Shown here: positions 1 to 64,000 of the stretch, one piece after another
Layout of the letters: each line of letters starts with the position of its first letter
Position numbering within the stretch: the stretch's first letter is position 1
Origin: an uncultured Erysipelotrichaceae bacterium
GTDB taxonomy: Bacteria > Bacillota_I > Bacilli_A > RF39 > UBA660
Direction: 5' to 3'
Assembly: GCA_902780395.1 (NCBI GenBank)
Contig: CACZFH010000003.1
Span: 2,333 to 66,332, forward strand
Length of the DNA: 64,000 bases
Translations under genes and position numbers: made by a program
Notes under the pieces: model-generated
Told to the model about the DNA's origin: nothing
Seen by the model: the letters and a program-made list of their open reading frames with translations, nothing else
Databases searched by the model: none

Positions 1-144
1 TATCCCATACCAAATAGCCTGTTTTAAAGCTAAATTGCCTAAAGAACTAGAAGTATAGGTTAAAGCACTATTAATAGTAATTATACTAATAATAGATAAT
101 AAAAAAATAGGAATTAATATTTGATAATTAATTTTGTATTTCAT
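1..144 (-). CDS. SEDS-family protein (RodA/FtsW/SpoVE-like), first 48 codons only; gene continues left of the window
   Basis: Reverse-strand ATG at 142-144 behind a GAAGGTG SD. Translation MKYKINYQILIPIFLLSIISIITINSALTYTSSSLGNLALKQAIWYGI has TM1 plus the 'LKQ.iW' opening recalled for RodA/FtsW. Too short for the ORF track. Confidence 0.5.
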   Translation of the reverse strand, partial: MKYKINYQILIPIFLLSIISIITINSALTYTSSSLGNLALKQAIWYGI

Positions 145-224
145 AGAAAACACCTTCTTTTTTATTATACCAAAAAGAATGTATTTTTATGAAACAAATT
201 CATAAAATAAATAAGGAGTGATTT

Positions 225-500
225 ATGAAAAAATTACCAAGTATTTATAAAAATATTAACACCATGAAAGATCATAATAATAAGATGTGTTATGTAAATA
301 ATGATAAAGAAACAATAAATGACATCTTAAATGATATTTTTAGTGGTTATCATATTCCATACCATATACAAGTCCAAATAATTACTAAAAGTAAAGTATT
401 TAATACCTACCTAACAGCACGAGGAAATAACTACTTATTAACGATTCAAAATGAATTAATAAAGTTATCAGACATAATAGATATAAAAAGAATATCATGA
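225..500 (+). CDS. Hypothetical 91-aa protein (possibly spore-associated, next to the CotZ-like gene)
   Basis: ORF with AAGGAG SD 8 nt upstream. No motif I can assign. Confidence 0.35.
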   Translation: MKKLPSIYKNINTMKDHNNKMCYVNNDKETINDILNDIFSGYHIPYHIQVQIITKSKVFNTYLTARGNNYLLTIQNELIKLSDIIDIKRIS

Positions 501-512
501 GATATTCTTTTA

Positions 513-920
513 TTATGAACATAAATCAATAGAAGTATCTTGGAAACAACGAAGAGCTCCACAACAAGATAAATCAATCGTAACAAATTGTCCAGTACTA
601 GAATATTGATTCAACTCTTCATTATAGGCAAGAATTCTACAAGTACAACAACAATCATCTAAAGCTTCTACTCTTAATCGATTACTAGTTCCAGTAGTAC
701 CATCACTTAAAGTATAATTAAAAGTCCATGGTTCTCCATTACTACAAATAAACAATTGAATAGGTCGAGTATTATAACAAATAGTATTCGCAATAGGACC
801 TAGAAATGGTTTTTCACAGCCTAAATAATTATCATTATCAAAATCTTGTCTTTGTAATACTAATATTTTTTGTAATACATCTGTTATACAAGAAGAACAA
901 TTATTATTAGAACAATTCAT
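513..920 (-). CDS. Cysteine-rich spore coat/exosporium protein, CotY/CotZ family
   Basis: 135 aa with N-terminal NCSSCITDVLQKILVLQ, central RLRVEALDDCCCTCRIL and C-terminal IDLSCCGALRC. These mirror the conserved Cys blocks of Bacillus CotY/CotZ as recalled. GGAGG SD present. Confidence 0.65.
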   Translation of the reverse strand: MNCSNNNCSSCITDVLQKILVLQRQDFDNDNYLGCEKPFLGPIANTICYNTRPIQLFICSNGEPWTFNYTLSDGTTGTSNRLRVEALDDCCCTCRILAYNEELNQYSSTGQFVTIDLSCCGALRCFQDTSIDLCS

Positions 921-1111
921 ATCTAAACCTCCTTTCTAAAAGAAATATTTATCTCTAATATAAAATATGTAGGAAGAAAAAGATTGTATAAGCAAATACC
1001 TACATTATAGAATATGATAAAAATGTAAATAAATGTAAAGAATAATAAAAAGACTTTTAATTGGAAATACTAATAGTATATAATGGGTTTAGAAAATATG
1101 GAGGTGAAAGA

Positions 1112-1399
1112 ATGCAAGAACCAGCAGATTTATTAGGGTTCAATATACCAGCATTAAAAGTTAAAATTGATGAAACCAAAACTCAAAATGGAAAAAATGT
1201 GAATAATAAGGAAAATCTAGAAAATTATATCACTGAAAAATTAGAGCCATTGTGGACAACAGAGGCAGGAAAAGAAGCAATACAATTATTAAGAGATTTT
1301 ATGGAAAATGATTATCAACCATATGTTGATTTCATAAATTTAGCAGTTGATAAATTAGAAATCGTAGTTGATTTATTGAATAACATTGATTACGCATAA
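1112..1399 (+). CDS. WXG100-size (95 aa) helical protein, putative T7SS substrate with a variant Trp motif (LWTTEAGKEA at aa 47-56)
   Basis: GGAGGTG SD favours ATG 1112 over the track start 1061. About 95 aa, acidic, helical-looking, with the Trp motif exactly mid-sequence. Lies in the T7SS-like locus. Confidence 0.45.
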   Translation: MQEPADLLGFNIPALKVKIDETKTQNGKNVNNKENLENYITEKLEPLWTTEAGKEAIQLLRDFMENDYQPYVDFINLAVDKLEIVVDLLNNIDYA

Positions 1400-1413
1400 T
1401 AGGAGGGAAAAGA

Positions 1414-1722
1414 ATGGCCGATAATAAATTAGCTTCAACATTAACAATTAAAGATAGTGTTGATTATTTAGAGAGTGAATTTTTAAAACCACTAAAAGAT
1501 ACTGGTGGAGAATTAATGGGAATAGTTGAAGCCATTAAAACAAAAGATCTTAAAAATGTTCAAATAGCTGAAACATTAGATACTATTAATTCAAAAATTG
1601 AAGATTATAATAAAAAACTAGAAGATATTATTAATAAATCTAGAGAACAACTTGCTACTAGTAGTGAAACAATTGCTAAGAATCAAGCAGAAATTGAAGC
1701 AAACTTAAATGAACTTGTATAA
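1414..1722 (+). CDS. 102-aa helical protein, WXG100 size class but without Trp (putative T7SS substrate/partner)
   Basis: Strong SD (AGGAGGG), 14 nt after the previous stop. Heptad-like helical sequence. Assignment rests on locus context only. Confidence 0.35.
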   Translation: MADNKLASTLTIKDSVDYLESEFLKPLKDTGGELMGIVEAIKTKDLKNVQIAETLDTINSKIEDYNKKLEDIINKSREQLATSSETIAKNQAEIEANLNELV

Positions 1723-1776
1723 GAAATAAAAAAAAATAATACTAGTAAGTATTATTTTTTAAGATAGGAGGAAAAA

Positions 1777-2070
1777 ATGGCAAAAGATGAATCAGTAAAA
1801 AAAGCAGTAGAAAAATTTAATGAAGATTTAAATGCTTTAGAAGAATTTGATGATAGCACACGCTATGAACCAGAAGTAAATTTAATGGATATTATAAATA
1901 ATTTAGCTGATATTTGGACTACTCAAAATGGTCAAAATATAACGTCAACACTTCGTAGTTTTGCTCGTGATAAAGTTAATAGTTCTCGTACAGAATATAA
2001 TGAAGGTATTCTTGTTTTTAAATATACAAAAATGTATTATTATGAAACAGATGATTATAAAATGGAATAA
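1777..2070 (+). CDS. WXG100-size (97 aa) helical protein, putative T7SS substrate with a variant Trp motif (IWTTQNGQN at aa 46-54)
   Basis: AGGAGG SD. The central WTTQNG motif is shared with ORF 1112-1399 (WTTEAG). Confidence 0.45.
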   Translation: MAKDESVKKAVEKFNEDLNALEEFDDSTRYEPEVNLMDIINNLADIWTTQNGQNITSTLRSFARDKVNSSRTEYNEGILVFKYTKMYYYETDDYKME

Positions 2071-2089
2071 TAAGGGGGATGATATTTAA

Positions 2090-3520
2090 ATGTCAGAAGT
2101 AAGTACGAAGAAAATACGCGAATATGCTGCTAGCTTAAGAGAAGCAGCAAAAAAAAGAGATCAAAAAGCAAGAGAATTATATGAAAAAATTGATGGTGTA
2201 AAAAAAGAATACAATAAAACAATGGCTCTTAATGGCCAAGTAATAAATAGTGAAATAAGGAATCTTGGAGAATCAGGAACACCTCATGAGTATTTAGTAA
2301 CAACAACTGCACATGTTTATTGTAATCCGGATGGAATATCAGAAGGAATTACGAAGATAGATAATGGTTATGTTGAGTATTGCAATGATATGTATAAAAT
2401 TTGTCAAATATGTGATTTGCTAGATGAAAGTGCAGAAGAAATAGATAGAAATTATGAAAAAATCAAAGAAGAATTAGAATCCATTATTGCCAAACCTGAT
2501 CATGAAGAATCAGATGAAGAACCAAAAACAGAGCCCGAAGAACCTGGAAAACCAGATGAAGAACCAAAGCCAGAGTCTGAAGAACCAAAATCAGATGAAG
2601 AACCAAAAACAGAGCCTGAAGAACCTGGAAAACCAGATGAAGAACCAAAGCCAGAGTCTGAAGAACCAAAGACAGAGCCTGAAGAACCAAAACCAGATGA
2701 AGAACCAAAGCCAGATTATAATCCTCCAAAGGGAACAACTCCATCAGAAGAAAAAACTGAGGGAGATAAACAAGAAAAAGCTGAAGGGGATAAACAAAAA
2801 AAATCAGAGGAAGAAACGAAGAATCCAAAGACTGATGAAGGTAACAAGCCAAAAGAAGAAACTACAACTAAAACAGAAACAAGCAAAGATTCTTCTAAAG
2901 AACCAAAAAAAGAAGAGCCAAGTACTGTTACTCCACCATCTGAAACTAAAACAGAAACAACAACTACAGAGCCACAGCAAGGAACTTATGTACCACCTGC
3001 AGAAACAAACAATAACAACAATTATAATAATTATTCAAATGAGACGCCAATTAATAATAATGTAGAAACAGGTGAAGAAACTATGACAACAGAGCCAGAG
3101 ATACCAAAAGGATCAGATGAAACAGCTCCTTCTCCAGAAGTACCTGATGACGAAATTGTCAAAGGCAATGAATATACTAAGATTCCAACTTCAGATACTC
3201 CAATTGAAACAAAACATAAATCTGGCAATGGTTTCATTCCAATTGCCGCTGGTTTAAGTGCTGCCGCTGCTGCAGGTATCGGTGCTAAAGTTTACATGGA
3301 TAGAAAAAATAATAATGACAATGGGGAAGATGATTTTACTTCCGAAGAATTAAATAGTGATGAAAGTACTATAAGTAATCAAATAGATAATAATACTCAG
3401 GAAGATACTAATAAGGATAATACCCCTGAAGAAGACAATATAAATAATGATGATTATAGTGCTAAACCAGAAAAATATGGTGCTAGAAACAATAATGAGA
3501 TAGCTGATCTACAACAATAG
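2090..3520 (+). CDS. 476-aa tail-anchored protein: helical N-domain, Pro/Glu/Lys- and Thr-rich repeat linker, Gly/Ala-zipper TM helix (FIPIAAGLSAAAAAGIGAKVY), acidic/Asn-rich tail
   Basis: AAGGGGG SD and a long ORF. Domain layout read directly from the translation. Function unknown; associated with the T7SS locus. Confidence 0.55.
   Translation: MSEVSTKKIREYAASLREAAKKRDQKARELYEKIDGVKKEYNKTMALNGQVINSEIRNLGESGTPHEYLVTTTAHVYCNPDGISEGITKIDNGYVEYCNDMYKICQICDLLDESAEEIDRNYEKIKEELESIIAKPDHEESDEEPKTEPEEPGKPDEEPKPESEEPKSDEEPKTEPEEPGKPDEEPKPESEEPKTEPEEPKPDEEPKPDYNPPKGTTPSEEKTEGDKQEKAEGDKQKKSEEETKNPKTDEGNKPKEETTTKTETSKDSSKEPKKEEPSTVTPPSETKTETTTTEPQQGTYVPPAETNNNNNYNNYSNETPINNNVETGEETMTTEPEIPKGSDETAPSPEVPDDEIVKGNEYTKIPTSDTPIETKHKSGNGFIPIAAGLSAAAAAGIGAKVYMDRKNNNDNGEDDFTSEELNSDESTISNQIDNNTQEDTNKDNTPEEDNINNDDYSAKPEKYGARNNNEIADLQQ
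2510..2716 (+). repeat. In-frame 81-bp tandem repeat, 2 full units plus a 45-bp partial unit, encoding (SDEEPKTEPEEPGKPDEEPKPESEEPK)n
   Basis: Units 2510-2590 and 2591-2671 are near-identical (1-2 substitutions). The partial third copy spans 2672-2716. Confidence 0.9.
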
Positions 3521-3524
3521 TCAA

Positions 3525-3552
3525 AAGAAGGATAAATCATTCCTTCTTTTTT
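3525..3552 (+). terminator. Rho-independent terminator after the 1112-3520 operon
   Basis: Stem AAGAAGGA / TCCTTCTT with an 8-nt loop, followed by a T-run. Confidence 0.7.
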
Positions 3553-3610
3553 ATTTGACTAAGTAGCATTTAAATCTTATAATGATAATAGAATAATAGG
3601 AGGTAGTATC

Positions 3611-4117
3611 ATGGGAAAAGTAGATTGGATAACATGGAACACAGACTCAAGAGATATTATAAATCCAGATAAAACAGTAGAAAAAATACTTGAAATATAC
3701 CAAGACTATAATAGCTATATACAATCAAATATATATGAAATAATAAAAAAAGAGACTCAAATTGGTGGTATAGACAAAGCTTCAATTAATTTATATGGAG
3801 AATCTCCCGCTTATGAAAAAGCAATAAAAATTCTAAACCAAATAGATGAAATATCTCTTATTATGAATAATTTTATCAATAATATTAAATCTTCAACAGA
3901 AGAACAAAAAAAGCTAGAAAAGAATGATTTAATTAAGGCAATTGAAGATAAAATTGCCGAAGAAAAGAAAATCTTAGATAATACAGAGTTATTAAAAAGT
4001 AGAATAAGTATGTCTAATCAAGTAGTATCTATAGAAGAAGTAGAAGAGATAATAAAAATTAGTCACGATAAAATAAATCGTTTACAAGAAAGATTAGAAA
4101 TAGCAAAGAATATTTAA
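3611..4117 (+). CDS. 168-aa coiled-coil protein, T7SS-locus associated, function unknown
   Basis: AGGAGGT SD. Helical, Glu/Lys/Ile-rich sequence. Confidence 0.4.
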   Translation: MGKVDWITWNTDSRDIINPDKTVEKILEIYQDYNSYIQSNIYEIIKKETQIGGIDKASINLYGESPAYEKAIKILNQIDEISLIMNNFINNIKSSTEEQKKLEKNDLIKAIEDKIAEEKKILDNTELLKSRISMSNQVVSIEEVEEIIKISHDKINRLQERLEIAKNI

Positions 4118-4128
4118 GGAGGAAGAAT

Positions 4129-4959
4129 ATGAATAATGGCTTTAATGTATGTTTAGATTTAGAAAAAATCCATAGTAGTTCTTCCATCGTTAGTAATATT
4201 CAAGATCAAGTATCATCTAGAGATTTATTAGATCCTTTTATTGAAATAGAAGAACAAATAAAAGAAATTAATTTCATTCATGGAAATTGTATTCCAAAGT
4301 ATAAAGAACCTATTACAGAAATAATAACTAAATTAAATGAGTTAAAAAAGGAAATATCTGAACTAGATTATGCTCTAAAAATGACATATACAGAGTTTTC
4401 TAAGACAGAAAAAATAGATAATAATGGAATATATAATATAGTAAAATTATATCCAAATCCTGATATAGAAGAGAAAATAAACAATATTATTGCTACTAAT
4501 CCAACTATTAAAGCCACTAATAGTTCTCTTCTTTTTAATCAATCACAAGCAACTATTAAAGAACCAAATTTTATTCAAAATAGTATATCAACTTTAGCTA
4601 GTGACATAAATGGTTCTATTAAAACCATTCCTCCAATAGAGCAAGAAGAACCAGCTAAACCAGAAATTAATACAGTACCAATAGGATTAGGAATTGCCGC
4701 AGCGGGAATTGCTGGAGCGACGGGAGCAGTAGCCCTAGATTATATATCTAAACCAAAGCAAGCCCATTTCGAATCATATCAAGAACCAATAGAATATCAA
4801 ACACAAAAAGAATCCCCAAAAATTCAAAATGGAGTAGAAAACCCACAAAGTTCAGAAAAAAAACAAGAAGAACAAAAACAATATCAAGCTAATCAAGATT
4901 TAAATCAATTAGATAAGTACTATAGTGATAAAGAACCTCGTGAAAATAATGAAGAATAA
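4129..4959 (+). CDS. 276-aa tail-anchored protein: helical N-domain, linker, Gly/Ala-zipper TM (VPIGLGIAAAGIAGATGAVAL), Gln/Glu-rich tail; same architecture as 2090-3520
   Basis: AAGGAGG SD. The TM segment shares a PI..G[LI][SA]AA core with the 476-aa protein. Confidence 0.5.
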   Translation: MNNGFNVCLDLEKIHSSSSIVSNIQDQVSSRDLLDPFIEIEEQIKEINFIHGNCIPKYKEPITEIITKLNELKKEISELDYALKMTYTEFSKTEKIDNNGIYNIVKLYPNPDIEEKINNIIATNPTIKATNSSLLFNQSQATIKEPNFIQNSISTLASDINGSIKTIPPIEQEEPAKPEINTVPIGLGIAAAGIAGATGAVALDYISKPKQAHFESYQEPIEYQTQKESPKIQNGVENPQSSEKKQEEQKQYQANQDLNQLDKYYSDKEPRENNEE

Positions 4960-4969
4960 TAAAGAAATA

Positions 4970-4998
4970 TTGAAAAAATAGGAAATATAAGATATAAT
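4970..4998 (+). promoter_or_regulatory. Sigma-A type promoter for the T-box leader
   Basis: TTGAAA (4970-4975), 17-nt spacer, TATAAT (4993-4998). Confidence 0.6.
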
Positions 4999-5004
4999 TA
5001 CATA

Positions 5005-5224
5005 CAGATGCAAAGAATCTGAGGAGTAATTATATCTTTTTTTTAGAGAGTTCCTGGTAGGTGAAAAGGAATAAAAAAGAATAATGAAGGTAGCAGAGGA
5101 GCATATTTTCTGAAATTAATAGTAGGAAAATCCGGATAAATCCGTTATCAAAAGAAGCTATCAATAGATAGAAATTAAGGTGGTACCACGAACAATTCGT
5201 CCTTTGGATGAATTGTTTTTTTTT
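5005..5224 (+). promoter_or_regulatory. T-box riboswitch leader (tRNA-sensing antiterminator) upstream of the HD-hydrolase/valS operon
   Basis: AG-bulge AGAGA (5045-5049) and a distal loop with GGTAGGTGAAA. S-turn elements AGTA / GAA flank a specifier loop (GAAGGTAG, 5086-5093). T-box sequence AATTAAGGTGGTACCACG (5173-5190). Terminator AACAATTC/GAATTGTT (5191-5217) plus a T-run. Confidence 0.85.
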
Positions 5225-5234
5225 AGGAGGACAT

Positions 5235-6008
5235 ATGGATATAGAACTAGCTAAACAAGAATTCACTAGCTTTGCTAATCTTTATCTTTCAAAAGAAGAT
5301 AAGAAAAGCAGTGACTATAAAAATTCACTTAGAAAATATAATCATTCTTTTCGAGTCATGAATTTGAGTGAAAAAATTGCTCAATCACTAGAATTACCCA
5401 AAGAAGAAATCGAATTAATGAAGTTATGTGGCTTATTACACGATATTGGTAGATTTGAACAAGGAATGAAATACCATATATTTGAAGATCAAAAAAGTAT
5501 AGATCACGGAGATTTAGGAGCAGAAATATTAAAAAAAGATAATTTAATTAATAAATTTGCCATGACAAATCAACAAGATATTATAAAAGTCGTCAAATAT
5601 CATAATAAATATATAATTCCTAAAACTTTACCTACTAAAACTAGATTTTATATAGATATAATTAGAGATGCTGATAAAATAGATATATTATATTCTCTAT
5701 CAACAGAAGAATTAATATATGAGAATGATAACAAAACTATTTCAGATGAAATATTTAAACAAATAAAAAAGAAAGAATTAGTTAATAAGATAAATATTCA
5801 ATCAAGTATAGATTGGGTAGTAGTAGATTTAGCTTTTGTTTTTGACCTAAAATTTAAAAAGTCTTTTGAGATTATGAAAGAAAAAAACTATCATAATAAA
5901 ATAATAAATATTTATTCTAAAAAGATTAAAAAAAAGGATGATTTAAAGAAATTAGAAGAAATAAGGATATTAATTAATAATTATATTGAGGAGATGTTAA
6001 CATGTTAG
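5235..6008 (+). CDS. HD-domain metal-dependent phosphohydrolase
   Basis: AGGAGG SD places the start at ATG 5235; the track start 5208 lies inside the terminator. HD signature H..R...LCGLLHDIGRFEQ. Stop overlaps the valS start. Confidence 0.6.
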   Translation: MDIELAKQEFTSFANLYLSKEDKKSSDYKNSLRKYNHSFRVMNLSEKIAQSLELPKEEIELMKLCGLLHDIGRFEQGMKYHIFEDQKSIDHGDLGAEILKKDNLINKFAMTNQQDIIKVVKYHNKYIIPKTLPTKTRFYIDIIRDADKIDILYSLSTEELIYENDNKTISDEIFKQIKKKELVNKINIQSSIDWVVVDLAFVFDLKFKKSFEIMKEKNYHNKIINIYSKKIKKKDDLKKLEEIRILINNYIEEMLTC

Positions 6009-8533
6009 ATAAAAAATATAATCATAAAGAAACGGAAAAAAATAAATATGAAATTTGGAAAGAAAAGGGCTATTTTAAGGCAGATAACACATCTGATAAA
6101 ACACCATTTTGTATTGTAATTCCACCACCTAATGTAACAGGAAAACTACATATAGGTCACGCTTATGATACATCTATTCAAGATGTTATTGTAAGATATA
6201 AAAGAATGAAAGGGTTTGATACTTTATGGCTTCCAGGTATGGATCATGCTGCCATTGCAACAGAAGCAAAAGTAGTAAAAAAATTAAAGGACCAAGGCAT
6301 TGATAAATATGAATATGGTAGAGAAAAATTTCTTGAGGCTTGTTGGGATTGGACTCATGAATATGGAGATAACATTCGTTCTCAATGGGCAGGTTTAGGT
6401 TTATCAGTTGATTATACTAGGGAAAGATTTACCTTAGATGAAGATTTAAATTATGCCGTAAGAAAAGTTTTTGTAGATTATTATAATAAAGGATTAATTT
6501 ATCGTGGTGAAAAAATCATAAACTGGGATCCAGCTGCTAAAACAGCATTATCAAATGAAGAAGTAATCTATAAGTCTGAAAAAAGTGCCTTCTATCACTT
6601 AAAATATAAATTAGAAGATAGTGATGAATACCTTGATGTAGCAACTACTCGTCCTGAAACTTTATTTGGAGATACAGCTGTTGCTGTAAATGAATTGGAT
6701 GAAAGATATAAAAAATTTGTTGGTAAAAATGTAATTTTACCAATTGTCAATAAACCAATTCCTGTTATTACTGATGAACATGCTGATATGACGAAAGGAA
6801 CAGGTTGTGTAAAAATCACTCCAGCCCATGACCCTAATGACTTTGAAGTGGGAAACCGTCATAATTTAGAAAGAATAGTTATCATGAATGATGATGCTAC
6901 TATGAATGAAAATGTTCCAAAAAAATATCAAGGAATGACTAGAGAAGAATGCCGTGAAGAAGTTCTAAAAGATTTAAAAGAACAAGATTTATTATTAGAA
7001 GTAGAACCATTAGTTCATGAAGTAGGACACTCTGAGAGAACAGGTGTTATGGTAGAACCAATGATAAAAAAACAATGGTTTGTAAAAATGGAACCATTAG
7101 CTAAAAGAGTTTTAGAATATCAAGCAGACAAAGCAAAAAAAGTTAATTTTGTTCCAAAAAGATTTGAAAAAGTATTAAAACATTGGATGGAAATTTCCTA
7201 TGATTGGTGCATTTCTCGTCAATTATGGTGGGGACATAGAATTCCTGCATGGTACAAAGAGGATAAAATATATGTTGGAATGGAAGCCCCTGATGAAGAA
7301 GGTTGGATTCAAGACGATGATGTTTTAGATACTTGGTTTTCCAGTGCCTTATGGCCATTTTCAACACTAGGTTGGCCAAAAGAAACTAAAGATTTTGAAA
7401 GATATTTTCCAACCAACTGCTTAGTAACCGGTTATGATATTATTTTCTTCTGGGTTGCTAGAATGACTTTCCAATCAGAATACATCACCAATCAAAGACC
7501 GTTTAATGATTGTGTAATTCATGGGTTAATTAGAGATAAGCAAGGAAGAAAAATGTCTAAATCATTAGGTAATGGGGTAGATCCATTTGATATGGTAGAT
7601 AAATATGGAGCAGATTCTCTTCGTTATTATTTATCAACAGATGGTTCAATGGGAATGGATTTACGTTTTGATGAAGTAAAATTAACAGCAACATGGAATT
7701 ACATTAATAAAATATGGAATGCTTCTCGTTTTGTCTTAATGAATATTGAAGATATAAAGAGAATAACATTAGAATATCTAAAGCCAGAAGATAAATGGAT
7801 TTTATCAAAATATGAACAAGTACTAAAAAGTGTAACTAAACATATGGATAAATATGAATTTAATTTAGCTGGAGCAGAGATTTATGATTTTACCTGGAAT
7901 ACATTCTGTGATTATTACATAGAAATGGCTAAATACTCTTTAGATTCAATGGCTACTAAATCAACATTATGTTATGTATTAACTGGTATTTTAAAAATGT
8001 TACATCCATTTATGCCATTTGTAACAGAAGAAATATATTCAATGTTACCAGTCAAAGATAGTGAATCTATCATGATTAGTGAATATCCTAAATATAACAA
8101 AAAATATATATTCAAAGAAGAAGAAAATGCCGTAGATGATACAGTTGAATTTATCAAGAATTTTAGGAATATAAAACAAGAAAATAATATTACCAAAGAA
8201 ATGAAAGTAATGTTTGATACTGAAGATAATAATGAATTAATAGTTAAAATGTTAAAACTAGAAAATAGTATTGTAAAAGAACCTCTTGGTATGAAAGCTT
8301 ATAAAGTATTTTCAAATAGAGTAAAAGCTCAAATATTCTTTGAAAAGATTGAAACAGAAGCTGAAAAAACTGCCAAAGAAGCTCAAATAAAATTATTGCA
8401 AGCATCAATAGAAAGAAGAGAAAAATTATTATCAAATGATAACTATGTTAAGAAAGCCCCTCAAAATATAGTAGAATTAGATAGACAAAAACTTAGAGAA
8501 GAAAAAGAAAAATTAAGTGAACTATTAAAATAA
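6002..8533 (+). CDS. valS: Valine--tRNA ligase
   Basis: 843 aa with class I motifs PPPNVTGKLHIGHA (HIGH) and KMSKSLGN (KMSKS), ValRS-type editing/CP1 region and a C-terminal coiled coil. Confidence 0.95.
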   Translation: MLDKKYNHKETEKNKYEIWKEKGYFKADNTSDKTPFCIVIPPPNVTGKLHIGHAYDTSIQDVIVRYKRMKGFDTLWLPGMDHAAIATEAKVVKKLKDQGIDKYEYGREKFLEACWDWTHEYGDNIRSQWAGLGLSVDYTRERFTLDEDLNYAVRKVFVDYYNKGLIYRGEKIINWDPAAKTALSNEEVIYKSEKSAFYHLKYKLEDSDEYLDVATTRPETLFGDTAVAVNELDERYKKFVGKNVILPIVNKPIPVITDEHADMTKGTGCVKITPAHDPNDFEVGNRHNLERIVIMNDDATMNENVPKKYQGMTREECREEVLKDLKEQDLLLEVEPLVHEVGHSERTGVMVEPMIKKQWFVKMEPLAKRVLEYQADKAKKVNFVPKRFEKVLKHWMEISYDWCISRQLWWGHRIPAWYKEDKIYVGMEAPDEEGWIQDDDVLDTWFSSALWPFSTLGWPKETKDFERYFPTNCLVTGYDIIFFWVARMTFQSEYITNQRPFNDCVIHGLIRDKQGRKMSKSLGNGVDPFDMVDKYGADSLRYYLSTDGSMGMDLRFDEVKLTATWNYINKIWNASRFVLMNIEDIKRITLEYLKPEDKWILSKYEQVLKSVTKHMDKYEFNLAGAEIYDFTWNTFCDYYIEMAKYSLDSMATKSTLCYVLTGILKMLHPFMPFVTEEIYSMLPVKDSESIMISEYPKYNKKYIFKEEENAVDDTVEFIKNFRNIKQENNITKEMKVMFDTEDNNELIVKMLKLENSIVKEPLGMKAYKVFSNRVKAQIFFEKIETEAEKTAKEAQIKLLQASIERREKLLSNDNYVKKAPQNIVELDRQKLREEKEKLSELLK

Positions 8534-8631
8534 TAAAAAAGAGACTATAAATAAAGTAGTAAAGTAAAAGTAGACAGTTTAAAAAAATTACTGTCTACTT
8601 TTTCTATGTTATTATTTAATAAAGGAGTGAT

Positions 8632-9006
8632 ATGATGGGAAGACCAAAAGGAACCAATAATAAAATGAGAACGCCAGAGGAAAAAGAAAAAATAGTTAAA
8701 GAGTATCTTGAGGGTGAATCGCCTGCTCGTTTAAATAGAAAATATGATTTACCTAATAAACTAATTTATCAGTGGATAAAAAAGTATGAAGATAATGGAT
8801 TTGATGGGCTTAAATCAAATACAGGTAAATATAGTACGGGTGGAAAAGGATTGCATTTCAAGAAACCAAAAAATAAAATTGAAGAACTTGAGTTAGAATT
8901 AATGAAGAAAGAAATAGAGATAGCCAGATTAAAAAAAGGCTATATGGTGAAAGGAGTTGGGGCCGAAAAGGAATTCGTTACTACATTCGACAAGAATACA
9001 AAATAG
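8632..9006 (+). CDS. IS3-family transposase OrfA (HTH domain)
   Basis: 124 aa with an HTH-like N-terminus and a leucine-zipper-like ELELELMKKEIEIARLKK. Slippery AAAAAAAG at 8931-8938. Confidence 0.85.
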   Translation: MMGRPKGTNNKMRTPEEKEKIVKEYLEGESPARLNRKYDLPNKLIYQWIKKYEDNGFDGLKSNTGKYSTGGKGLHFKKPKNKIEELELELMKKEIEIARLKKGYMVKGVGAEKEFVTTFDKNTK

Positions 9007-9038
9007 TAGATTATTGCAAACATAAATATTCTATCAAA

Positions 9039-9863
9039 ATGTTATGTGAGTATATGTCTATTAGTAGATCTGGATATTATAAATGGAAATATAGAAAAGA
9101 AAATCCTAGTTTAAAAGAAATCACAAGACAAAGTGATTTAGAATTAATTAAGAAAGTTCACAATAAACATAAAGCCCATGGTTATAGATGGATTAATAGG
9201 CATATTAGGAATCTATATGGGGTCTATTATACAGATAATTATGTTCATAGATTATGTAAGTATGAAAATATAAGATACCAAGGAAAGCATTACAAGTGGA
9301 AGAAACCAGATGAAGAACACGAAAAATTCAGTAATTTAGTATGGAATGGATGGAAGTATCTAACAAGACCATTCGAGGTAATAGTTTCGGACATGACATC
9401 GTTTAGGGTAAAAGGAACGTATTATGAACTAACAATGTACTTCGATGCGTGGAACAAGGAAATAATTGGTTATGGATTATCTTCTAGAAAAGGAGATAAA
9501 AGAAGTTACTATGATGGTTTAAACCAAGTTTTAAACAAAATAAAAGAAGAACAAATTGAAGACCCTATCATTTTGCATACCGACCAAGGCTCAGTTTATT
9601 CTTCTAAAAAATATAATAGTCTTCTAAATGAACTTAATATTCAACGATCAATGAGTCGAGCTGGAACACCAACAGATAATCCAGTAAATGAATCATTGAA
9701 TGGTTGGATTAAAGAAGAACTATTTATGGATTTCGATTTAAAACATTCTAATGACGTTCCAAATCTAATTAAATTATACATTGAATATTACAATAATGAA
9801 AGACCAAGCTATGCATTAAAATATAAAACCCCAATTCAATATAAACATGAATTAGGGTTCTAG
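9039..9863 (+). CDS. IS3-family transposase OrfB (DDE/rve integrase core), expressed as an OrfAB fusion by -1 frameshift
   Basis: DDE-type core (VSDMT..., HTDQGSVYSS, NPVNESLNGWIKEE). The orfB frame is open from the slippery site (8931) to 9039 and sits in the -1 frame relative to orfA. Confidence 0.85.
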   Translation: MLCEYMSISRSGYYKWKYRKENPSLKEITRQSDLELIKKVHNKHKAHGYRWINRHIRNLYGVYYTDNYVHRLCKYENIRYQGKHYKWKKPDEEHEKFSNLVWNGWKYLTRPFEVIVSDMTSFRVKGTYYELTMYFDAWNKEIIGYGLSSRKGDKRSYYDGLNQVLNKIKEEQIEDPIILHTDQGSVYSSKKYNSLLNELNIQRSMSRAGTPTDNPVNESLNGWIKEELFMDFDLKHSNDVPNLIKLYIEYYNNERPSYALKYKTPIQYKHELGF

Positions 9864-9990
9864 TAATTTTTTTAAACTGTCTATTTTTAGTTGACTAGTT
9901 TAAAAAAGTCTTTTTTTTTAGAAAAGTATTTAGTTTACTTTTTATTTATGATATACTTTATTCATAATAGGAGAATAGAAGGTGGAATAA

Positions 9991-12900
9991 ATGAGAATAT
10001 ACTTATTTTTAAATGATCGTCTTGTTACATTTACCTTACCAAAAAATCGTTTTGGTAGTTATACCTTCGACTATAATCCTTTGGAAGAAAGTAAATTAAT
10101 TAATATTGAAAATAGAAGTGGAAAATGGGTTTTATATGCTACAGAAGATGTAGAAGTATATACCTGTGAACAAGGAGTAAAAGAAACAGAGTTACTTCCT
10201 CAAAACTATTATTTCTTAAAAAGATTTGATATAACTTATTTAATATATGTAGTAAATGGTTTTGAAAATAATTTTTCACTATATAAATATAGTGATAATT
10301 ATACTATCACTATTGGTAAAGGAGAAGGTTGCAATGTTCAGTTTAATTGCCCTGTTATCAATGGAAAAGTATTGGAAATATCATTTGCTAATGACAAAAT
10401 TTGTTTAAAAAAAGGATCTGGAGTGAGAGTATATCGTAATGATTCCATGATTGATAATGAATCAGTTTATATTACTCAAGGAGATCGAATTAATTTATAT
10501 GGTTTAAAATTCATCTTTTTTAATGGTTGTATTCTTATAAACAAAATGCCAAATGTAAAATTTGATTATCAGCAATTAGGATTTAAACTAGGTGTTTTAA
10601 GACAAACCGAAGAAAAAAAAGATTTTGAAGTAAAAGATATTGATTTATATAAGCCAGAAGACTATTTTAATAAGTCTCCTCGGTTTAGAAGATTAATAGA
10701 AACCAAGAATATTAATCTAACAGCTCCACCATCTACCCAAGAAAAAGAAGAAATGCCATTATTATTAACAATAGCACCAATGCTTACAATGGCCATAACT
10801 TCTATTACAATGCTAGCTCAAACAGTTTCAAAATTACTAGATGGAACAGCAGATTTATATACAACATGGCCAAGTTTATTAGCAGCCATAGCTATGCTTT
10901 TATCAACTTTGTTATGGCCACGATTAATTAATAAATACCAAAAGAATCAAGAAAAAAAGAAACGAAAAGAATTAGTAGAAAAATATAAGGAATATTTAGA
11001 CAAAAAAAGAGCTGAATTAGAAGATGAAAAAATATTACAAAAAGAAATCATTATTGAAAATACAATCACAGTAAATGATTGCTTCAATAATATCAATGTA
11101 GGAAGATTAAACTTTTGGAGTAAAAGAGTAGAACAAAATGATTTTCTAAATGTTCGTTTAGGAATAGGAAATGAGTTATTAGATGTTGAAATCAATTATC
11201 CAGAAGAAGAATTTACAATTGAACAAGATGAATTAAAAAAAGAAGCTGATAAACTAGTAGAAGAATATAAGTATATAGAAAATGTTCCTCTAGGCTATTC
11301 ATTTGCTTCATGTAGAATAACTGGCATAATGGGTAATATTCATAAAATGTATGGATTGATGAATAATATAATACTTCAGTTAATATCTTTTTACAGTTAT
11401 GATGATGTAAAATTTGTAATATTAACCAATGAAAAGCATGCTAAAGCTTGGGAATATATGAAATATTTAAATCATACCTTTGATAATAATAAAGAAATAC
11501 GTTTCTTTTCAACAAACTATGAATCAGCAAAGAGAATAAATGATTATTTAAATATTGAACTACAACAACGATTATCATTACAAGGAGATGAAAAAAATCA
11601 AATTACCTTTAGACCACACTATATTATTATTACAGATGATTATACTCAAATAAAAGGCTTATCATTTATTAAAAGTTTAGTAGAAACAGATGTTTCTCTA
11701 GGATTTAGCTTTATTATTATGGAAAATACTCTAAGTAAATTACCAAGTAAATGTAATAATTTTATTTCTTTAGGAGATACATCATCATCTTTACTAAGAA
11801 ATTCTTATGAACAACAAGAACAACAATTATTTAAGGATGAAATTGTCTATAATATTGATATGAAATCAGTAGTTGAGAAAATATCAAATATTCCAGTAGC
11901 ATTCCAAGAAGGAAATAAGATGCTACCTGAATCGATTACTTTCTTAGAGATGGAAAAAGTAGGTAAAGTAGAACAATTAAATATCTTAGATAGATGGCAT
12001 AATAACGATTCTACCCAAAGCCTAAAAGCAGAAATTGGTGTAGATGCTGAAGGAAATTTAATGTATTTAGATTTACATGAAAAGTATCATGGACCACATG
12101 GCTTAATTGCCGGTATGACTGGTTCTGGTAAATCCGAATTTATTATTACTTATATTTTATCAATGGCTGTTAATTATAGTCCAGATGATGTAGCCTTTAT
12201 TTTAATTGACTACAAAGGTGGTGGACTAGCCTTTGCTTTTGAAAATAAGTCTTCGGGAATTGTTCTCCCACACTTAGCTGGAACCATAACAAACTTGGAT
12301 AAGGCCGAAATGAATCGTACCTTAGTAAGTATAGATAGTGAAATAAAAAGACGTCAAACACTATTTAATGCTGCTAGAGATAAACTAGGAGAGAGTACAA
12401 TTGATATTTATAAATATCAAGGCTTCTATCATGAAGGAAAATTAGATGAACCATTACCACACTTATTTATAATATGTGATGAGTTTGCTGAATTAAAGAG
12501 CCAACAACCAGATTTTATGGACAATTTAATTAGTGTTGCCCGTATTGGACGTTCCTTAGGAGTACACTTAATTTTAGCAACTCAAAAACCAAGTGGTGTT
12601 GTAAATGATCAAATTTGGTCTAATACAAAATTTAGAGTCTGCTTGAAAGTACAAGATACAAGTGACTCTAATGAAATGCTAAAAAAACCAGATGCTGCTA
12701 GTATCAAGCAAACAGGACGTTTTTATCTCCAAGTAGGGTATGATGAATACTTTGCTTTAGGTCAATCTGGCTGGGCAGGAGCCAAATATTTCCCATCAGA
12801 AAAAATAATAAAACAAGCAGATAAGAGTATAAATATTATTGATGATACAGGTAGTTTCATTAAAAGTATGCAAGCTAGTAACAATACTAGAATAGAAGCT

Positions 12901-14568
12901 CAAGGAGAGCAACTAGCTGCTATTTTAAATAAAGTGATTGAAGTAGCTGAAAGTGAACACAAAAAAGTTAAGAAATTATGGCTTGAAAATGTTCCCGCTA
13001 AGATTTTCTATAATGAATTAGCTTCTAAATATAAAGTAGAATTCAATCAAAACGATGTGGACATGATTATCGGAGAATATGATGCCCCAGAAAGTCAAAA
13101 ACAAGGATTAGTTCATTATAATTTAAGAGAGCAAGGAAATACTCTAATATATGGTAATGATGGAGAAGAAAGAGAAAAATGTATAAATGCTTTATTATAT
13201 TCTGCTTTTAAAAATTATACAGCTGAAGAGTTAAATGTATATTTAGTAGACTATGGTTCAGAAGTAACTCGTATGTTTGCAGAATTTCCACAATTTGGTG
13301 GAATGGTTTTTGCTGGAGACGATGAAAGACTTAAGAATTCACTAAATTTAATTGTCAAAGAAATTGCTTATAGAAAAAAAGCTTTTGTATCATACGGTGG
13401 TTCTTTTGAAGAATATAATAAGAATAATGAAGAAAAATTACCACAAATACTATATATTATGAATAATTATGAAGGAATAGATGAAGTTTATCCAAATCTA
13501 AGTGAGGATTTAACTAGTATTTGTAGAGATTGTACTAGATATGGAATATACTTTATCATTACTCTAAGTAACCCTTCTACACTACCAAGAAGAGCAAGAT
13601 TATCTTTTACAAATACAATTGCTTTCCACTTCTCAGATTCTTCTCAATATGAAGATGTATTTGATTTAAGATGTAGAATAAGACCAAAAGATATTTCAGG
13701 AAGAGGCTTAACCATTTGTGAAGGAGCAATTCATGAATTTCAAACCTTCTCAATTTCCGATGAAAATCATTCAGATAATGATATTGTTAAAGAATTATTA
13801 AAAGAGGTTAAAACAAAGAATACAACAGTTGCTAAAAAAATACCAGAATTACCTGATCGTGTAACCTTGGATATAATTGAAAAAGATATAAAGGATTATA
13901 ATTCAATCCCAATTGGAGTATATCGTAATTCTTTAAAGACAGCATTTATTGAGCTATCTAATATACCAATTTACACAATGAGTTCTGTTCGTTTACCATA
14001 TATGAACGCTTTTATAGAATCTTTTATGACAGTATTAAAAAGGATACCAAATTGCAGTGTAATATTTGTAGATGTCCAAAAGCAAGTACCAAAAATAAAG
14101 GATATTTGTCTGAACTATTTTGATGATAATCTATCTGCAGTAATTGAAAAAATGATTAAAATAGAAGAAGATCTAAATAATAGAAGTAAGCATTTCATCT
14201 ATGTATTCTATGGAATAGAAAAACTACCAAAAAAAGTACCAAATAAACAAATTCTAGAAAAATTAGTAAATCATGTTAAGAATAATGAACATAGTAATAT
14301 GATAATATGTGATTCTAATAAAGGTTTAAGAGAACTTGATGGAGAATCATGGTACTATAATGCTAGAAACAATACAGATGGATTATGGATAGGAAAAGGT
14401 GTAGATGATCAACAAGTATTAAAGATTAATAGAATAACAAAAGAAATGAGTAAGAACTATACCAACAATTATGGATATCTTGATGTTGATAGTACTCCAG
14501 AACTAGTAAAATTAATAGAATTTGCGGAAATCATTGAAGAGGAGGCAGAACAAGAAAATGAAGAATAA
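9991..14568 (+). CDS. essC: Type VII secretion FtsK/SpoIIIE-family ATPase, EssC/YukB-like
   Basis: 1525 aa with an N-terminal FHA-like region and two TM helices (aa ~256-312). First ATPase domain has Walker A GMTGSGKSE (nt 12112-12138) and Walker B LFIICDEFAEL. Two further FtsK-like domains have degenerate P-loops. Confidence 0.85.
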   Translation: MRIYLFLNDRLVTFTLPKNRFGSYTFDYNPLEESKLINIENRSGKWVLYATEDVEVYTCEQGVKETELLPQNYYFLKRFDITYLIYVVNGFENNFSLYKYSDNYTITIGKGEGCNVQFNCPVINGKVLEISFANDKICLKKGSGVRVYRNDSMIDNESVYITQGDRINLYGLKFIFFNGCILINKMPNVKFDYQQLGFKLGVLRQTEEKKDFEVKDIDLYKPEDYFNKSPRFRRLIETKNINLTAPPSTQEKEEMPLLLTIAPMLTMAITSITMLAQTVSKLLDGTADLYTTWPSLLAAIAMLLSTLLWPRLINKYQKNQEKKKRKELVEKYKEYLDKKRAELEDEKILQKEIIIENTITVNDCFNNINVGRLNFWSKRVEQNDFLNVRLGIGNELLDVEINYPEEEFTIEQDELKKEADKLVEEYKYIENVPLGYSFASCRITGIMGNIHKMYGLMNNIILQLISFYSYDDVKFVILTNEKHAKAWEYMKYLNHTFDNNKEIRFFSTNYESAKRINDYLNIELQQRLSLQGDEKNQITFRPHYIIITDDYTQIKGLSFIKSLVETDVSLGFSFIIMENTLSKLPSKCNNFISLGDTSSSLLRNSYEQQEQQLFKDEIVYNIDMKSVVEKISNIPVAFQEGNKMLPESITFLEMEKVGKVEQLNILDRWHNNDSTQSLKAEIGVDAEGNLMYLDLHEKYHGPHGLIAGMTGSGKSEFIITYILSMAVNYSPDDVAFILIDYKGGGLAFAFENKSSGIVLPHLAGTITNLDKAEMNRTLVSIDSEIKRRQTLFNAARDKLGESTIDIYKYQGFYHEGKLDEPLPHLFIICDEFAELKSQQPDFMDNLISVARIGRSLGVHLILATQKPSGVVNDQIWSNTKFRVCLKVQDTSDSNEMLKKPDAASIKQTGRFYLQVGYDEYFALGQSGWAGAKYFPSEKIIKQADKSINIIDDTGSFIKSMQASNNTRIEAQGEQLAAILNKVIEVAESEHKKVKKLWLENVPAKIFYNELASKYKVEFNQNDVDMIIGEYDAPESQKQGLVHYNLREQGNTLIYGNDGEEREKCINALLYSAFKNYTAEELNVYLVDYGSEVTRMFAEFPQFGGMVFAGDDERLKNSLNLIVKEIAYRKKAFVSYGGSFEEYNKNNEEKLPQILYIMNNYEGIDEVYPNLSEDLTSICRDCTRYGIYFIITLSNPSTLPRRARLSFTNTIAFHFSDSSQYEDVFDLRCRIRPKDISGRGLTICEGAIHEFQTFSISDENHSDNDIVKELLKEVKTKNTTVAKKIPELPDRVTLDIIEKDIKDYNSIPIGVYRNSLKTAFIELSNIPIYTMSSVRLPYMNAFIESFMTVLKRIPNCSVIFVDVQKQVPKIKDICLNYFDDNLSAVIEKMIKIEEDLNNRSKHFIYVFYGIEKLPKKVPNKQILEKLVNHVKNNEHSNMIICDSNKGLRELDGESWYYNARNNTDGLWIGKGVDDQQVLKINRITKEMSKNYTNNYGYLDVDSTPELVKLIEFAEIIEEEAEQENEE

Positions 14569-14833
14569 AGTTCTAGTAAAAATATTTATACCAGAAGTTG
14601 ATTCTGATTTTGATGTATATATTCCTGTCAATGAAATAATATGGAAAATCAAGAAGTTAGTTTCAAAATGTGCATCAGATCTAACGGGAGGAAATTTTGA
14701 TTTTTCCAAAGAATATGTTTTCTTAAATTCTAAAACAGGACAATTATACAGAGAAAATGATATTGTCATCAATACAGATATTAGAAATGCTACAGAATTA
14801 ATCTTAATATCAGTCAATGAAATAGCAATATAG
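14558..14833 (+). CDS. YukD/EsaB-like small ubiquitin-fold protein (T7SS accessory)
   Basis: 91 aa from ATG 14558 (GAGGAGG SD at 14540-14546), overlapping the essC stop. The pattern VLVKIFIP....FDVYIPVNEIIWKIKKLV ... NATELILI resembles B. subtilis YukD as recalled. Confidence 0.55.
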   Translation: MKNKVLVKIFIPEVDSDFDVYIPVNEIIWKIKKLVSKCASDLTGGNFDFSKEYVFLNSKTGQLYRENDIVINTDIRNATELILISVNEIAI

Positions 14834-14856
14834 AAGCTTATTTAAGCTTCTTTTTT
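14832..14856 (+). terminator. Rho-independent terminator after essC/yukD-like
   Basis: Stem AGAAGCTT / AAGCTTCT with a 4-nt loop and a T-run. Confidence 0.7.
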
Positions 14857-14887
14857 GTAAACAATATGTAAATAAAAAAAAATATAT

Positions 14888-14915
14888 TTGAAAGATAAAA
14901 ATGCTATGATATAAT
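14888..14915 (+). promoter_or_regulatory. Candidate sigma-A promoter for the 14974-17221 substrate operon
   Basis: TTGAAA (14888-14893), 16-nt spacer containing TGa, TATAAT (14910-14915). Confidence 0.45.
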
Positions 14916-14973
14916 AACAATAGATATAGTATATCTATAATAATATATAATATAGAAAATAGGAGGATTTATT

Positions 14974-15717
14974 ATGTTTGGATTATTTGGTGATGATATA
15001 TCAGGATACAATAAGGAAGAAATAGAAAAAAAACTAACCAGCACACTTAATGAGCTATTAGCAGAAATAGGAAAAATAGTAACAACGGATCTTAAAGCTG
15101 GGCTTGTTGACCCAATCTCAACAAAATGGTATGCAAAAGAAGCTCAAGACTATTTTAATGATGTAGTAGCCCCACATGTTTATAATTCAGGAATTGCAAT
15201 TAGAGGACTTTTACAAGATTTTTCTGATGCCATTGAAAAAAGTGGACAAAGATGGTCTTTAAGAACTGGAAATGAAGCACCTAAATTGGGTGAAATTAAT
15301 AGTATCGGTTCAAGTTTTAAGCTAGATGTATCAGCTATACAGAAAACTGCAGAAGGTGGGGCGGCTGTTTTATATGAAAAAGATGTAAACGATATTGCAA
15401 CAGGTTTAACTAAAGTTGAAGACCAAATAAATGACGAAATTAAAGCACTAGGTAATAAAATGGATGCTAGTACTTCATTCCTAGGACATGGCCAAGCTGA
15501 AGCACTTAAAGGCTGTTTAGATAAAATAATAGCAGAAATACATAAAATGTTTCAGAGTTTCTTAAGTGACGGTGAAACTTCAATAGCAACTCAATTACAA
15601 AAGTTCAAGGAAAAATATGCTACTGCCGCTAAAGCTGAGAAACAAATGTGGGATAATACGGAAGTTACTATAACTCAAGAAACACCTTCAGGTGCAGCTC
15701 CAGTCACAACGGAATAA
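14974..15717 (+). CDS. 247-aa helical protein; looks like two fused WXG100-like modules (putative T7SS substrate)
   Basis: AGGAGG SD. Motif KWYAKEAQDYF at aa 51-61 and FLGHGQAEALK at aa 169-179, each centred in a ~100-aa helical half. Confidence 0.4.
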   Translation: MFGLFGDDISGYNKEEIEKKLTSTLNELLAEIGKIVTTDLKAGLVDPISTKWYAKEAQDYFNDVVAPHVYNSGIAIRGLLQDFSDAIEKSGQRWSLRTGNEAPKLGEINSIGSSFKLDVSAIQKTAEGGAAVLYEKDVNDIATGLTKVEDQINDEIKALGNKMDASTSFLGHGQAEALKGCLDKIIAEIHKMFQSFLSDGETSIATQLQKFKEKYATAAKAEKQMWDNTEVTITQETPSGAAPVTTE

Positions 15718-15840
15718 ATATGATGCAAACACAGTAGAAGTATTAAAATATATAATTAGAAAGAAAAAAGATTGTAGAAATATAATCTTTTTCCAAATAT
15801 ATAATAATTTTATTATGTATTTGGAAGGAGATTAGTGGCC

Positions 15841-16734
15841 ATGGAAGTAAATGTTAAATTAGTAAGAGCAAGTTATGAATCCTTAAAAGCTGAATATGAA
15901 TCTCTTGAAGACATTGAATTAAACTTATTTTCATCTATAGGAAATATAAATAGTTTTGATTGGATTGATGGTAATTCAATGGATTTTGCTAAAGCTATTG
16001 AACCAGAAAAACTAGAAATAGATACATTTCAAATGTATGTTTTTAGTTTGATAAAAATATTCAATGATATATATAATTCATACAAAACATTAGGAAAAAA
16101 GATTAAATGTAATTTAGATAAAAAAAATGCTGTAATTACTTCCATCAATAATAATATATCAATAGTAGAATCAATTCTTAATGAGTATAATAGAACAGAT
16201 TTAGATTTTCCATATGGAGAATTTAGTACACTAAGAGGTTGTAAGAATAACTACAAAGAGATTAAGAAAAAATTAATAAATATGAAAGAGTATTTTAATT
16301 CTTTATTTTCTAAAATAAGTGAATTAGAAGTCCACATTGCTAATAAGATTAGAGAAATAGAAGAGTTTACTCCAAAAGAATTTGAATTTAATCTTTTTGC
16401 TAAAAGACCTCTTCATGATTTTGACAAAGGATATTTATTATATAATGATTTTGATTTAGATTATAAAAAAGTAGTATACTATAAAAATGCAGAAAAAGAT
16501 TCAAATCAAAATATTTATACAGGAATGAAAAATATAAAGGATTCCTATATTTCTAAGAATAATAATGCCTATCTTACTAATGTAGAAAACTATAAGAAAG
16601 ATTTCTTAGCACTATTTGTAAAAAGAAATAAATACATAAAATCATTAAGTGAAGTACCAACTTTATATGATAAAACAGCTATGGATACGATAACAACATT
16701 TGAGGAGGAAGAAATATGTACGACGGAGAAATAG
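15841..16734 (+). CDS. ~297-aa protein with a WXG/LXG-superfamily-like helical N-terminus (SFDWIDGNSMDFAKAI) and an uncharacterised C-terminal region; putative T7SS effector
   Basis: GGAAGGAG SD at 15823-15830 favours ATG 15841 over GTG 15835. N-terminal pattern and locus context support the call. Overlaps the next ORF by 19 nt. Confidence 0.35.
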   Translation: MEVNVKLVRASYESLKAEYESLEDIELNLFSSIGNINSFDWIDGNSMDFAKAIEPEKLEIDTFQMYVFSLIKIFNDIYNSYKTLGKKIKCNLDKKNAVITSINNNISIVESILNEYNRTDLDFPYGEFSTLRGCKNNYKEIKKKLINMKEYFNSLFSKISELEVHIANKIREIEEFTPKEFEFNLFAKRPLHDFDKGYLLYNDFDLDYKKVVYYKNAEKDSNQNIYTGMKNIKDSYISKNNNAYLTNVENYKKDFLALFVKRNKYIKSLSEVPTLYDKTAMDTITTFEEEEICTTEK

Positions 16735-16961
16735 AAGACTTAGAGAGAGTGTTAGACCATATTTATTCTATTAGAGAAAAAACCAAAGATTTAATTAAGG
16801 GAATGTATGCAATGGATGAAAAAATAACAGATAATTGCCTAATAAATGATGAAAATCCCAAGAAATCAGATATAGAAAACATTATAGATGATTTAGAAGA
16901 TAATGTTTCAGATTATACAAACTATGTAATACCAAGACTAGATGATAAAATAGAAAGCTAG
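16716..16961 (+). CDS. 81-aa acidic protein (candidate effector chaperone or immunity protein)
   Basis: GAGGAGG SD, translationally coupled to 15841-16734. N-terminal EIEDLERVLDHI motif is shared with the next ORF. Confidence 0.35.
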   Translation: MYDGEIEDLERVLDHIYSIREKTKDLIKGMYAMDEKITDNCLINDENPKKSDIENIIDDLEDNVSDYTNYVIPRLDDKIES

Positions 16962-16969
16962 GTGATAAA

Positions 16970-17221
16970 ATGTTTGAAGGATTAGAAAGCGTTAACGACT
17001 TAGAAAGAATGCTACGAATGCTTGAAGTAGCATATATTGAGCAACATGGCTTGGATGTAGATGATGAAAAAAGTAAAGATTTGTTTCCAGATGACTGGGA
17101 AATTGATAAAAATTATGATGAAAAGATCGATATTATAGTAGCAGCTATTGATAAAGAAGAAATAATAGTTAACACTGATGAATATCAGAATTATAAAGGA
17201 GATTTTTTTAACTCGAAATAG
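16970..17221 (+). CDS. 83-aa acidic protein (candidate effector chaperone or immunity protein)
   Basis: SD-like AGGTGA. N-terminal SVNDLERMLRMLE motif is paralogous to the previous ORF. Confidence 0.35.
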   Translation: MFEGLESVNDLERMLRMLEVAYIEQHGLDVDDEKSKDLFPDDWEIDKNYDEKIDIIVAAIDKEEIIVNTDEYQNYKGDFFNSK

Positions 17222-17362
17222 ATAATAATAAAACTAAGTATATTTTAGGAAAAGAGATTCAAGACTCTTTTTTTTTCCAAGCCAATTATACCAGCTAAAA
17301 AGTGATTAATAGCATTTAATTACTCTAATTCAGCAATCAAGATAATCATAAATAAAAAAAAC

Positions 17363-17391
17363 TTGACATTCATATTTGTTTATGATATAAG
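17363..17391 (+). promoter_or_regulatory. Sigma-A promoter with extended -10 upstream of the rel-like leader
   Basis: TTGACA (17363-17368), 17-nt spacer ending TGa, TATAAG (17386-17391). Confidence 0.6.
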
Positions 17392-17416
17392 TATCTATAC
17401 ACAAAGAGGTGATGGT

Positions 17417-17494
17417 ATGAATTATATCGTAATATGTAATCTCAAATCCATAGAATGTATGTGTAAAAATAGCCACGATTCAATTACAATGTAA
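17417..17494 (+). CDS. 25-codon leader ORF (MNYIVICNLKSIECMCKNSHDSITM) ending inside the downstream terminator hairpin
   Basis: AAGAGGTGA SD 5-8 nt upstream. Stop TAA 17492-17494 lies in the 3' arm of the hairpin, immediately after its loop. Not in the ORF track (too short). Confidence 0.4.
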   Translation: MNYIVICNLKSIECMCKNSHDSITM

Positions 17495-17509
17495 TTGGGT
17501 CGTTTTTTT
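17475..17509 (+). terminator. Intrinsic terminator/attenuator immediately upstream of the rel-like gene
   Basis: 13-bp stem ACGATTCAATTAC / GTAATTGGGTCGT (with G-U pairs), 3-nt loop, then T7. GGAGGG SD and ATG 17524 follow. Confidence 0.65.
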
Positions 17510-17523
17510 GTAGGAGGGAAGAA

Positions 17524-18948
17524 ATGAATAGAAATTATTTTAGAAAGTTTTCGGTTGATGAGCCAGTAACTATTATTGACATCTTAGGAAAATTACAAAA
17601 ATATGGAGCAACCCTAGAAGAACTACAAAAAGTAGAAAAAGCATATATAGTAGCCAAAAAAATACATGAGAATCAAATAAGACAAAGTGGTGAACAATAT
17701 ATTACTCATCCTTTACATGTTGCTTGGTATGTAATGATTATGGAATCATATGATATCGATGAGATCTGTGCAGCACTACTTCATGATACCGTTGAAGACT
17801 CAAAAGGAAAATATACCATTGCAGACGTTGAGAAAGATTTTAATCCAACCGTTGCTATGTTAGTTGATGGAGTAACTAAAATAAAAAATATCTCAGAGCC
17901 AAAAACAAAAGAACAAGCTAATACTAAAAAAATACTTGAAAGCTTTACAATAGATTTCAGATGTATTCGTATAAAAGTAGCTGATCGAATTCACAATATG
18001 AAAACTCTTCATTTTAAACCAGACCCTGAAAAAAGAGTAAAAATTGCCAAAGAAACAATGCAATTAATTGTCCCACTAGCCAAAGCTATTGGTAGTCATC
18101 AAGCAAAAAATATTTTAGAAGAATTATCACTACAATATATTAATCCTACTGCTTACAATAGTATCAATGAATTAAAAGATCAAAGATTTGAAGAGCAAGA
18201 ATTATCAATTTTAGAATTTCAAAGAAAAGTCATGAGTATATTAAATAAAGCAGGAGTAAATCATTATCTTGAATTAAGAGACTTAACTACCAATTCTATT
18301 TATAGAAGACTTCAAGCTGGTTATCAATTTGATAAAATTGCCGATGTTTTTTATACTAAAGTAATTGTTCCAGATAGAAAATCAGCCTATATAGCTCAAG
18401 GAGAAATACATGAAGCCTACAAAGTTGTTCAAGGAACAATTAATGACTATATTTCTAATCCAGATAGTATATTTTATCAATCATTAAATTCGCTTGTATA
18501 CAATCCAGATGAAAAAATGCCTTTTGCCAAAGTAAAAATAAGAACAGTCGAAATGGACAATAGAGCTAAATATGGTCCAGATAGTAGCTGTGGTTCAATA
18601 GATGAAATTCAAAAAATGATTCTAAATGATCCATTTTGTGTTGTTTTAAGAAAACTACTAGAAGAACATGACGATTTAGAAGGATTTTATAAAGCATTAA
18701 ATGAAGAATTATTAACCCCAAATTTAATTAAAGTTTCAGTTGAAGATAAAAATGTATTAGTACCAAAAGGAACAACAATTGGCCAAGTTGCAAGTAAATA
18801 TATTCCTGACTTTGGAATTATGGAATATGCCATGATAAATGGTCAAAAAGTACCACTAGATACCATAATATCAAATCCATATTCTCAAATATCAGCTTCA
18901 AATGATTCAACAGGAGAAAAAATACTTCAAAAACTGCCAAATAAGTAA
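17524..18948 (+). CDS. Truncated RelA/SpoT homologue: HD (p)ppGpp-hydrolase domain, degenerate synthetase-like domain and TGS-like C-terminus; no ACT/RRM region
   Basis: 474 aa. HD motifs HPLHVAWYV and LLHDTVEDS are intact. Synthetase-region remnants are NSIYRRL, DVFYTKVIV, YQSLNS and KVKIRT. The C-terminus is TGS-like (VLVPKGTTIGQVA...INGQKVPLD). Confidence 0.65.
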   Translation: MNRNYFRKFSVDEPVTIIDILGKLQKYGATLEELQKVEKAYIVAKKIHENQIRQSGEQYITHPLHVAWYVMIMESYDIDEICAALLHDTVEDSKGKYTIADVEKDFNPTVAMLVDGVTKIKNISEPKTKEQANTKKILESFTIDFRCIRIKVADRIHNMKTLHFKPDPEKRVKIAKETMQLIVPLAKAIGSHQAKNILEELSLQYINPTAYNSINELKDQRFEEQELSILEFQRKVMSILNKAGVNHYLELRDLTTNSIYRRLQAGYQFDKIADVFYTKVIVPDRKSAYIAQGEIHEAYKVVQGTINDYISNPDSIFYQSLNSLVYNPDEKMPFAKVKIRTVEMDNRAKYGPDSSCGSIDEIQKMILNDPFCVVLRKLLEEHDDLEGFYKALNEELLTPNLIKVSVEDKNVLVPKGTTIGQVASKYIPDFGIMEYAMINGQKVPLDTIISNPYSQISASNDSTGEKILQKLPNK

Positions 18949-19010
18949 AATACTATAATAGACAAAATAATAATAATCCTCTATAATAGAATTAGAATAG
19001 AGGGAAGTAT

Positions 19011-21188
19011 ATGGAAAAGTGTAAAAAGAATTTAAGTATTGCTAGCATTATATTGATTGTTTATGGAGTAGTAATGTCACTCATAACAATAAAATATAGT
19101 GTTTTCTTATGGGCAATTGGAGGATATCTTCTATGGGTTAGTACCAAAGAAGAGGAAGAAATAAAAAAGACTAAAACAGTTCTATTCTGCATAGCTTTAC
19201 TTTGTATTTTATTAAATTTCTTAGTATCTATTTTTCTCTTCATGGCTATTGATAGTTTAACAGGTACACCCAAGGCTGTTAATCCAACCAATGGTCCCCC
19301 TATAGTAAAGAAAAAGAAGGAAATCGATCCTGAAGTAAAAAAAATAGATGTTTTATTAAAATTAGGAGTAGGAATGATTTTAATTTCTGGTATCCTAATA
19401 GCAACTACTTCATGGAATTTCATTTCAGATATTGGAAAACTATTCTTTTTATTATTCTTTGCTGGTGTTTTTTTAGGACTTTCCATCTTTACCGAAGACA
19501 AATTAAAACTATATAATACTTCATTTATGTACTGGATTCTAAGTATGTCATTCTTATTATTAATCATCGTTGCAATACTATTTTTCCATATTGCAGGAGA
19601 TTATCTTTGCTATAATGGTGCAGGAAAATATCTTGCTTATGGAATTACTTTCTTAACTTTAACGGGCTTGTCGTTTGCAACCTACTTAAAGTTTGGTAAA
19701 GATGATTTATTATATATTGTATATGGAAGCTTTTATATTGCCTTAACTTATTTCTTAGTTCATTCACTACCTTCTACAATAGTATGTTTAATATTGTCAA
19801 TCATAATGCTTGGAGTAAGTTATTGTTCAAAAAAAGAATCATTCTTATTCAAATGGAATAAACTAGCTTCTTACATATTATTAGCAGGATTAGTCTTCTG
19901 CAATAAAACAGACTATCAAAGTCAATTTTTAGTATTATCATGTATAACTATAGGAAATCATTTTTATATGGCTTCCCTTTCAGCAAAAGAAGATGACAAA
20001 ATACCTAGTTTATGGATATTCCATATTTTAATGCCAATAGCTATCTCTAATTGTTCTTTCCTAAAAGATTATTCTTACTTAATAGTCTTCATAATTGCAT
20101 CTATATTTGCTGTTATAATGAAAGAAAATAAAGATAGTAATTATAAAGATTATTATAATCAACACTTTATTCTATATACAATCACCAGTATTGCATGCAT
20201 ATTCTTATCAGGTGTTGATAAATTGAATGGCTTATTAATAGCTTCACTTTATGTCGCCATGAATAGTTTCTTAGAGTTAGGTGATTCATATGAAGAATCA
20301 TCATATTTAGAACCAGTATCTATAGGCTTATTTATAATTGCCTTATGTTCCCAAAGCTTTATAAATGCCAATTATTCTCAAATATTTACAATAATGAGTT
20401 TAACATTTATTATTCTACATTATGTATCTCAAAAAGAAAAAAAGATAAGTTACTGGATAGCTATTATAGTAAGTATAATATTAAGTATAATAACAAATGT
20501 AGCTGATAAAAATGTTTTATTAAGTATATTAATATTTATACCAAGTATATATTTATTCTTTGATACAAAACAAAATCAAACATCATCAGAAGAAAAAGTA
20601 TTATATTCCTTTTTCATGCTATTGATTACTATTTATAACTTTTTCTATATAGTAAATCCACTAGATTTAACAATAATATTATCTTCATTATTATTTATCT
20701 ATATCTTAGGAACTATAATAATAATTACCAATGATAAAATACTAAAAAAGACATGTTTTCTAGTAATTGTAGTTCCATTATTAAAAATGATTGGAGAAAT
20801 AAATGATGAGACTATTAAAACAATCTTAATAAGTATAATAGTATTATATATAGATTTCTTAATTGTTCAATATTTTATAGAAAATGATAATTCTAAAGAT
20901 ACCTTTGGTCTAATCGGAATAATAATAGCCATTTTTATTGTTTTACCAATAGAGAATACTTTAGTAGGAATATATATAGGATTAATTGGTCTACTAACAA
21001 TTATGATAGGATTCTCTAATAATATATATAAATCCTTCTTTAAAGGAGGAATCATAATAACAATTGTAAATATACTATACCAATTAAGAGATCTATGGGA
21101 ACAAATACCTTTCTCATTCTATTTACTAATTGGAGGTTTAGTAATAATTGGCTTTGTTACAATAAAAGAAATAAAAAATAAAAAGTAA
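19011..21188 (+). CDS. 725-aa polytopic integral membrane protein (roughly 18-20 TM helices), function unknown
   Basis: Almost entirely hydrophobic helices with short loops. SD AGAGGGAAG. Confidence 0.5.
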   Translation: MEKCKKNLSIASIILIVYGVVMSLITIKYSVFLWAIGGYLLWVSTKEEEEIKKTKTVLFCIALLCILLNFLVSIFLFMAIDSLTGTPKAVNPTNGPPIVKKKKEIDPEVKKIDVLLKLGVGMILISGILIATTSWNFISDIGKLFFLLFFAGVFLGLSIFTEDKLKLYNTSFMYWILSMSFLLLIIVAILFFHIAGDYLCYNGAGKYLAYGITFLTLTGLSFATYLKFGKDDLLYIVYGSFYIALTYFLVHSLPSTIVCLILSIIMLGVSYCSKKESFLFKWNKLASYILLAGLVFCNKTDYQSQFLVLSCITIGNHFYMASLSAKEDDKIPSLWIFHILMPIAISNCSFLKDYSYLIVFIIASIFAVIMKENKDSNYKDYYNQHFILYTITSIACIFLSGVDKLNGLLIASLYVAMNSFLELGDSYEESSYLEPVSIGLFIIALCSQSFINANYSQIFTIMSLTFIILHYVSQKEKKISYWIAIIVSIILSIITNVADKNVLLSILIFIPSIYLFFDTKQNQTSSEEKVLYSFFMLLITIYNFFYIVNPLDLTIILSSLLFIYILGTIIIITNDKILKKTCFLVIVVPLLKMIGEINDETIKTILISIIVLYIDFLIVQYFIENDNSKDTFGLIGIIIAIFIVLPIENTLVGIYIGLIGLLTIMIGFSNNIYKSFFKGGIIITIVNILYQLRDLWEQIPFSFYLLIGGLVIIGFVTIKEIKNKK

Positions 21189-21260
21189 TACATGTATATG
21201 TATTCTTTTTTTTCGACAAATTATATAAAAAGAAATTGTTAAAATAATCATGGTGATATC

Positions 21261-21710
21261 ATGAAAAAAAGAATCTTTTTAGGATTATTCTACATAGGAA
21301 TAGGCTTTTTATTAGGAGAATTTCTTTTCAAGGATAAAATAGAATTAGTAAAACATTTAAAGAATACAGATACATATTATTTCTTACAAGAAGGAGTTTA
21401 TCAAAAAAAAGAAGTATTAAAGACAAGTACTAGTACAATAAATCAGAAATTAATAGATTATGAAAATAAAAAATACTATGTATATGTAGGAATTACCCAA
21501 GATTTAGAAGTATTAGAAAAACTAAAAGAAATATATGAGAATCAAAATATCAAAATTCATATAAAAGAAAAGAATTTATCAAATAATGAATTTAAAGAAA
21601 ATCTAACTCAATTTGATTTATTAATAAAAGAAACAGAGGAGGAAGATCAAATCTTAACTATTGAGAAAGTTGTTTTAGCAAATTATGAAGAAGTTTTTAA
21701 AAAAAAGTAG
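21261..21710 (+). CDS. 149-aa membrane-anchored protein, SPOR-domain-like C-terminus
   Basis: N-terminal TM helix. The pattern YYFLQEGVY...KYYVYVGIT resembles the SPOR repeat pattern (yy.Q.G.f ... y.V.vG.f) as recalled. Confidence 0.35.
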   Translation: MKKRIFLGLFYIGIGFLLGEFLFKDKIELVKHLKNTDTYYFLQEGVYQKKEVLKTSTSTINQKLIDYENKKYYVYVGITQDLEVLEKLKEIYENQNIKIHIKEKNLSNNEFKENLTQFDLLIKETEEEDQILTIEKVVLANYEEVFKKK

Positions 21711-21749
21711 TATGAAGACAATAATTGAGAATAATAAATAGGGGTACGA

Positions 21750-22436
21750 ATGAATTATTGTATAAAAGAACTACCAGAAAAAGAAAGACCAAGAGAAAGA
21801 TTAAAAGAAGTAGGTGTAAGGAATTTAACAGATAAAGAACTACTATCAATTGTATTAAAGACTGGAACAAAAGAAAAAAATGTAAATGAATTATCTCTAG
21901 AATTATTAAAAAGATATGAATTAAATGAATTAAAGGATATTACTTGGAATGATTTAAAAAGATTAAAAGGAATAGGAGAGGTAAAAGCCATGGAATTAGT
22001 AGCGTCCATTGAATTAGGAAAAAGAGTCTATTTAAGAGATGACAAGAAATTAAAGAAAATGGAAAATGCTACTACGATATGGGAAGGAATGAAATACTTG
22101 CTAATAGGTTTAAAACAAGAACACTTTTACTGCTTATATTTTAATACTAAACAAGAGTTGATTAAGAAAAAATTAATTTATATAGGAACGATTAATAGTG
22201 CTACAACCCATACTAGAGAAATATTTAAGGAAGCTTATTTAGTAAGTGCTTCTTCTATTGTCTGTATTCATAATCATCCATCAAATGATGTTACTCCAAG
22301 TAAAGCAGATATATTATTTACTAATCATTTAATACGAACTGGAGAAATACAAGGAATACCTGTTGTAGATCACATCATTATAGGGGAAAAATCATATTAT
22401 AGTTTTTATGAACATAAAGATATTCTAAATCTATAA
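21750..22436 (+). CDS. radC: RadC-family JAB/MPN domain protein
   Basis: N-terminal HhH region (GIGEVKAMEL) and JAMM motif HNHPSNDVTPSKAD. Conserved position upstream of mreC. Confidence 0.85.
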   Translation: MNYCIKELPEKERPRERLKEVGVRNLTDKELLSIVLKTGTKEKNVNELSLELLKRYELNELKDITWNDLKRLKGIGEVKAMELVASIELGKRVYLRDDKKLKKMENATTIWEGMKYLLIGLKQEHFYCLYFNTKQELIKKKLIYIGTINSATTHTREIFKEAYLVSASSIVCIHNHPSNDVTPSKADILFTNHLIRTGEIQGIPVVDHIIIGEKSYYSFYEHKDILNL

Positions 22437-22483
22437 TTGTAACAAAAAAAGAATTATATTATAATGTAAAGAGAGATGATACT

Positions 22484-23275
22484 ATGAGACAAAAAGATAA
22501 GAAAAAAAGAATATGGATAACTATAGGAATTGTAACTGGATGTATCTTATTACTGACAGTTTCTCTTCTTCTAAATCAAAAAATATATCCAGGAGAAAAT
22601 ATCTTAAAAGATATTACTATAGGAATAGAAAAAGTAGTAATGTATCCTTTTACAGTTCTAAAAAAAGATCAAAAGATAGATCAAAGTGAGAGCTATTTAA
22701 TTCAAAAAAATATAAATTCATCATTGGAAAATGAAATCAAAGAGTTAAAGGAAACATTAGAATTAAATAGAACACTTACTGAATATGAACCAGAAAATGC
22801 TACTATCTTATCAAGAAATAAAGCTTATTGGTTCCATACAATAACAATTGATAAAGGAAAAAAAGCTGGTATTAAAAAGAATATGGCAGTAGTTACTAAA
22901 AATGGTTTAATAGGAAAAATTACTAAAGTAAGTAATTACTCCAGTGAAGTAAAATTAATAACAACTGATGATATTAATTTTAAAGTAAGTATTGCTATTA
23001 AAACAAATGACATCGATAACTATGCTATTTTAAATGGGTATGATAAAGAAACAGGTTTAATTAAAGCAACAGGAATTGATAAAACAACTAATATTGAAAA
23101 AGATAATGTAGTCTTAACAAGTGGATTAGGAGAAATGTTCCCAGGAGGAATTTATATAGGTACAGTAGAAAAGGTAGAAAGCGATAAGTATGATTTAAGT
23201 AAAACAGTATATATAAAAACATATCAGAATTTTAATGATATTCACTATGTAACAGTATTGAAGGTAAAAGATTAA
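22484..23275 (+). CDS. mreC: Rod shape-determining protein MreC
   Basis: N-terminal TM and coiled coil (LENEIKELKETLELN). Motifs GLIGKITKVS..SEVKLITD and TSGLGEMFPGGIYIGTV. Confidence 0.85.
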   Translation: MRQKDKKKRIWITIGIVTGCILLLTVSLLLNQKIYPGENILKDITIGIEKVVMYPFTVLKKDQKIDQSESYLIQKNINSSLENEIKELKETLELNRTLTEYEPENATILSRNKAYWFHTITIDKGKKAGIKKNMAVVTKNGLIGKITKVSNYSSEVKLITTDDINFKVSIAIKTNDIDNYAILNGYDKETGLIKATGIDKTTNIEKDNVVLTSGLGEMFPGGIYIGTVEKVESDKYDLSKTVYIKTYQNFNDIHYVTVLKVKD

Positions 23276-23778
23276 TGGCAATACTAATTATTGGAATATC
23301 ATTAATTCTAGATGGTATATTAACAAATTATCTTCCTTTTTTACCTAATGACTTATCTTTATTTACTCCTCTTTTAACCATAACTTCATTAGTTCTTATT
23401 TATCCATTTTTTCGTAAACAAGAAAAGAACTATTATATATCTTTATTCATTACAGGAATAATTTATGACTTATTCTATACAAACTTATTATTTTTCCATG
23501 CCGTTATTTTCTTACTACTTGGAGTAATAATAAGATTTATCTATAAGAATTATGAAATAACTCCCATAAGAATAATAATATATATTAGTATAATTATCAT
23601 TTGTTATGAATTCCTAGAAGGATTTATACTATATATATTTCAAATTGTACCAGTATCAATAGAAAAAATATTATATAAAATAAAACATAGTCTAATAATT
23701 AATTTAGTATGGGGAGAAATCATCTATGGTATTTTAAGAATCTATATAAAAAAGACCAAAAAAATAAGTATGAATTAA
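23275..23778 (+). CDS. mreD: Rod shape-determining protein MreD
   Basis: 167-aa polytopic membrane protein. Start overlaps the mreC stop (ATGA coupling), in the canonical position. Confidence 0.7.
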   Translation: MAILIIGISLILDGILTNYLPFLPNDLSLFTPLLTITSLVLIYPFFRKQEKNYYISLFITGIIYDLFYTNLLFFHAVIFLLLGVIIRFIYKNYEITPIRIIIYISIIIICYEFLEGFILYIFQIVPVSIEKILYKIKHSLIINLVWGEIIYGILRIYIKKTKKISMN

Positions 23779-23820
23779 CATACTTTTTTTTTATAATCAT
23801 ATTCTTAATTAGGTGATACT

Positions 23821-24375
23821 ATGAATCATAAAATTAAGAAAAAATATGTATTAAAAAAATCTGTAAAAATAGCCTTAAGTAAATTATTAATTATTATAAT
23901 TATCTTTTTAATAGGAATGATTCTAACTAAGAACAATGATTATAATAGAAATATAATAAAAGAAAAATTATTTGAAAGAAATATTCCCTTTCAAAAGATA
24001 AAAGGAATCTATGAAAAGTATTTTGGAAATGTCTTATCTATCTCAAAAGAAATAAAGAAAACAGAACCAGTCTTCAAAGAAACCATTCAATATATCAAAA
24101 AAGAGCCAAAAGAAGATGGAATAAAATTACAAGTAGAAGATAATTACTTAGTTCCTTCTATAGAAAGCGGAATAATTATAAATATAAAGGAAAATTCTAT
24201 TATAATGGAACAAGTAGATGGGGTAGAAGTAACTTATAAGAATATTGAAAAGGGAGATTTCTCACTATATGATTATATTGAAAAAGGAGAAATAATAGGA
24301 AAAGTAATTAATGATGAATTATTTTTAACATTTCAAAAGAATGGAGAAATTATTAATTATCAAGACTATCTATAA
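23821..24375 (+). CDS. spoIVFA: SpoIVFA-like protein (membrane-anchored, degenerate LytM/M23 domain)
   Basis: N-terminal TM and a C-terminal M23-like tail (IEKGEIIGKV...LTFQKNGEIINY). Overlaps and precedes spoIVFB, as in Bacillus. Confidence 0.5.
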   Translation: MNHKIKKKYVLKKSVKIALSKLLIIIIIFLIGMILTKNNDYNRNIIKEKLFERNIPFQKIKGIYEKYFGNVLSISKEIKKTEPVFKETIQYIKKEPKEDGIKLQVEDNYLVPSIESGIIINIKENSIIMEQVDGVEVTYKNIEKGDFSLYDYIEKGEIIGKVINDELFLTFQKNGEIINYQDYL

Positions 24376-25105
24376 AATTCATGCTAGTGTTTACTTATTA
24401 GCTTTTTTTTCAATAATAACTGCCTCTTTTATAGAATTTATAATTATCATGTCTCTAATAATGATACATGAACTAGGACACTATACTTCAGCTAAGCTCT
24501 TAAAAGAAGAAGTAAAAAATATTATGATATATCCTTTTGGAGGAATAACTAAAATAAATATGGAGATAAATGAGTCATTTAAAAAGGAATTCATAATTCT
24601 TATCATGGGACCAATCTTTCAAATAATAGGGTGCCTTTTATTAATAGGAATATTCCCACCCAAAAAGGAAATGATAATAATATATCATAATGGTATTTTA
24701 TTATTCAATTTATTACCTATCTATCCACTAGATGGAGGAAAACTATTAAAATTAGGATTAGATTATCTATGTCCATATAAAAAAAGTTTTAAAAGAATTA
24801 TCATGATTAGCTATAGTGTAGTAATAATACTATTTATAACAAAAACAACTAATATAAATATAATTTATACAACAATCTTCCTATTATTCTTAATAAGAAA
24901 AGAACAAAAGAAAGAACAGATCTATTATGAAAAACTACTATTAGAAAAATATTTAACAAAACAAAAATACCAAAGAAAAACAATAATACATTCAGAAAAA
25001 GAATTTTATAAAAGAAGAAATCATTTAATTAAGACAAAACATAAATATCTATCAGAAAATGAATATCTGTGGAAAAAGTATCGAAATTTCATGAAAAGTT
25101 ATTGA
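24341..25105 (+). CDS. spoIVFB: Site-2 (M50) intramembrane metalloprotease SpoIVFB (pro-sigma-K processing)
   Basis: HELGH zinc motif in a TM helix (LIMIHELGHY), plus YPFGG and NLLPIYPLDGGKLL (the NxxPxxxLDG motif). Closely parallels B. subtilis SpoIVFB as recalled. Confidence 0.8.
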   Translation: MEKLLIIKTIYKIHASVYLLAFFSIITASFIEFIIIMSLIMIHELGHYTSAKLLKEEVKNIMIYPFGGITKINMEINESFKKEFIILIMGPIFQIIGCLLLIGIFPPKKEMIIIYHNGILLFNLLPIYPLDGGKLLKLGLDYLCPYKKSFKRIIMISYSVVIILFITKTTNINIIYTTIFLLFLIRKEQKKEQIYYEKLLLEKYLTKQKYQRKTIIHSEKEFYKRRNHLIKTKHKYLSENEYLWKKYRNFMKSY

Positions 25106-25160
25106 CTTTACAACATCTGTTTGCTATAATTCAATTACTGGCTGTAAATAGTTAGTAATT

Positions 25161-25236
25161 GGGGCATTAGCTCAGCTGGGAGAGCGCCACGTTTGCACCG
25201 TGGAGGTCAGCGGTTCGATCCCGCTATGCTCCACCA
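25161..25236 (+). tRNA. tRNA-Ala (anticodon TGC), CCA encoded
   Basis: Hand-folded cloverleaf: acceptor GGGGCAT/ATGCTCC with G3:U70, D stem GCTC/GAGC, anticodon stem CCACG/CGTGG with loop TTTGCAC, T stem AGCGG/CCGCT. Confidence 0.95.
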
Positions 25237-25247
25237 TTTAAAATATT

Positions 25248-25268
25248 AACCCAGAAATGGGTTTTTTT
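25248..25268 (+). terminator. Hairpin plus T-run between the two tRNA genes
   Basis: AACCCA gaaa TGGGTT followed by T5-6. Confidence 0.5.
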
Positions 25269-25274
25269 ATTTTT

Positions 25275-25348
25275 GCCGATATAGTTTAGTGGTAAAACAG
25301 ATCCTTGGTAAGGATCAGCGGTAAGTTCAATTCTTACTATCGGCACCA
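25275..25348 (+). tRNA. tRNA-Thr (anticodon GGT), CCA encoded
   Basis: Acceptor GCCGATA/TATCGGC, D stem GTTT/AAAC, anticodon stem GATCC/GGATC with loop TTGGTAA, T stem GTAAG/CTTAC. Confidence 0.9.
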
Positions 25349-25458
25349 GTGACGAATCTGTTCGAACTATTTGAACTTTAAATATAGAGAACTTGCATAA
25401 AATAAAAAAGAGGAACATTTAAAGTTGCAAGTGAATGTCGCCTCAATTAATTGAGTTG

Positions 25459-25494
25459 GACACTCTATCTAAGCAGATGAGTGTCTATTTTTTT
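25459..25494 (+). terminator. Hairpin plus T-run; candidate 3' end of a short plus-strand (antitoxin-like) RNA
   Basis: Stem GACACTC / GAGTGTC with a 13-nt loop, followed by TATTTTTTT. Overlaps the stop of the minus-strand small ORF. Confidence 0.45.
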
Positions 25495-25577
25495 ATGACT
25501 AATACCAATAAGGTAAGAAGTGATAAAATGATACAGATGTATCTTAGGAGTTTAATCACATAAACTCTTTTTTTCAT
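25485..25577 (-). CDS. 30-aa hydrophobic peptide MKKRVYVIKLLRYICIILSLLTLLVLVIKK, type I toxin-like
   Basis: Reverse-strand ORF absent from the track (too short). Basic N-terminus, single TM helix and KK C-terminus. Convergent hairpin/terminator and flanking inverted repeats. Confidence 0.35.
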   Translation of the reverse strand: MKKRVYVIKLLRYICIILSLLTLLVLVIKK

Positions 25578-26060
25578 CGATATCTACCCATTCCTTTTTC
25601 AAGACTGGAGGACGACACTCACCTTAAATGTTCCTAATAAAATTATGCCAAACATTTATTCGTGACTCAATATTTTTACTATATTTTTTCTATTATATAT
25701 AATAAACCATAGTATTTTGATATTAATGTCAAAATACCTAGGGGGTTAAATATTTTGTCAAAACTCTTTACACTAGTGGCTCAATTTTATTACTTTACTA
25801 TCTATTTAGAATGATTTATAACAAACAGCAATTTTAAGAAACAATGTGAAATAATAATGAAAGATTATTCATTGGCAGATCTAAAAAAATTAAAAGAGAA
25901 TATTGAAAAAATCACTTCACCAGAGTGTACTGACAACATAAGTGAAGAAAAAGGTCCAGTATTTGAAAAAAAATTAATAATTAAGGGCAAACCACTTGCT
26001 CCTTTTTGTTGAATAAATATCGTTTTATGCTATAATAAAAAATCAATAGGAGGTCTTATA

Positions 26061-26906
26061 ATGAATGAAAAGTGTTCAGAAATAAAACAAGAAATAGCAT
26101 TTTTAGAATTATTTGGATATAGTTATACAAAACAAAAAAACGATTACAGATGGATTATTGGGGATGAAAATCATAATGAAATTGGATCAATTCAACTTGA
26201 AAAAAGAAAAAATGAAGTAACTAAAGAAGATGAATACTTATTCCATACAATAATAGATAGTTCGTTAATCAGTTGTGATTTTTCAAGAAATATAGCTTCT
26301 GAAAATGATTATGGAAATTATATATTTAAAGTTAAAAGACAAGATGAAAAAGAGGATGAAGTAACTCTAAGATTAGGGAAATATTCAAGGCTCTATATAG
26401 ATAGTGAAGAATATGGACCTCTTCAATTTAATGTTTTCTATAAGGGAATACACTTAGATTTCTACAGTAAAACAGATAATCATCTATTCCATGAAATACT
26501 TACTTATTATAATGATCCAGAAAATCAAGAGTATTCATATGAAATAAGATATTGTGATAAAGATAATAATGCTAGTAATGAAAAAGATAATAGTATTATA
26601 ATTAGTGGATTATATACAAAAGGAATGAATAATGCGAATGAAATTCTATTAAAAGAAGAGGAAATAAGAGAAGGTAAAGTAGCTAGACATGAAGAAGAAA
26701 TAGTAAAGGGAACTATTGAAGAACTAGCTAAAAGACACGGTATGGGAATTAATAGTTTTAAACATTTCCAAAATCTAATTAATGATATAGTTCCTATGAA
26801 AAAAAGTCTTATAACTACTATGCTTTCGAAAGAGACCATAGAAGAGTTAAATCTATTGCCATTCTTTCCAAACCAAGAAAAACAAAAAAAGAAAATCTTA
26901 AAATAG
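26061..26906 (+). CDS. Hypothetical 281-aa cytoplasmic protein
   Basis: AGGAGG SD. No recognisable motif. Confidence 0.4.
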   Translation: MNEKCSEIKQEIAFLELFGYSYTKQKNDYRWIIGDENHNEIGSIQLEKRKNEVTKEDEYLFHTIIDSSLISCDFSRNIASENDYGNYIFKVKRQDEKEDEVTLRLGKYSRLYIDSEEYGPLQFNVFYKGIHLDFYSKTDNHLFHEILTYYNDPENQEYSYEIRYCDKDNNASNEKDNSIIISGLYTKGMNNANEILLKEEEIREGKVARHEEEIVKGTIEELAKRHGMGINSFKHFQNLINDIVPMKKSLITTMLSKETIEELNLLPFFPNQEKQKKKILK

Positions 26907-26946
26907 AATGAGAAAAAAGAAGTGTAAACATATCAAAAAGCTATTA

Positions 26947-26975
26947 TTGTTTACAAACAGAAAATATGTTAAAAT
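26947..26975 (+). promoter_or_regulatory. Candidate promoter (extended -10) for the bacteriocin-transporter leader
   Basis: TTGTTT (26947-26952), 17-nt spacer ending TGt, TAAAAT (26970-26975). Confidence 0.45.
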
Positions 26976-26981
26976 GAAGTT

Positions 26982-27096
26982 GGGATAAATAGCATAGAAA
27001 ACGAAGTTTTTTCTAAAAGTCTCATCAATTATCACGCGTTTGGTTAGGCCATTAGTCATTTATCCCGAGAAGAGTGAAAAAACTCTTCTTTTTTTT
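26982..27096 (+). promoter_or_regulatory. Structured ~115-nt leader with an intrinsic terminator upstream of the C39-ABC transporter gene (unclassified cis-regulatory RNA or small RNA)
   Basis: Long-range helix GGGATAAAT (26982-26990) / ATTTATCCC (27058-27066) encloses smaller hairpins. Terminator GAAGAGT/ACTCTTC (27069-27088) plus T8. Confidence 0.4.
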
Positions 27097-27110
27097 GTCT
27101 CAAAAGAAAA

Positions 27111-29225
27111 ATGATTGCGAATAATATAATAGGAGGTGAGAGAAAAAGAGTGAAAGTAGTCCTACAGGATGGTATGAAAGATTGTGGGATATGTTGTCTT
27201 TTATCTATTATTCGATTTTATGGGGGAGAAGTATCGAAAGAGTATTTAAGAGAAGCAACACATACCACCAAAGAAGGAGTCTCTTTATATAATTTAATAG
27301 AATGTTCAGAAAAATTAGGTTTTGAAGCAACAGGAGTAACAGGAAATATAGAAGAAATAAATGTAAATAACTTACCATGTATTGCTCATTTTGTTGTGAA
27401 TAAAAACTATAAACATTTTGTAGTTCTATATCAAATTAATAAAAAGAAACAATTAATTACTATTATGGATCCAGCTAAAGGAAAAAAAGTAATATCCTTC
27501 TCAGAGTTTCGTTTATTGACAAGTTCTAATTATCTATTTTTAAGTCCTATCAAACCACTACCAATCATGAAAAAAAAGAATAGAATACTAAATCAAATAA
27601 GTTTACTATTAAAAGATAATAAAACTATGTGGCTTTCTATTCTCTTATTAACTATTGTGTATTTTATTCTCAATTTAATAGGAACATTTCATTTGAAATA
27701 TTTAATGGAATTTGCCATATCTTACCAAATATCAAATAATGTTTATTGGATAAGCTCTTTGCTTCTATGTTTTTATTTTTTAAAGAATATAAACTATTTC
27801 TTAAGAAATATAATATTAAATAAATGGACCTCAATCTTTGACTATGAAACAACATCTATGACTTATAAACAGATTCTTTTACTTCCATATTTATATTATA
27901 AAAATAGGACTACTGGAGAAGTAGTATCACGTTTCAAAGATTTAAATACCATTCGTTCCTTTATTAGTAGTTTTTTCTGTATCATTACAACAGACTGTAT
28001 AACTCTAATAATATTTATCTATGTTATGTTTATGATTCAAAAAAAAATAACATTTATCTTATTAATACTGATGAGTAGTATATTATTCATATCTATTTGG
28101 ATTAACATTAAAAAAAAAGAAAACATCAAAAAAATCGTATCTGGGCAAGATATCATTCACTCCTATATAATTAATGGAATAAGTAATGTAGACACTATGA
28201 AAGGGTCCCATTTAGAAAAAAGGATGATAGATAAGTTTAAGCTAAACTATAAATCTTTTATGGAAACCGTTTATCATTACTCATTAATAATAGAATTATA
28301 TCAGTTTATCAAAAATAATATTCAAGATATAATGATAACTATAATCTATGGAATAGGATCAATAGAAATTATCAAGGATAATTTAAGTATCAGTAATTTA
28401 ATTCTATACCAAACAGCATATTCTTATTTTAAAAATAGTTTTTCAAATCTCCTATCGTTAATAGAAGAGTATACTTCATTTAAAATTGCTTTAAATAGAG
28501 TAGAAGAAATATATTTGATTTCACATGAAAAATTTAAAAATAACTATTATTATTTGCCTTACCAATTAATAGGAGATATTGAAATAAAAAACTTAAATTA
28601 CAAAATAAACAATAAAGTACTTTTTCAAAATTTAAATGTAGTTATTAAACAAGGAGAAAAAGTCCTTTTGTGTGGAGCCAGTGGTTCTGGGAAAAGCACT
28701 TTACTAAAAATGCTTTTACGCTACATAGACATAGATTATGGTCATATTTCCATAGCAGGAATTGATATTAATCATTATCATTTAGAAAATATTCGCTCAT
28801 ATATTACCTACGTAACAGGAAATGAATATCTTTTTACTGATAATCTTCAGAATAACATCATGCTATATAAGGAAATACCAGAGGAGGAGTTTCAAACAGC
28901 TTGTAAGATTTGTTTAGTCGATGAATTAGTAAAAAACAAATTAACAAAGTATAACACCATAGTAGAAGAAAATGGTTTTAACTTTAGTAATGGAGAAAGA
29001 CAAAGAATTATTCTAGCTCGTAGTATTTTAAGAAATAGTAATATCTATATATTTGATGAATCGTTTTCGGGCATAGATATAAATAAAGAAAAGAAAATTT
29101 TAGAAAATATCTTTCAATATTTAAAAGGAAAAACAATTATCGTTATTTCTCATCGCTTTAACAATAAGAAATTATTTGATAGAATACTAAAATTAGATCA
29201 AGGAAACCTATATGAGAATCCGTAA
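27111..29225 (+). CDS. Bacteriocin-processing/export ABC transporter with an N-terminal C39 cysteine-peptidase domain
   Basis: C39 catalytic Cys context (DGMKDCGICCLLSI), a six-TM domain, Walker A GASGSGKST, signature FSNGERQR and Walker B IYIFDES. The start may be GTG 27150 (AGGAGGTG SD at 27131-27138). Confidence 0.85.
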   Translation: MIANNIIGGERKRVKVVLQDGMKDCGICCLLSIIRFYGGEVSKEYLREATHTTKEGVSLYNLIECSEKLGFEATGVTGNIEEINVNNLPCIAHFVVNKNYKHFVVLYQINKKKQLITIMDPAKGKKVISFSEFRLLTSSNYLFLSPIKPLPIMKKKNRILNQISLLLKDNKTMWLSILLLTIVYFILNLIGTFHLKYLMEFAISYQISNNVYWISSLLLCFYFLKNINYFLRNIILNKWTSIFDYETTSMTYKQILLLPYLYYKNRTTGEVVSRFKDLNTIRSFISSFFCIITTDCITLIIFIYVMFMIQKKITFILLILMSSILFISIWINIKKKENIKKIVSGQDIIHSYIINGISNVDTMKGSHLEKRMIDKFKLNYKSFMETVYHYSLIIELYQFIKNNIQDIMITIIYGIGSIEIIKDNLSISNLILYQTAYSYFKNSFSNLLSLIEEYTSFKIALNRVEEIYLISHEKFKNNYYYLPYQLIGDIEIKNLNYKINNKVLFQNLNVVIKQGEKVLLCGASGSGKSTLLKMLLRYIDIDYGHISIAGIDINHYHLENIRSYITYVTGNEYLFTDNLQNNIMLYKEIPEEEFQTACKICLVDELVKNKLTKYNTIVEENGFNFSNGERQRIILARSILRNSNIYIFDESFSGIDINKEKKILENIFQYLKGKTIIVISHRFNNKKLFDRILKLDQGNLYENP

Positions 29226-29616
29226 TTATGAAAAGAAAAATATAGTTCTTTATATCTCAGCTATATTGTTGATATTAGAAATATTATTATTTATATATTT
29301 GAAAGAAACAAAAGAATTTCAATATGAAAAAATAACAGGTTATATCATCAGTAAAAATGAAATATTAATAACACCAACAAAGAGGATAAGAAAAATGCTT
29401 TATAAAAATAAAAAAATCTACATAAAAGATCATTTATTATCCTATGAAATAAAAGAAGATAAAGGGGTTTTGCTAGAAAGTAATAATAAAAGGTATTACG
29501 AATTAATAATAAAAGCAAAAATACCATCGAATAATAATCAAATAATAGAAATCAGTATCAAGAGAGAGAAAAAAGATATCATAACAATTTTTAAATCGGT
29601 ATGGAAGGAGGAATAA
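29212..29616 (+). CDS. 134-aa membrane-anchored protein; possible miniaturised bacteriocin-export accessory (HlyD/ComB-like without the coiled-coil hairpin)
   Basis: Overlaps the transporter stop. N-terminal TM helix followed by a beta-rich sequence. Position matches accessory genes of class II bacteriocin loci. Confidence 0.3.
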   Translation: MRIRNYEKKNIVLYISAILLILEILLFIYLKETKEFQYEKITGYIISKNEILITPTKRIRKMLYKNKKIYIKDHLLSYEIKEDKGVLLESNNKRYYELIIKAKIPSNNNQIIEISIKREKKDIITIFKSVWKEE

Positions 29617-29765
29617 AAATAAAAGAAATAGATCAAGAAGATTTAGATAAAATAAAAGGAGGAGCAGTTGTTTCAATTTGGACTGGTATTGTGATAGCTG
29701 CTATTGTAGTATTTATTTCAGGGGTTATAGAAGGAATTACCAATCCAGAAAGGTGTCATGGATGA
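29601..29765 (+). CDS. Double-glycine-leader bacteriocin precursor A (54 aa): leader MEGGIKIKEIDQEDLDKIKGG, core AVVSIWTGIVIAAIVVFISGVIEGITNPERCHG
   Basis: Not in the ORF track. The leader matches the GG-leader consensus (E..DL..I.GG). Hydrophobic core with GxxxG/GxxxA motifs. Stop overlaps the start of peptide B (ATGA). The start is uncertain (ATG 29601 has no SD; a GGAGG at 29606-29610 precedes in-frame ATA codons). Confidence 0.6.
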   Translation: MEGGIKIKEIDQEDLDKIKGGAVVSIWTGIVIAAIVVFISGVIEGITNPERCHG

Positions 29766-29935
29766 GTGAATTAAAAGAAGAACAGCTAGGAGAAATTATG
29801 GGAGGCAATACCACTGTGAGTGGACCAATTATTAATGCTGTTGTTAATGTAATCAAGGTTATTAAAGATGCTGGTTACTCTCTAGGTTCCGGCATTCGAA
29901 GAATCAGTGAAGACAAATTATGCCCCTTAGAATAA
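29762..29935 (+). CDS. Double-glycine-leader bacteriocin precursor B (57 aa): leader MSELKEEQLGEIMGG, core NTTVSGPIINAVVNVIKVIKDAGYSLGSGIRRISEDKLCPLE
   Basis: Same frame as track ORF 29678-29935, but ATG 29762 yields a canonical 15-aa GG leader (L..EQL.EI.GG). Core is amphipathic and cationic with a GYSLG (GxxxG) motif. Confidence 0.65.
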   Translation: MSELKEEQLGEIMGGNTTVSGPIINAVVNVIKVIKDAGYSLGSGIRRISEDKLCPLE

Positions 29936-30078
29936 TCAAAAATAAGAAATTATTCATTGCGTTGGGGGTTATTATTTTAATCCCATTAATTCCAGTATTT
30001 ATCCATTTTTTCTTCCAATTAGGAGTGTATTTTGGAATTTTTATTAGAAAATTGTATGATTTTGTCGTTTTTTCGTAA
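29920..30078 (+). CDS. 52-aa hydrophobic protein (MPLRIIKNKKLFIALGVIILIPLIPVFIHFFFQLGVYFGIFIRKLYDFVVFS), candidate bacteriocin immunity protein
   Basis: Not in the ORF track. Overlaps the end of peptide B by 16 nt. Two predicted TM helices. Position typical for immunity genes. Confidence 0.4.
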   Translation: MPLRIIKNKKLFIALGVIILIPLIPVFIHFFFQLGVYFGIFIRKLYDFVVFS

Positions 30079-30157
30079 AAAAAAACATAAAATCTGTTGA
30101 AAAATGAATATTCTTTTGATATAATTCATTTTAGTTAAAGCGAAGGGAGGGAGAAAG

Positions 30158-30361
30158 ATGGCTACTAAAGTAACTGTTAGAGGAAATCTAGATCAAGCTC
30201 TAAGAAAATTTAAGCAAAAAGTGGCAAGAGATGGTGTCCCTTCTGAGTGGAAAAAAAGAGAAGCATACGATAAACCAGGCGTTAGAAGAAGAGCAGCTAA
30301 AAAAGAAGGAATTAAAAACTCACGAAAAAGAGATCGTGCTAATAGAAGTAAAGATTATTAA
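30158..30361 (+). CDS. rpsU: 30S ribosomal protein S21
   Basis: 67-aa basic protein with V.V.....L..AL..FK......G...E.....Y.KP and an Arg/Lys-rich tail. GGGAGGG SD. Confidence 0.9.
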   Translation: MATKVTVRGNLDQALRKFKQKVARDGVPSEWKKREAYDKPGVRRRAAKKEGIKNSRKRDRANRSKDY

Positions 30362-30419
30362 AAATAGTATCTAGATAGGATACTATTTTTTTGATATAAT
30401 AAGGACAGGAGATGATTAT

Positions 30420-30860
30420 ATGGTAGAAAAATTAGAAAAAGACATGATAGAAGCAATGAAGAATAAAGACAAAGATAGATTAACAGTCATAAGAATGGTA
30501 AAAGCTTCTCTAAAGCAAGAACAAATTGATCATAAAAAAGAAATAAATGATGATCTATTAATTGATGTTGTAAATAAACAAATCAAAATGAGAAAAGATT
30601 CAATTTCTGAATTTGAAAAAGGAAATCGTCAAGATTTAATTGAAAAAACCAAAGCTGAAATTAATGTATTATTAGCTTATTTACCAGAGCAATTATCAAA
30701 AGAAGAAGTACTAAAAATCATTGATGAAATATTCAAAGAAGTTAATCCAGAAGGACCTAAAGATATGGGAAAAGTTATGGGATTAGCTCAAGGAAAACTA
30801 AAGGGAAAAGCAGATATGAAAGAAGTATCTACAATTATTCGAGAAAAATTACAAGGTTAG
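30420..30860 (+). CDS. yqeY: GatB/YqeY domain protein
   Basis: 146 aa. L..DM..AMK.KDK..L...R.....L and the conserved rpsU-yqeY neighbourhood. Confidence 0.8.
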   Translation: MVEKLEKDMIEAMKNKDKDRLTVIRMVKASLKQEQIDHKKEINDDLLIDVVNKQIKMRKDSISEFEKGNRQDLIEKTKAEINVLLAYLPEQLSKEEVLKIIDEIFKEVNPEGPKDMGKVMGLAQGKLKGKADMKEVSTIIREKLQG

Positions 30861-30919
30861 AAATCAAAAGATTTCTGCTTTTTTTTCTTTATAAATCATA
30901 TACTTAGTTAGGTGATTTC

Positions 30920-31159
30920 ATGTTAGAAAAAATAAGTAATTTTGTTAATGATAAAGAATTTAGATTTACTATCTATGAAAATCAAATTCATATTATCAAT
31001 TATAAAAAAATAATTTCCTTAGAAGATGATAAAATCATTATTCAAGGCAATCAAAGAATCATCAACATTAAAGGAAATAATTTTAAACTAGAAAAACTAT
31101 TAAATGAAGAATTATTATGTATAGGACAAGTACAAAGAATCGAGTTGCAAGATGCTTAA
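30920..31159 (+). CDS. yqfC: Sporulation protein YqfC (YabP/YqfC family)
   Basis: 79 aa, beta-rich repeat pattern. Immediately upstream of and overlapping yqfD, as in Bacillus. Confidence 0.7.
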   Translation: MLEKISNFVNDKEFRFTIYENQIHIINYKKIISLEDDKIIIQGNQRIINIKGNNFKLEKLLNEELLCIGQVQRIELQDA

Positions 31160-32303
31160 AATAAGAATAACAGGTAAAGCCAAAGATTACCTTTTTAATG
31201 AATTACTTAAAAAGAAAATAAATATATATAACGTTGACAAAAATGATAAAAAACTAGAATTCATAATAAAAGAAAAAGACTATAAAGCTCTAAAAACGAT
31301 AAAAACAAGTTGTAAAATAGAAATCACTAACTATTATGGAAAAAGTAGAATTAAAAGATATTTATCGGTATATAAAAAGGTCATAATATTTCTTTTAATA
31401 GGCTTCACAATAGATATTTGTCTATCTAATATAGTATTCACAATAGAAATCAATCATCCTAAAGAAAATATAAGGAAAATAGTCTTACAAGATTTAAATG
31501 AAAATGGAATAAAAAAATTTCATTTTGTAGTTTCCTATCAAAAAAAAGAACAAATTCTAAAAAAAATTCTAGAAAAAGAAAAAAATAGCATTGAATGGCT
31601 AGAAATAAATAGACAAGGAACAAAATATATTGTTCAAGTGGAAGAACGAAAGAAAAAAGAAAAAGAAAATGAATGCTTACCACAAAGTATTATTGCTAAA
31701 AAGAATGCTACTATCCTAGAAATAAATGCTTTATCGGGACAAATAATGAAGAAAAATCAAGATTATGTAACAAAAGGAGAACCAATTATAAGTGGTTTTA
31801 TCTACAATAAAGAGAAAATAGTATCCAAAATATGTGCCCAAGGTAGTGTTTATGGAGAAGTTTGGTATATTGGAAAAGTAACTCTTCCTAAAACATATAA
31901 AGAAAAAAAATTAACTAATAGTAAAAAAATAGGTATATCAACAAAAATAGGAGCAATTGAAAAGAATTATGGAAATACTTTTCCGTATTTTAAAAAAAAA
32001 GAGTATAATATTATTAAGAGTATAATAATACCAGTAAAATTATCTATCACAATATATCAAAAAGAAAAAGTATTACCAAGAGAATATCAAAAAAAAGAAA
32101 TAGAAAAGTTAGCTTATTCAAAAATAGAAGAGCAATTCCAAAAAAGATTAAAGAAAGATGAACAAATTCTTTCGAAAAAGATTTTGAAAATGCTTAGTAA
32201 CAATAGTAAAATAGAGGTAGAAGTATTTTTAAAAGTAAAAGAAAATATAACTGCCTATCAAGATATATCCAAGATAGAAATCAATAATGAACAAGGAGAG
32301 TGA
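31152..32303 (+). CDS. yqfD: Sporulation protein YqfD
   Basis: 383 aa with an N-terminal (I)RITGK...F.N......I.IY.V pattern, a single central TM and the conserved position. Confidence 0.7.
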   Translation: MLKIRITGKAKDYLFNELLKKKINIYNVDKNDKKLEFIIKEKDYKALKTIKTSCKIEITNYYGKSRIKRYLSVYKKVIIFLLIGFTIDICLSNIVFTIEINHPKENIRKIVLQDLNENGIKKFHFVVSYQKKEQILKKILEKEKNSIEWLEINRQGTKYIVQVEERKKKEKENECLPQSIIAKKNATILEINALSGQIMKKNQDYVTKGEPIISGFIYNKEKIVSKICAQGSVYGEVWYIGKVTLPKTYKEKKLTNSKKIGISTKIGAIEKNYGNTFPYFKKKEYNIIKSIIIPVKLSITIYQKEKVLPREYQKKEIEKLAYSKIEEQFQKRLKKDEQILSKKILKMLSNNSKIEVEVFLKVKENITAYQDISKIEINNEQGE

Positions 32304-32307
32304 CAAA

Positions 32308-32922
32308 ATGTTAAAGCCAATATCATCAACAATTCAAGGAGTCATCAATTTTACTTGGCCTATGGTTATTATTTCCACAGTCATTATGATTTCTTTTAGA
32401 TTATGCTATTTAATAAAAAATAAAGAGAAAATAATCATCCATAGAGAATTATATATGTTAATCTTTGGAATCTATATACTTTGCTTATTCCAAATTGTTA
32501 CTTTTCAAGATGATGTAACATGGTCAAGTAATAACTTTATTCCCTTTCAAGAAATAATGAGGTATAATATCAACAGTCGCTTATTTTATAAGAATGTTTT
32601 AGGAAATCTACTATTATTCTTACCATTTGGTTTTTTTGCTAGTTATTATTTAAAAGCAGACAAAATTCATTTACCATTGATGCTAACTATTATTGCCTCT
32701 GTGGCAATTGAATTAGTTCAGTTAACAATTGGAAGGGTATTTGATGTAGATGATATCATATTAAATATTATAGGTGGCTCAATAGGTTACTTTATTTATA
32801 GTTTAATCCGAATAATAAGTGAACCATTACCGAAGTTTTGTAAAAGTGATTGGTTCTTAAGCATTTTATCAATATTATTATTAATAGGATTAATAACTAT
32901 TATTATAATTATATTAGTATAG
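32308..32922 (+). CDS. VanZ-family membrane protein
   Basis: AAGGAGAG SD favours ATG 32308. Motifs NLLLFLPFGFF and ELVQL..GRVFDVDDIILNIIGGSIGY. Confidence 0.65.
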   Translation: MLKPISSTIQGVINFTWPMVIISTVIMISFRLCYLIKNKEKIIIHRELYMLIFGIYILCLFQIVTFQDDVTWSSNNFIPFQEIMRYNINSRLFYKNVLGNLLLFLPFGFFASYYLKADKIHLPLMLTIIASVAIELVQLTIGRVFDVDDIILNIIGGSIGYFIYSLIRIISEPLPKFCKSDWFLSILSILLLIGLITIIIIILV

Positions 32923-32930
32923 GAGAATAT

Positions 32931-33386
32931 ATGAATGAGATAGAAGTATTTGTTCAAGTGGAAGAAGAAATTCCTGAATTAGAAACTGTAAAAAAAGTTT
33001 TATTAGGTGCCATAGAAAAAGAAAAATTAAAAAATGTTTCATTTAATTTAATAATTGTCGATAATGAGTATATTCATGAATTAAATAAAACATATAGAAA
33101 TATTGATAGAGAAACCGATGTTATAACATTTGCTTTAGAAGATGAAGATAGTATCGTTCTACCAGATAATATGAGAATACTAGGAGATATATATATTTCC
33201 ATAGATAAAGCCAAAGAACAGAGTAAAGAATATGGGCATTCCTTGTTAAGAGAATTATCTTTTTTAGCCGTCCATGGATTTTATCATTTATTAGGATATG
33301 ATCATCAAACTAAGGAAGAAGAAAAAATAATGTTCCAAAAACAAGAGGAGGTGCTAGAAGCTTATGAAATCAGAAGAGAAAATTAG
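32931..33386 (+). CDS. ybeY: rRNA maturation endoribonuclease YbeY
   Basis: AGGAG SD and ATG 32931; the track start 32850 is inside vanZ. Zinc motif HGFYHLLGYDH and TDVITF. Confidence 0.9.
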   Translation: MNEIEVFVQVEEEIPELETVKKVLLGAIEKEKLKNVSFNLIIVDNEYIHELNKTYRNIDRETDVITFALEDEDSIVLPDNMRILGDIYISIDKAKEQSKEYGHSLLRELSFLAVHGFYHLLGYDHQTKEEEKIMFQKQEEVLEAYEIRREN

Positions 33387-33786
33387 AAGAAAAATCAAAA
33401 GAAAATTAAAAATTGATAATAAAAGATTAATCAATAGCTTCAAGTATGCATCTGAAGGAATTAAACAATCTTATAAAGGAGAACAAAACTTAAAGATTCA
33501 CACTTTTATTGCTATCTTAGTAATTGTCTTCGGCTTTTTCCTTAAAATAAGTTACTTTGAATGGCTAGTATGTTTAATCTTAATTGGTTTAGTACTAATG
33601 ACAGAATTTTTTAATACTGCTATTGAATATGTTGTGGACTTAGCTTCACCAAGAATTCATCCACTAGCAAAAGCTACTAAAGATACAGCCAGTGCAGGAG
33701 TCTTAATAATGGCTATTATTTCAGCTATTATTGGCTTATTAATATTTGTTCCAAAACTAATAGATTTTATAGGAGGTATTCAATGA
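33364..33786 (+). CDS. dgkA: Diacylglycerol/undecaprenol kinase (DgkA family)
   Basis: 140 aa, three TM helices, motifs EQN.KIH, EFFNTAIE.VVD and KD.ASAGVL. Confidence 0.85.
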   Translation: MKSEEKIRRKIKRKLKIDNKRLINSFKYASEGIKQSYKGEQNLKIHTFIAILVIVFGFFLKISYFEWLVCLILIGLVLMTEFFNTAIEYVVDLASPRIHPLAKATKDTASAGVLIMAIISAIIGLLIFVPKLIDFIGGIQ

Positions 33787-34172
33787 TAGAAAAATTAATG
33801 AAATTAGCAGAAAAATCATACAGCCCATATTCTCATTTTAGAGTCGCAACTATTGTAGTTATGAAAGATGGACAAGAATTTGTAGGTGTTAATGTTGAAA
33901 ATTCCGCTTATGGTTCTAGTATTTGTTCTGAAAGAAGTGCCATTCTTTCTGCCATTAGTAATGGATATACTAAAGGAGATTTTAAAGAATTACATTGTTT
34001 ATGTGCCGATAGCAATAGAATAAGTACTAGTTGTTTTGCTTGCAGACAAGTAATCTCAGAATTATTTGATAAAGATATACCACTATATTTTTATAGTAAT
34101 ACTGGTGAATACAAAATGTATACCGTTTCAGAATTATGCCCATATCCATTTGAAGAGGATGATTTAAAATGA
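33783..34172 (+). CDS. cdd: Cytidine deaminase
   Basis: 129 aa. SPYS.F.V..., zinc ligands C(S)ERSA and C..CRQV. Confidence 0.85.
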   Translation: MIEKLMKLAEKSYSPYSHFRVATIVVMKDGQEFVGVNVENSAYGSSICSERSAILSAISNGYTKGDFKELHCLCADSNRISTSCFACRQVISELFDKDIPLYFYSNTGEYKMYTVSELCPYPFEEDDLK

Positions 34173-35059
34173 AATGTGGATTTGTTAGTTTAGTAGGAAG
34201 ACCCAATGTTGGAAAAAGTAGTTTACTAAATACTATATTAGGTATGAAATTAGCCATTACTTCAGATGTAAGTGGAACAACCAGAAATGTCATTCAAGGA
34301 ATCTATAATGATGAAGAATCACAAATCATATTTGTAGATACGCCAGGTATTCATAAACCAAGTAATAAGTTAGGTAATTTAATGAACAAAAAAGCCTATA
34401 ATAATACCGAAGGAGTAGATGTAATCTTATTTTTAGTAGATATATCAAAAGGGTTTGGAAAAGGAGATCAATTTATCCTAGATAAAATAAAAGATAAAGA
34501 TATTCCTATCTTTCTATTATTAAATAAAATAGATTTAGTAAAAGATAAAACAAAGCTATTAGAAGAAATTGCTAAAATAAAAGAATTGCATGATTTCAAA
34601 GAAATAATCCCAATCTCTGCTAAAAAAAATGATAATATAGAGTTATTATTAGAATGCCTAAAAAAGGAATTAGCAGAAAGTGAAAGAATCTTCTCTGAAG
34701 AAGATTTAACAAATGTAACTACTAGATTTATTATGGCTGAGTTTGTTAGAGAAAAAGTCTTAGAATTAACTCATGATGAAATACCACATACAGTAACTTG
34801 CTATGTAGAAAATTATGAAGAGAATGAAAAAGTAGTTCACATTCAAGTATTAATTGTAGTAGATAGAGACAACATCAAGAAAATAATTATTGGTAAACAA
34901 GGTTCTATGTTAAAAGAAATAGGAACAAGAGCTAGAAAAGATATGGAAGCTTTCTTAGGTAAAAAAGTATTCTTAGAGACTTATGTAAAAGCATTAAAGA
35001 ATTGGCGTGATGAAGAAAAATACTTCTTAGAATTAGGTTTAAAAGAAGATGATGAATAA
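34169..35059 (+). CDS. era: GTPase Era
   Basis: G1 GRPNVGKSSLLN, G3 DTPG, G4 NKIDL and a C-terminal KH domain (IIIGKQGSMLKEIG). Confidence 0.95.
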   Translation: MKCGFVSLVGRPNVGKSSLLNTILGMKLAITSDVSGTTRNVIQGIYNDEESQIIFVDTPGIHKPSNKLGNLMNKKAYNNTEGVDVILFLVDISKGFGKGDQFILDKIKDKDIPIFLLLNKIDLVKDKTKLLEEIAKIKELHDFKEIIPISAKKNDNIELLLECLKKELAESERIFSEEDLTNVTTRFIMAEFVREKVLELTHDEIPHTVTCYVENYEENEKVVHIQVLIVVDRDNIKKIIIGKQGSMLKEIGTRARKDMEAFLGKKVFLETYVKALKNWRDEEKYFLELGLKEDDE

Positions 35060-35102
35060 AAAGAAATAAAAATCACCACTATATAGATAGAGGTGATTTT
35101 AT

Positions 35103-35195
35103 ATGAATATAGATGTATTATGGAAACTCTTTGTAAAAACAGGAGATATAAAATATTATAATCTATGGAAAAAAGCTCAATCCAAAAACAAATAA
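35103..35195 (+). CDS. yqzL: YqzL-family small protein (30 aa)
   Basis: Not in the ORF track. MNIDVLWKLFVKTGDIKYYNLWKK matches the W K.F..TG.I..YL.yK pattern of YqzL, which sits between era and recO in Bacillus. GAGGTGA SD. Confidence 0.6.
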   Translation: MNIDVLWKLFVKTGDIKYYNLWKKAQSKNK

Positions 35196-35207
35196 TAAAG
35201 AAGTGAT

Positions 35208-35957
35208 ATGATGAAAATTGAAAGTATAGATGGGCTTATTATAAGTGAGACCAATTATAGTGAATCAAGCAAAATATTAAATGTATTAACAAAAGAACAT
35301 GGATTAATAGGAATTATGTCAAAAGGATGTCGCAATATCAAAAGTAAATTGCGTGGTGTCAGTAGAAAATTAATTTATGGTACTTTTCATATTTATTATA
35401 AAGAAAATGGCTTATCAACATTAATTGGAGTAGACATAAAAAACTCATTCTCTAAAATGATGATGGATTTAGAAAAAATATCATATGCTTCTCTAATACT
35501 AGATTTAGCTTATCAAGTTGCTAAACAGAATGACTCTGATGAATTGTTTGATTTAGTAGTGGATACTTTAGTAAAAGTAGAAGAAGGGTTAAATCCTATG
35601 GCCCTTACTAATATCCTAGAAATAAAACTACTTGACTACCTAGGAGTATCTCCTAGTATCGATAGTTGTGCACACTGTGGCAGCGATAAACAAATTGTTA
35701 CTATCTCCAGTGAGGCCGGTGGCTATATTTGTAAGAATTGCTATCAAAATGAACCATTAGTGGGAGAAAAAACTATTAAAATGATTCGTCTTTATTACTA
35801 TGTAGATATTAAAAATATTACCAAATTAGAAGTAAAAAAAGAAATATCAGATGAAATAAATTATTTCCTAGAAGACTACTATGATCGTTTTACTGGTCTA
35901 TATCTTAAGAGTAAAGATTTTCTAAAAAAGATTCGTCAAATTAATCCTAATGAATAA
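35208..35957 (+). CDS. recO: DNA repair protein RecO
   Basis: 249 aa with an OB-fold N-terminus and a zinc finger CAHCGS...CKNC. Conserved era-recO order. Confidence 0.85.
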   Translation: MMKIESIDGLIISETNYSESSKILNVLTKEHGLIGIMSKGCRNIKSKLRGVSRKLIYGTFHIYYKENGLSTLIGVDIKNSFSKMMMDLEKISYASLILDLAYQVAKQNDSDELFDLVVDTLVKVEEGLNPMALTNILEIKLLDYLGVSPSIDSCAHCGSDKQIVTISSEAGGYICKNCYQNEPLVGEKTIKMIRLYYYVDIKNITKLEVKKEISDEINYFLEDYYDRFTGLYLKSKDFLKKIRQINPNE

Positions 35958-36005
35958 AATCTTTTCTTTTTTAGAAAAATAATATATAATGATTTTGGTG
36001 ATAAT

Positions 36006-36320
36006 ATGAATTTTATAGAATATATTGTAATAGCACTAGTACTATTGGTTATCCTTTTAGCTATTTTAAAAGCCACAAAAAAAGATGCAGAACTTGATTT
36101 TAATAAATTAGTAGAATTACTAGGTGGAAAAGATAATATTATTTCAACAGAAACTAATATGTCTCGTTTTAAAGTAACTTTAAAAGATATATCAAAAGCT
36201 AATAAAGAAGGAATTCAAAAATTAGGTGCAAAAGGTATTGTGGAAATAGATAATCAATTAAAAATAATACTAGGATCAGAATCTAAACAATTAAAAAAAT
36301 ATATTGATGAAATCAAATGA
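36006..36320 (+). CDS. Membrane-anchored PTS EIIB-like domain protein lacking the phospho-cysteine
   Basis: N-terminal TM. LVELLGGKDNIISTETNMSRFKVTLKD parallels the EIIB(Glc) motif GG..NI......C.TRLR..v.D, with Cys replaced by Met. Confidence 0.45.
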   Translation: MNFIEYIVIALVLLVILLAILKATKKDAELDFNKLVELLGGKDNIISTETNMSRFKVTLKDISKANKEGIQKLGAKGIVEIDNQLKIILGSESKQLKKYIDEIK

Positions 36321-36395
36321 CGTAAGTCATTTTTTTAATTACAAAAATCGACAAATATTGACAATATGATTTGTTAGAATAGTTTTGGTGATTTT

Positions 36396-37076
36396 ATGAT
36401 AACAGAAAAAACAGAAGTAACCTTTCATCAATTATCTCATGAACTAAAAAACCCTTTAACAGTTTGTAAAGGATATTTAGAGATGATTCCTAGCAGTGAA
36501 GAACATCAAAAAGAAAAATATTATGACATTATAAAAGAAGAAATAAATCGAAGCTTAGGTATCTTAAATTCTTACAGTAAACATCCCTTCTTAGAATTAG
36601 ATATTATTAATATAAAAGAACTAATACAAGAAACAGTAGATTTATTGAATCCTCTATATAAGAATAATAATAGTAAAATTATTTTAAGAAATATATATAA
36701 TCATTTCTTAATAGGAGACTATCAAAAATTAAAACAAGTTCTTATAAACATACTAAAAAATGCTTATGAAGCAAGATGTCAAGAAGAACTAATAGTAGTA
36801 ATAGAATTAGAAAGTGATGATTTATCTAATAGAATAATTATAACTGATAATGGTTGTGGTATGCAGCAAAATATCCTAAAGAACATAAAAAAAGAGTATT
36901 ATACTACCAAAAAAGAAGGAAATGGGTTAGGTATACCATATTGTCAAAAGATTATAGAACTTCATAAAGGAAGACTAGATTATTATTCTAAAAAGAAATT
37001 AGGAACTAAAATAGTAATTACTCTTCCTAAAGAAAAAAGTCCTAAGACTTTTAATAATAGTAGTTGTTATTGCTAG
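36396..37076 (+). CDS. Soluble sensor-less histidine kinase (HisKA + HATPase_c only), orphan
   Basis: H-box FHQLSHELKNPLT begins at aa 10. N-box INILKNAYEA, G1 DNGCGM, G2 GNGLGI. No TM, no sensor domain and no adjacent response regulator. Confidence 0.75.
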   Translation: MITEKTEVTFHQLSHELKNPLTVCKGYLEMIPSSEEHQKEKYYDIIKEEINRSLGILNSYSKHPFLELDIINIKELIQETVDLLNPLYKNNNSKIILRNIYNHFLIGDYQKLKQVLINILKNAYEARCQEELIVVIELESDDLSNRIIITDNGCGMQQNILKNIKKEYYTTKKEGNGLGIPYCQKIIELHKGRLDYYSKKKLGTKIVITLPKEKSPKTFNNSSCYC

Positions 37077-37284
37077 AAATAGTAGAATATGGTGGATAAT
37101 AGTAGACGGGAGTCATAGGATAAGGGTAATAATAAGGCTGTTGATTCATTTGCTGATTATTAGCAATTCCATATCCTAAAGCAGTACCGGCTAAACCTCC
37201 TACAACAAAAGGTGCCCAAAAAAATCTTTCTTCATCAGGATAATAATTAGAACTATTTTTTGTCATTGGATAATTAGAATACAT
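37051..37284 (-). CDS. 77-aa Tyr/Pro/Asn-rich protein with a central glycine-zipper helix (spore-coat-like composition)
   Basis: AAGGAGG SD before ATG (complement of 37282-37284). The track extension to 37530 is antisense to rluB and has no SD. Sequence FFWAPFVVGGLAGTALGYGIA is flanked by YYYPYP / YYYPPY repeats. Confidence 0.5.
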   Translation of the reverse strand: MYSNYPMTKNSSNYYPDEERFFWAPFVVGGLAGTALGYGIANNQQMNQQPYYYPYPMTPVYYYPPYSTISSNNNYYY

Positions 37285-37387
37285 AATAAACCTCCTTAAT
37301 ATAATGTATGAATAAAAAGAAAAATCGTTATTCACTAGCCAAAGAAAAAAAACTATGATACAATGAGCTTCGAGTAAGAGGTGACTT

Positions 37388-38110
37388 ATGGAACGATTAC
37401 AGAAAGTTATAGCACAAGCAGGAATAGCATCTAGAAGAAAAGCAGAAGAACTAATAAAAGAAGGAAAAGTAAAAGTAAATGGAGAAATAGTAACAGAATT
37501 AGGCACAAAAGTATCTCCCAAAGATATCATTGAAGTAAATCAAAAAGTTATTACCAAAGAAACGAAAGAATACTATTTATTAAATAAACCAAGGGGAGTT
37601 ATTACTTCTACAACAGATGATAAAGATCGAAAAACAGTTGTAGACTTAATCAATACGAAAGCTAGAATATTCCCAGTAGGAAGATTAGATTATGATACAA
37701 CTGGCTTAATTTTATTAACAAATGATGGAGAATTTGCTAATATAATGATGCATCCTAAAAATAGAATAGATAAAGTCTATATTGCCAAACTACAAGGTAT
37801 CATCAAGGGAGAGCAAATAAACCAATTAAAAAATGGAATTATTTTAGACAATCAGAAAGTAACAGCTTCTCGAGTAAAATTAAAGAAAAGTAATTATGAA
37901 ACAAATACATCAATAGTTGAAATAACAATACATGAAGGGAAAAATCATCAAATAAAAAGAATGTTTGAGTGTGTTGGTTTCCCAGTCTTAAAATTAAAAA
38001 GAGAAAGAGAAGGCATTTTTGGATTAGAAAATCTTAAATCTGGAGAATATCGAAGTCTTACAACCAAAGAAATACAAATTGTATATAGCCAACAAAAAAA
38101 GAACAAATAA
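37388..38110 (+). CDS. rluB: 23S rRNA pseudouridine synthase, RsuA/RluB family
   Basis: S4 domain (RLQKVIAQAGIASRRKAEELI) and catalytic motif GRLDYDTTGLILLTNDG. Confidence 0.85.
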   Translation: MERLQKVIAQAGIASRRKAEELIKEGKVKVNGEIVTELGTKVSPKDIIEVNQKVITKETKEYYLLNKPRGVITSTTDDKDRKTVVDLINTKARIFPVGRLDYDTTGLILLTNDGEFANIMMHPKNRIDKVYIAKLQGIIKGEQINQLKNGIILDNQKVTASRVKLKKSNYETNTSIVEITIHEGKNHQIKRMFECVGFPVLKLKREREGIFGLENLKSGEYRSLTTKEIQIVYSQQKKNK

Positions 38111-38120
38111 TGTTCTTTTT

Positions 38121-38315
38121 TTATTCTTCAGTAATAGCTCCTGTTGGGCATCCTGCTATAGCATCCAAAGCAGCTTGCTTTTTATCTTCTGGAACCTCTT
38201 CAACTTTTGCTTTAGATAAACCATCATCAGTCATTTCAAATAAGTCTTCTGCTGAATTGTAGCATGCTCCACAACCAATACATGCATCAGTATTTACTAT
38301 AATCTTCATAAACAC
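38121..38315 (-). CDS. fer: Small ferredoxin (single [4Fe-4S]/[3Fe-4S] cluster type)
   Basis: 64 aa with C.GCGAC ... GCP cluster ligands. Shares a bidirectional terminator with rluB (38095-38125). Confidence 0.8.
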   Translation of the reverse strand: MFMKIIVNTDACIGCGACYNSAEDLFEMTDDGLSKAKVEEVPEDKKQAALDAIAGCPTGAITEE

Positions 38316-38457
38316 CTTCCTTTCAATAGTATTATATCGAAAAAAAAACTATAGGTAAAGTAAAAAAATAAAGGAAAAAGCTTTGACGTCAAGCCTCATT
38401 TAATTCCTTTTGTTTTTGTACAGAGTATGCTACACTAATAATAAGAAGGTGAGTCCC

Positions 38458-39330
38458 ATGAGACGAATGGATCGTTATAAAGATGAAACGGAACCTCAAA
38501 GTAGAACAGATTTAAATCAAGAATTATATCAAAATGTATCTAACAATGTAGTTTATACCAATATTACTGATGTAACAAATGCCAATGCATTTGAAATACA
38601 AAATAAACCGTCAACTCGTACGACTAGAGAAGCCTATCAACAAATGCAAAAATATCAAAATGTAGAACCAATTCCTAGAAGTAGAAAAGAATTAGATGAT
38701 ATAAATTATCTATACCAAAAAAGAGAAAATAAAATCTATGATATTAATAGTGTATTAGAAGAAGCTCATCGTAATCGCCAAGAAAAAGATGAAAAAGAAG
38801 AAAAACGAAGATTAAAGAACAACGAATATAATATATTAACAGGTATTAATAAAGAAGAATTAGAAAAATATCGAGAAGAAAAAAAGAAACGATTAACAAC
38901 TCCTGAAGAGGAAGAAATAAGAGAATTAATTGACACAATTGCCTCTAAAACACTAGCCGGAGAAATTGATAAAGCCACTTCTGTTAATTTATTAAGTGAT
39001 CTAATGGCAACAAATGTTTTGGATAGAGTAGAAGGAAACAAACCAGAAGAAAAAGAAAGTACCGAAGAAATAGATGAAAAATTATCATTATCCAAGAAAA
39101 TATTTGAAACTTCTGAAATAGAAAAGAAAGAAGAAACAAAAGAAAATACCAAAACAGAAAAAGATCCAGATTTCTATACTAGAAGTATGGATTTATCAGA
39201 TAAAGATTTTAATATTTCAGATGAATTTAAAGAAAATTCTTTACCTTTACCAGTAAAAATATTAATATTTTTACTAATTGTAGGTTTAGTATTACTAGTT
39301 CTTTATTTTATTAAAATTAGAATTGTTTAA
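38458..39330 (+). CDS. 290-aa tail-anchored protein (charged coiled-coil cytoplasmic region, C-terminal TM), function unknown
   Basis: AAGGTGAG SD favours ATG 38458. C-terminal hydrophobic helix LPVKILIFLLIVGLVLLVLYFI. Confidence 0.4.
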   Translation: MRRMDRYKDETEPQSRTDLNQELYQNVSNNVVYTNITDVTNANAFEIQNKPSTRTTREAYQQMQKYQNVEPIPRSRKELDDINYLYQKRENKIYDINSVLEEAHRNRQEKDEKEEKRRLKNNEYNILTGINKEELEKYREEKKKRLTTPEEEEIRELIDTIASKTLAGEIDKATSVNLLSDLMATNVLDRVEGNKPEEKESTEEIDEKLSLSKKIFETSEIEKKEETKENTKTEKDPDFYTRSMDLSDKDFNISDEFKENSLPLPVKILIFLLIVGLVLLVLYFIKIRIV

Positions 39331-39366
39331 AACGAAAAGTTGCTATTCAACTTTTCGTTATTTTTT
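39331..39366 (+). terminator. Rho-independent terminator
   Basis: 12-bp stem AACGAAAAGTTG / CAACTTTTCGTT followed by a T-run. Confidence 0.8.
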
Positions 39367-39394
39367 GATATGATAGTACTATGGTGGTGGAAGA

Positions 39395-40213
39395 ATGAAC
39401 ACAAACTTCATAGTAAATGATTATGCACTAATATGGAATCTTCTATTTGGAGCTTCTATATCAGAGACAATATATAAATTAAAACAAAAGATTTGGGATA
39501 ATTATCGTAATGAATATAATGCTATTTTTAAGGATAAAGAACTAATCATGAAAGATTATAAAAACTTTATTCCTAACAATGATATTATTTATAATATCGT
39601 TATGGAAAATAGAGATTATGAAAAATTAAGAAAACAAGCCGAGAAATATCGTTTAGAAATAATGAAATTATGGGATAAAAACAAAAAAGAAACAGATTAC
39701 TTAATCAAAGATATATTAAGAAAAGAAAGAGAAGATTACACTATCTTTGTTGTTAACAAAGAGCTAAATATCATTGATTGTCCGAATGAAAAAACTTGTG
39801 TAGTTGGAATGGATATTGATAAAAAAGAACCATTAAAAATTCTATTAGACATGAATTTAGCAATGGCTAAATACCATACCAAAAGATATAAAGATGAGTA
39901 TGAATGCTTTAAAAAAGCTATTTTAGAATTAGCTGTGTTAAATGAATATGCAACTAGGCTATCAGGCAGAAGCTGTTACCAAAGTGGAAGCCCATCTTTA
40001 TTATCTTTGAAAAGGTGGTTATACCCATATTGGCTAATGTACTTAGGAGTAGAAAAAGAAGAGTTCTTCTCTTATATGATGCGCGATAAAATTGTTTTCG
40101 AAGTAGATAAATATGCCTATGAAAAAGAATTAAAGAAAATGAATATTGAAGAATTCATTGACTTTTGTATTAGAAATAAACGATATATAGTTAGAGAAAA
40201 AGAAGTAAAGTAA
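39395..40213 (+). CDS. Hypothetical 272-aa protein
   Basis: ORF with a GGTGGTGG SD-like element. No recognisable motif. Confidence 0.35.
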   Translation: MNTNFIVNDYALIWNLLFGASISETIYKLKQKIWDNYRNEYNAIFKDKELIMKDYKNFIPNNDIIYNIVMENRDYEKLRKQAEKYRLEIMKLWDKNKKETDYLIKDILRKEREDYTIFVVNKELNIIDCPNEKTCVVGMDIDKKEPLKILLDMNLAMAKYHTKRYKDEYECFKKAILELAVLNEYATRLSGRSCYQSGSPSLLSLKRWLYPYWLMYLGVEKEEFFSYMMRDKIVFEVDKYAYEKELKKMNIEEFIDFCIRNKRYIVREKEVK

Positions 40214-40231
40214 CAAGAAAGCAGGGGAAGT

Positions 40232-43200
40232 ATGGATGATAAGATAAAAATTTTACTAGATAAAATCAATATGGATGAAACTTCTTATCCATATTTTTCT
40301 GATGCCAAAATAACAAAAATAAAAATCAATAGTAAAAAGGATAGTTGGCAAATATTCATAGATAAAGAGGAATTATTACCAACTAATATTTATGAAGAAC
40401 TAGAAAAAAAGAAAAATCAATTAGATGAAAAAGCTAGTAGTATAGAAATAATCATGACTATAAAAAAACAAAATCTAGAAACATACTTAGATTATTACAA
40501 AATTCTCTTAAAACAAATCAAAAAGAAACTAAGAGTACTTGAAATCTATGAAAATTGTTTAAAAATAGAAGATGATTTTTTAATACTAATAGTATCTAAT
40601 GAAGCCGAAAAAGAAAAATTAGAAAATTGCCGAAAAGAAATTGATAATTTCTACAAAAAGATTGGCTATCCATTTAATATTGAAATAGTAGTAAGACATG
40701 AAGAAGATGTTTTAAAAGAAATTCAAAAAGAATTAGAAAGTGTTGAAATAAAAGTACCAGAAAAAGAACCACCTAAAGCTCAAACTGAAAAAAAAGTAAG
40801 AAGAGAAGGAAAAAATCCTAATAGTTTAATAGGAAGAGATATCAAAGAAGAACCCATAAAAATAAAGTCACTACTAGGTGAAGATAATAATGTAACAGTA
40901 GAAGCCAAAGTCTTTGGAATTGAATTATTTGAATCTAGTAAAACAGATTTTAAAATAATTACTCTAAAAATAACTGATGAATCAGATAGTATTTATTGCA
41001 AAATCTTTGTAAGAGAAGATGACGAATATAAACGATTAAGTAAAGAAATAAAAGAAGGAAATTGGTATAAAATAAGAGGTTATACCAAAAATGATGCTTT
41101 TGCTAAAGAATTAGTATTAAATGCTAGAGATATAATTGCGCTAGATAAAAAAGAAGAAAAAAGAAAAGATGAAGCAGAAGTAAAAAGAATAGAACTTCAT
41201 TGTCATAGTAAAATGAGTCAAATGGATGGAGTAATTGATGAAACCGATATTATCAAACAAGCTATGGACTTTGGAATGAAAGCCGTTGCTATAACGGATC
41301 ATAATGGAGTACAAGGGTTCCCACATGTATTTAATATGGTAACATCCCATAATAAAAAATTAGGTGAAAATGAAGAACCATTTAAAGCTATATATGGAGC
41401 CGAATTAACAATGATAGATGATTCTGTAAATATAGTAATACGTCCAAATGATTCCATAATGTTAGACCAAACTTTTGTCGTATTTGACTTTGAAACAACC
41501 GGTTTTAATGCTGGTGGAGTAGATTCCATTATTGAAATAGGTGCAGTTAAAATAAAAAATGGAGAAATAATTGAAAAGTATGATGAATTAATCAATCCTG
41601 GTAGAAAACTACCAGAAAAAATTACAGAAATCACTAATATTACTGATGAAATGCTAGAAGGAAAAGCTAATGAAGAAACTGCTGTCAAAAGATTTATCGA
41701 ATGGTTTGGTGATTGTCCAATGGTTGCTCATAATGCCAAATTCGATACTTCATTCCTTGAAATGGCCTATAAAAAATATAACTTAGGAGTTTTTACTAAT
41801 CCAGTCATAGATACATTAGAATTATCAAGAACCCTTGATAATACCTATGCTAGGCATAGTTTGAGTGCCTTAGTAAAAAGATATGAAGTACCATGGGATG
41901 AAACAGCCCATCATAGAGGAGATTATGATGCCGAAGGAACAGCTCTAGTATTTCATAAAATGTTAAAAAAACTATCCAATCGTAATATCGAGAAAATGTC
42001 TGAATTAGATAAATTAGTAAGTAGAGAAGAAATCCATAAATATGGACGTGCTCATCACATCAATTTATTAGTAAAAAACAAACAAGGATTAAAAAACTTA
42101 TTTAAACTAGTATCACTTGCTAATACAACATATTTATATAAAACACCAAGAATTCCACGAAGTGTAGTAGAAGAACATAGAGAGGGATTGCTAATTGGTA
42201 GTGGTTGTTATGAAAGTGAAGTCTTTAATGAAGCAAAATCAAAAAGTGATGATGAATTATCTAATATTATTAGATTTTATGATTATGTCGAAGTTCAACC
42301 AATAGAGTGCTATGATCATTTAATTCAAACAGGAGACTTTGGAACAAAAGTAGAAGTAGCAGCCAATATTGAAAAAATCGTAAGAGTGACAGAAGAGGCT
42401 GGAAAAATAATTGTTGCCACTGGCGATGTTCATCACCTAAAAAGAGAAGATAAGATTTATCGAGAGATAATTGTTAATCAAAAAGTACCTGGTGGTGGAA
42501 GACATCCGCTAGCTCGAGGCGGTATTAGAGAGATTCCATCTAATCATTTTCGTACTACCAACGAAATGTTAGAATGTTTTGATTTCTTAGGAGGCGACAA
42601 AGCCTATGAGATAGTTGTGGAAAATACCAATAAAATAGCTGATATGTGTGAAATAGTTGAAGTAATTCCTGACACAGGAGGAATCCCATTCTCACCAAGA
42701 GTCAAAGCAGATGATGGAAATAGTTACCTAGATTGTCCTGTTGTAGTAACCGATTTAGTTTACACCAAAGCTGCTGATTGGTATGGAGATCCTCTTCCAT
42801 ATTCTATTGAAGAAAGAATTGCTACAGAATTATATGGAGATATTGTTTATCGAATTATTACCGAATCTTTACAAGAAAAAGGATTATCTGAAGAAGAATT
42901 TCAAAAAGAATCTCATAAACAACTACATGATTTATTACTACAAGGTAAAGATAAAGTAGTAGAGTTTGTTGGAGAATATGTAAAAAGAACAAGCGAAGAA
43001 GACTTGGATGAAAAAGGACTAGAAAAAGCTACCAAAAAAGCTTTAGGAGGAGTAATTGGTGGAGGATTCGATCCAATTTACTTAATTGCCCAAAGATTAG
43101 TTAAGCACTCCAATGATGAAGGATATCTAGTAGGATCCAGAGGTTCTGTTGGCTCAAGTTTCGTAGCTACGATGATGGGAATCACTGAAGTTAACCCCCT

Positions 43201-44836
43201 AGCAGCCCATTATCGTTGTGAAAAATGTAAATTAAGTATCTTTGAAGATGAAAATGGAAAGCCTTATGGAGCAGATTATTCTTCAGGATTTGACTTACCA
43301 GATAAAGAATGTCCAGATTGCCATATTCCAATGATAAAAGATGGACAAGATATGCCATTTGCTACGTTCTTAGGATTTAATGCTGATAAAGTACCAGATA
43401 TAGATTTAAATTTCTCAGATTTAAATCAAGCCAGTGCTCATGCTTATACCAAAGTACTATTTGGGGAAGATAATGTGTATCGTGCCGGAACTATTGGAAC
43501 TGTAGCAGACAAAACAGCCTTTGGTTTTGTCAAAGGATATTGTGAAGAAAAAGGAATTAATGATATGCGTACAGCTGAAATTGAAAGATTAGCCATTGGC
43601 TGTACTGGTGTCAAAAGAACAACCGGTCAGCACCCAGGAGGAATTGTCGTTATTCCAGACTATAAAGAAGTGTTTGATTTTACTCCATTCCAATTCCCTG
43701 CTGAAGATGCAACAGCCGAGTGGAGAACTACTCACTTTGATTACCATTCAATAGATCAATGTTTACTAAAACTAGATATATTAGGACATTCAGATCCAAC
43801 TCAATTAAGATTAATCCAAAATCAATCAAAAACAGACATCTTAAAAGTACCACTAGATGATAAAGACACCATGTCAATTTTTACTTCAACTGATACTCTA
43901 GGAGTAACCAAAGAACAAATAATGTGTAATACAGGAACCTTAGGAATCCCAGAATTTGGAACACCATTTACCATAAAACTAGTAGAAGATACCAAACCAA
44001 CAACTTTTGGAGAGTTAATTAAAATATCTGGATTATCTCACGGAACTGATGTTTGGTTGGGAAATGCTCAAGATTTAATTGCCAACAACATCGTTCCATT
44101 TAAAGAAACCATTGGCTGTCGTGATGATATTATGGTATATCTAATGTATCATGGTGTAAAACCATTAAAAGCCTTTAAAATTATGGAATTTGTAAGAAAA
44201 GGTAAGGCATCAAAAGAACCAGAAACCTGGCAAGAACATGTTAAAACCATGCAAGAAGCCGATATCCCAGAATGGTTTATAAATTCATGTGCTAAAATTA
44301 AATACATGTTCCCAAAAGCCCATGCCGCTGCCTATGTAATATCAGCATTTAGAATTGCTTGGTATAAAGTTCATATGCCTGTGTACTTTTATGCTTCATG
44401 GTATTCATCCAAAGCCACCGATGTCGATGTGGAAAATATGATTATGGGATATAACTCGATAAAAAGCAGATTAGAAGATATCGAAGCTAAAGGTTATGAA
44501 GCTACAAATAAAGAAGCAGGACAAGCTGAATCTCTAAAAGTTGCTTTAGAGGCAACTGCTCGTGGTATAAAGTTCTTACCAATTGATTTATATAAAAGTG
44601 ATGCTACTATCTGGGTAACTAAAAGTGATACTGAAATTTATCCACCATTTAGTGCTATAGATGGGTTAGGAGATACCGTAGCCAAAAATATTGTTTCTGA
44701 AAGAGAAAAAGGAAAGTTCTTAAGTATTGAAGATGTTCAAAAAAGAGCTAAAGTATCTCAAACGTTAATAGATAAAATGAAAGATATGGGTATCTTAGAA
44801 GGCTTACCAGATTCAAATCAATTGACATTGTTTTAA
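40232..44836 (+). CDS. polC: DNA polymerase III alpha subunit, PolC type
   Basis: 1534 aa with PHP motif ELHCHSKMSQMDG, inserted DnaQ-like exonuclease (VVFDFETTGF...HNAKFDTSF), zinc-finger region (CEKC...CPDC) and the polymerase core. Confidence 0.97.
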   Translation: MDDKIKILLDKINMDETSYPYFSDAKITKIKINSKKDSWQIFIDKEELLPTNIYEELEKKKNQLDEKASSIEIIMTIKKQNLETYLDYYKILLKQIKKKLRVLEIYENCLKIEDDFLILIVSNEAEKEKLENCRKEIDNFYKKIGYPFNIEIVVRHEEDVLKEIQKELESVEIKVPEKEPPKAQTEKKVRREGKNPNSLIGRDIKEEPIKIKSLLGEDNNVTVEAKVFGIELFESSKTDFKIITLKITDESDSIYCKIFVREDDEYKRLSKEIKEGNWYKIRGYTKNDAFAKELVLNARDIIALDKKEEKRKDEAEVKRIELHCHSKMSQMDGVIDETDIIKQAMDFGMKAVAITDHNGVQGFPHVFNMVTSHNKKLGENEEPFKAIYGAELTMIDDSVNIVIRPNDSIMLDQTFVVFDFETTGFNAGGVDSIIEIGAVKIKNGEIIEKYDELINPGRKLPEKITEITNITDEMLEGKANEETAVKRFIEWFGDCPMVAHNAKFDTSFLEMAYKKYNLGVFTNPVIDTLELSRTLDNTYARHSLSALVKRYEVPWDETAHHRGDYDAEGTALVFHKMLKKLSNRNIEKMSELDKLVSREEIHKYGRAHHINLLVKNKQGLKNLFKLVSLANTTYLYKTPRIPRSVVEEHREGLLIGSGCYESEVFNEAKSKSDDELSNIIRFYDYVEVQPIECYDHLIQTGDFGTKVEVAANIEKIVRVTEEAGKIIVATGDVHHLKREDKIYREIIVNQKVPGGGRHPLARGGIREIPSNHFRTTNEMLECFDFLGGDKAYEIVVENTNKIADMCEIVEVIPDTGGIPFSPRVKADDGNSYLDCPVVVTDLVYTKAADWYGDPLPYSIEERIATELYGDIVYRIITESLQEKGLSEEEFQKESHKQLHDLLLQGKDKVVEFVGEYVKRTSEEDLDEKGLEKATKKALGGVIGGGFDPIYLIAQRLVKHSNDEGYLVGSRGSVGSSFVATMMGITEVNPLAAHYRCEKCKLSIFEDENGKPYGADYSSGFDLPDKECPDCHIPMIKDGQDMPFATFLGFNADKVPDIDLNFSDLNQASAHAYTKVLFGEDNVYRAGTIGTVADKTAFGFVKGYCEEKGINDMRTAEIERLAIGCTGVKRTTGQHPGGIVVIPDYKEVFDFTPFQFPAEDATAEWRTTHFDYHSIDQCLLKLDILGHSDPTQLRLIQNQSKTDILKVPLDDKDTMSIFTSTDTLGVTKEQIMCNTGTLGIPEFGTPFTIKLVEDTKPTTFGELIKISGLSHGTDVWLGNAQDLIANNIVPFKETIGCRDDIMVYLMYHGVKPLKAFKIMEFVRKGKASKEPETWQEHVKTMQEADIPEWFINSCAKIKYMFPKAHAAAYVISAFRIAWYKVHMPVYFYASWYSSKATDVDVENMIMGYNSIKSRLEDIEAKGYEATNKEAGQAESLKVALEATARGIKFLPIDLYKSDATIWVTKSDTEIYPPFSAIDGLGDTVAKNIVSEREKGKFLSIEDVQKRAKVSQTLIDKMKDMGILEGLPDSNQLTLF

Positions 44837-44876
44837 AAAAATAAAAAAGTTATAATAAAAACAATTAGGAGGATTT

Positions 44877-45938
44877 ATGAAAAAAATAATTGGAATTGTA
44901 TTAATTATGATAGCATTTTGTTTTCCTATCATGATTGAAGCAAAAACCAAAAATGGTTTTTATGCTGATGACGAAGTAGAATTAAATGAAGAGATTGATG
45001 CAACCACCTTTATAGCAGGAAACAATATCGCAGTTAATTCTAAAATAAATGGACTAAACTTTGTAGCTGGTAATAATATTGAATTATCAAGCACCCAAGA
45101 TTACTTATTTACAGCAGGTAATAATATTAAAGCAAATAAAGTAAATGCCAAAGATGCTTTTTTTGCTGGTTCCACCATTCGTATAAAAGAATCTAATATT
45201 AGAGATTTATATGTAGCAGGATCAGTCATTAAAATTAATTCAAACATAGAGAGAAATGCTTATATCGGAGGAGAAAAAGTAACAATAGATGGAAATATCG
45301 GTGGTAATGTTATTATTGATGCTAATACTATCATTATTGAAAAAGACACTATAATAAGTGGAACTCTAAAATATCCCGATAATGCTAAAATAACACTTGC
45401 TGAAAGTGCATCTATTAAAAAAATAAAAGCTTATGAAGTAAAAAGAAAAGAAACAATTGTTACTTGGAAAACAACCATAAAAGAAAAACTATATGGATAT
45501 TTATCATTACTAGTAATTGCCTTTATTCTAATTACCTTACATCACAAATTATTAAAAGGAATCAAAGGTATAAAGAAAGAAATATCTGAAGCCCTAAAAC
45601 TATCTGGTATAGGATTCCTAGTACTAGTAGTAACTCCGGTTGTTGCCATACTTGCTATGATTAGTATTATAGGATTACCACTAGGAATAATCATAGCTAT
45701 GCTTTATGGAATATTATTATACATATCTATGATTCCAACAGCTATTTATCTTGGTAGTTGGGTAATGAATAAGAAAAATCAAAATGATTATCTTGTCTTA
45801 GCCATTTCTCTATTAATCATCTATATGATTAGAATAATTCCAATCATTGGAGGAATAATAGGATTTATCAGTATAATTCTAGGACTTGGAATTTATTACT
45901 ATAATTTTATTAATATTTATAAAGAAGGAAAGAAGTAA
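44877..45938 (+). CDS. Secreted/membrane protein with beta-helix-type repeats (bactofilin/DUF-like 'AGNNI' repeats) and a C-terminal multi-TM domain
   Basis: Signal peptide, reiterated F.AG..I.... units and about four C-terminal TM helices. Confidence 0.4.
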   Translation: MKKIIGIVLIMIAFCFPIMIEAKTKNGFYADDEVELNEEIDATTFIAGNNIAVNSKINGLNFVAGNNIELSSTQDYLFTAGNNIKANKVNAKDAFFAGSTIRIKESNIRDLYVAGSVIKINSNIERNAYIGGEKVTIDGNIGGNVIIDANTIIIEKDTIISGTLKYPDNAKITLAESASIKKIKAYEVKRKETIVTWKTTIKEKLYGYLSLLVIAFILITLHHKLLKGIKGIKKEISEALKLSGIGFLVLVVTPVVAILAMISIIGLPLGIIIAMLYGILLYISMIPTAIYLGSWVMNKKNQNDYLVLAISLLIIYMIRIIPIIGGIIGFISIILGLGIYYYNFINIYKEGKK

Positions 45939-45962
45939 TTCTTTCTTTTATTGTGATATACT

Positions 45963-47102
45963 ATGAGTGGTGATTCCATGAAAAAAATAATAATGAAGAA
46001 AAAAGAAGAAGTCCAAAATGCTTATTTAAAACTACAAAATGAGCATCTCCCAATAGTAATTCAAAATGTCTTAAAAGAAGAAACAAAATATAAGGCTTCT
46101 TTACAAATAGAAGTATTAATTAATGAAAAAGAAGATAAGATAATCCCCATATTAATCAATAATGGTTTTATCAAAGAAGATAATAATCTAATTTATGTAG
46201 GAAAAATACCAGCTAAAATAATAAATGATAATCATCTTACCCTTGAAGAATACTTAAATGATTTTAATGCAGTATTATATGTTAATAAGAAAAAAGGAAT
46301 GACTTCCTTTGATGTTGTTAATGAAATATCAAATCTTTTTGGAATTAAAAGAGTAGGTCATACTGGAACCCTTGACCCCCTAGCAGAAGGAGTAATGTTA
46401 GTATGCATTGGAAAAGCTACTAAAATAGTAGAGTTATTAACTGCAAAAGACAAAGAATACATTGCTGAAGTTCAATTGGGGATAAAAACTGATACTCTAG
46501 ATATTACAGGAAACATACTTGAAGAAAAGGAAGTAGCGAATAATTTAAAAATTAAAGAAACCCTAAATCATTTCAAAAAAACATATCTACAAGAAGTACC
46601 AATATATTCAGCAGTAAAAGTACATGGTAAAAAACTATATGAATATGCTAGAAAAAACATAGAAGTTGAATTGCCAAAAAAAGAAGTAACCATTAAAGAA
46701 ATAGAATTATTATCTTCCAATAATAATACTTTTAAATTTAAATGTTTAGTTACCAAAGGTTGTTACATAAGAAGTTTAATCAAAGATATTGGAGAAGAAC
46801 TAGAAACGCTTGTTACAATGAAAAATCTTACTAGAACTAAACAAGGAAATATTAGTATTATGAACACTAATACCCTAGAAGAAATTGCCAACAATCAATT
46901 TAAATACTATAAAATAGAAGAAGTATTAGATTATCCAATAATTAGCTTAAATGAAGAATTTGTAAAAGAAGTATCCAATGGTATGAAAATACCAAATAAT
47001 TGGAACATTCAAGATAAAGTAATTTTTATGTACAATGGTAAACTACTAGGAATCTATCAAAAAGATTGCAATAATCTAAAAGTATGGAAGAACTTTATAT
47101 AA
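45963..47102 (+). CDS. truB: tRNA pseudouridine-55 synthase TruB with a ~95-aa N-terminal extension
   Basis: TruB core starts near aa 100 (VNKKKGMTSFDVV...GHTGTLDPLAEGVMLV, catalytic Asp). The upstream ~95 aa are in frame with no internal start/SD alternative before the core. Confidence 0.8.
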   Translation: MSGDSMKKIIMKKKEEVQNAYLKLQNEHLPIVIQNVLKEETKYKASLQIEVLINEKEDKIIPILINNGFIKEDNNLIYVGKIPAKIINDNHLTLEEYLNDFNAVLYVNKKKGMTSFDVVNEISNLFGIKRVGHTGTLDPLAEGVMLVCIGKATKIVELLTAKDKEYIAEVQLGIKTDTLDITGNILEEKEVANNLKIKETLNHFKKTYLQEVPIYSAVKVHGKKLYEYARKNIEVELPKKEVTIKEIELLSSNNNTFKFKCLVTKGCYIRSLIKDIGEELETLVTMKNLTRTKQGNISIMNTNTLEEIANNQFKYYKIEEVLDYPIISLNEEFVKEVSNGMKIPNNWNIQDKVIFMYNGKLLGIYQKDCNNLKVWKNFI

Positions 47103-47218
47103 AACAACAAAAGATATAATAAAAAAGGTTGTAAAATAATAAAAATATGATATAATACATAAAGAAAGGAGTGGGAAAGAATAGTCCCACTCTTATTATA
47201 TTATTAAGGAGGTGCCTG

Positions 47219-47473
47219 ATGAAGGAAAAAATATCTGAATTAATAAAAGATTCTATTCAAGAATATAATGTATTCTTAGAGGATGCCTTTGTTGATACAG
47301 AGGATGGAAAGAAAAGATTAAATATTGTCCTAGATAGTGAAGAAATTATTGACTTAAATAGAATTACAGATGCCTCAAGAGTAATCAACAAGTTATTAGA
47401 TCAAGAAAAAAACATCATAGAAGATATAGATGAAGTAGATATTTATTCAAAAGAGAAAGGAGATTGTGAATAA
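47219..47473 (+). CDS. rimP: Ribosome maturation factor RimP, short form (84 aa, N-terminal domain only)
   Basis: AGGAGGTG SD and ATG 47219. Immediately upstream of nusA. Sequence I..L.........G..L.D............L.I..D pattern. About half the usual length. Confidence 0.55.
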   Translation: MKEKISELIKDSIQEYNVFLEDAFVDTEDGKKRLNIVLDSEEIIDLNRITDASRVINKLLDQEKNIIEDIDEVDIYSKEKGDCE

Positions 47474-47474
47474 A

Positions 47475-48683
47475 ATGAATGGAAAAGAATTTAAAAAAGC
47501 ATTAGATAACATCGTAGCTGAAAAAGACATTGATCCAGAAGTTGTATACAATGCTATGGAATTAGCCCTTACATCTGCTTATAAGAAAAACTTCAATTCA
47601 AAAACAAATGTAAAAGTATTATTTGATAGGGAAACAGGAGAAATTAAGGTGTTCTCTTATTTAACAGTAGTACCAGATGATAAAATGACTAAAGAAGAGT
47701 ATGAAGATGCATTATTTGAAAAATATGCAGAAGATGAAGACCTAGATACAGAAGTAAGTGAAAATGACGAAGAAACAGAAGAAGGAGGAGAAGGAGGAGA
47801 CAGCAAGAAAGAAGCAATCTCATTCTTTAATCCAGAAACAGAGATAAAATTAACAGAAGCTAAGAAAATAGATAAGACCTTAGAAATAGGAGATACAATT
47901 GATACAGAAGTAACTCCAAAAGATTTCGGAAGAGTTGCTACTTCAACTGCCAAACAAGTAGTAGTTCAGAAAATTAGAGAAGCTGAAAGAAATAGCATCA
48001 TGGAAGAATTTGGAGATAAACAAGATGAATTATTAATTGGAACTGTTGCTTTAGAAGATACCGATAATTATTTCATAGATTTAGGAAGAACAAATGGTAT
48101 ATTACCAAAGAAAGATTGTATTCCTGGAGAAAAAATAGAAATGGGATCACAAATTAAAGTATATGTTTCAAAAGTCGACAATAATGGCAAGAATTTATTG
48201 ATATTGTTAAGTCGTACTCATTATGGTTTTGTAAAAAGACTATTTGAATTAGAAATCCCAGAGATCAATGATGGAACAGTAATGATTTATAGTGTTGCAA
48301 GAGACGCTGGAAACAGAAGTAAAGTAGCTGTATATTCAGAAAATCCAAATGTTGATCCAATTGGAGCTTGTATTGGTGAAAAAGGAACTAGAATAGCAAG
48401 AATAATTAGTGAATTACATGGAGAAAAACTAGATGTTGTAAAATATGATCCTGATCCAGCTGTATTTATAGAAAATGCATTATCACCAGCTAAAGATTTA
48501 ACTGTAGCAATAACTGATCCAAAAAAATTAGAGGCTATGGTTATAGCTGATGGAGATAACTTTTCTTTAGCAATTGGTAAAAAAGGACAAAATGCCCGTC
48601 TAGCAACTCGTCTAACAAAATTTAAAAAGATTGATATTAAAACAACAGAACAAGCTAGAGAAGCAGGAATTAATTTCCGTTAG
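47475..48683 (+). CDS. nusA: Transcription termination/antitermination factor NusA
   Basis: N-terminal domain with an acidic insertion, an S1 domain and two KH domains (GACIGEKGTRIARI, AIGKKGQNARLATRL). ATG 47475 is better spaced from the AAAGGAG SD than GTG 47466. Confidence 0.93.
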   Translation: MNGKEFKKALDNIVAEKDIDPEVVYNAMELALTSAYKKNFNSKTNVKVLFDRETGEIKVFSYLTVVPDDKMTKEEYEDALFEKYAEDEDLDTEVSENDEETEEGGEGGDSKKEAISFFNPETEIKLTEAKKIDKTLEIGDTIDTEVTPKDFGRVATSTAKQVVVQKIREAERNSIMEEFGDKQDELLIGTVALEDTDNYFIDLGRTNGILPKKDCIPGEKIEMGSQIKVYVSKVDNNGKNLLILLSRTHYGFVKRLFELEIPEINDGTVMIYSVARDAGNRSKVAVYSENPNVDPIGACIGEKGTRIARIISELHGEKLDVVKYDPDPAVFIENALSPAKDLTVAITDPKKLEAMVIADGDNFSLAIGKKGQNARLATRLTKFKKIDIKTTEQAREAGINFR

Positions 48684-48692
48684 GAGGATTCT

Positions 48693-48956
48693 ATGAAAGT
48701 AAGAAAAATACCATTAAGAACTTGTGTAGTTACCAAAGAATCACTTCCTAAGCAAGAGTTAATTAGAATTGTTAGAACTCCAGAAGGAGCTGTAGAAGTA
48801 GACATAACAGGAAAGAAAAATGGTCGTGGAGCTTACATCAAAAAAGATTTAGCCGTTTTAGAAACAGCTGAAAAAACAAAAATATTAGAAAAACGATTAG
48901 AATGCAAGATAGAGGATAGTGTATATGAAGAAATAAAAAATTGGATAGAAAAGTGA
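48693..48956 (+). CDS. ylxR: YlxR/RnpM family RNA-binding protein (DUF448)
   Basis: R.C......P K.ELIR.V and GRGAY motifs. Canonical nusA-ylxR-infB position. Confidence 0.85.
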   Translation: MKVRKIPLRTCVVTKESLPKQELIRIVRTPEGAVEVDITGKKNGRGAYIKKDLAVLETAEKTKILEKRLECKIEDSVYEEIKNWIEK

Positions 48957-48966
48957 GGTGTTAATC

Positions 48967-51108
48967 ATGATGACATTACAAGATTATGCAAATGATGTTG
49001 GAATGAGTGTTGAACAAATAAAAGAATTGTGTGATAAAGTAGGAATTCAGTATGAAGATGAAAATACTTTATTAGATGATATTGGAATAACCCTTCTAGA
49101 TAATGAAATACAAGATAGTGAAGATTATGTAGATGGAAATATAGACGATATAGAAGAAAGAAGATTAGAAGAAGAAGTAGAAGATCGTGCTGAAGAATTA
49201 GCCTTTTCTACAAATATAGATTTAGAGAATGAACAATCATTCACAAAAGTAAAACAAAACAAACAATCACAAAAAACAGAGACTTCTAAAAAAGATTTCT
49301 TAAAAGAAAGAAAAAAGATGTATAAACATCGTGAAAAATTACAAAGCAATGAAGCCATTCAAGATGAAAATGTAATTATTTATAAAGAAGGAATGACTGT
49401 CACTGAATTAGCTACTTTATTAGAAATATCTCCTGTTGAGTTAGTAAAGAAATTAATGGGATTAGGAGTAATGGCATCTGTTAATCAATCTGTAGATTTT
49501 GATAGTGCCGAAGTAATTGCTTCTGAATTTGATAAAGTATTAAAGAAAGAAGAACAAGCAGATATTTCTAATTTTGAAAATTATGAAATAGAAGATAAAG
49601 AAGAAGACTTACAAGAACGTCCACCAGTAGTAACCATTATGGGACATGTAGATCATGGAAAAACAACTCTTTTAGACTATATTCGTAATAGCGATGTTGT
49701 GAGTGGAGAAGCTGGAGGAATAACTCAAGCTATTGGAGCATATTCAGTAAAGTGTAATAATAAGAATATTACTTTTATCGATACTCCAGGACATGCAGCT
49801 TTTACAGAAATGCGTGCTAGAGGAGCTCAAATAACTGATATTGTTATTATCATAGTTGCTGCTGATGATGGAATAATGCCTCAAACAAGAGAAGCCATTG
49901 ATCATGCTAAAGCAGCTGGAGTACCAATTATAGTAGCTATTAACAAAATTGATAAACCAGAAGCTAACATTGAAAGAGTCATGACTGGTCTAGTAGAAAA
50001 TGGTCTAACTCCAGAAGAATGGGGTGGAGATATCATTGTTAATAAGATATCAGCAAAATCAGGAGAAGGTGTAGAAAACCTATTAGAAAATATTCTTTTA
50101 GTAGCAGAAATGCAAGAATATAAAGCTAATCCTTCTCGTTATGCAACAGGTGCAGTAGTAGAATCAAAAAAAGATTCAAAAGTAGGTTCTATTGCGACCC
50201 TATTAATTCAAAATGGTACTCTTCGTTTAGGAGACCCAATCGTAATTGGTAATTTTGCTGGTAAAGTAAGAACTTTAAAAAATGATAAAGGTCAAAATAT
50301 CGTAGAAGCAGGACCATCTACTCCAGTAGAAGTAACTGGTATTTCAGAAGTCCCTAGTGCTGGAGACAAATTCATGGCTTTTGAATCAGAAAAACAAGCC
50401 AAAGAAATAGCTTCAGCTCGTAGTCTTCGTTCCAAAGAAAAAGATTCTAACTTTAGTGGAATGAGTCTAGAAGACTTATTTGGAAGAATTAAAGAGGGAC
50501 AAAAAGAAATAAATGTTGTATTAAAAGCAGACGTAAATGGTTCTCTAGAAGCTGTAAAAAATGCTTTAGAGAAAATTGATGTTGAAGGTGTAAAAGTAAC
50601 CGTTATTCGTAGCGGAGTAGGAGCAATTACAGAAAGTGATGTTGTTCTAGCTTCTGCCTCTCATGCTTTAATCATTGGATTTAACGTACGTGCTAGCTCA
50701 TCTACATTAGATATTGCTAAACAGTATGGAATAGATATTAAAACATATGATATTATTTATAAAGTAGTAGAAGATATGGAAAATGCAATGAAAGGAATGT
50801 TAGATCCAGAATTTGAAGAAAAAGTAACTGGAACAGCTGAAATTCGTCAAATATTTAAATTTTCAAAAGTTGGTTTAATTGCTGGGTGTCATGTTACTTC
50901 TGGAATCATTAAGATAAATAGTAAAGCTCGTCTTATCAGAGATGACATTGTTATTTACAATGGTTCAATCAAATCTCTTCAACATGAAAAAGACCAAGTT
51001 AAAGAAATGAAAAAAGATATGGATTGTGGAATTACTTTAGAAAATTGTCAAGATTATAAAGAAGGAGATATTATCGAAGTCTACGAGCTAGTAGAAGTAA
51101 AACGATAA
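48967..51108 (+). CDS. infB: Translation initiation factor IF-2
   Basis: G domain GHVDHGKTTLLD, DTPGHAAF, NKIDK and conserved C-terminal domains. The start among GTG 48958 / ATG 48967 / 48970 is uncertain. Confidence 0.95.
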   Translation: MMTLQDYANDVGMSVEQIKELCDKVGIQYEDENTLLDDIGITLLDNEIQDSEDYVDGNIDDIEERRLEEEVEDRAEELAFSTNIDLENEQSFTKVKQNKQSQKTETSKKDFLKERKKMYKHREKLQSNEAIQDENVIIYKEGMTVTELATLLEISPVELVKKLMGLGVMASVNQSVDFDSAEVIASEFDKVLKKEEQADISNFENYEIEDKEEDLQERPPVVTIMGHVDHGKTTLLDYIRNSDVVSGEAGGITQAIGAYSVKCNNKNITFIDTPGHAAFTEMRARGAQITDIVIIIVAADDGIMPQTREAIDHAKAAGVPIIVAINKIDKPEANIERVMTGLVENGLTPEEWGGDIIVNKISAKSGEGVENLLENILLVAEMQEYKANPSRYATGAVVESKKDSKVGSIATLLIQNGTLRLGDPIVIGNFAGKVRTLKNDKGQNIVEAGPSTPVEVTGISEVPSAGDKFMAFESEKQAKEIASARSLRSKEKDSNFSGMSLEDLFGRIKEGQKEINVVLKADVNGSLEAVKNALEKIDVEGVKVTVIRSGVGAITESDVVLASASHALIIGFNVRASSSTLDIAKQYGIDIKTYDIIYKVVEDMENAMKGMLDPEFEEKVTGTAEIRQIFKFSKVGLIAGCHVTSGIIKINSKARLIRDDIVIYNGSIKSLQHEKDQVKEMKKDMDCGITLENCQDYKEGDIIEVYELVEVKR

Positions 51109-51116
51109 GACTATTT

Positions 51117-51503
51117 ATGAAAAATACAATAAGAGAAGAATTATCTGAAAAGTACTTAAGAGCATCACTAATCAATGATAATGCATTAGTTATTTATACA
51201 GAGAGTGAAAAAAGTGATTATTTAGTAGATGTCAAAATAAGATACATTAAAGGAAATACTATTAAGGAAGATTATTTAACGTCTATTACTATCGATGATT
51301 TTAAAAGAAAAAAAAATCACCTTATTAAAGTAAATGATGAAAAAACAGAAATTATTATTATGAAAAATGTAGATAATTCCTATCAATTAGACAAAATATA
51401 TTCATTAGAAACTTACTATTTTGAAGCTCCATATTTATTACATCAAAGAAAAGAACAACCTTTTAATAAAAAAGAAAAAGAGTATTTCAAAGAGAAGAGG
51501 TAA
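51117..51503 (+). CDS. Hypothetical 128-aa protein inserted between infB and rbfA
   Basis: ORF tightly packed between infB and rbfA. No recognisable motif, and it does not look like YlxP/DUF503. Confidence 0.35.
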   Translation: MKNTIREELSEKYLRASLINDNALVIYTESEKSDYLVDVKIRYIKGNTIKEDYLTSITIDDFKRKKNHLIKVNDEKTEIIIMKNVDNSYQLDKIYSLETYYFEAPYLLHQRKEQPFNKKEKEYFKEKR

Positions 51504-51507
51504 TTAG

Positions 51508-51864
51508 ATGAAAACAAATATCAAAACAGAACGATTAAATCACGCTATTCAAGAAGAGATTAGTATGATTCTAATGCGAGAAATAAAAGATGAAGCAATT
51601 AAATTCGTTACTATAACAGGTGTAGAAACAACTACTGATTTAAGTTTTTCCAAAGTCTATTACACAGTCTTAGATGACACCAAAAAAGAGGAAACAAAAG
51701 AAGCTTTAGAAAGAGCAGCTTCTTTTATTAGAACAAAACTTGCTGAAAGAATTGAAATTAGGCATACACCAGAATTAAAATTTATCTATGATACATCTAT
51801 TGCATATGGAAATCATATAGAAAAAATAATAGAAGAAATAAAAGAAAAAGAAGAAAAAAACTAA
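51508..51864 (+). CDS. rbfA: Ribosome-binding factor A
   Basis: 118 aa. R......I......I...I.D......TIT.VE...DLS..KVY and R..P.L.F..D motifs. Confidence 0.9.
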   Translation: MKTNIKTERLNHAIQEEISMILMREIKDEAIKFVTITGVETTTDLSFSKVYYTVLDDTKKEETKEALERAASFIRTKLAERIEIRHTPELKFIYDTSIAYGNHIEKIIEEIKEKEEKN

Positions 51865-51928
51865 TTTTTCTTCTTTTTATATCAAGAAATGTTATATAAT
51901 AAAACTCAAAAAGAAAGGATATGAAAAA

Positions 51929-52336
51929 ATGACACTAAAAGAATATAATGAAAGAATGATAATAGGGGAACCAATATATTTAAATGATAATACAGCAATA
52001 GAATGGATTCTAAGCAAGGAATCAGAACAAGTAAATGCTACACTTAACTATATGGGTAGCTATGGTAAATTAACAACAAAAAAAATATTACAAATACCAG
52101 CTGAGTTATTTGAACAAGAATCTAAAGAGTTATTACTTATTAGTGAGAATAACAAATATGTAGCAGTCTTACATAGAAATAATTCTAAAAATCGCGTATT
52201 ATCTACTTTATATGATATAGAAAGATTTGATCTATCACCTTGTGATGAAGTTGAAAATGATTTCAAAGGAATGTTTTTTAGCAAGAATTTTCCAAAACAT
52301 TCTATAAATAATAATTACAAAGTATTTACCAAATAA
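51929..52336 (+). CDS. Hypothetical 135-aa protein
   Basis: AAAGGA SD-like element. No motif recognised. Confidence 0.35.
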   Translation: MTLKEYNERMIIGEPIYLNDNTAIEWILSKESEQVNATLNYMGSYGKLTTKKILQIPAELFEQESKELLLISENNKYVAVLHRNNSKNRVLSTLYDIERFDLSPCDEVENDFKGMFFSKNFPKHSINNNYKVFTK

Positions 52337-52413
52337 AAATAGAGAAAGATTAATTCTTTCTCTTTTCATGTCATAAAGAATATGCTACAATAAAGAAGAA
52401 TAGGAGTGATAGT

Positions 52414-53079
52414 ATGAAAAAATGGATTCTATTATTAATTATTGTATTATCACCTCTAATGGTAGTTGCCAAAACAACAACAGAAGAAGATGTTATGACA
52501 TTTATCAAGGATATTCAAAATATTCAAGTAGATGATAATGTTGTAATAGAAAAAACAACAGTAACAGAAAGAGAAATAATATTAGAAGTAAAAGAAAATA
52601 ACAAAATAGAAGAAAAACATATCTCTTATAATTGGAACAATCATATTCTAACATTTTTAGGAGGAACAATAAGTAAAGGTCAAGAACCAAATGATAATCA
52701 ATATGCCTTTTATCTATATGCCATCTTAGAAAACAAAACGACTTGTCCTTATGAAGAAAACCATTATTATAATCAATCATTAATTAAAAAAATAGTGGAA
52801 AATCATTCTGAAAAAGAAATAAAAGATTATAATACTGGAAATACATTTTCACTTCTATTAACCGAGAATGAACCAAATCTATATCAAATAGCCTATCAAT
52901 ATAATCTAGCAGGAGATGATGCATCTCTAATAACAACAGAAGATTTTAATCAAGAAGAAATACTAACAAATCCTAATACAGGCAACATCCATTTTTATGT
53001 AACTATACTGTTAATTATTATGTTAGGAATAACTGCTTATACCTATTGGGGTAAAGACCCTATTGAAAAAGGAGTATAA
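52414..53079 (+). CDS. Secreted 221-aa protein with a C-terminal NPNTG + hydrophobic helix + short charged tail (possible sortase-type sorting signal)
   Basis: N-terminal signal peptide (MKKWILLLIIVLSPLMVVA). C-terminus ...LTNPNTGNIHFYVTILLIIMLGITAYTYWGKDPIEKGV. Confidence 0.4.
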   Translation: MKKWILLLIIVLSPLMVVAKTTTEEDVMTFIKDIQNIQVDDNVVIEKTTVTEREIILEVKENNKIEEKHISYNWNNHILTFLGGTISKGQEPNDNQYAFYLYAILENKTTCPYEENHYYNQSLIKKIVENHSEKEIKDYNTGNTFSLLLTENEPNLYQIAYQYNLAGDDASLITTEDFNQEEILTNPNTGNIHFYVTILLIIMLGITAYTYWGKDPIEKGV

Positions 53080-53080
53080 T

Positions 53081-53668
53081 ATGAAAAAGAAAAATAAGAA
53101 AAAAGAAGATGAAATATATAATGATTGTTGGCTATATGTACTTTTATTAACAACTTTAGTAATCCTTCTAGAATCAATAAAAAAATATACCTTTAGTATC
53201 GGTCAAGCTAATTTAACCTATGGTATATTTTTACTTCCAATTCAATATTTTATTGTATCTTATATTGCTAAAAAATATGATTATAAAAAAGCAATTTCCG
53301 CAATTGCTATCTCAGGAGTATTTTTAGTTTGCTTCAGAGCTACTATTTCCTTCTTTCTAAAAGAATCATTAATTTTAACAAATGTAAGTGGAGAATTTTT
53401 TGGATATGTTGTTAGTCAATTCGTTTTCTTACAAATCTATTTATTCTTACTAAATAATACCAAGTTTCCTCCTTTAATAGTGTATTTAGATTATCTGTTT
53501 TCTATTTTTGTTTTTTATATAGTTTATACACTAGTATATTTATATCACATAAATTTAAATCACTATTGGACAGGATTTTTTATAACAATGTTAATTCAAG
53601 GAATAATTTGTATAGTATTAGTATATATTGATTGTAAAATAAAAAGAGGTCAAGAAAAAATAAAATAA
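53081..53668 (+). CDS. Polytopic membrane protein, weakly VUT/YhhQ-like (queuosine-precursor transporter family)
   Basis: AAAGGAG SD favours ATG 53081. About 6 TM helices. The stretch LPIQYFIVSYIAKKYDYKKA loosely resembles the P..F...D...E.YG...A motif. Confidence 0.3.
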   Translation: MKKKNKKKEDEIYNDCWLYVLLLTTLVILLESIKKYTFSIGQANLTYGIFLLPIQYFIVSYIAKKYDYKKAISAIAISGVFLVCFRATISFFLKESLILTNVSGEFFGYVVSQFVFLQIYLFLLNNTKFPPLIVYLDYLFSIFVFYIVYTLVYLYHINLNHYWTGFFITMLIQGIICIVLVYIDCKIKRGQEKIK

Positions 53669-53738
53669 AAATAGCATTCATTAATAATGAATGTTATTTT
53701 TTTTTCTAAATTAAATCTTCTATTTGCCATTTACTAAT

Positions 53739-54422
53739 TTACAACAAAATAGATATTAAAATCAAAAGAGTATTATGAATCATATGAATAGTCATTGAAG
53801 TAAAAATAGTATCAGTCTTATAATAAGCAAAAGCAAAAGCTGCTCCTAAAGCACCATAAGGAATAATATAAAGATATCCCATCAAATTACTAGAATGGAA
53901 TACATGAGCTCCTCCAAATAGTAAGAAAGATAAAAAAGCAAATAAATAAGGATTCTTTACAACATCTTTAATTGATTTTCTAAAAACAATTTCTTCAGTA
54001 AAAGGAGCCAACAAACCAGCTTCTATAACCATTATTAAAGGAAGAGACTTAATCATTTTTTGAACAAGTTGCTCATTATTGGCTACACCACCACCTAATA
54101 CAAAATTAATGATTAGATTAGAGACTAGCATAATTACAAAACCAATAGCATAATAATAAAAACCTTTATCTAGATGCTCAATTGGCTTTTTCATAAAGAT
54201 CTTAAACTCTTTCTTCAAGTCCTTACGATATATTAAAAACAAAATTATAGTCATAACTACAGAAGAAAAAGCAGATAATAAAACTTGTGCAGAATCAGAT
54301 AAATGATGAATATCTAAATGAAATAAATAAATAGGAATCCACTGAAACTGAGCACTATTCCAAAACAAAAGAAAGATTAGAATACCTTTTATAATTAATT
54401 TTTCATTTTTTTTAATTTCCAT
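53739..54422 (-). CDS. CPBP-family intramembrane glutamic protease (CAAX protease/bacteriocin-processing family)
   Basis: Motifs EEIVFRKS (EExxxR), FGGAHV (FxxxH) and HMIHN (HxxxN) in a polytopic membrane protein. Confidence 0.8.
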   Translation of the reverse strand: MEIKKNEKLIIKGILIFLLFWNSAQFQWIPIYLFHLDIHHLSDSAQVLLSAFSSVVMTIILFLIYRKDLKKEFKIFMKKPIEHLDKGFYYYAIGFVIMLVSNLIINFVLGGGVANNEQLVQKMIKSLPLIMVIEAGLLAPFTEEIVFRKSIKDVVKNPYLFAFLSFLLFGGAHVFHSSNLMGYLYIIPYGALGAAFAFAYYKTDTIFTSMTIHMIHNTLLILISILL

Positions 54423-54478
54423 AATATCACCATACTAAAGATATCATAATTACACTAAAATGAAAAGCAGAAAATACT

Positions 54479-54507
54479 TGCATAAAAAGAAAAACAATAG
54501 TATAATA
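54479..54507 (+). promoter_or_regulatory. Sigma-A promoter of rpsO, followed by a ~100-nt structured leader (candidate S15 autoregulatory element)
   Basis: TTGCAT (54479-54484), 17-nt spacer, TATAAT (54502-54507). The leader 54510-54609 contains hairpins such as CTGAG aaaaagaa CTCAG. Confidence 0.6.
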
Positions 54508-54609
54508 TGGTTGTTGCTGAGAAAAAGAACTCAGAATACCCATACCCAGAGTAAGAGTTTCCGACTTACCCCGAGTTAGGGCGAATATTAAGAAAGGAAG
54601 TGTAATAAA

Positions 54610-54879
54610 ATGGCATTAACAAAAGAAGAAAAAGCAAAATTAATTAAAGAATTTGCTAAAAACGAAAAAGATACAGGTTCTGCAGAAGTTCAAATTGCTA
54701 TTCTAACAAAAGAAATTAACGATTTAACAGAACATCTAAAAGAACATAAACACGATTTCCATTCTCGTAGAGGACTTCTTAAAAAAGTAGGACAACGTAA
54801 AAATATGTTACAATACTTAGCTAAGAAGGATATTCAAAGTTATCGTGAAGTTATTAAAAAATTAGGTTTAAGAAAGTAG
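54610..54879 (+). CDS. rpsO: 30S ribosomal protein S15
   Basis: 89 aa with F......DTGS.EVQIA.LT..I..L..HL..H..D.HSRRGLL..V..R..LL.YL. Confidence 0.95.
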
Positions 54880-54904
54880 ACACATTTTTTAGTGTCTATT
54901 TTTT
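54877..54904 (+). terminator. Terminator/attenuator between rpsO and pnp
   Basis: Stem TAGACAC / GTGTCTA with an 8-nt loop and a T-run. Overlaps the rpsO stop. Confidence 0.7.
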
Positions 54905-54924
54905 ATGAAGAAAGAAGGAAAGAT

Positions 54925-57108
54925 ATGAAGAAAAAGAAAGTATTTGAATTAGATTTTCATGGTAGAAAACTAATTGTTGAACATGGTGAATTAGCAAAAC
55001 AAGCTGATGGAGCAGTATTAGTCAGATATAATGATACCGTTATTCTAACAGCTGCTGTTGTTTCAAAAAATGTTAACTTATTAAGTGACTTTTTTCCATT
55101 AACAGTAAATTATCAAGAAAAATTATATTCTGTAGGAAAAATACCAGGAGGTTTCATTAAAAGAGAAGGACGTCCTAGTGAAGCAGCTACTTTAGCCGCT
55201 CGTATGATTGATCGTCCAATGAGACCATTATTCCCAGCTGGATTTAAAAATGAAGTACAAATCATTTCTACTGTATTATCAGTAGATCAAGATTGCTCTC
55301 CAGAACTAACAGCTATGTTTGCCTCTTCTTTAGCAGTATCTATTTCAAAAATTCCATTTAATGGACCAATTGCTGGAGTAAAAGTAGGTCGAGTAGATGG
55401 TAAGTTTATAATCAATCCAACTCCAGAAGAAGCAGAAAAATCAGAATTAGATTTAACTGTTGCTGGAACCAAAGACGCTATTAATATGGTTGAATCAAGT
55501 GCTAAACAAGTATCAGAAGAAATTATGCTAGAAGCTTTAATGTTTGGTCATAAAGCAGTTAAAGAACTAATTAAGTTCCAAGAAAAGATTATCGAAGAAA
55601 TTGGTGAAGAAAAGATGGAGTATGAAACATTAACTCCAGAACCAGAATTAATTGAAAGAATTTCTAAACTAGTTACAAAGAAACTTGATAAAGCTCTTCG
55701 TATTAAAGATAAGATTAAAAAATATACCACAATTGATGAAATAAAAGAAGAAATGAATGAACTATTTACAAAAGAAAATGAAGACACCATGAAAGAAGAT
55801 GAGTTAAAAGAATTACTAGTAAAAGTTCAAATGGTTATTTCAGATATTGAATACAAACTATTTAGAAGTATTGTAGTAAAAGAAAAATTAAGAGCAGACG
55901 GACGTAAAATGGATGAAATAAGACCATTATCAACTGATATTGATTTATTACCACGTACTCATGGATCTGCCTTATTTACAAGAGGAGAAACTCAAGCTTT
56001 ATCAATTACAACATTAGGTGCTTTAAATGAACATCAAATTATTGATGGATTAAGTATGGAAGATCAAAAGAGATTTATGCTTCACTATAACTTTCCACAA
56101 TTCTCAGTAGGAGAAACAGGAAGATATGGTGCTCCTGGAAGAAGAGAAATTGGTCATGGTGCTTTAGGAGAAAAGGCTCTTGCTCAAGTAATTCCTTCAG
56201 AAGAAGAATTCCCATACACAATTCGTGTTGTATCAGAAATATTAGAATCTAATGGATCATCATCTCAAGCTAGTATTTGTGCAGGATGTATGTCTTTAAT
56301 GGCTGCTGGAGTACCAATTAAAGCTCCTGTTGCCGGAATAGCTATGGGACTAATTACTCATGAAGATAAATATACAATTCTTACTGATATTCAAGGAATG
56401 GAAGATCACTTAGGCGATATGGACTTTAAAGTAGCAGGTACTGAATATGGTATTACCGCTTTACAAATGGATATTAAGATTAGTGGTATTACAGAAGAAA
56501 TATTAAAAGAAGCTTTAGAGCAAGCTCGTAAAGCTCGTCTAGAAGTATTAAAAGTAATGAAGAAACAAATTAAAGAACCACGTAAAGAAGTATCTAAATA
56601 TGCTCCTAAGATGGAAACATTTATGATTAATCCAGCTAAGATAAAAGATGTAATTGGTAAAGGTGGAGAAACCATTACTAAGATTATTTGTGAAGCTTCA
56701 AACGTAACTGAAGTAACAAATATCAATGCTGTTAAAGTAGAATTAGAAGATGATGGAAGAGTAATTATTTACCATTCTGATAAAGAAATCATCGAAAAAA
56801 CAAGAGCTATGATTGAAGAAATTATAAGAGAAGTAGAAGTTGGTAAAATCTATGAAGCCAAAGTAGTAAAAGTTGAAGATTTCGGTTGCTTCGTCCAATT
56901 ATGGCCTGGTTGTGAAGGAATGGTTCATGTCTCACAACTTGCTCATGAAAGAGTAGAAAAAGCAAGTGACATTGTAAGTGTTGGTGATGAAATCATTGTA
57001 AAAGCTCTAGGTATAGACAAAAAAGGAAGACAAAACTTCTCAAGAAAAGAAGCATTACCAAAACCAAAGGAAAAGAAATCTAAAAAAGAAAAAGAAGTAG
57101 AAGAATAG
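54925..57108 (+). CDS. pnp: Polyribonucleotide nucleotidyltransferase (PNPase)
   Basis: Two RNase PH domains, a KH domain ([10 protein letters not shown]) and an S1 domain ([20 protein letters not shown]). ATG 54925 matches the usual N-terminus; the track start 54892 lies in the terminator. Confidence 0.95.
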
Positions 57109-57119
57109 AAATCGTAAAA

Positions 57120-57149
57120 GTAGGCACAAAAAGATGTGCCTACTTTTTT
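57120..57149 (+). terminator. Rho-independent terminator after pnp
   Basis: Stem GTAGGCACA / TGTGCCTAC with a T-run. Confidence 0.8.
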
Positions 57150-57214
57150 ATTACTATTGAAAAAATGAGTAATGTATTATATAATATAGTCATTTTCAAA
57201 GAGGTGGTATATAT

Positions 57215-57862
57215 ATGGAAAATAATGATTTCTATAAATTACATGATACAATAATTAAAGAAATAGAAGAAAAGTATAATCAATTAGATGCAATAGAATT
57301 ACTTCTTGCCATTAAAAAGGAAAATGAAGAAAAAATCAATCCAGAAAAATATTCAAGAGGATCATGGATAATGCCTAATAGAAGTAATGTCTTTACATAT
57401 TTTATGAGCTTAATACCAGCAAATAAAAGGTTACATATTAAATCTACTGGAGGCCATTACAATAATGATGGAAGTAAAATAAATCATAATTTTGATTCAT
57501 ATTTTTTTATGACTGACAATAATACTCTTTTGAAAGTGGAGTTTTGTGCAACTTCAAAAGAAGGAAAGAATCCTCCATATCAATATCAATGTTCAATTAA
57601 TACATATAAGAGTAGTGGCGATATAATAATTAAGGCCGATCATCAATCAAAACATGAAGACAGTAATATTGGAATTTTTGATATTGGTAGAAAATGGTAT
57701 AAAGACTATTCATTATTTGGTGACCATTTTTCATCAGATTATGCTATAAATGATAATCAAAATTTAAATGATGTACTAGGTAATGTCAATTTGGATGAAA
57801 TTATTATTAATATTATAGAAAAATATCATTTAGAAGAAAAAGTAAATCAAAAGACTAGATAA
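57215..57862 (+). CDS. Hypothetical 215-aa protein
   Basis: GAGGTGG SD. No recognisable motif. Confidence 0.35.
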   Translation: MENNDFYKLHDTIIKEIEEKYNQLDAIELLLAIKKENEEKINPEKYSRGSWIMPNRSNVFTYFMSLIPANKRLHIKSTGGHYNNDGSKINHNFDSYFFMTDNNTLLKVEFCATSKEGKNPPYQYQCSINTYKSSGDIIIKADHQSKHEDSNIGIFDIGRKWYKDYSLFGDHFSSDYAINDNQNLNDVLGNVNLDEIIINIIEKYHLEEKVNQKTR

Positions 57863-57951
57863 TAGTCTTTTTGTAGCCATAATTTATTCATACATTTTTT
57901 CTTGAAAAATAATAAAAATATGATATAATACAACTAACGGAGGGGATTAGG

Positions 57952-58326
57952 ATGTGGGAATTAATAAAAAACATTATTAAATGGATTATTATTGTAGCTT
58001 TAATTATCTTATTAATTATTGGAATATCTAAAATAGTTAATAAGAAAAAAGTAGTAGAAAAATCATCACAAACAGAAATAAAAACAATTAAAAAGACTAC
58101 GACGGATGATGAAAAGAATAAAACAAAAACTTCTGAGGTAACTAAAGAAGAAACAACCAAAGAAGAAATCAGTAAAGAGGAAAATAATAATAACAATAAT
58201 GCAACTACTCCAGAAGTTATAGAAATACAAGACACAGCAACTGGTATGGGTATAACAATTTGGCTAGGGTTATTTATTTGTACAACAACGATAATCTATG
58301 TTAATAAACAAAAAAGATATGAATAA
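57952..58326 (+). CDS. 124-aa membrane protein: two TM helices flanking a Lys/Glu/Thr-rich low-complexity loop
   Basis: GGAGGGG SD. Hydrophobic segments at both ends. Confidence 0.4.
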   Translation: MWELIKNIIKWIIIVALIILLIIGISKIVNKKKVVEKSSQTEIKTIKKTTTDDEKNKTKTSEVTKEETTKEEISKEENNNNNNATTPEVIEIQDTATGMGITIWLGLFICTTTIIYVNKQKRYE

Positions 58327-58378
58327 AAAAAAGGTTCAAATATGAATCTTTTTTTCATATACTTTTATAGGTGATATT

Positions 58379-59200
58379 ATGAAAAAGATAATAATAGGAG
58401 CCTTAATACTACTTAGCTTCTATTACACTAATGGAATAATTAAACTATTGAAAGAAAAAGACCCATTAATGCTGGAGATAAAAAAAACTGAAAGTAAATA
58501 TCAAATACCTTTTCAAAATGCCAGCATAGAAGGAAATAATATTATCCCAGGAATAATAGGAAAAGCCATTGATTATGACAAGACTTATCAAAAAATGAAG
58601 GAATATGGAACTTATAATGAATCTTTAACAATATTAAAAGAAATAAAACCAGTCATATCAATTGAAGAAAACTATGACAAGTATATAATAGGTGGAAATC
58701 CAAAAAAGAAAATGATTTCTATCTTATTTTTAATAAAAGAAGAAGACCAACTAGAACCATTATTACAAACCCTAAAAAAAGAACAAATAAAAGGAACAAT
58801 CTTTCTAGATGGAACTCAATTAGAAAAAAATCGCTCTTTAGTAAAAAATTATCCAGAACAAGAATATGAATTGCTTAGTTATCAAAATAACTATCAACCT
58901 AACTTTTTAAAAACAGCTCGTTCTTATCTAGAAACAACAACTGGAAAAAAACTCAAATATTGTTTTAATAAGACAGATAATAAAAAGTTTCTAGACTGGT
59001 GTGCAAAAGAAAAACTTCATTCTATTAATCCATCTTTAACAATAAATAATAATTCTCTACATGACTTAAAAGAGAACCTTCGAAATGGCTTAATAATTAC
59101 TATGAATCATAAACTCTTAAAGAAAATACCTATTTTAACAGAATATTCTAGAAAAAAAGGATATCAATTAGTCACATTAGAAACATTGCTAAGAGAATAA
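58379..59200 (+). CDS. Membrane-anchored NodB-like (polysaccharide deacetylase fold) protein, catalytic motifs not evident
   Basis: N-terminal TM. The block KKMISILFLIKEED...LLQTLKKEQIKGTIFLDG resembles the NodB-domain layout but lacks a clear TFDDG motif. Confidence 0.3.
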   Translation: MKKIIIGALILLSFYYTNGIIKLLKEKDPLMLEIKKTESKYQIPFQNASIEGNNIIPGIIGKAIDYDKTYQKMKEYGTYNESLTILKEIKPVISIEENYDKYIIGGNPKKKMISILFLIKEEDQLEPLLQTLKKEQIKGTIFLDGTQLEKNRSLVKNYPEQEYELLSYQNNYQPNFLKTARSYLETTTGKKLKYCFNKTDNKKFLDWCAKEKLHSINPSLTINNNSLHDLKENLRNGLIITMNHKLLKKIPILTEYSRKKGYQLVTLETLLRE

Positions 59201-59217
59201 AAAAACTCCTAAAGAGT

Positions 59218-59844
59218 TTATTTTTTTTGTTTTACCAAATTCGATTCCTTATTTTTATCATAAATAGGACTAAATATACAACAAGGTTCTAATGAATATC
59301 CAGTCATAAAATGACCGACTAAAAGAGAATACTCCTTACCATCTTGTAAACAATTAAGATAATAATGAAAACCAAGTGTATGATTTCCATAAGGAATAGT
59401 TTTATCATAATCTGAACATTTAAAGTTCCAACAATTATTAATATCATCAGCATAAGCAATTCCTTTAAGTCTTTTACCGTTAAAAAGAAAGTTATTTTCA
59501 AAACTTTTTAAATAACCTAATTCTTCATCAGCTTTTTTAAAGCAATTAATATCTACAACAGAATCAGTATTTTCTTTACTATCTAAAGAATAAATATGCC
59601 AAGTACCTAAATAAGGATAACATACTTCACTAAAAACACTGACTTTATCACCAATTGCCAATCCTTTCTGATTTTCATTATTCTCACTATCATAATGATA
59701 ATGTATATTAGAACTATCAACTTTTCCAACAAAAAAGCAAACATCTTTATCTAAATTATCTATAATAATAATTTCATCATCTAAATAAGTAACAATTCCT
59801 TTAGTTATTTCTTCTTTAATGTAATTATTTTTCAATGTAATCAC
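59218..59844 (-). CDS. Hypothetical 208-aa protein
   Basis: Reverse-strand ORF with a GAGGTGA SD. No motif recognised. Confidence 0.35.
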   Translation of the reverse strand: MITLKNNYIKEEITKGIVTYLDDEIIIIDNLDKDVCFFVGKVDSSNIHYHYDSENNENQKGLAIGDKVSVFSEVCYPYLGTWHIYSLDSKENTDSVVDINCFKKADEELGYLKSFENNFLFNGKRLKGIAYADDINNCWNFKCSDYDKTIPYGNHTLGFHYYLNCLQDGKEYSLLVGHFMTGYSLEPCCIFSPIYDKNKESNLVKQKK

Positions 59845-59957
59845 CTCATTAAATATTTATTATAGTAAGAAAAAATAGTAAAGTCAATTAAATTAGTAAA
59901 ACGTTTGGTTTGCTGAAAGATAGTTTTTATTGTATAATAAAACATAGGGTGAAGAAT

Positions 59958-62912
59958 ATGTATTTGAAAGGTATTATTACAAGTGGTTTTAAATCTTTTG
60001 CAGATAAAATAGATTTAAAACTAGATGATAAGATTACTTGTATTGTAGGACCAAATGGATCCGGAAAAAGTAATGTAGTAGATGCTGTTCGTTGGGTTTT
60101 AGGAGAACAATCTGTCAAATCATTAAGAGGAGAAGGCTCTATGTCAGATGTCATCTTCTCAGGTTCTAAATCAAGAAGTCCCTTAAATGTAGCTTCTGTT
60201 GAATTAGTATTTGATAATACCGATCACTATATTAATATTCCTTATACTGAAATATCTATTAAAAGAAGAGTATATCGTAGTGGAGAAAATGAATATTATC
60301 TAAACAATGAAAAATGTCGATTAAAAGACATAACCAATTTATTGTTAGATAGTGGAATGGGCAAAGAATCATTTAATATTATTTCTCAAGGAGAAGTAGA
60401 TAAAATACTAAGTAATTCAGGAACTGATCGAAGAGTTATTTTTGAAGAAGCTTCTGGTATTTTAAAATATAAAAAAAGAAAAGAAGAAGCTCTTCGCAAA
60501 CTAGATAGAACTCATAATAATATTGAAAGAGTAAATGACATTATTACAGAATTAGAAATGCAAATTACTCCATTAAAAGAACAAAGTGAAAAAGCTAAAG
60601 AATACTTAGAAAATAAAAATGGTTTAGACCAATACGAAGTAGCATTATTAGCTTATGATATAGAAGCTATTCATCATGCTTTACAAACAGATAAAGAAAA
60701 AAAAGAACATTTAGATGATGAAATAGTGGTTTTAAATAATGAAACAAATAAGTCTTCAGTATCAAGCTTAGAAGCTGAAAAAAAATTAGAAAACCTTCAA
60801 AAACAATTACTAGAGTGGAATCAAAAATTAGTCCAATTAACAGCCGAAAAAGAAAAAATACTAGGAGAAAAGAATCTTTTAAAAGAAAAAAGTAAAACAA
60901 CCAAAGAAGAAGAAGAAATCAAAGAAGAAATAAGAAAATCAATAGAGTTAACAGAACAAACAGAAGCAAATATAAAAGTATTAAAAGAAGAAGTAAAAGA
61001 TCTAACATCTAGAATAAGCAAAAAAGAACAAGAAAGAATTGATTTAGAAAGAGAAATAGAAAATCACAAATTAAAGAAAAATATCCTAATGAATGATTAT
61101 TCTACTCATTCCCAAGAACGTATTTCTCTAGGACATAAAATAGAGAGTTTAAAAAAAGAAATTGAAGAAAATCAAGATATGCCTAACAGTGTTAGAAGTG
61201 TATTAAAAGCTTCTTCACTTACAGGAATCTATAATACCATTGGAAATGTAATAACAACCGAAGAAAAGTATACCAAAGCCTTAAATACAGCAATTGCAAC
61301 TAATAAGAACTTTATCATAACAAAGGATGAAGAATCTGCTAAAAAAGCTATAAATTATTTAAAAGATAATCATTTAGGAAGAGCTACCTTCTTCCCATTA
61401 TCTGTTATTAAAGAAAGAACAGTAGATCATGAAACAATAAATATTCTAAAAAATAGTAGTGATTATTTAGGTATAATGTCTGACTTGATTACTTATAATA
61501 GAGAATATGAAAATGTTATTAAAAACCAACTAGGTATTATTATAGTAGCAACTACCATAGATGCAGCTACTAGATTATCTCATATGATTAAAGCAAAATA
61601 TAGAATAGTAACTCTTGAAGGAGATGTTGTTAATGTAGGTGGTAGTCTTACCGGAGGATCAAACTATCAAGGCAAAAGTACAATTCTACTAAAACAAGAA
61701 TGTAAACATCTAGAAGAAAAAATAGAATTATTACAAAAAGAAGAAAATGAAATCCAAAAAGAGATACTAAATCATAATGAGGAAAGTGATAGCTTAGAGG
61801 AAAAACTATTTAAACAATCTAAAGAAAAAGTTTCCTTAGAACAAATTCTTTTTACAAAGAATGAAGAAATAAAGAAGAATAAAGAAAAACAACAAGAATA
61901 TCAAAAAGAGCAAGAATCTCTCGAAGCTTTACAGAACAATTCCATAGATGAAAAAGAAAAAGAATATATTCGTCTATTTCATGAAAAAAGTGCCGAAAAA
62001 GAACAAGCCGAAATTCATATTCAATCATTTAATAAAGAAATAGAAGAATTAAAAGAAAAAATAGAAAGAGAAGAAGCCGATGATAAATTAAAATTAAGTC
62101 GTCTTCGTACCTTAGAAAAAGAAGAAAGAGATTTAGAAATCATTATAAATAGAAATGATGTAAAACTAGACAACATGTTACAAATACTAAATCAAGAATA
62201 TGAGTTAACTTATGAAAAAGCCAAATCAGATTATGTATTAGATATTGAACCAGAAGAAGCTAGAAAAAAAGTAAATCAATATCGAAATAATATCAAAAGA
62301 ATTGGTATGGTTAATATTAATGCTATTGAAGAATATGAAAAAGTAAATACTAGATATCAATTCTTAACAAGTCAAAAAGAGGATTTATTAAAAGCAGAAG
62401 ATACTTTACTAGATATTATGAAAGAAATGGATTCTATTATGAAAGAAGAATTTAAAACAACCTTTGAAGAAATTAGAATTGAATTTCAAAAAGTATTTAA
62501 AGAATTATTTAATGGCGGAACAGCCGATTTAAAACTTACCAATCCTGAAGATTTATTAGAAACAGGAATAGATATAGTAGCATCTCCACCAGGAAAAAAA
62601 CTAACTACAATATCACTACTATCCGGAGGAGAAAAAACTCTAACGGCTATTTCACTATTATTTGCTATTTTAAATGTAAGAACTGTTCCATTCTGCATAT
62701 TTGATGAGGTAGAAGCAGCATTAGATGAAGCAAATGTTAGAGGATTTGGTAAATACCTAAGCCACTACAAAGATAAAACTCAGTTCTTAATAATTACTCA
62801 TAAAAAGAAAACTATGGAATATGCCAATACATTATATGGAATTACAATGCAAGAATCAGGAGTTTCAAAATTAGTAAGTGTAAAATTAGAAAATCAAGTA
62901 GAAGTAATATAA
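59958..62912 (+). CDS. smc: Chromosome partition protein SMC (short, ~984 aa)
   Basis: ATG 59958 gives the canonical MYLK.I...GFKSFA N-terminus. Walker A GPNGSGKSNVVDA, hinge (GIYNTIGNVI...), signature LSGGEKTLTAISLLFAI and Walker B FCIFDEVEAALD. Confidence 0.92.
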   Translation: MYLKGIITSGFKSFADKIDLKLDDKITCIVGPNGSGKSNVVDAVRWVLGEQSVKSLRGEGSMSDVIFSGSKSRSPLNVASVELVFDNTDHYINIPYTEISIKRRVYRSGENEYYLNNEKCRLKDITNLLLDSGMGKESFNIISQGEVDKILSNSGTDRRVIFEEASGILKYKKRKEEALRKLDRTHNNIERVNDIITELEMQITPLKEQSEKAKEYLENKNGLDQYEVALLAYDIEAIHHALQTDKEKKEHLDDEIVVLNNETNKSSVSSLEAEKKLENLQKQLLEWNQKLVQLTAEKEKILGEKNLLKEKSKTTKEEEEIKEEIRKSIELTEQTEANIKVLKEEVKDLTSRISKKEQERIDLEREIENHKLKKNILMNDYSTHSQERISLGHKIESLKKEIEENQDMPNSVRSVLKASSLTGIYNTIGNVITTEEKYTKALNTAIATNKNFIITKDEESAKKAINYLKDNHLGRATFFPLSVIKERTVDHETINILKNSSDYLGIMSDLITYNREYENVIKNQLGIIIVATTIDAATRLSHMIKAKYRIVTLEGDVVNVGGSLTGGSNYQGKSTILLKQECKHLEEKIELLQKEENEIQKEILNHNEESDSLEEKLFKQSKEKVSLEQILFTKNEEIKKNKEKQQEYQKEQESLEALQNNSIDEKEKEYIRLFHEKSAEKEQAEIHIQSFNKEIEELKEKIEREEADDKLKLSRLRTLEKEERDLEIIINRNDVKLDNMLQILNQEYELTYEKAKSDYVLDIEPEEARKKVNQYRNNIKRIGMVNINAIEEYEKVNTRYQFLTSQKEDLLKAEDTLLDIMKEMDSIMKEEFKTTFEEIRIEFQKVFKELFNGGTADLKLTNPEDLLETGIDIVASPPGKKLTTISLLSGGEKTLTAISLLFAILNVRTVPFCIFDEVEAALDEANVRGFGKYLSHYKDKTQFLIITHKKKTMEYANTLYGITMQESGVSKLVSVKLENQVEVI

Positions 62913-62925
62913 AGGTAGAATCAAA

Positions 62926-63852
62926 ATGAAAGAAATAAGCGAAAAAGAAAAGCTAGAACAAGAAAGACAGAAGAATTTATTAGAACTAAAATATTTCTTT
63001 TTGATAGATAAAGATATCAAAAAAAGAATGATTGCTATGGCTCCTAAAAGATATATAGATGAGCAATCTGTTTGTGACTATTCAGATAAAATAGCTGAAA
63101 ATTTACAAGAAATATTTAATGAATTAAAAGATAGTATTAAAGGGCTTTATGGAATAAAGTCATATGAATATAAAAAAGTAGATGAAATGGCATTGGAATT
63201 ATTCTCAAAACTAATAGATTGTGGCTTAGACCTAAATCTATTAAATAAGTTTTACACTGAATTTGTAAGTGATATGAGTATAGACTTTAGAGATAGTGTA
63301 AAAAAAGAATGTGTTGGCTATTCCTTCAGAATGGGTAATAGTCTAGAGAAAGCTAAAACCATAAATGAACTACTACATTATTTTCATGCCTCACTTATGA
63401 ATGATGAATATCGCCTAGAAGCACTACCTACTTTAGCCGAAAAAACGAATGATTATATGGGCAAAATTTCATATAGAGGCTTTGAAGTCCCTATCTTTGA
63501 AGAAATATATACTTTATTTCCAAAAAACTTGAATGTTGGAGATACGGATATGGTAGCAGTAGATAATAATAAATTAATCATGATGATAAGAGATTTAGGA
63601 CATGCCTTAACAATAGAAATAACTATAAATAGTGATATAGCTAGAGTAGAATACTTTATTCCTAAAATATGTAATGCTAATAAAGTAAATAAACTACCAG
63701 GGGTAGAAAGAGTTAGCGAAGATAGTAACATCCTAGATAGTACTACAGGAATAACAGAATTTCCTATATCAGATCTTCCTCAACAACTGTTTGATTTCTT
63801 AGCAAAAGTCCCAACAGATGAAGATATAGAAATAATTCGTCATCATTGGTAA
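62926..63852 (+). CDS. Hypothetical 308-aa protein
   Basis: ORF 14 nt after smc. No recognisable motif. Confidence 0.35.
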   Translation: MKEISEKEKLEQERQKNLLELKYFFLIDKDIKKRMIAMAPKRYIDEQSVCDYSDKIAENLQEIFNELKDSIKGLYGIKSYEYKKVDEMALELFSKLIDCGLDLNLLNKFYTEFVSDMSIDFRDSVKKECVGYSFRMGNSLEKAKTINELLHYFHASLMNDEYRLEALPTLAEKTNDYMGKISYRGFEVPIFEEIYTLFPKNLNVGDTDMVAVDNNKLIMMIRDLGHALTIEITINSDIARVEYFIPKICNANKVNKLPGVERVSEDSNILDSTTGITEFPISDLPQQLFDFLAKVPTDEDIEIIRHHW

Positions 63853-63902
63853 AAAATATAATATAAAATAAAGAAAAGAGTGATTTAGTTGAATCACTCT
63901 TT

Positions 63903-64000
63903 TTATATGCCTCGCATTTTATCTTTATCTTTAAATGGATTCTTAGGATCAATATGATCAGTAAATAAAATACCATTTAAATGATCAAGTTCATGTTGAA
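63903..64000 (-). CDS. def: Peptide deformylase, C-terminal 31 codons (gene continues right of the window)
   Basis: Reverse translation ...[31 protein letters not shown] contains the deformylase motif 3 (QHE.DH). Confidence 0.8.

Follow-up and report, generated by a model that had tools for sequence, protein, structure and literature searches.

The window, the whole 64,000-nucleotide stretch of DNA that we analysed, carries what we take, at a probability of about 60%, to be a Gram-positive type VII secretion system (T7SS) in a lineage-specific variant with two physically separate parts (Table 1). One would be a conserved machinery module, essC-G-H-I-J (9991-16961), and the other, A-F (1112-4959), a variable island of cargo genes with a fixed chromosomal location 5' of a T-box-HD-valS operon. 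With the same unnamed gene set recurring in dozens of related gut species, it appears to be a so far undescribed form of a known system.

Table 1. Features of the essC region and the neighbouring island, in window coordinates.
Feature	Position	Strand	Length	Description
A	1112..1399	+	95 aa	Acidic, mid-sequence WTTEAG motif; gene call in L001, Shine-Dalgarno; candidate small helper of D
B	1414..1722	+	102 aa	Acidic; candidate helper
C	1777..2070	+	97 aa	Acidic, mid-sequence WTTQNG motif; candidate helper
D	2090..3520	+	476 aa	Probable membrane-active T7SS cargo
E	3611..4117	+	168 aa	Soluble; candidate helper or immunity partner of F
F	4129..4959	+	276 aa	Second probable cargo
T-box leader	5004..5207	+		Leader of HD-valS operon; Rfam RF00230, 141.8 bits
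HD-domain gene	5235-6008	+		Pfam HD, 2.6e-15
valS	6002-8533	+		Pfam tRNA-synt_1/Anticodon_1
IS3-family element	8552..9902	+		Complete insertion sequence between valS and essC; orfA 8635-9006, orfB 9039-9863
EssC	9991..14568	+	1525 aa	EssC/TsxC motor ATPase; FHA-containing N-terminus, two TM helices, three FtsK-like domains
G	14558..14833	+	91 aa	EsaB/YukD/TsxB equivalent, ubiquitin-like beta-grasp (AlphaFold, Foldseek)
H	14974..15717	+	247 aa	Conserved soluble protein; candidate fused WXG100-like core substrate or adaptor
I	15841..16734	+	297 aa (299 aa from GTG 15835)	Conserved essC companion; cluster c1
J	16716..16961	+	81 aa	Last conserved module member; acidic; c5 profile
K	16970..17221	+	83 aa	Acidic; kept in closest relatives only

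The large ATPase is EssC. Against TIGR03928 it reaches 946.4 bits (cutoff 778.4), and its nearest PDB entry is B. subtilis YukB (3.5e-123), bearing out an earlier note on this DNA that had placed a T7SS locus around an EssC/YukB-type protein. The features named there were all recovered, with FHA at residues 106-169 (21.5 bits against a Pfam cutoff of 20.7), TM segments at 257-275 and 295-313, Walker A GMTGSGKS at residue 708 and Walker B LFIICDEFAEL at 825. The Pfam FtsK_SpoIIIE match (1.9e-34) and the IS element adjoining the gene would suit a conjugative or chromosome-segregating FtsK/SpoIIIE DNA translocase instead of a secretion ATPase, but the FtsK and plasmid TraB models give it only 57.6 and 18.6 bits against cutoffs of 1566 and 800, respectively. 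Its three domains are arranged as in EssC, its N-terminus is of the FHA type, a ubiquitin-like (Ubl) gene is coupled to its own, and in relatives the ATPase is surrounded by toxin loci. Translocase identity is effectively refuted by these HMM scores and retains next to no probability. As EssC, the protein would be a membrane ATPase with an FHA-containing N-terminus, two TM helices and catalytic competence in the first ATPase domain (D1) only. Canonical Walker A and B motifs are confined to D1, and the P-loop of D2 is lost throughout the lineage, which, on sequence grounds, indicates divergence from studied EssCs.

The start of G overlaps the essC stop by 11 nt, as had been noticed earlier and consistent with translational coupling. 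Its AlphaFold model is a beta-grasp (pLDDT 91.2) whose best Foldseek match, 7np7_D2 (E 2.1e-5, TM 0.68), is the Ubl domain of EccD5, a T7SSa component; ubiquitins rank next. The previous label 'YukD/EsaB-like' therefore holds at the level of fold but not of HMMs, as profile searches gave no YukD match. We propose that G would serve as the ubiquitin-like EsaB/YukD/TsxB-type partner of EssC. Relatives of G form 1546 clusters at E <= 0.001, and among the 120 clusters listed none has a Pfam domain or an informative name. These entries are unnamed or 'hypothetical', and the relatives of H are given no name in public sources, much as had been expected of standard annotation.

Synteny was compared in 79 species-level related gut Bacilli, covering +/-10 kb around essC in each. 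The order essC-c2-c3-c1-c5, corresponding to essC-G-H-I-J, was recovered, with c2 (G) in 75 of 80 loci and c3 (H), c1 (I) and c5 (J) in 55, 51 and 33, respectively. These conserved companions have no TM segments, and upstream neighbours of essC are heterogeneous in the relatives, none being conserved there. That the relatives' loci are working T7SS toxin loci is shown by their variable DUF4176 genes and by giant toxins that end in an ADP-ribosyltransferase, a transglutaminase or a phosphoesterase.

Models for EssB, EsaA, EssA and WXG100 matched no locus ORF and no unassigned large ORF of the window, and no EssB, EsaA or EssA is recorded in the 2.4 kb upstream of it. The earlier observation that nothing here resembles these three components thus stands and extends to the conserved neighbours of essC in the 79 relatives, and the system would be self-sufficient without them. 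An ordinary T7SSb could still have essB, esaA, essA and esxA elsewhere in the chromosome, the window being the essC-esaB end of a scattered system: EssC passes a T7SSb-type equivalog model and keeps the FHA region, which binds EssB in T7SSb (PMC11217815), and the DNA inspected consists of the window, 2.4 kb beside it and the essC surroundings of relatives. We consider such scattering unlikely, given that the 10 kb on either side of essC contain no conserved gene with TM segments or of EssB size in any of the 79 relatives, that described T7SSb cluster these genes with essC (PMC11217815), that their place beside essC is taken by the conserved H, I and J and that the lineage-wide D2 loss indicates divergence.

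The AlphaFold model of H (pLDDT 80) comprises two helix-turn-helix hairpins and a fifth helix, with an invariant Trp (W52-Y-A-K-E-A-Q-D-Y-F) at the first turn of the predicted hairpins, and in this model H resembles two WXG-like hairpins fused together. The small ORFs had been called helical, a description that the model upholds for H. HMM searches returned recurrent sub-threshold EsxA, EsxB, ESAT-6, LXG and WXG100 signals for H, and a structure search gave no significant match, just generic helical bundles (TM <= 0.27). Relatives of H fall into 267 clusters in 1.84 billion proteins, and its domain is N-terminal in a few proteins of 359-740 aa. In protein I two genes are fused that most relatives keep apart (~186 and ~100 aa), and it has an invariant Trp in a W-x-D-x-x-S-x-x-F motif (alignment A3). 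Its family shows weak matches to WXG100 (2 of 34 members) and LXG (1 of 34), its N-terminal Trp motif is common to H (hhalign E 5e-4, probability 30%), and it resembles a toxin-less LXG-like helical domain. J matches the c5 profile at E 2.3e-8, and HMM searches found no family for it. As soluble, probably helical proteins, H, I and J would replace the EsxA-type core substrate or an adaptor. K is 87-96% identical in loci L090 and L092 and absent from the other 79 loci.

Residue counts and Shine-Dalgarno inspection agree with the earlier picture of about ten acidic, strongly initiated ORFs around EssC: in each of A-F and H-K acidic residues outnumber basic ones, and GGAGG-type sequences precede them. 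The ~100-aa ORFs had further been put in the WXG100 size class. No HMM assigns them to that family, and none places A, B, C, H, I or J in WXG100, LXG or Lap.

The locus had been described as cut in two by a T-box/HD/valS operon and an IS3 element. Both are present on Rfam, Pfam and inverted-repeat evidence, but the conserved module lies entirely downstream, and A-F are not machinery but a separate variable island at a fixed chromosomal spot, found 5' of HD-valS also in a close relative, L087. There the order is D-like, DUF4176, E-like, F-like, DUF4176, HD, valS (valS 90% identical). The T-box leader is housekeeping and outside the T7SS; HD and valS separate island from module, an arrangement identical in L087. 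The sole evident insertion in the locus is the IS3 element, with HTH_28/HTH_Tnp_1 and rve domains and 41-nt terminal inverted repeats at 8552-8592 and 9862-9902 (90% complementary).

In D, an N-terminal domain is followed by a long low-complexity middle rich in Pro, Glu and Lys, then by a conserved C-terminal module and an acidic tail. The module runs from YTKIPTS..PI into a Gly/Ala-zipper helix, IPIAAGLSAAAAAGIGAK, D's single Gly/Ala-rich hydrophobic helix (TM, residues 381-399), and the tail ends in ..KYGARNNNEIADLQQ. F has a single zipper helix, VPIGLGIAAAGIAGATGAV (TM at 183-201), in agreement with the two zipper proteins first noticed, and its tail aligns loosely with the D-type module (26% identity, alignment A10). 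Conserved copies of the D module occur in 20 database proteins and in L064, where the copy sits behind three small ORFs within a T7SS locus. In L086 a D-like gene is followed by DUF4176, and the N-terminus of F is 34% identical to a 389-aa L087 protein with a DUF4176 gene directly after it. DUF4176 proteins are chaperones that bind the disordered middle region of T7SSb toxins (PMC12478183). Neither D nor F has a Pfam LXG domain, and their N-termini show no similarity to those of the relatives' toxins.

Lineage-specific components and membrane-targeting substrates had both been suggested for D and F. Because they are confined to a few close relatives beside DUF4176 toxin-chaperone genes, substrates are favoured over lineage-wide components, and D and F are probably membrane-active cargo, judging by sequence. 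They could instead, perhaps with A-C and E, be apparatus components that replace EssA/EssB/EsaA, zipper-anchored in the producer membrane: no other TM-containing protein is encoded near essC in the window, their C-terminal module is well conserved to its extreme tail, as for a part docking on a conserved partner, and a Pro/Glu-rich middle could cross the cell wall. This is improbable: of the 79 relatives with essC-G-H-I-J, 78 have neither, and D and F have only those 20 database homologues, are duplicated with variable N-termini and pair, as D-like and F-like genes, with DUF4176 in L086 and L087, all hallmarks of cargo and not of core machinery. As cargo, D and F would be secreted, toxic, membrane-active effectors of the TelE/EsxX/TspA type, their low-complexity middle linking an N-terminal domain to a C-terminal Gly/Ala-zipper helix. 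D-type proteins pair a conserved C-terminus with a variable N-terminus, the reverse of classic polymorphic toxins, and TelE variants also retain the zipper.

Among the small island proteins, A more likely starts at 1112 than at 1061, per the gene call, and has no Pfam, NCBIfam or PDB family. A and C do carry the mid-sequence Trp reported before, within a common WTTxxG motif. B gave weak helical-family matches only (ApoLp-III 3.5e-4, under cutoff), is weakly similar to the H N-terminus (z 5.9) and occurs on 16 metagenome contigs. No family was found for E, which has a 41% identical orthologue at the same position in L087. The window's island is without a DUF4176 gene or an obvious membrane immunity protein. 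A, B, C and E may be Lap-like partners with a targeting or stabilising role, or immunity factors. That the island is a separate envelope or sporulation-associated set lying 5 kb from essC by chance strikes us as improbable: a housekeeping operon and an IS element do intervene, cotZ and ftsW/spoVE genes adjoin it and T7SS HMMs match none of its ORFs, but a D-type protein sits within the L064 T7SS locus, and DUF4176 genes are interleaved with D-like and F-like genes in L086 and L087.

Among known systems, T7SSb (S. aureus Ess, B. subtilis Yuk) shares an EssC that has FHA at its N-terminus and passes the same model, an essC-adjacent gene for a small ubiquitin-like protein and, in relatives of the present locus, downstream DUF4176 chaperones and polymorphic toxins. 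Its genes are named EssC/YukB, EsaB/YukD, EssB/YukC, EsaA/YueB, EssA/YueC and EsxA/YukE. Unlike in T7SSb, the window has no EssB, EsaA, EssA or recognisable WXG100 and none of them is a conserved essC neighbour in the 79 relatives, the Ubl gene is unmatched by YukD HMMs, D2 is without a P-loop, three unrelated conserved soluble proteins accompany essC and the relatives' toxins are without a Pfam LXG domain.

The earlier phrase 'minimal or divergent T7SS' fits an EssC-based locus in which the EssB, EsaA and EssA models have no match, but the idea is not new: Garrett, Higginson and Palmer (2024) defined T7SSc-j, variants without EssB/EsaA/EssA (PMC11217815). Like those, the present system combines a TsxC ATPase, a TsxB Ubl protein and lineage-specific accessory genes, although none of T7SSc-j has its component set. 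Their TsxD kinase, TsxF PPM phosphatase, TsxJ DUF6382-FHA protein, TsxI Ig-like giant, TsxL beta-propeller, TsxG EspG-like protein, TsxV AAA+ and TsxE vWA proteins are not conserved here. Its gene count is comparably small to that of T7SSg, whose ATPase is without the FHA present here, and, as in T7SSi, no clear TsxA is found. The T7SSc-j survey drew on RefSeq (PMC11217815), which probably contains few of these MAGs from uncultured bacteria.

TelE (S. gallolyticus), EsxX and TspA (S. aureus) are membrane-depolarising T7SSb toxins, with C-terminal glycine zippers in TelE (PMC10434224) and EsxX (PMC12744356). D and F have the same layout of N-terminal non-membrane domain, long middle and C-terminal small-residue zipper helix; small proteins precede them, as Gallo_0559 and Gallo_0560 precede TelE, and the relatives' copies pair with DUF4176. 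They differ in having no Pfam LXG domain, no detectable sequence similarity and no recognisable immunity gene beside them, and in the additional conserved acidic tail of ~75 aa that extends beyond the zipper. H differs from WXG100 proteins (EsxA-EsxB) in being a single chain of 215-250 aa with Ala replacing Gly, with all HMM matches sub-threshold and no significant structural match to EsxA-type chains. It resembles them in its size of two WXG100 units, its fixed position in the core module and its two predicted consecutive hairpins with Trp at the first turn, where W-x-A-x-x-A-x-x-Y-F is reminiscent of W-x-G.

The large ORF at the centre of the locus encodes a membrane ATPase of the EssC type. 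It scored 946.4 bits against NCBIfam TIGR03928 (cutoff 778.4) and its best solved relative was YukB of B. subtilis (3.5e-123), bearing out the EssC/YukB-type call made in the earlier note; its two TM helices (residues 257-275 and 295-313), P-loop GMTGSGKS (residue 708) and Walker B LFIICDEFAEL (residue 825) were found where that note had placed them. Pfam matched FtsK_SpoIIIE (1.9e-34) and, barely over threshold, FHA at residues 106-169. Grouping with FtsK/SpoIIIE DNA translocases, the alternative that the note had asked to be checked, was excluded by scores of 57.6 bits for the FtsK model (cutoff 1566) and 18.6 for plasmid TraB (cutoff 800). EssC is thus the membrane FtsK-like ATPase (EccC/EssC type) belonging to a T7SS in the broad sense of TsxC, TsxB and TsxA. 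Canonical Walker A motifs were confined to D1 in 78 of 80 EssCs of the lineage; in D2 of the window protein (residues ~1040-1060), YGNDGEEREK aligned with FGSAGYGKST in the D2 structure of Geobacillus EssC.

We collected 79 essC loci of relatives from species-representative genomes and clustered all neighbouring ORFs. Four companions followed essC in fixed order, corresponding to the window ORFs G, H, I and J. None of these companions had a TM segment, and EssC was the sole conserved membrane protein of the lineage loci. Genes 5' of essC differed from genome to genome and were unrelated, and those 3' of the module were variable. Some relatives carried two modules, either as a tandem pair on a single contig or split between two contigs from the same MAG (L071, L076; L009 with L069).

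The proteins of the window (GC ~27%) occurred in exact form on human and animal metagenome contigs; the organism is an uncultured gut bacterium of the class Bacilli, with the sporulation and cell-wall genes cotZ, yqfD, ftsW/spoVE, mreC and mreD. All eight contigs with an identical EssC had the window's layout. The closest reference genomes, at 37-57% EssC identity, were MAGs labelled uncultured Bacilli, 'Tenericutes' or Erysipelotrichaceae, together with Clostridium sp. CAG:417 and Candidatus Onthousia. Five essC-module contigs of Bacilli type (L007, L010, L026, L068, L077) belonged to MAGs that bear the names uncultured Muribaculaceae or Methanobacteriaceae, probably through mis-binning or mislabelling.

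Features of the window and occurrence of module genes among the relatives' 79 essC loci
Feature	Position	Description	Loci
Island A-F	1112-4959	six ORFs upstream	
D	2090-3520	zipper-helix protein	
D-type module of D	3107-3517	C-terminal	
F	4129-4959	zipper-helix protein	
T-box-HD-valS	5004-8533		
IS3-family element	8552-9902	orfA (HTH_28, HTH_Tnp_1), orfB (rve/rve_3), 41-nt inverted repeats 8552-8592 and 9862-9902	
Module essC-G-H-I-J	9991-16961		
EssC	9991-14568	1525 aa	79
ORFs G-K	14558-17221		
G (cluster c2)		~91 aa	75
H (c3)		~217 aa	55
I (c1)		~186 + ~100 aa in relatives, fused to 297 aa in window	51
J (c5)		~81 aa; c5 profile against window ORF, E 2.3e-8	33
RelA/SpoT-like (474 aa) and 725-aa proteins	17524-21188	3' of T7SS module	
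281-aa ORF	26061-26906	no family assignment	
C39-peptidase ABC transporter	27111-29225	bacteriocin-exporter type	
PolC	40232-44836	1534 aa	
SMC	59910-62912	1000 aa	

No recognisable EssB, EsaA or EssA had been reported here, and profile searches agreed: with Pfam and NCBIfam, no ORF in 1-21710 and no unassigned large ORF further downstream matched EssB/YukC, EsaA/YueB, EssA, YukD or WXG100. Neither an EssB-sized single-TM neighbour nor EsaA/YueB or EssA/YueC was conserved near essC in the 79 loci. ORFs of ~250-460 aa directly 5' of the relatives' essC were considered as EssB and rejected because they were heterogeneous and unrelated to one another. The second giant ORF proved to be PolC and the sole ~1000-aa ORF SMC; the remaining large ORFs encode PNPase, the C39-ABC exporter and similar proteins. 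Canonical genes located elsewhere in these genomes are the main risk to this verdict, and the note had named genes just outside the window as a way in which the locus could prove ordinary; the 2.4 kb upstream hold a divergent ftsW/spoVE and one ORF cut by the contig end, without a Pfam record, and nothing else.

Downstream of the T7SS genes are a RelA/SpoT-like protein (HD_4 and RelA_SpoT) and a protein of no known family with ~16 TM segments; both are kept only in the closest relatives (L090-L092), and the latter had no linkage to essC in relatives. The ORF without family assignment lies upstream of the C39-peptidase transporter.

G, which starts 11 nt before the essC stop (14568), an overlap already described, is the ubiquitin-like (Ubl) partner of EssC. 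An AlphaFold model built on a 63-sequence alignment (pLDDT 91.2) had the order beta-beta-alpha-beta...beta of a beta-grasp fold, and its best PDB match in Foldseek was the ubiquitin-like domain of EccD5 from the mycobacterial ESX-5 complex (7np7_D2; E 2.1e-5, TM 0.68), with ubiquitin, SUMO and Hub1 next in rank. Pfam and NCBIfam searches of G, a scan of 46 family members and a search of PDB sequences with the family profile gave no YukD match, and UBL_UBAC1 was weakly matched in 12 of the 46. The family comprised 1546 related clusters (E <= 0.001; clusters at 90% identity); all 120 clusters listed lacked a Pfam domain, and the few that were named were 'hypothetical'. Given its predicted fold and its position beside essC, G is the equivalent of EsaB/YukD/TsxB, and by sequence it lies outside the YukD family. 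The 'YukD/EsaB-like' label therefore holds for the fold but not for the sequence, which YukD models and the YukD PDB chain left unmatched, and the small ubiquitin-like protein of a broad-sense T7SS is present here at the level of fold.

H, I and J are soluble proteins. The H model (pLDDT 80) contained two hairpins, formed by helices at 14-49 and 55-98 and, after a linker, at 135-166 and 172-197, as well as a fifth helix. Trp52, the sole invariant residue of the wider H family, lies in the first turn within W-Y-A-K-E-A-Q-D-Y-F, which is similar to the WXG100 signature W-x-G-x-x-A-x-x-F but has Ala instead of Gly. WXG100 thresholds in Pfam and NCBIfam were reached by no ORF scanned; below threshold, H matched ESAT6_2 and WXG100_ESAT6 in NCBIfam, and Pfam WXG100 appeared in 3 of 45 H members and one distant relative. 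Against PDB sequences the H profile gave non-significant matches to EsxA and EsxB in its first half, to ESAT-6 in its second half and to one LXG chain, and Foldseek of the model returned just maquette and ferritin-like generic bundles, with no structural match to a core WXG100 protein.

An exhaustive profile search found H in 267 clusters among 1.84 billion proteins, most of them 215-245 aa long. In a few longer proteins (359-740 aa) the H domain forms the N-terminus and is followed by an extension, a layout that would be expected of a cargo-fused targeting domain; a Pfam scan of these extensions found no cargo domain or family. In I, an invariant Trp sits in W-x-D-x-x-S-x-x-F alongside conserved Tyr, Gly and Glu, with weak matches to WXG100 (2 of 34 members) and LXG (1 of 34). 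Aligned by hhalign, H and I met over a short N-terminal stretch around the Trp (E 5e-4, probability 30%). J had no detectable family in Pfam or PDB sequences, and profiles of all three gave marginal or coiled-coil matches only against PDB sequences. We infer that these three helical proteins would serve in place of EsxA, as core substrates or adaptors.

The variable genes 3' of the module include DUF4176 genes (E about 1e-24) and 400-2500-aa proteins without Pfam LXG whose C-termini are ADP-ribosyltransferase, transglutaminase-like or metallophosphoesterase. Because toxin-type genes and DUF4176 stand 3' of the module, we read the relatives' loci as working T7SS toxin loci. Giant polymorphic proteins are paired with DUF4176 at, for example, L033:17481-21296, L045:15214-17664 and L074:15608-19786, and the N-terminal targeting region of these giants appears to be of a new type. 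Compared by hhalign, the relatives' toxin N-termini (A5) showed no relation to the I family, the H family, F or the N-terminus of D. Seven of the 79 loci also encode a soluble Ser/Thr kinase (Pfam Pkinase 4.3e-19; L020:19270-20022 and six others), flanked by the toxin-immunity region on one side and the H gene on the other and recalling the kinases of T7SSc, d, e and j.

Upstream of essC, the T-box, HD, valS and IS3 element said to separate the two halves of the locus were all present. The T-box leader precedes HD, and the 3' end of HD runs 7 nt into valS, so that an HD-valS operon appears to be under T-box control; identity to the orthologue in the close relative L087 is only 42% for the HD protein, against 90% for valS. 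The insertion element has the marks of IS3 membership, namely an HTH orfA, a DDE (rve) orfB and terminal inverted repeats, with AAA on both flanks; its orfA and orfB are separated by a 32-nt gap instead of overlapping, and a plasmid collection held no close match. The HD-valS operon adjoins the island in L087 too. The IS3 element, complete and with these repeats and flanks, is alone in looking inserted. The locus is physically split, as had been claimed, but it is not one broken machine: the module downstream is intact.

The upstream island, ORFs A-F, is best considered apart from the machinery. Its first ORF most likely starts at 1112 rather than 1061 as previously read. The acidic character and strong SD sequences noticed from sequence recur in all ten ORFs around essC and G, which are net acidic and have GGAGG-type ribosome-binding sites. 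A and C do share ~100 aa and a central Trp with the WXG100 size class to which they had been likened, but they had no WXG100 match in Pfam, NCBIfam or the PDB, and their motif is W-T-T-x-x-G, not W-x-G. A, B and C gave nothing meaningful against PDB sequences, and pairwise comparison of the small ORFs found weak similarities, the best between B and the H N-terminus (z 5.9). BLAST, phmmer and cluster profiles found no homologue of A-F or K near essC of the 79 relatives except the D C-terminus in one locus, L064.

There, the C-terminal ~120 residues of D align with a 398-aa protein that closes the T7SS locus and is preceded by three small ORFs. That protein is built like D, with an N-terminal domain and a long low-complexity middle ahead of YTKIPTS..PI...IPVIAGLSAAAAAGIGAKAY, and then an acidic tail. 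The zipper helices, GFIPIAAGLSAAAAAGIGA in D and VPIGLGIAAAGIAGATGAV in F, are kept in 15 aligned proteins, and F, with a looser tail, is 26% identical overall to the D-type module. A database search for this module returned 20 proteins; across 13 database proteins (alignment A10) it is conserved to the extreme C-terminus ...EKYGARNNEELADLQ, a pattern suggesting that the acidic segment beyond the zipper helix binds a conserved partner or acts as a signal.

Gene order in close relatives links this island to secretion. L087 reads D-like, DUF4176, E orthologue (41%), F orthologue (34%), DUF4176, HD, valS; L086 reads ftsW, cotZ, small ORFs, D-like gene, DUF4176; and L088 reads ftsW, three small ORFs, a 410-aa ORF and a D-type C-terminus. 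These contexts place the island at one constant position on the chromosome, with cotZ on one side and the T-box-HD-valS operon on the other, and its content varies. DUF4176 genes are interleaved with the island genes in close relatives. D-type genes stand within a T7SS locus (L064) or beside DUF4176 (L086, L087); the window's own island contains no DUF4176 gene and no immunity-like membrane protein.

DUF4176 proteins are chaperones that bind the disordered middle region of T7SSb toxins (PMC12478183). A C-terminal glycine-zipper helix defines the T7SSb membrane toxins TelE (PMC10434224) and EsxX (PMC12744356), and several small partner proteins accompany TelE (bioRxiv 10.64898/2026.03.12.711312). 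D and F have the C-terminal small-residue (Gly/Ala) zipper helix of these toxins but lack their LXG domain (no Pfam or NCBIfam match). On the strength of the DUF4176 interleaving, the zipper precedents and the small partners of TelE, we read D and F as putative membrane-active T7SS cargo, for which A, B, C and E would be partners or immunity factors. Of the two roles offered earlier for D and F, the DUF4176 and L064 linkages favour membrane-targeting substrates over membrane components.

In aggregate, the proposal of a T7SS locus of divergent architecture was right in its main thrust, with three corrections: a cargo island is distinct from a machinery module, D and F are probably cargo and not components, and WXG100 proteins are not demonstrated. 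We know of no settled account of how T7SSb moves folded substrates across membrane and wall, or of the role of each of EssB, EsaA, EssA and EsxA. A natural system with EssC and a Ubl partner but none of the remaining canonical parts would delimit a minimal functional core and be a simpler target for structural reconstitution. The catalogue of T7SSc-j would extend into an abundant, uncultured gut lineage, and names would come to large 'hypothetical' families, namely G, H, I, J and the D-type zipper module, which may be a new membrane-active effector family in gut-commensal competition.

The fullest reading, to which we give a probability of only about 0.3, is that EssC and its companions G, H, I and J amount to a T7SS subtype of their own, complete and self-sufficient, apart from T7SSa-j and common among uncultured gut Bacilli from mammals and birds, the Ubl family alone counting 1546 clusters. 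EssC would be its sole membrane subunit, the single-chain double hairpin H would replace the EsxA dimer, and non-LXG polymorphic toxins and Gly/Ala-zipper membrane proteins would be exported. The general idea of a T7SS without EssB, EsaA and EssA was published in 2024, so no new category is claimed: Garrett, Higginson and Palmer, drawing on RefSeq, described at least eight further Gram-positive arrangements, T7SSc-j, that lack these proteins (PMC11217815). The ATPase is common to all of them and the ubiquitin-like TsxB to nearly all, and only T7SSi lacks a clear WXG100 TsxA; subtypes add a kinase, PPM phosphatase, DUF6382-FHA, Ig-like giant, beta-propeller, EspG-like, AAA+ or vWA part (PMC11217815). 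Our literature search found neither a later extension of that scheme nor a T7SS description in this lineage. By Pfam, none of these accessory domains occurs in the four conserved companions, and the soluble Ser/Thr kinase is limited to its seven loci. T7SSg has a comparably small component set, but its ATPase lacks FHA whereas the window EssC carries one. As far as gene content can tell, the module fits the general definition of a T7SS and none of its named subtypes.

Follow-up and report, generated by a model that had tools for sequence, protein, structure and literature searches.

[quoted passage not shown] Glycine-zipper helices are a hallmark of membrane-depolarizing T7SS toxins, such as TspA of Staphylococcus aureus, and of oligomeric channel components. 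TelE of Streptococcus gallolyticus, EsxX and TspA of S. aureus, and LXG-T2 of Streptococcus suis have in common a conserved C-terminal zipper and a variable remainder (PMC10434224, PMC12744356, PMC12955049). The LXG toxins of T7SSb have chaperones, called Ltc, which are DUF4176 proteins (PMC12478183).

Here we describe two genes, encoding proteins of 476 and 276 amino acids (aa), in a 64,000-nucleotide stretch of DNA (the window) from an uncultured Erysipelotrichaceae bacterium. In contrast to the current picture, this widespread gut lineage has EssC and YukD only, its most common large cargo has an invariant membrane module at the end, and it is the N-terminus and the partner proteins that are variable, instead of a C-terminal toxin. 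The data support the conclusion that both proteins belong to the world of type VII secretion and that the membrane helix is their conserved, functionally central part. Like the zipper toxins, they have the look of T7SS cargo: a helical targeting domain at the N-terminus, genes for small helical partners upstream, and a conserved small-residue helix near the C-terminus. Unlike those toxins, they have no LXG Pfam domain, their zipper has the form G-xxx-A-xxx-G, the helix is followed by a conserved acidic tail of ∼74 aa and a terminal motif, there is no DUF5085 or polytopic immunity gene, no sequence relationship is detectable, and the distribution is limited to one family of gut Bacilli. The cassettes of relatives resemble LXG/Lap/Ltc cassettes in carrying two or three small helical proteins, a large protein with a disordered middle, and DUF4176 (PMC12478183), and, as in LXG/Lap systems, the N-domain covaries with the partner genes. 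However, whereas LXG toxins vary at the C-terminus, the present proteins vary at the N-terminus and keep the C-terminus constant; this constant part is a membrane module and not an enzyme, and the machine is without EssB, EsaA, and EssA.

Gene order in the window

Both ORFs previously called are present on the + strand, at 2090 to 3520 (476 aa) and 4129 to 4959 (276 aa), and all of the features given below are on that strand. Upstream of the 476-aa gene are three ORFs for its putative small helical partners: partner 1 (112 aa, 1061 to 1399, with a possible internal start at 1112), partner 2 (102 aa, 1414 to 1722, with no Pfam match above the cutoff), and partner 3 (97 aa, 1777 to 2070), which is a weak paralogue of partner 1 (hhalign probability, 46%; E = 2e-4). 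A terminator-like hairpin (3523 to 3550) closes the transcription unit made up of this trio and the 476-aa gene. It is followed by a promoter-like site, TTGACT-17-TATAAT (3555 to 3583; 11 of 12 matches), for a second unit, in which the gene for a soluble helical protein of 168 aa (3611 to 4117) precedes the 276-aa gene. By the Kyte-Doolittle scale, none of the small ORFs neighboring the 476-aa and 276-aa genes encodes a hydrophobic helix.

The presumed exporter, an EssC-like protein with FHA and FtsK/SpoIIIE ATPase domains (Pfam matches), is encoded at 9991 to 14568. A small YukD/EsaB-like protein is encoded at 14522 to 14833; its ubiquitin-like Pfam match is only weak, but its gene is kept after EssC in relatives. 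The preliminary description placed the two proteins inside a T7SS locus. Their link to the T7SS stands, in that the cassettes of relatives contain WXG100-like partner genes and DUF4176 (Ltc) chaperones, the relatives being flanked by two WXG-like genes, a gene of ∼140 aa, and DUF4176. The literal location does not, as essC lies 5 kb away, with an HD/valS operon and an IS3 element in between. (In two close relatives, essC comes directly after valS.) The genome that the window comes from lacks DUF4176, so the evidence for a link to chaperones comes from the relatives.

The two proteins share a C-terminal module

The two proteins had been described as paralogous in architecture. This is true of a C-terminal module only; the N-domains are unrelated in sequence, and BLASTP of the 476-aa protein directly against the 276-aa protein gave no match. 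The shared module is about 100 to 130 aa long and consists, in order, of a K/T-I-P motif, a [VI]P[IV]xxG-xxx-A-xxx-[GAT] helix, a patch of basic residues, an acidic tail that spans ∼70 aa, and a terminal motif, Y-x-A-(x)-R...L-x-[DK]-[LF]. All of these elements are present in both window proteins, the 276-aa copy having Q for R in the last motif. In the 476-aa protein (module A), they are the juxtamembrane motif YTKIPTS (3173 to 3193), the transmembrane (TM) helix FIPIAAGLSAAAAAGIGAKVY (aa 382 to 402; 3233 to 3295), which has P0, G4, A8, and G12 on one face, and a C-terminal tail (3296 to 3517) with the basic patch MDRK, an acidic spacer, and the terminal motif KYGARNNNEIADLQQ (3473 to 3517). 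The counterparts in the 276-aa protein (module B) are the motif KTIPPI (4621 to 4638), which the hhalign alignment pairs with KIPTS, the TM helix VPIGLGIAAAGIAGATGAVAL (aa 183 to 203; 4675 to 4737), and a tail (4738 to 4956) with a K-containing start, an acidic spacer, and the motif QYQANQDLNQLDKYY (4879 to 4923). Kyte-Doolittle analysis gave exactly one TM helix in each protein; as claimed, both helices are rich in the small residues Gly and Ala, and the core PI..G[LI][SA]AA is common to the two.

Profile-profile comparison (hhalign) of module A with module B gave a probability of 82% and an E value of 1e-5 over 51 columns; smaller alignments gave 67% and 5e-5. Proteins of other genera matched both module HMMs significantly, with E values for HMMs A and B, respectively, of 1.5e-18 and 9e-7 (L037), 8e-7 and 1e-7 (L029), and 2e-3 and 4e-8 (L040). 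Because these proteins are matched by the HMMs of both types, modules A and B are placed in one superfamily. Judged by these profiles, the similarity of the two C-terminal modules exceeds chance, and the "KIP-zipper-acidic tail" module is, at the level of sequence, a superfamily newly defined here.

In relatives, the ∼130 aa that end the 476-aa protein are found again as the C-terminal part of proteins of 374 to 1,410 aa. The carriers of the module form at least 132 clusters at 90% identity, and no cluster is named or has a Pfam domain. Across 120 clusters, the TM helix is nearly invariant; a KIP-like motif is found in 114 of the 120 members (in alignment A3, I31 and P32 do not vary), and ends of the ELADLQ type are found in 75. 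Among 14 sequences of the 276-aa family, the helix positions N181, T182, P184, G186 to A190, G193, I194, G199, and A200 are invariant, and the terminal consensus is PYHAxR[DN]..[MI][ND]KFY, with Q in the window copy for the usual R. AlphaFold2 (AF2) did not model the module with confidence.

The proteins could be depolarizing toxins like TelE, EsxX, TspA, and LXG-T2, in which case the N-terminal hairpin and its partners would serve only for targeting, and the helix of the released protein would oligomerize into a channel in a competitor. We regard this as rather unlikely, but it is the main rival to the reading of the proteins as anchored cargo, which is developed below. The layout, with its T7SS-type N-terminus, small helical partners, C-terminal zipper, and short tail, fits a toxin; EsxX is of like build (PMC12744356), and TelE variants differ along the length of the protein yet retain the C-terminal zipper (PMC10434224). 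Some large members of the family have additional Gly-rich hydrophobic segments in midprotein. The zipper itself, defined as a C-terminal (G/A/S)xxxGxxxG or GxxxGxxx(G/S/T), argues in both directions. The window copies are G4-xxx-A8-xxx-G12, with Ala at the central position, and do not match the strict GxxxGxxxG, but the homologue in genome G035 has a canonical G4-G8-G12 zipper and that at locus L013 a canonical GxxxGxxxG. The conservation of the helix is far above what a passive anchor needs, and this and the L013 motif would also fit a pore-forming zipper. However, a single helix that has a large N-terminal part before it and, after it, a 74-aa tail with a net charge of about −12 or lower would be hard to insert from outside. 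There were also no Gly-zipper or LXG Pfam matches, and among 400 Bacilli genomes, streptococci and staphylococci gave no match to the module.

The N-termini and their partner genes vary

In agreement with the preliminary description, AF2 predicts helices in both N-domains. That of the 476-aa protein (aa 1 to 135; 2090 to 2494) is modeled as a long helix, a beta-hairpin, and a second long helix (aa 6 to 47, 51 to 57 with 69 to 75, and 83 to 134; pLDDT, 77). It had no match among 1.84e9 representative proteins, and its relatives are weak and occur in two congeners only. The linker that follows (2495 to 3172) is acidic and of low complexity, and contains tandem repeats of 21, 42, and 81 nt (2508 to 2716). 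It is rich in Pro, Glu, and Thr, as reported, aa 136 to 395 being 22% E, 16% P, 13% T, and 12% K. The same composition had been ascribed to the short linker of the 276-aa protein, which is instead rich in I, N, P, E, and S, with only a short EEPAKPE stretch.

The N-domain of the 276-aa protein (aa 1 to 95; 4129 to 4413) is predicted to be a helix-turn-helix hairpin (pLDDT, 83 to 92 over aa 11 to 92) with conserved turn residues, like the WXG100 proteins EsxA and EsxB. Its best Foldseek matches in the PDB were EsxA, EsxB, and CFP10/ESAT-6, with probabilities of 0.8 to 0.92 and E values of about 0.4, which are not significant. Unlike the WXG100 proteins, it has [FL]xHGxC in place of WxG at the turn (NFIHGNC in the window copy, 4270 to 4290) and is fused to a membrane module; H51, C54, and Y58 are invariant in the family. 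Neither window protein matched WXG100 (PF06013) at E values up to 5. LXG (PF04740) matched neither the two full proteins, nor their N-domains, nor the N-termini of five large relatives (E up to 1 to 5), and there were no Pfam or NCBIfam matches to EssA, EssB/YukC, or EsaA in the window proteins.

Across the 120 members, there are at least 26 N-terminal types that are not linked by BLAST, and the C-terminus is nearly invariant even among the one to four paralogues within a genome. Protein P0025, for example, shows 100% identity in the last 130 aa and only 19% in the first 130. The N-domain type and the partner genes covary and are swapped together. P0028, which has a window-like N-domain, has a trio of 112, 102, and 92 aa upstream (locus L043), as in the window, and in G035 a homologue of partner 1 lies upstream of a protein with a homologous N-domain (L023). 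In P0027, the stalk and module are like those of the window protein (the last 130 aa are 72% identical), whereas the N-domain is of another type; the upstream partners also differ, being proteins of 98 aa, 100 aa (WXG100-like), and 658 aa. The 168-aa gene is likewise an obligate upstream partner of the 276-aa family, lying directly upstream in 11 of 11 public loci and adjoining a 276-family gene in 30 of the 31 genomes of the genus that have it; the 31st match (G023; E = 1e-7) has no 276-family partner. Thus, predicted elongated alpha-helical N-domains (AF2 hairpins) occur beside small helical, Lap-like partners whose genes are conserved and covary with them.

The pattern of variation bears on the toxin explanation. 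A nearly invariant putative toxin part and a polymorphic N-terminus are the reverse of what a toxin-immunity arms race would produce. The DUF4176/Ltc chaperones in relatives are typical of LXG toxins, but no immunity-type gene (a polytopic membrane protein or a DUF5085 pair) is found downstream in the window or in about 25 loci. DUF4176 is followed by no immunity-type gene up to the HD/valS operon in five genomes that lack the pair of 168-aa and 276-aa genes. The 168-aa protein gave no DUF5085 match, and the pair cannot be an obligate immunity determinant because 13 genomes have module A without it. The claim that these are membrane-inserting T7SS toxins is therefore unsupported as stated. If they are toxins, they are zipper toxins without the expected immunity genes.

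Distribution in relation to EssC

EssC was found in all 47 congeners, module A in 42 of them (17 of 18 of high quality), and the pair of 168-aa and 276-aa genes in 30 (10 of 18). In 400 Bacilli genomes, the module was seen in a single GTDB family, one of gut Bacilli. Each module-bearing genus has an EssC-positive genome, and in the sample of this family all genera confidently assigned the module are EssC positive (hypergeometric P = 0.004). One metagenome-assembled genome, G084, has a complete cassette and no detectable EssC.

The two proteins were also proposed to be the missing membrane subunits of the apparatus, a role that fits poorly and that we consider improbable. As accessory or core subunits of a T7SS without EssB, EsaA, and EssA, they would keep the hairpin in the cytoplasm as a tethered WXG-like adaptor and pack the helix against the TM helices of EssC. 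In favor of this, PF10140 (YukC/EssB) was above the cutoff in 0 of 47 congener genomes, and in the EssC loci read, EssC was the only recurrent membrane-protein gene. The near universality of module A in the genus, together with an invariant helix and terminal motif that suggest a fixed binding partner, points the same way. The small single-pass proteins TsdH and TseK of T7SSd/e have been proposed as components of other T7SS variants (Garrett et al. 2024, PMC11217815); like the window proteins, they have one TM helix and belong to noncanonical loci without EssB and EsaA. However, TsdH and TseK are short proteins, their cytoplasmic stretches are unstructured, and their conservation follows that of their EssC type (PMC11217815), whereas the window family is patchy, polymorphic, and multicopy, with its own partner genes and chaperones. 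A core role for the pair is unlikely because only 30 of the 47 congeners have it. Nor did it always accompany EssC of the window type, being missing from three of the eight such genomes (G007, G008, and G019). Most EssC-positive genera of the family are without the module (EssC is in 61 of 150 genera and the module in only about 7). Multiple copies, lengths of 374 to 1,410 aa, polymorphic N-termini, cognate partners, and DUF4176 chaperones are marks of cargo, and one module cassette adjoins conjugative type IV secretion genes.

The position of the pair could be taken to mean that these are envelope or sporulation membrane proteins that have nothing to do with the T7SS and only share a chromosomal slot (rodA/spoVE, CotZ-like, ..., HD, valS) with T7SS cargo. 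The pair always lies between the CotZ-like spore-coat gene and the HD/valS operon, it is alone in the slot, without other T7SS genes, at locus L005, and essC is often on a separate contig. But outside the genus, and elsewhere on the chromosome, the module accompanies WXG-like and DUF4176 genes, the long 276-family members are followed by a DUF4176 gene of their own, the N-domain of the 276-aa protein has a predicted WXG100-like fold, and the module is confined to EssC-bearing lineages. We consider this explanation very improbable.

Topology and possible anchoring in the producer membrane

The two proteins had been called tail anchored. A strict tail anchor is a single TM helix no more than about 30 residues away from the C-terminus of a protein with a cytoplasmic N-domain, and in this sense the term fails. 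The tails, described as 55 to 70 aa, measure 74 aa (476-aa protein) and 73 aa (276-aa protein), the family median being 74 aa, and the distribution of Lys and Arg predicts that the C-terminus is inside. Over 120 members, the mean K+R is 0.99 in the 15 aa before the helix versus 2.93 after it, and the same asymmetry, toward the C-side of the helix, is seen in 14 of 14 members of the 276-aa family. The spacer upstream of the helix is rich in S, T, G, P, and E, and a signal-peptide-like N-terminus was found in none of the 120 members.

We give nearly an even chance to the reading that both proteins are cargo of a T7-like system of EssC and YukD only and are anchored N-out/C-in in the membrane of the producer; tethering to the producer's surface is more likely than a role as toxin or machine subunit. 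The variable N-terminal alpha-hairpin would pair with its own small helical partners and form with them a bundle competent for export, as in the case of LXG domains and Lap factors. For the 476-aa protein, these partners would be the products of the trio of upstream ORFs, and for the 276-aa protein, the partner would be the 168-aa protein. The spacer, which in the 476-aa protein is a long P/E/T/K stalk, would separate hairpin from module. EssC would export the N-terminal part, and the C-terminal helix would be held in the producer membrane with the tail in the cytoplasm; the polymorphic hairpin complex would therefore be displayed at the cell surface. The helix and tail, both invariant, may serve for self-association, for docking on EssC, or for both. 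We know of no T7SS that lets a transmembrane segment out sideways into the membrane, and so the anchoring step is without precedent.

It is possible, if doubtful, that the module is a dedicated T7SS stop-and-anchor signal, such that hairpin and stalk are exported, the helix passes into the producer membrane, and the acidic tail and its motif are held on cytoplasmic EssC. These would then be the first T7SS shown to have membrane-anchored products, and Gram-positive gut bacteria would have a display of hypervariable surface proteins that is independent of sortase and Sec. Anchoring of cargo by the module would be a novel means of giving the cell a variable surface, of relevance to contact with phage, IgA, and the host in the gut. 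Under either reading, anchor or toxin, a family of at least 132 clusters with no Pfam model or name merits definition, and it provides a concrete handle on how minimal EssC-only systems recognize and release substrates.

The predicted arrangement resembles that of sortase-anchored proteins, such as the streptococcal M protein, in its variable helical tip, Pro-rich wall-spanning stalk, hydrophobic helix, and basic cytoplasmic side. In contrast to those proteins, a Sec signal peptide is present in 0 of 120 members, and export would need the T7SS. No LPXTG-type motif lies by the helix; KIPTS or TIPP is found about 14 to 17 residues upstream of it, and where sortase signals end in a short basic tail, the basic patch here is followed by an acidic tail of 73 to 74 aa.

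Two single-pass proteins in separate transcription units

The ORF listing confirmed plus-strand genes for the 476-aa protein (2090-3520) and the 276-aa protein (4129-4959). Three small ORFs lie upstream of the first (1061-1399, 1414-1722, and 1777-2070), and a 168-aa ORF lies between the two (3611-4117). A hairpin resembling a terminator (3523-3550) and a promoter close to consensus (3555-3583) divide these genes into two transcription units, the trio of small ORFs plus the 476-aa gene and the pair of 168-aa and 276-aa genes. A hydropathy scan found one hydrophobic helix in each of the two proteins (aa 382-402 and aa 183-203, respectively) and none in the small neighboring ORFs. The helices are followed by tails of 74 aa in the 476-aa protein and 73 aa in the 276-aa protein. 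The linker of the 476-aa protein is rich in E, P, T, and K, and the DNA encoding it holds tandem repeats. Pfam and NCBIfam models gave no matches to the 476-aa, 276-aa, or 168-aa proteins.

Downstream of the 276-aa gene are an HD-domain gene, valS, an IS3-type element consisting of two ORFs (8632-9863), and a gene for a 1525-aa EssC-like protein with an FHA domain and an FtsK/SpoIIIE ATPase (9991-14568), followed by a YukD-like ORF. The FHA domain is detectable by Pfam. At two loci of close relatives, L043 and L044, essC begins ~100 bp past valS with no IS between them; the IS of the window was therefore inserted recently, and cargo, HD, valS, essC is the native gene order of this species. One flank of the cargo island (1-920 in the window, and the equivalent slot in relatives) always consists of rodA/spoVE on the minus strand, a ~90-aa ORF, and a Cys-rich CotZ-like spore-coat gene; the other flank is always the HD/valS operon. 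T7SS cargo accumulates in this slot, conceivably with some link to sporulation.

A C-terminal membrane module common to both proteins

The preliminary description had given the two proteins a paralogous architecture with a shared core in the membrane helix. Over the whole length this does not hold, because BLASTP of one protein against the other gave low-complexity matches only and hhalign could not align the profiles of their N-terminal domains. The core itself proved to be a real, remote homology, confined to the C-terminal modules (module A in the 476-aa protein and module B in the 276-aa protein). The modules are collinear: a K/T-I-P motif, 14-20 residues, a helix with [VI]P[IV]xxG-xxx-A-xxx-G, a basic patch, an acidic spacer, and Y-x-A-(x)-R plus two hydrophobic positions. 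With small alignments, hhalign matched module A to module B at 67% probability (E 5e-5); with 120 and 26 sequences, the values were 82% and 1e-5 over 51 columns. The module A HMM did not significantly detect the 276-aa protein of the window, nor did the reverse search succeed (E ~0.8), so the homology is argued from profile-profile comparison and from intermediates. Such intermediates were found in a database of 2885 ORFs, in which proteins of four other genera matched both module HMMs. The module A and module B values were 1.5e-18 and 9e-7 at locus L037, 8e-7 and 1e-7 at L029, 2e-3 and 4e-8 at L040, and 3e-4 and 2e-5 at L041. Helices from genus g48 (AIPIGLGVAAAGAATVAGIRY) are visibly between the two types. 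A module match in genome G139 was a false positive. On sequence comparison, both modules belong to a single superfamily. Pfam, NCBIfam, PDB relatives, and source names do not cover it, and the literature searched gave no description of it. PDB sequence searches with profiles of both proteins gave compositional matches only (e.g., the acidic tail versus DSS1/SEM1). The AF2 model of the module was of low confidence.

Predicted N-terminal hairpins, unrelated in sequence

AF2 predicts an alpha-hairpin for both N-terminal domains. That of the 276-aa protein has helices at residues 11-30, 35-51, and 59-92 (pLDDT 83-92), and its closest PDB folds are Staphylococcus aureus EsxA, Bacillus anthracis EsxB, and CFP10/ESAT-6, with probabilities of 0.8-0.92 but an E value of ~0.4. 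Residues H51, C54, and Y58, invariant in the 276-aa family, are located at the hairpin turn. In the 476-aa protein, the prediction is a helix (6-47), a beta-hairpin, and a second helix (83-134), with a pLDDT of 77; fold searches gave only nonsignificant matches to long hairpins (V-ATPase D, prefoldin, and EsxB). No homolog of this domain was found among 5.8e9 proteins by word search or among 1.84e9 representatives by phmmer. Its weak relatives are confined to two congeners, in one of which (G035) the trio is also 5' of the gene. Matches at loci L015 and L016 were spurious and were discarded.

The 276-aa family and its obligate partner

Homologs of the 276-aa protein occur only in metagenome-assembled genomes (MAGs) of gut Erysipelotrichaceae/Bacilli. 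Conservation in their alignment is concentrated in three places: the hairpin turn, a nearly invariant helix (NTVPIGLGIAAxGIxGxxGAV), and PYHAxR[DN]...[ND]KFY close to the C terminus. In all 11 public loci, a homolog of the 168-aa protein is encoded directly 5' of the 276-family gene. Among the 47 genomes of the genus, 30 have the 276-aa family and 31 the 168-aa family; the two genes are adjacent in the 30 genomes common to both, and the 31st (G023) has a lone weak match (E 1e-7). No relationship was found between the 168-aa family and the other partner families. A DUF4176 gene comes next after longer members of the 276-aa family (372-432 aa).

The terminal motif of the window copy (4879-4923) has YQANQD, with Gln in place of the conserved Arg; in over 90% of family members, the sequence is Y-[HQ]-A-x-R-[DN]. 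In one relative, the gene after the pair encodes a protein of 2300 aa (L009:10728-17630/L021:249-7151); it has a transglutaminase-core match and a weak zincin (MPTase-PolyVal) match and may be a giant polymorphic toxin.

A constant module A behind variable N termini

The last ~130 aa of the 476-aa protein, starting EIVKGNEYTKIPTS, are common to the C termini of proteins of 374-1410 aa in relatives. Identity is about 45-75% in most and 34-73% over all matches in the genus. A search restricted to module A gave at least 132 clusters, all of them unnamed and lacking Pfam domains. Over 120 of these, the helix hardly ever departs from IPIAAGLSAAAAAGIGAKAY and comes after a KIP-like motif in 114; the median tail length is 74 aa, and 75 end in ELADLQ. 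Motif position and tail length rule out reading the C terminus as a sortase signal. Many module A tails have a conserved FDT[DE]EW stretch, the counterpart of which in the window's tail region (3296-3420) is DDFTSEEL; a phospho-Thr in the tail might conceivably be recognized by the FHA domain of EssC.

The first 130 aa of the same 120 clusters fall into at least 26 types not linked by BLAST. Three family proteins (P0025, P0026, and P0027) are 100%, 96%, and 72% identical to the 476-aa protein over the last 130 aa; for P0025, identity over the first 130 aa is 19%. All three have a near-identical stalk and module fused to an unrelated N-terminal domain, with different upstream partner genes, a pattern suggestive of recombination that swaps N-terminal cassettes. 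Each N-domain type goes with its own set of partner genes 5' of it: at L043, P0028 has a window-like N-domain and a trio of 112, 102, and 92 aa as in the window cassette, and at L044, P0027 keeps the stalk and module with another N-domain and other partners, one a weak WXG100 match. Also at L044 (1809-5945), a 658-aa protein with YD-like repeats stops 3 nt short of the module protein.

Type VII secretion context

Module-A proteins of relatives start MGFxSWLTGR..., and their genes have two WXG-like ORFs (90-100 aa) and a ~140-aa ORF upstream and DUF4176 downstream. DUF4176 proteins are Ltc chaperones of T7SSb LXG toxins (PMC12478183). In the GTDB family, EssC occurs in 61 of 150 genera and the module confidently in about 7, all with EssC in at least one genome (hypergeometric P = 0.004); in a sample of 400 genomes spanning the class, the module is restricted to this family. 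A complete cassette in the MAG G084 (L041, 4760-8476) has two WXG-like ORFs, a 182-aa ORF, a 668-aa module protein, and DUF4176. The only FtsK found in G084 was the housekeeping one, with no EssC, and a congener of it (G472) has three EssC genes; either the MAG is incomplete or the cassette is stranded. Gene context points to the module proteins as probable T7SS cargo, and we regard a role outside type VII secretion as very improbable.

Within the window's genus, 42 of the 47 congeners have module A (among the high-quality genomes, 17 of 18), and all 47 have EssC, often as 2-4 paralogs (range, 1-4). Another contig of the window's genome (G000 C19:23787-29718) encodes a further EssC, with 39% identity; this locus includes a separate YukD-like gene and small helical ORFs, again without membrane partners. 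YukC/EssB had no match above the cutoff in any of the 47, and the EssC loci read hold no recurrent membrane-protein gene except EssC; they look like a minimal EssC/YukD-only variant. These absences make attractive the earlier suggestion that the two proteins are the missing membrane subunits of the apparatus, and single-pass components have been proposed for other T7SS variants (PMC11217815). However, the 168-aa and 276-aa pair is absent from 17 of the 47 congeners, including 3 of the 8 genomes with the window-type EssC; most EssC-positive genera lack the module. Furthermore, the proteins are multicopy and polymorphic, each with its own partner genes and chaperones, and one cassette adjoins conjugative type IV secretion system (T4SS) genes. 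We consider a subunit role improbable.

Anchored cargo or toxin

Across the 120 clusters, K+R counts are 0.99 in the 15 aa upstream of the helix versus 2.93 downstream, an asymmetry also present in the 276-aa family; the C terminus is therefore predicted to lie inside the cell. The spacer ahead of the helix is a stalk rich in S, T, G, P, and E, and none of the 120 clusters has a signal-peptide-like N terminus. Together, these features lay the protein out like a surface protein of Gram-positive bacteria, with a passenger that would need the T7SS for exit. We tentatively favor export by the T7SS with anchoring in the membrane of the producer, ranked ahead of toxins, apparatus subunits, and a non-T7SS role, in that order: the N-terminal passenger would exit via the T7SS, and the helix would hold the protein in the membrane. 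To our knowledge, there is no precedent for such anchoring of a T7SS-exported protein.

The closest characterized proteins are the glycine-zipper T7SS toxins TelE, EsxX, TspA, and LXG-T2. That the window proteins are toxins of this kind fits their architecture, the conservation of a C-terminal zipper within otherwise variable proteins, and the canonical GxxxGxxxG of the G035 homolog. However, the zipper center is Ala in the window copies, and the single helix has a large N-terminal part before it and a long acidic tail after it. The N terminus is polymorphic and the candidate toxin part invariant; the proteins read as LXG-like T7SS cargo in which the polymorphism is reversed and the C-terminal membrane module is new. 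No locus read has an immunity-type gene downstream, nor do five pair-less genomes have one from DUF4176 to the HD/valS operon. The pair itself was rejected as an immunity system for module-A proteins because 13 genomes carry module A without it. A toxin is thus rather unlikely, although less so than a subunit.

The sole clear homolog of the window's trio-plus-476-aa cassette (L023, G035:C50, 879-13631) lies directly 3' of conjugative T4SS genes for a TraG P-loop/VirB4-like ATPase and a VirD4/TraG coupling protein; cassettes of this type may travel on a mobile element.

Follow-up and report, generated by a model that had tools for sequence, protein, structure and literature searches.

Pheromones of the double-glycine (GG) type (ComC/BlpC) are short unstructured peptides of 17-26 aa with a cognate histidine kinase and response regulator encoded nearby. 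Streptococcus pneumoniae carries CibAB/CibC, a species-wide chromosomal two-peptide GG-leader bacteriocin used in fratricide, for which immunity is given by a small membrane protein. The peptides of class IIb bacteriocins are encoded by adjacent genes in one operon and have double-glycine leaders of 15-30 residues (PMC2850506). Five functions define the class, as for lactococcin G (PMC2850506): two adjacent GG-leader peptides, immunity, export by a C39-ABC protein, and an accessory protein. Class IIb immunity proteins of 42-55 aa are known (PMC6957408). Orphan C39-ABC exporters are also found in Mollicutes without known bacteriocins, including the minimal cell JCVI-syn3A, and their substrates are unknown (PMC6609329).

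In the window, the stretch of 64,000 nucleotides analysed here from an uncultured low-GC gut bacterium, an operon of five overlapping genes was read on the + strand, encoding an exporter, a 134-aa accessory protein, the prepeptides pepA and pepB, and the membrane peptide orfC. From these genes it was predicted to export two small double-glycine-leader peptides. All of the operon genes were under purifying selection. A sequence-only reading had taken this region for a class IIb two-peptide cluster, and the coordinates and sequences it gave for the pepA, pepB, orfC and ABC frames were reproduced from the DNA. As it had remarked, a 60-aa cut-off loses pepA and orfC from the mechanical ORF list and leaves pepB there solely as an ORF of 85 aa that starts with TTG (29678-29935). 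The small genes were overlooked, as it had said, in the case of orfC, which was uncalled throughout the loci of this lineage while its counterpart was called as a gene in distant lineages; pepA and pepB, however, are called by public gene callers. The exporter was indeed followed by three small ORFs, but the gene of the accessory protein, which lies between the exporter and pepA, had gone unmentioned.

Exporter, accessory protein and small peptides

The peptidase-containing ABC exporter (PCAT) gene lies at 27150-29225 (+ strand) and encodes 691 aa from GTG 27150, or 704 aa if ATG 27111 is used, as the sequence-only reading had done. Its Peptidase_C39 (1.2e-31), ABC_membrane and ABC_tran domains were confirmed above the Pfam cut-offs. 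Since the SD TAGGAGGTGA is placed at 27130-27139, ahead of GTG 27150, and the frame opens exactly at this GTG in five other species, the exporter probably starts there, which is a new assignment. The Gln, Cys, His and Asp residues of the C39 domain were intact in all 11 orthologues. With the NCBIfam model TIGR01193 (bacteriocin_ABC) the exporter scored 345 bits against a cut-off of 523.85, with the C39, 6-TM and NBD architecture present, and it was therefore regarded as a divergent PCAT.

The accessory membrane protein of 134 aa (29212-29616, + strand), whose gene overlaps the exporter stop by 14 nt, was predicted to have an N-terminal TM helix and a small beta-rich outer domain. It was kept in every module-bearing lineage with a length of 134-151 aa. 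No family match was obtained in Pfam, NCBIfam or PADLOC, and the AF2 model (pLDDT 73) gave nothing significant in a Foldseek search of the PDB, where MexA was found at E 0.36. By these family and fold searches the protein is not of the LcnD/HlyD type.

The pepA gene (29601-29765, + strand) encodes the leader MEGGIKIKEIDQEDLDKIKGG followed by a mature part AVVS...CHG (29664-29762), a predicted 33-aa hydrophobic peptide, AVVSIWTGIVIAAIVVFISGVIEGITNPERCHG, with a net charge of -1 and the form of an almost fully hydrophobic TM-like helix. The leader has 21 aa, or 15; a 15-aa leader is present in many homologues, and the codon at that start is ATA here, leaving the N-terminus of pepA uncertain. Both pepA and pepB have canonical leaders with hydrophobic residues at -4, -7, -12 and -15. 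In the pepA family alignment GG, F38, G41 and G45 were invariant, with G41xxxG45 forming an invariant GxxxG motif, and C52 was nearly invariant.

On the HMM search that the sequence-only reading had proposed as a check, pepA came out sub-threshold to the bacteriocin models and pepB matched at leader level only. For the window pepA, the scores were 24.6 bits for PF10439 (Bacteriocin_IIc; gathering cut-off 27.1), 16.8 bits for NF038034 (lactococcin G-beta/enterocin 1071B; cut-off 37) and 14.6 bits for TIGR03949 (lactobin A/cerein 7B; cut-off 21.5). Among 34 pepA members, E < 0.01 was reached by 31 with PF10439, by 20 with the lactococcin G-beta/enterocin 1071B model and by 11 with TIGR03949. Two relatives of pepA had a precomputed PF10439 call, one homologue is named 'lactobin A/cerein 7B family class IIb bacteriocin' by JGI, and a distant pepA-like peptide matched PF11632 at E 1e-3. 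When the pepA profile was compared by hhalign with a PGAP-annotated lactococcin G-beta/enterocin 1071B peptide, a probability of 93.6% (E 2.2e-7) was obtained, with an alignment spanning the leader and the core W.GI..AAI.F..G...[DE]G. These matches indicate that pepA is a sub-threshold remote relative of lactococcin G-beta/enterocin 1071B, in the sense of homology and not of membership.

The pepB gene (29762-29935, + strand) starts at an ATG that overlaps the pepA stop by 4 nt (ATGA). It encodes the 15-aa leader MSELKEEQLGEIMGG, with an invariant GG, and a mature part NTTV...CPLE (29807-29932), predicted to be an amphipathic 42-aa peptide, NTTVSGPIINAVVNVIKVIKDAGYSLGSGIRRISEDKLCPLE. The sequence-only reading had called this core cationic, which did not hold, as its net charge is just +1 (pepA -1); some distant pepB relatives were more basic. 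The motif G38xxxG42xG44 was invariant, so both cores carry the GxxxG that had been noticed earlier, kept across species. A single Cys near the C-terminus of each core had also been noticed and was near-invariant in both families; in pepB it stood within the last 6 residues in 128 of 130 full-length representatives. Relatives of pepB formed 173 clusters at 90% identity, all of about 57 aa, in which the leader varied and the core was highly conserved (family consensus GG..ISGxxINA..GxSLGSxIRR..C), and an exhaustive profile search gave 203 clusters at 50% identity. By this measure pepB founds a large unnamed family. No curated bacteriocin model was matched by pepB at its cut-off, PF10439 was not matched, and similarity to anything named was limited to the leader; one homologue bears the NCBI name 'bacteriocin'. 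No copy of pepB was present among 72,556 plasmids, and none of the solved bacteriocins matched the pepA or pepB profile.

The 52-aa membrane peptide orfC (29920-30078, + strand), an immunity candidate, overlaps pepB by 16 nt, its ATG taking the A from the end of a Leu codon and the TG from the Cys codon of pepB. The same overlapping register and the motif F.LG.Y.G.FLRNLYFF were kept in 12 of 13 species, and orfC was also present in the distant lineages L032, L038 and L039. No family was matched. Its earlier description as a two-TM peptide is doubtful, since one clear TM segment and a charged amphipathic tail were seen. Being conserved, coupled to pepB, of membrane type and of a known size class, orfC may by analogy serve in immunity.

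Promoter, leader RNA and terminator

The operon promoter was predicted at 26947-26975 (+ strand), with a -35-like TTGTTT (26947-26952), a 17-nt spacer and an extended -10 TGtTAAAAT (26967-26975). In every leader-bearing species an ATTGTTT element and a TGnTAnAAT box preceded the leader at a constant distance, and transcription of the operon would start here. The promoter is followed by a structured 5' leader RNA (26981-27066, + strand), a three-way junction composed of P1 (GGGAUAAAU/AUUUAUCCC), a variable hairpin P2 and a hairpin P3 whose loop carries the invariant UUAUCACGCG (27029-27038). Directly after P1, between the promoter and the exporter gene, an intrinsic terminator with a 9-bp stem and U8 forms the attenuator part of the leader (27067-27098, + strand), and it was detected by program at 27067-27090.

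The fold of the window leader had -31.7 kcal/mol (z = -4.5). Nearly all of the 21 distinct leader sequences, folded singly, took the common architecture, with P2 or P3 predicted otherwise in L030, L055 and L056. The structure was borne out by comparison: 92% of cells were paired in the CM alignment A7, against 46-69% with the partners slid, and both partners had changed in 13 pairs, where shuffles gave 5.7 +/- 1.6 (0/500). For the terminator, helix 4 of the leader alignment was 96% paired, and an alternative antiterminator pairing was weakly supported (mean z -1.2). One match was found per locus, always upstream of the exporter, except for a second degenerate match in L049. The leader RNA was limited to one sub-lineage of the hosts of the module, and a terminator was retained in every species, including those lacking the three-way junction. 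Rfam 15 gave no match at gathering scores, and a permissive search gave only chance-level E >= 0.76. By these comparisons, a promoter-proximal three-way-junction RNA of about 115 nt with its intrinsic terminator (26981-27098) is a previously undescribed element. The sequence-only reading had stated that no regulatory genes were adjacent, which is true of proteins but passed over this conserved RNA.

Inheritance of the module beside rpsU

All loci were collected through pepB. The lineage that hosts the module is labelled Erysipelotrichaceae, Mollicutes or Bacilli. In 13 species the module was followed directly by rpsU-yqeY, and the same adjacency was found in three of four much more distant lineages, in which the other neighbours differed; in the exceptional lineage L035/L036, relA was downstream of the module instead. 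In the window, the context downstream (30097-30361, + strand) consists of an rpsU promoter, TTGAAA-17-TGnTATAAT (30097-30125, 11/12 match), and rpsU (30158-30361), and no terminator was detected in the interval between orfC and rpsU.

Identity of the exporter to its orthologues was 60-82% and tracked the divergence of YqeY (Mantel r 0.53, p 2e-4). Same-register ORFs of pepA, pepB and orfC were present in up to 13 species, and their pN/pS ratios, at saturated pS, were 0.33 (mature pepA), 0.26 (mature pepB) and 0.54 (orfC). Because of this conservation in register together with pN/pS below 1 (pS saturated), the three small genes were judged to be more than chance. The mature peptides were more conserved than the leaders. 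In L029, pepA was split by a recombinase-bearing element, and in L023 orfC was truncated while pepA and pepB were intact. As judged from gene order and divergence, the operon has descended vertically across many species while staying at a single chromosomal site beside rpsU. The sequence-only reading had overlooked that the module is such a position-fixed feature of a deep lineage. Inheritance of this kind is unusual for a bacteriocin and leaves room for a non-antagonistic role.

Possible roles of the peptide pair and likeness to known systems

The best reading of the locus is a class IIb-like operon for a two-peptide bacteriocin, self-contained and fixed in the chromosome, with exporter, accessory protein and immunity candidate, and we give this reading slightly better than an even chance. 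The two adjacent GG-leader peptide genes share one operon, the ABC transporter carries a C39 domain above Pfam cut-offs with conserved catalytic residues, and GxxxG (AxxxA or SxxxS also being accepted in the class) is present in both peptides. All five functional parts of class IIb thus sit in one operon, the immunity and accessory parts as candidates. The accessory protein is not of the LcnD/HlyD type that accompanies the transporter in the class, and the mature peptides (-1 and +1) lack the cationic character of class IIb peptides. The class proposed by the sequence-only reading was supported in architecture, GxxxG motifs and remote pepA homology, but no curated bacteriocin model was reached.

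With the observed gene structure, conservation, intact peptidase, canonical leaders, remote pepA homology and RNA structure as its basis, the bacteriocin mechanism would proceed as follows. Transcription would start at the extended -10 promoter, and RNA polymerase would then meet the three-way-junction leader and the intrinsic terminator, the leader acting as an attenuator. Read-through would give a single mRNA for exporter, accessory protein, pepA, pepB and orfC, with translation coupled via overlapping stops and starts. The C39 domain would cut both prepeptides after Gly-Gly, and the 33-aa hydrophobic and 42-aa amphipathic peptides would be exported. By analogy with lactococcin G/enterocin 1071, the peptides could pair helix to helix via the invariant GxxxG and, inserted in the membrane as one unit, permeabilise related cells; the 52-aa orfC product would protect the producer. 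Linking or positioning of the pair may fall to the one C-terminal Cys conserved in each peptide. An extracellular disulfide between them is doubtful, since the habitats (rumen, gut) are strongly reducing. Killing, synergy and immunity, like the part played by the cysteines, are proposed only by analogy. Dispensability in some lineages, seen as the split pepA in L029 and the truncated orfC in L023, is as expected of an accessory weapon; L023, with both peptides intact, would be hard to explain if immunity depended on orfC alone.

The stronger conservation of cores than of leaders is more in keeping with a conserved physiological function than with a weapon in an arms race. The peptides might then be a physiological pair for the producer or its kin, for example a part of the membrane or envelope, or a signal between cells, with the bacteriocin-like form reflecting ancestry only, exported by a housekeeping-like PCAT and kept by rpsU for co-expression. 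We consider this unlikely, while giving it real weight. It would agree with the fixed site ahead of rpsU-yqeY, shared by 13 species and by three distant lineages whose other neighbours differ, with the lack of a detected terminator between orfC and the rpsU promoter, with core motifs and Cys near invariant over 203 pepB clusters, with a peptide net charge of about 0, and with the absence of pepB from 72,556 plasmids; the orphan exporters of Mollicutes, JCVI-syn3A included, give a precedent (PMC6609329). Against it stand the homology of pepA to a bacteriocin family and the immunity-like small membrane gene translationally coupled to pepB. Breakage in L029 and L023 means that the module is not essential, one lineage has it elsewhere, upstream of relA, and 'core genome' status is unproven as the loci were all recruited via pepB. 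An extended form appears improbable. Under it, the module would be a system for peptide export that is ancient and vertically inherited in the low-GC gut Bacilli/Erysipelotrichia-Mollicutes stem; the two peptides, each bearing a thiol, would have a conserved physiological or kin-directed role tied to rpsU expression, and the leader would be a new riboswitch class that gates export by a metabolite. If true, it would also hint at the substrates still missing for the orphan C39-ABC exporters that even minimal Mollicutes genomes retain.

Two further roles are much harder to reconcile with the locus. GG-leader peptides with a PCAT exporter, together with weak, sub-threshold and leader-driven matches to ComC and EntF induction-factor models (14.2 bits for PF03047, ComC-type, against a cut-off of 20.4), might suggest that pepA and/or pepB are quorum-sensing pheromones like ComC, BlpC or plantaricin A. 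This is very unlikely: no histidine kinase or response regulator adjoined the module in any locus read, the mature peptides of 33 and 42 aa, one being almost fully a hydrophobic TM-like helix, are unlike pheromones of 17-26 aa, and an effector/immunity set is the better match for two conserved partners with a coupled membrane peptide. We rate lowest the idea that the peptides are precursors of a modified RiPP with Cys used for a thioether or other cross-link. The near-invariant single Cys near each C-terminus and one weak match to an rSAM-modified GG peptide model among pepB homologues speak for it. No radical-SAM, lanthipeptide, cyclodehydratase or other modification gene was found in or beside the module in any lineage, however, the conserved set being exporter, accessory protein, A, B and C only, and the sole candidate modifier, the 134-aa protein, looks in its model like a TM helix with a small beta domain.

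Among known systems, lactococcin G/enterocin 1071 (NF038034/PF11632) share with the bacteriocin-like operon adjacent GG-leader genes, GxxxG, and exporter, accessory and immunity-sized genes in one operon (PMC2850506), and the pepA profile aligns to an annotated beta-family member over leader and core. The operon differs in that pepA is below the family cut-offs, pepB is no relative of the alpha peptides, the gene order puts the beta-like peptide first, neither peptide is cationic and each has a conserved C-terminal Cys, while the 134-aa accessory protein is unclassified and the locus is chromosomal and position-fixed across a deep lineage instead of strain-variable or plasmid-borne. The lactobin A/cerein 7B (TIGR03949) and PF10439 families resemble pepA in the GG leader followed by a Gly-rich hydrophobic core, but the window pepA is under both cut-offs and the leader supplies much of the score. 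To the Mollicutes orphan exporters (Mbov_0121 family NF045998; JCVI-syn3A 0401) the exporter is linked by 306 bits (E 3.7e-91) on NF045998, and the accessory protein by a faint match to the Mycoplasma MG406 family (E 0.02); yet the exporter is below the NF045998 cut-off of 500, the general bacteriocin_ABC model scores higher (345 bits), and the present module has obvious GG-leader substrates. The leader RNA resembles transcription-attenuating riboswitches and leader RNAs, three-way-junction aptamers with an intrinsic terminator for instance, in its place near the promoter, its three helices round a junction, its highly conserved loop and its terminator, which follows P1 directly and precedes the first gene, but it matches no Rfam family and is confined to one sub-lineage. 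In its way of working, CibAB/CibC may be alike as a chromosomally fixed pair used against kin with no diversifying arms race; it belongs to the competence regulon instead of having an RNA leader, and it is conserved within one species, whereas the present module is conserved over many species or genera.

Gene organization and start codons

A compact operon was located on the forward strand between tRNA-Thr (25275-25348) and rpsU (30158-30361), with the gene order exporter, 134-aa ORF, pepA, pepB and orfC. The first gene, running to its overlap with the 134-aa ORF, had been read from the sequence as a C39-peptidase ABC exporter, and Peptidase_C39 (1.2e-31), ABC_membrane and ABC_tran all exceeded the Pfam cut-offs. 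The 134-aa accessory gene (29212-29616) overlapped the exporter stop, pepA (29601-29765) overlapped the accessory gene by 16 nt, pepB (29762-29935) began with its own ATG over the pepA stop as ATGA, and orfC (29920-30078) overlapped pepB by 16 nt. Both peptide leaders ended in Gly-Gly and carried hydrophobic residues at -4, -7, -12 and -15.

The sequence-only reading had given identical pepA, pepB and orfC peptides, and these genes stood; its set of small ORFs behind the exporter was incomplete, the 134-aa gene being omitted. Its remark that the ORF track lacked or mis-started these genes was reproduced, because the mechanical ORF list used a 60-aa cut-off, which dropped pepA and orfC and left pepB only as an 85-aa TTG-started ORF. 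Public gene callers had already called pepA and pepB on near-identical rumen contigs; orfC was uncalled in the window's lineage, and its counterpart was called in distant lineages.

For the exporter, placed earlier at 27111-29225, the gene was retained and the start revised from ATG 27111 to GTG 27150, which is most likely the true start. A strong SD TAGGAGGTGA (27130-27139) preceded this GTG, and the homologous GTG was the exact opening of the exporter frame in five other species. ATG 27111, chosen by some gene callers, was upstream of the SD. Directly 5' of the exporter start, GAATAATAnAnTAGGAGGTGA (window 27113-27139; 3310-3336 in L032, a locus of another genome) was kept even in distant leaderless lineages, a conservation exceeding the needs of an SD. 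The start of pepA was ambiguous (29601-29663). In many homologues an ATG gave a 15-aa leader; the homologous codon of the window was ATA (29619), preceded by GGAAGGAGGA, and the in-frame ATG 29601, giving a 21-aa leader, had no SD of its own and would therefore depend on translational coupling.

The region from tRNA-Thr to the operon promoter (25350-26906) was strain-variable, with a 51-aa and a 281-aa gene here and 221-, 232-, 98-, 99- and 288/294-aa genes in near-identical rumen strains. These variable genes had no match in Pfam, NCBIfam or PADLOC, and the region is probably an integration hot spot beside tRNA genes. Further upstream, a T-box leader (RF00230, 141.8 bits) was found at 5004-5207, 5' of the ORF 5208-6008. 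A SpoIVFA-like (M23, faint) and SpoIVFB-like (M50) pair followed mreC/mreD (23821-25105), and yabP/yqfC-yqfD were present downstream of rpsU-yqeY, so this very low-GC (27%) organism retains sporulation genes.

Distribution and conservation of the module

When GTDB species were scanned with one genome each, 13 MAGs were obtained, most from ruminants and one from a genome catalogue of the mouse gut; their labels were Erysipelotrichaceae, Bacillales, Bacilli or Mollicutes. By tblastn, all 13 carried the five genes in the same order, with identities to the window of 61-82% for the exporter, 54-80% for pepA, 54-82% for pepB, 35-60% for orfC and 32-52% for the accessory protein. The module was directly upstream of rpsU-yqeY in 13/13 species, usually followed by yabP/yqfC-yqfD; this tally covers genomes that carry the module, every locus having been reached via pepB or the leader RNA. 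Identities of exporter and YqeY were correlated (Mantel r 0.53, p 2e-4), as expected for co-inheritance. Between orfC and the strong promoter of rpsU (30097-30125) no terminator was detected, and no pepB relative occurred among 72,556 plasmids.

The same set accompanied four pepB relatives at a far greater distance (about 35-40% identity), one of them in a common human-gut organism (exporter 692-698, accessory 138-151, A-like 44-47, B-like 52-56 and C-like 56-59 aa). Three of these four modules were directly upstream of rpsU-yqeY, with differing upstream neighbours (gyrA/parC-ylbD-ylbE-rsmD; recX-prsA-rsmD; others), and the remaining one was upstream of relA and lacked orfC. The module is dispensable, being disrupted at two loci. 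In a goat-jejunum MAG (L029, 2027-3731) an inserted element, whose last gene encoded a 560-aa large serine recombinase, split pepA and left its last 12 codons; the conserved pepA seems to act as an integration site. In a sheep-duodenum MAG (L023, 4090-4216) orfC was a 17-codon remnant beside intact pepA, pepB, exporter and accessory genes, which is awkward for orfC as sole immunity gene unless caused by an assembly error.

A word-indexed search returned 173 pepB clusters at 90% identity, almost all of 57 aa; the leader varied, the GG was invariant and the core was strikingly conserved (GPIINA.VNVI...KDAGYSLGSGIRRISE..LCPL). An exhaustive HMMER profile search gave 203 clusters at 50% identity (E <= 1e-3), nearly all of 52-58 aa, with the consensus GG..ISGTLINA...I..L.D.GRSLGSAIRRI....C. 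For pepA, 38 close clusters shared the motif F[IL][SA]G[VIL]IEGITNPERC. The pN/pS ratios of leader and core were 0.64 and 0.33 in pepA and 0.58 and 0.26 in pepB, and the ratio was 0.54 in orfC; the true values are lower since pS was saturated. These conservation data excluded chance ORFs as an account of pepA, pepB and orfC. The pepB core, described earlier as cationic, had a net charge of only +1 in the mature peptide, and mature pepA had -1.

Natural fusions were observed among metagenome proteins (P0239, P0230, P0298), comprising A-like plus B-like in one 102-aa ORF, a B N-terminus plus orfC-like sequence, and an A/B chimera; they represent forms of the module from other organisms that arose by read-through or deletion. 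AF2 was run on the A-B read-through P0239 to ask if the cores pack together; it showed both cores helical and nothing more (pLDDT 57, pTM 0.30), and was not used as evidence.

The single Cys near the C-terminus of each mature peptide, pointed out before, was confirmed. In the window's lineage it was invariant in pepB and nearly invariant in pepA, and distant lineages also kept it (A-like ...RP..C.., B-like ...C(PL)). Among 130 full-length pepB-family representatives none lacked Cys, 128 had it in the last six residues and 107 had exactly one. The pepB SD was formed by the pepA Arg-Cys codons (AGG TGT), and the orfC ATG included the TG of the pepB Cys codon, so these overlaps would constrain the Cys codons at the nucleotide level as well. 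The Cys persisted without the overlaps at two other loci (L036 and L032), and the constraint is therefore at the protein level. A disulfide between pepA and pepB is possible, though the strongly reducing habitats make it doubtful, and other thiol chemistry could be an alternative.

In the C39 domain, Gln, Cys, His and Asp were intact in 11/11 exporters. The accessory protein, for which no family match was found, was modelled by AF2 (pLDDT 73) as a TM helix plus a small beta domain. Foldseek against PDB gave no significant neighbour; its top matches, a poxvirus polymerase and a HerA barrel, were not meaningful (TM about 0.4), and MexA had E 0.36, so that a 'mini-HlyD' identity is neither shown nor excluded by the model. 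PADLOC gave no match for the accessory protein, orfC or the variable upstream genes, nor did Pfam for the distant accessory and orfC homologues. The overlapping register of orfC was preserved across species with the motif F.LG.Y.G.FLRNLYFF; it had been taken for a two-TM peptide, and a single clear hydrophobic span with a charged, aromatic C-terminal tail was found.

A structured leader RNA before the exporter

Regions 5' of the exporter were aligned across 11 species, and 9/11 shared an extended -10 promoter, a transcribed leader and an intrinsic terminator before the exporter start. In the window the promoter on the forward strand (from 26947) consisted of TGtTAAAAT (26967-26975) with TTGTTT 17 nt upstream, and the leader of about 115 nt, a predicted three-way junction plus terminator, lay within 26947-27098. 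The terminator (27067-27098) directly followed helix P1. It was not assigned to the upstream gene, because the conserved promoter is upstream of it and no space remains for a second promoter before the exporter; any transcript of the operon thus has to run through it.

A metagenome pattern scan added 13 further true loci, giving 21 distinct leader sequences. When each was folded separately, the same architecture was obtained for nearly all, with P2 or P3 predicted differently at three loci (L030, L055 and L056). P1 was GGGAUAAAU/AUUUAUCCC, P2 was a variable hairpin, and the P3 loop carried the invariant UUAUCACGCG; the window fold had z = -4.5 against shuffles. A first RNAalifold/CM model, in which the conserved loop's inner AUCA was paired, was contradicted by a change of AUCA/UGGU to AUCG/CGAU. 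This change identifies the outer AUC[AG] as the strand that truly forms P3, and a new model was built accordingly. On its alignment of 23 sequences, which was fitted to the model and hence biased in its favour, 92% of cells were paired (46-69% with partners slid), 13 pairs were changed on both sides (shuffles 5.7 +/- 1.6, 0/500; slid 3-8) and the covariation score was 0.27 (slid 0.06-0.12). The independent single-sequence folds, and G-U substitutions permitted on the sense strand only, also argue for the structure.

Each locus had one match to the model, always 5' of the exporter, except L049, which had an extra degenerate one (2342-2450, loop AUUGUGACGCUU) 3 kb 5' of the real leader. This copy sat where a 153-aa ORF ends; its E value was 1.8e-5, but it had itself belonged to the seed alignment, so that it could reflect a relic or a chance match. 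The leader was absent from L019, L025 and the distant lineages, in which only a terminator and GAATAATAnAnTAGGAGGTGA were kept before the start codon. Between the 3' strand of P2 and the 5' arm of the terminator, pairing was weak (-3 to -6.6 kcal/mol), with mean z -1.2 against shuffles and a negative value in 21/21 sequences, but these are related; it points weakly to an antiterminator, as a lead.

No Rfam family matched the leader, and the literature on riboswitches with bacteriocin exporters gave nothing directly relevant. It could be a new attenuator or riboswitch and is put forward as a candidate; to our knowledge, no class II bacteriocin-type operon has been reported to be under riboswitch-like control. 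The usual class II control is a peptide pheromone, a kinase and a regulator (PMC2850506). The earlier view that no regulatory genes are adjacent held for kinases and regulators in every lineage, and missed the RNA leader with its terminator.

Function and relation to known systems

Window pepA scored 24.6 against PF10439 (cut-off 27.1), 16.8 against NF038034 (lactococcin G-beta/enterocin 1071B; cut-off 37) and 14.6 against TIGR03949 (cut-off 21.5), so that none of the curated models tested was reached. Across the pepA family, E < 0.01 was obtained by 31/34, 20/34 and 11/34 members, respectively, and JGI named one homologue a lactobin A/cerein 7B bacteriocin. The best plasmid match of pepA, a weak one, was an Enterococcus raffinosus megaplasmid gene (L058, NZ_CP081847.1 431343-439501), named lactococcin G-beta/enterocin 1071B family bacteriocin by PGAP and neighboured by a second GG-type peptide, an Rgg regulator, a PAP2 phosphatase and a split C39/ABC exporter. 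In hhalign the pepA profile matched this peptide with 93.6% probability (E 2.2e-7) over 44 columns, including the core W.GI..AAI.F..G...[DE]G, and pepA is remotely related to a class IIb beta peptide. The PAP2 phosphatase could be an immunity bypass, since lactococcin G-type peptides reportedly use UppP, the undecaprenyl-pyrophosphate phosphatase, as receptor. Similarity of pepB to named families was at leader level only, and neither profile matched any PDB sequence. The literature on GG peptides in Erysipelotrichia, disulfide-linked two-peptide bacteriocins and Mbov_0121 gave nothing directly relevant.

Export and cleavage of pepA and pepB are much more certain than killing. By analogy, a two-peptide bacteriocin would be the likeliest function, and we lean slightly towards it, because of the class IIb anatomy, the immunity-size range of orfC and the remote kinship of pepA. 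A conserved physiological or kin-directed role is less likely, and is kept in consideration because several features are atypical for a bacteriocin: deep, position-fixed and vertical conservation, cores more constrained than leaders, peptides neutral in charge, a mini-accessory protein without family, and one genome with the peptides and without orfC. A pheromone function is unlikely with no kinase or regulator beside the module in any lineage, and so is a modified RiPP, as no modification enzyme occurred there.

A GG-leader two-peptide system with PCAT is already known as a kind, and NCBI and JGI label single members 'bacteriocin'. The novel points are pepB as a family, the conserved Cys in both peptides, a conserved module of five genes that includes a mini-accessory protein, the fixed linkage of this module to rpsU throughout a deep lineage of uncultured gut Bacilli, the gene orfC, which public callers pass over in the window's lineage, and, as a candidate, the cis-regulatory RNA. 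If the peptides kill, they would form a large, wholly uncharacterised two-peptide bacteriocin family of uncultured Bacilli from the rumen and the human gut (203 clusters at 50% identity); we know of no parallel among characterised class IIb peptides for such conserved cores with one conserved Cys each. If not, a bacteriocin-type export machine would have been retained for a conserved cellular purpose, which is relevant to the C39-ABC exporters that are still unexplained in Mollicutes and in the minimal cell. Related Mollicutes keep such exporters without known substrate, even JCVI-syn3A (PMC6609329). In either case, a structured RNA with a terminator, of no known family, precedes the operon.

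Compared with the class IIb definition (PMC2850506), the module likewise had adjacent GG-leader peptides, a C39-ABC exporter, an accessory protein and an immunity-sized peptide, and class IIb immunity proteins of 42-55 aa are known (PMC6957408). The GxxxG motifs noticed in both peptides from the sequence were borne out and count among these class IIb features. For a fixed chromosomal two-peptide system, the CibAB fratricide pair of pneumococcus, itself of this kind, may serve as a conceptual precedent.
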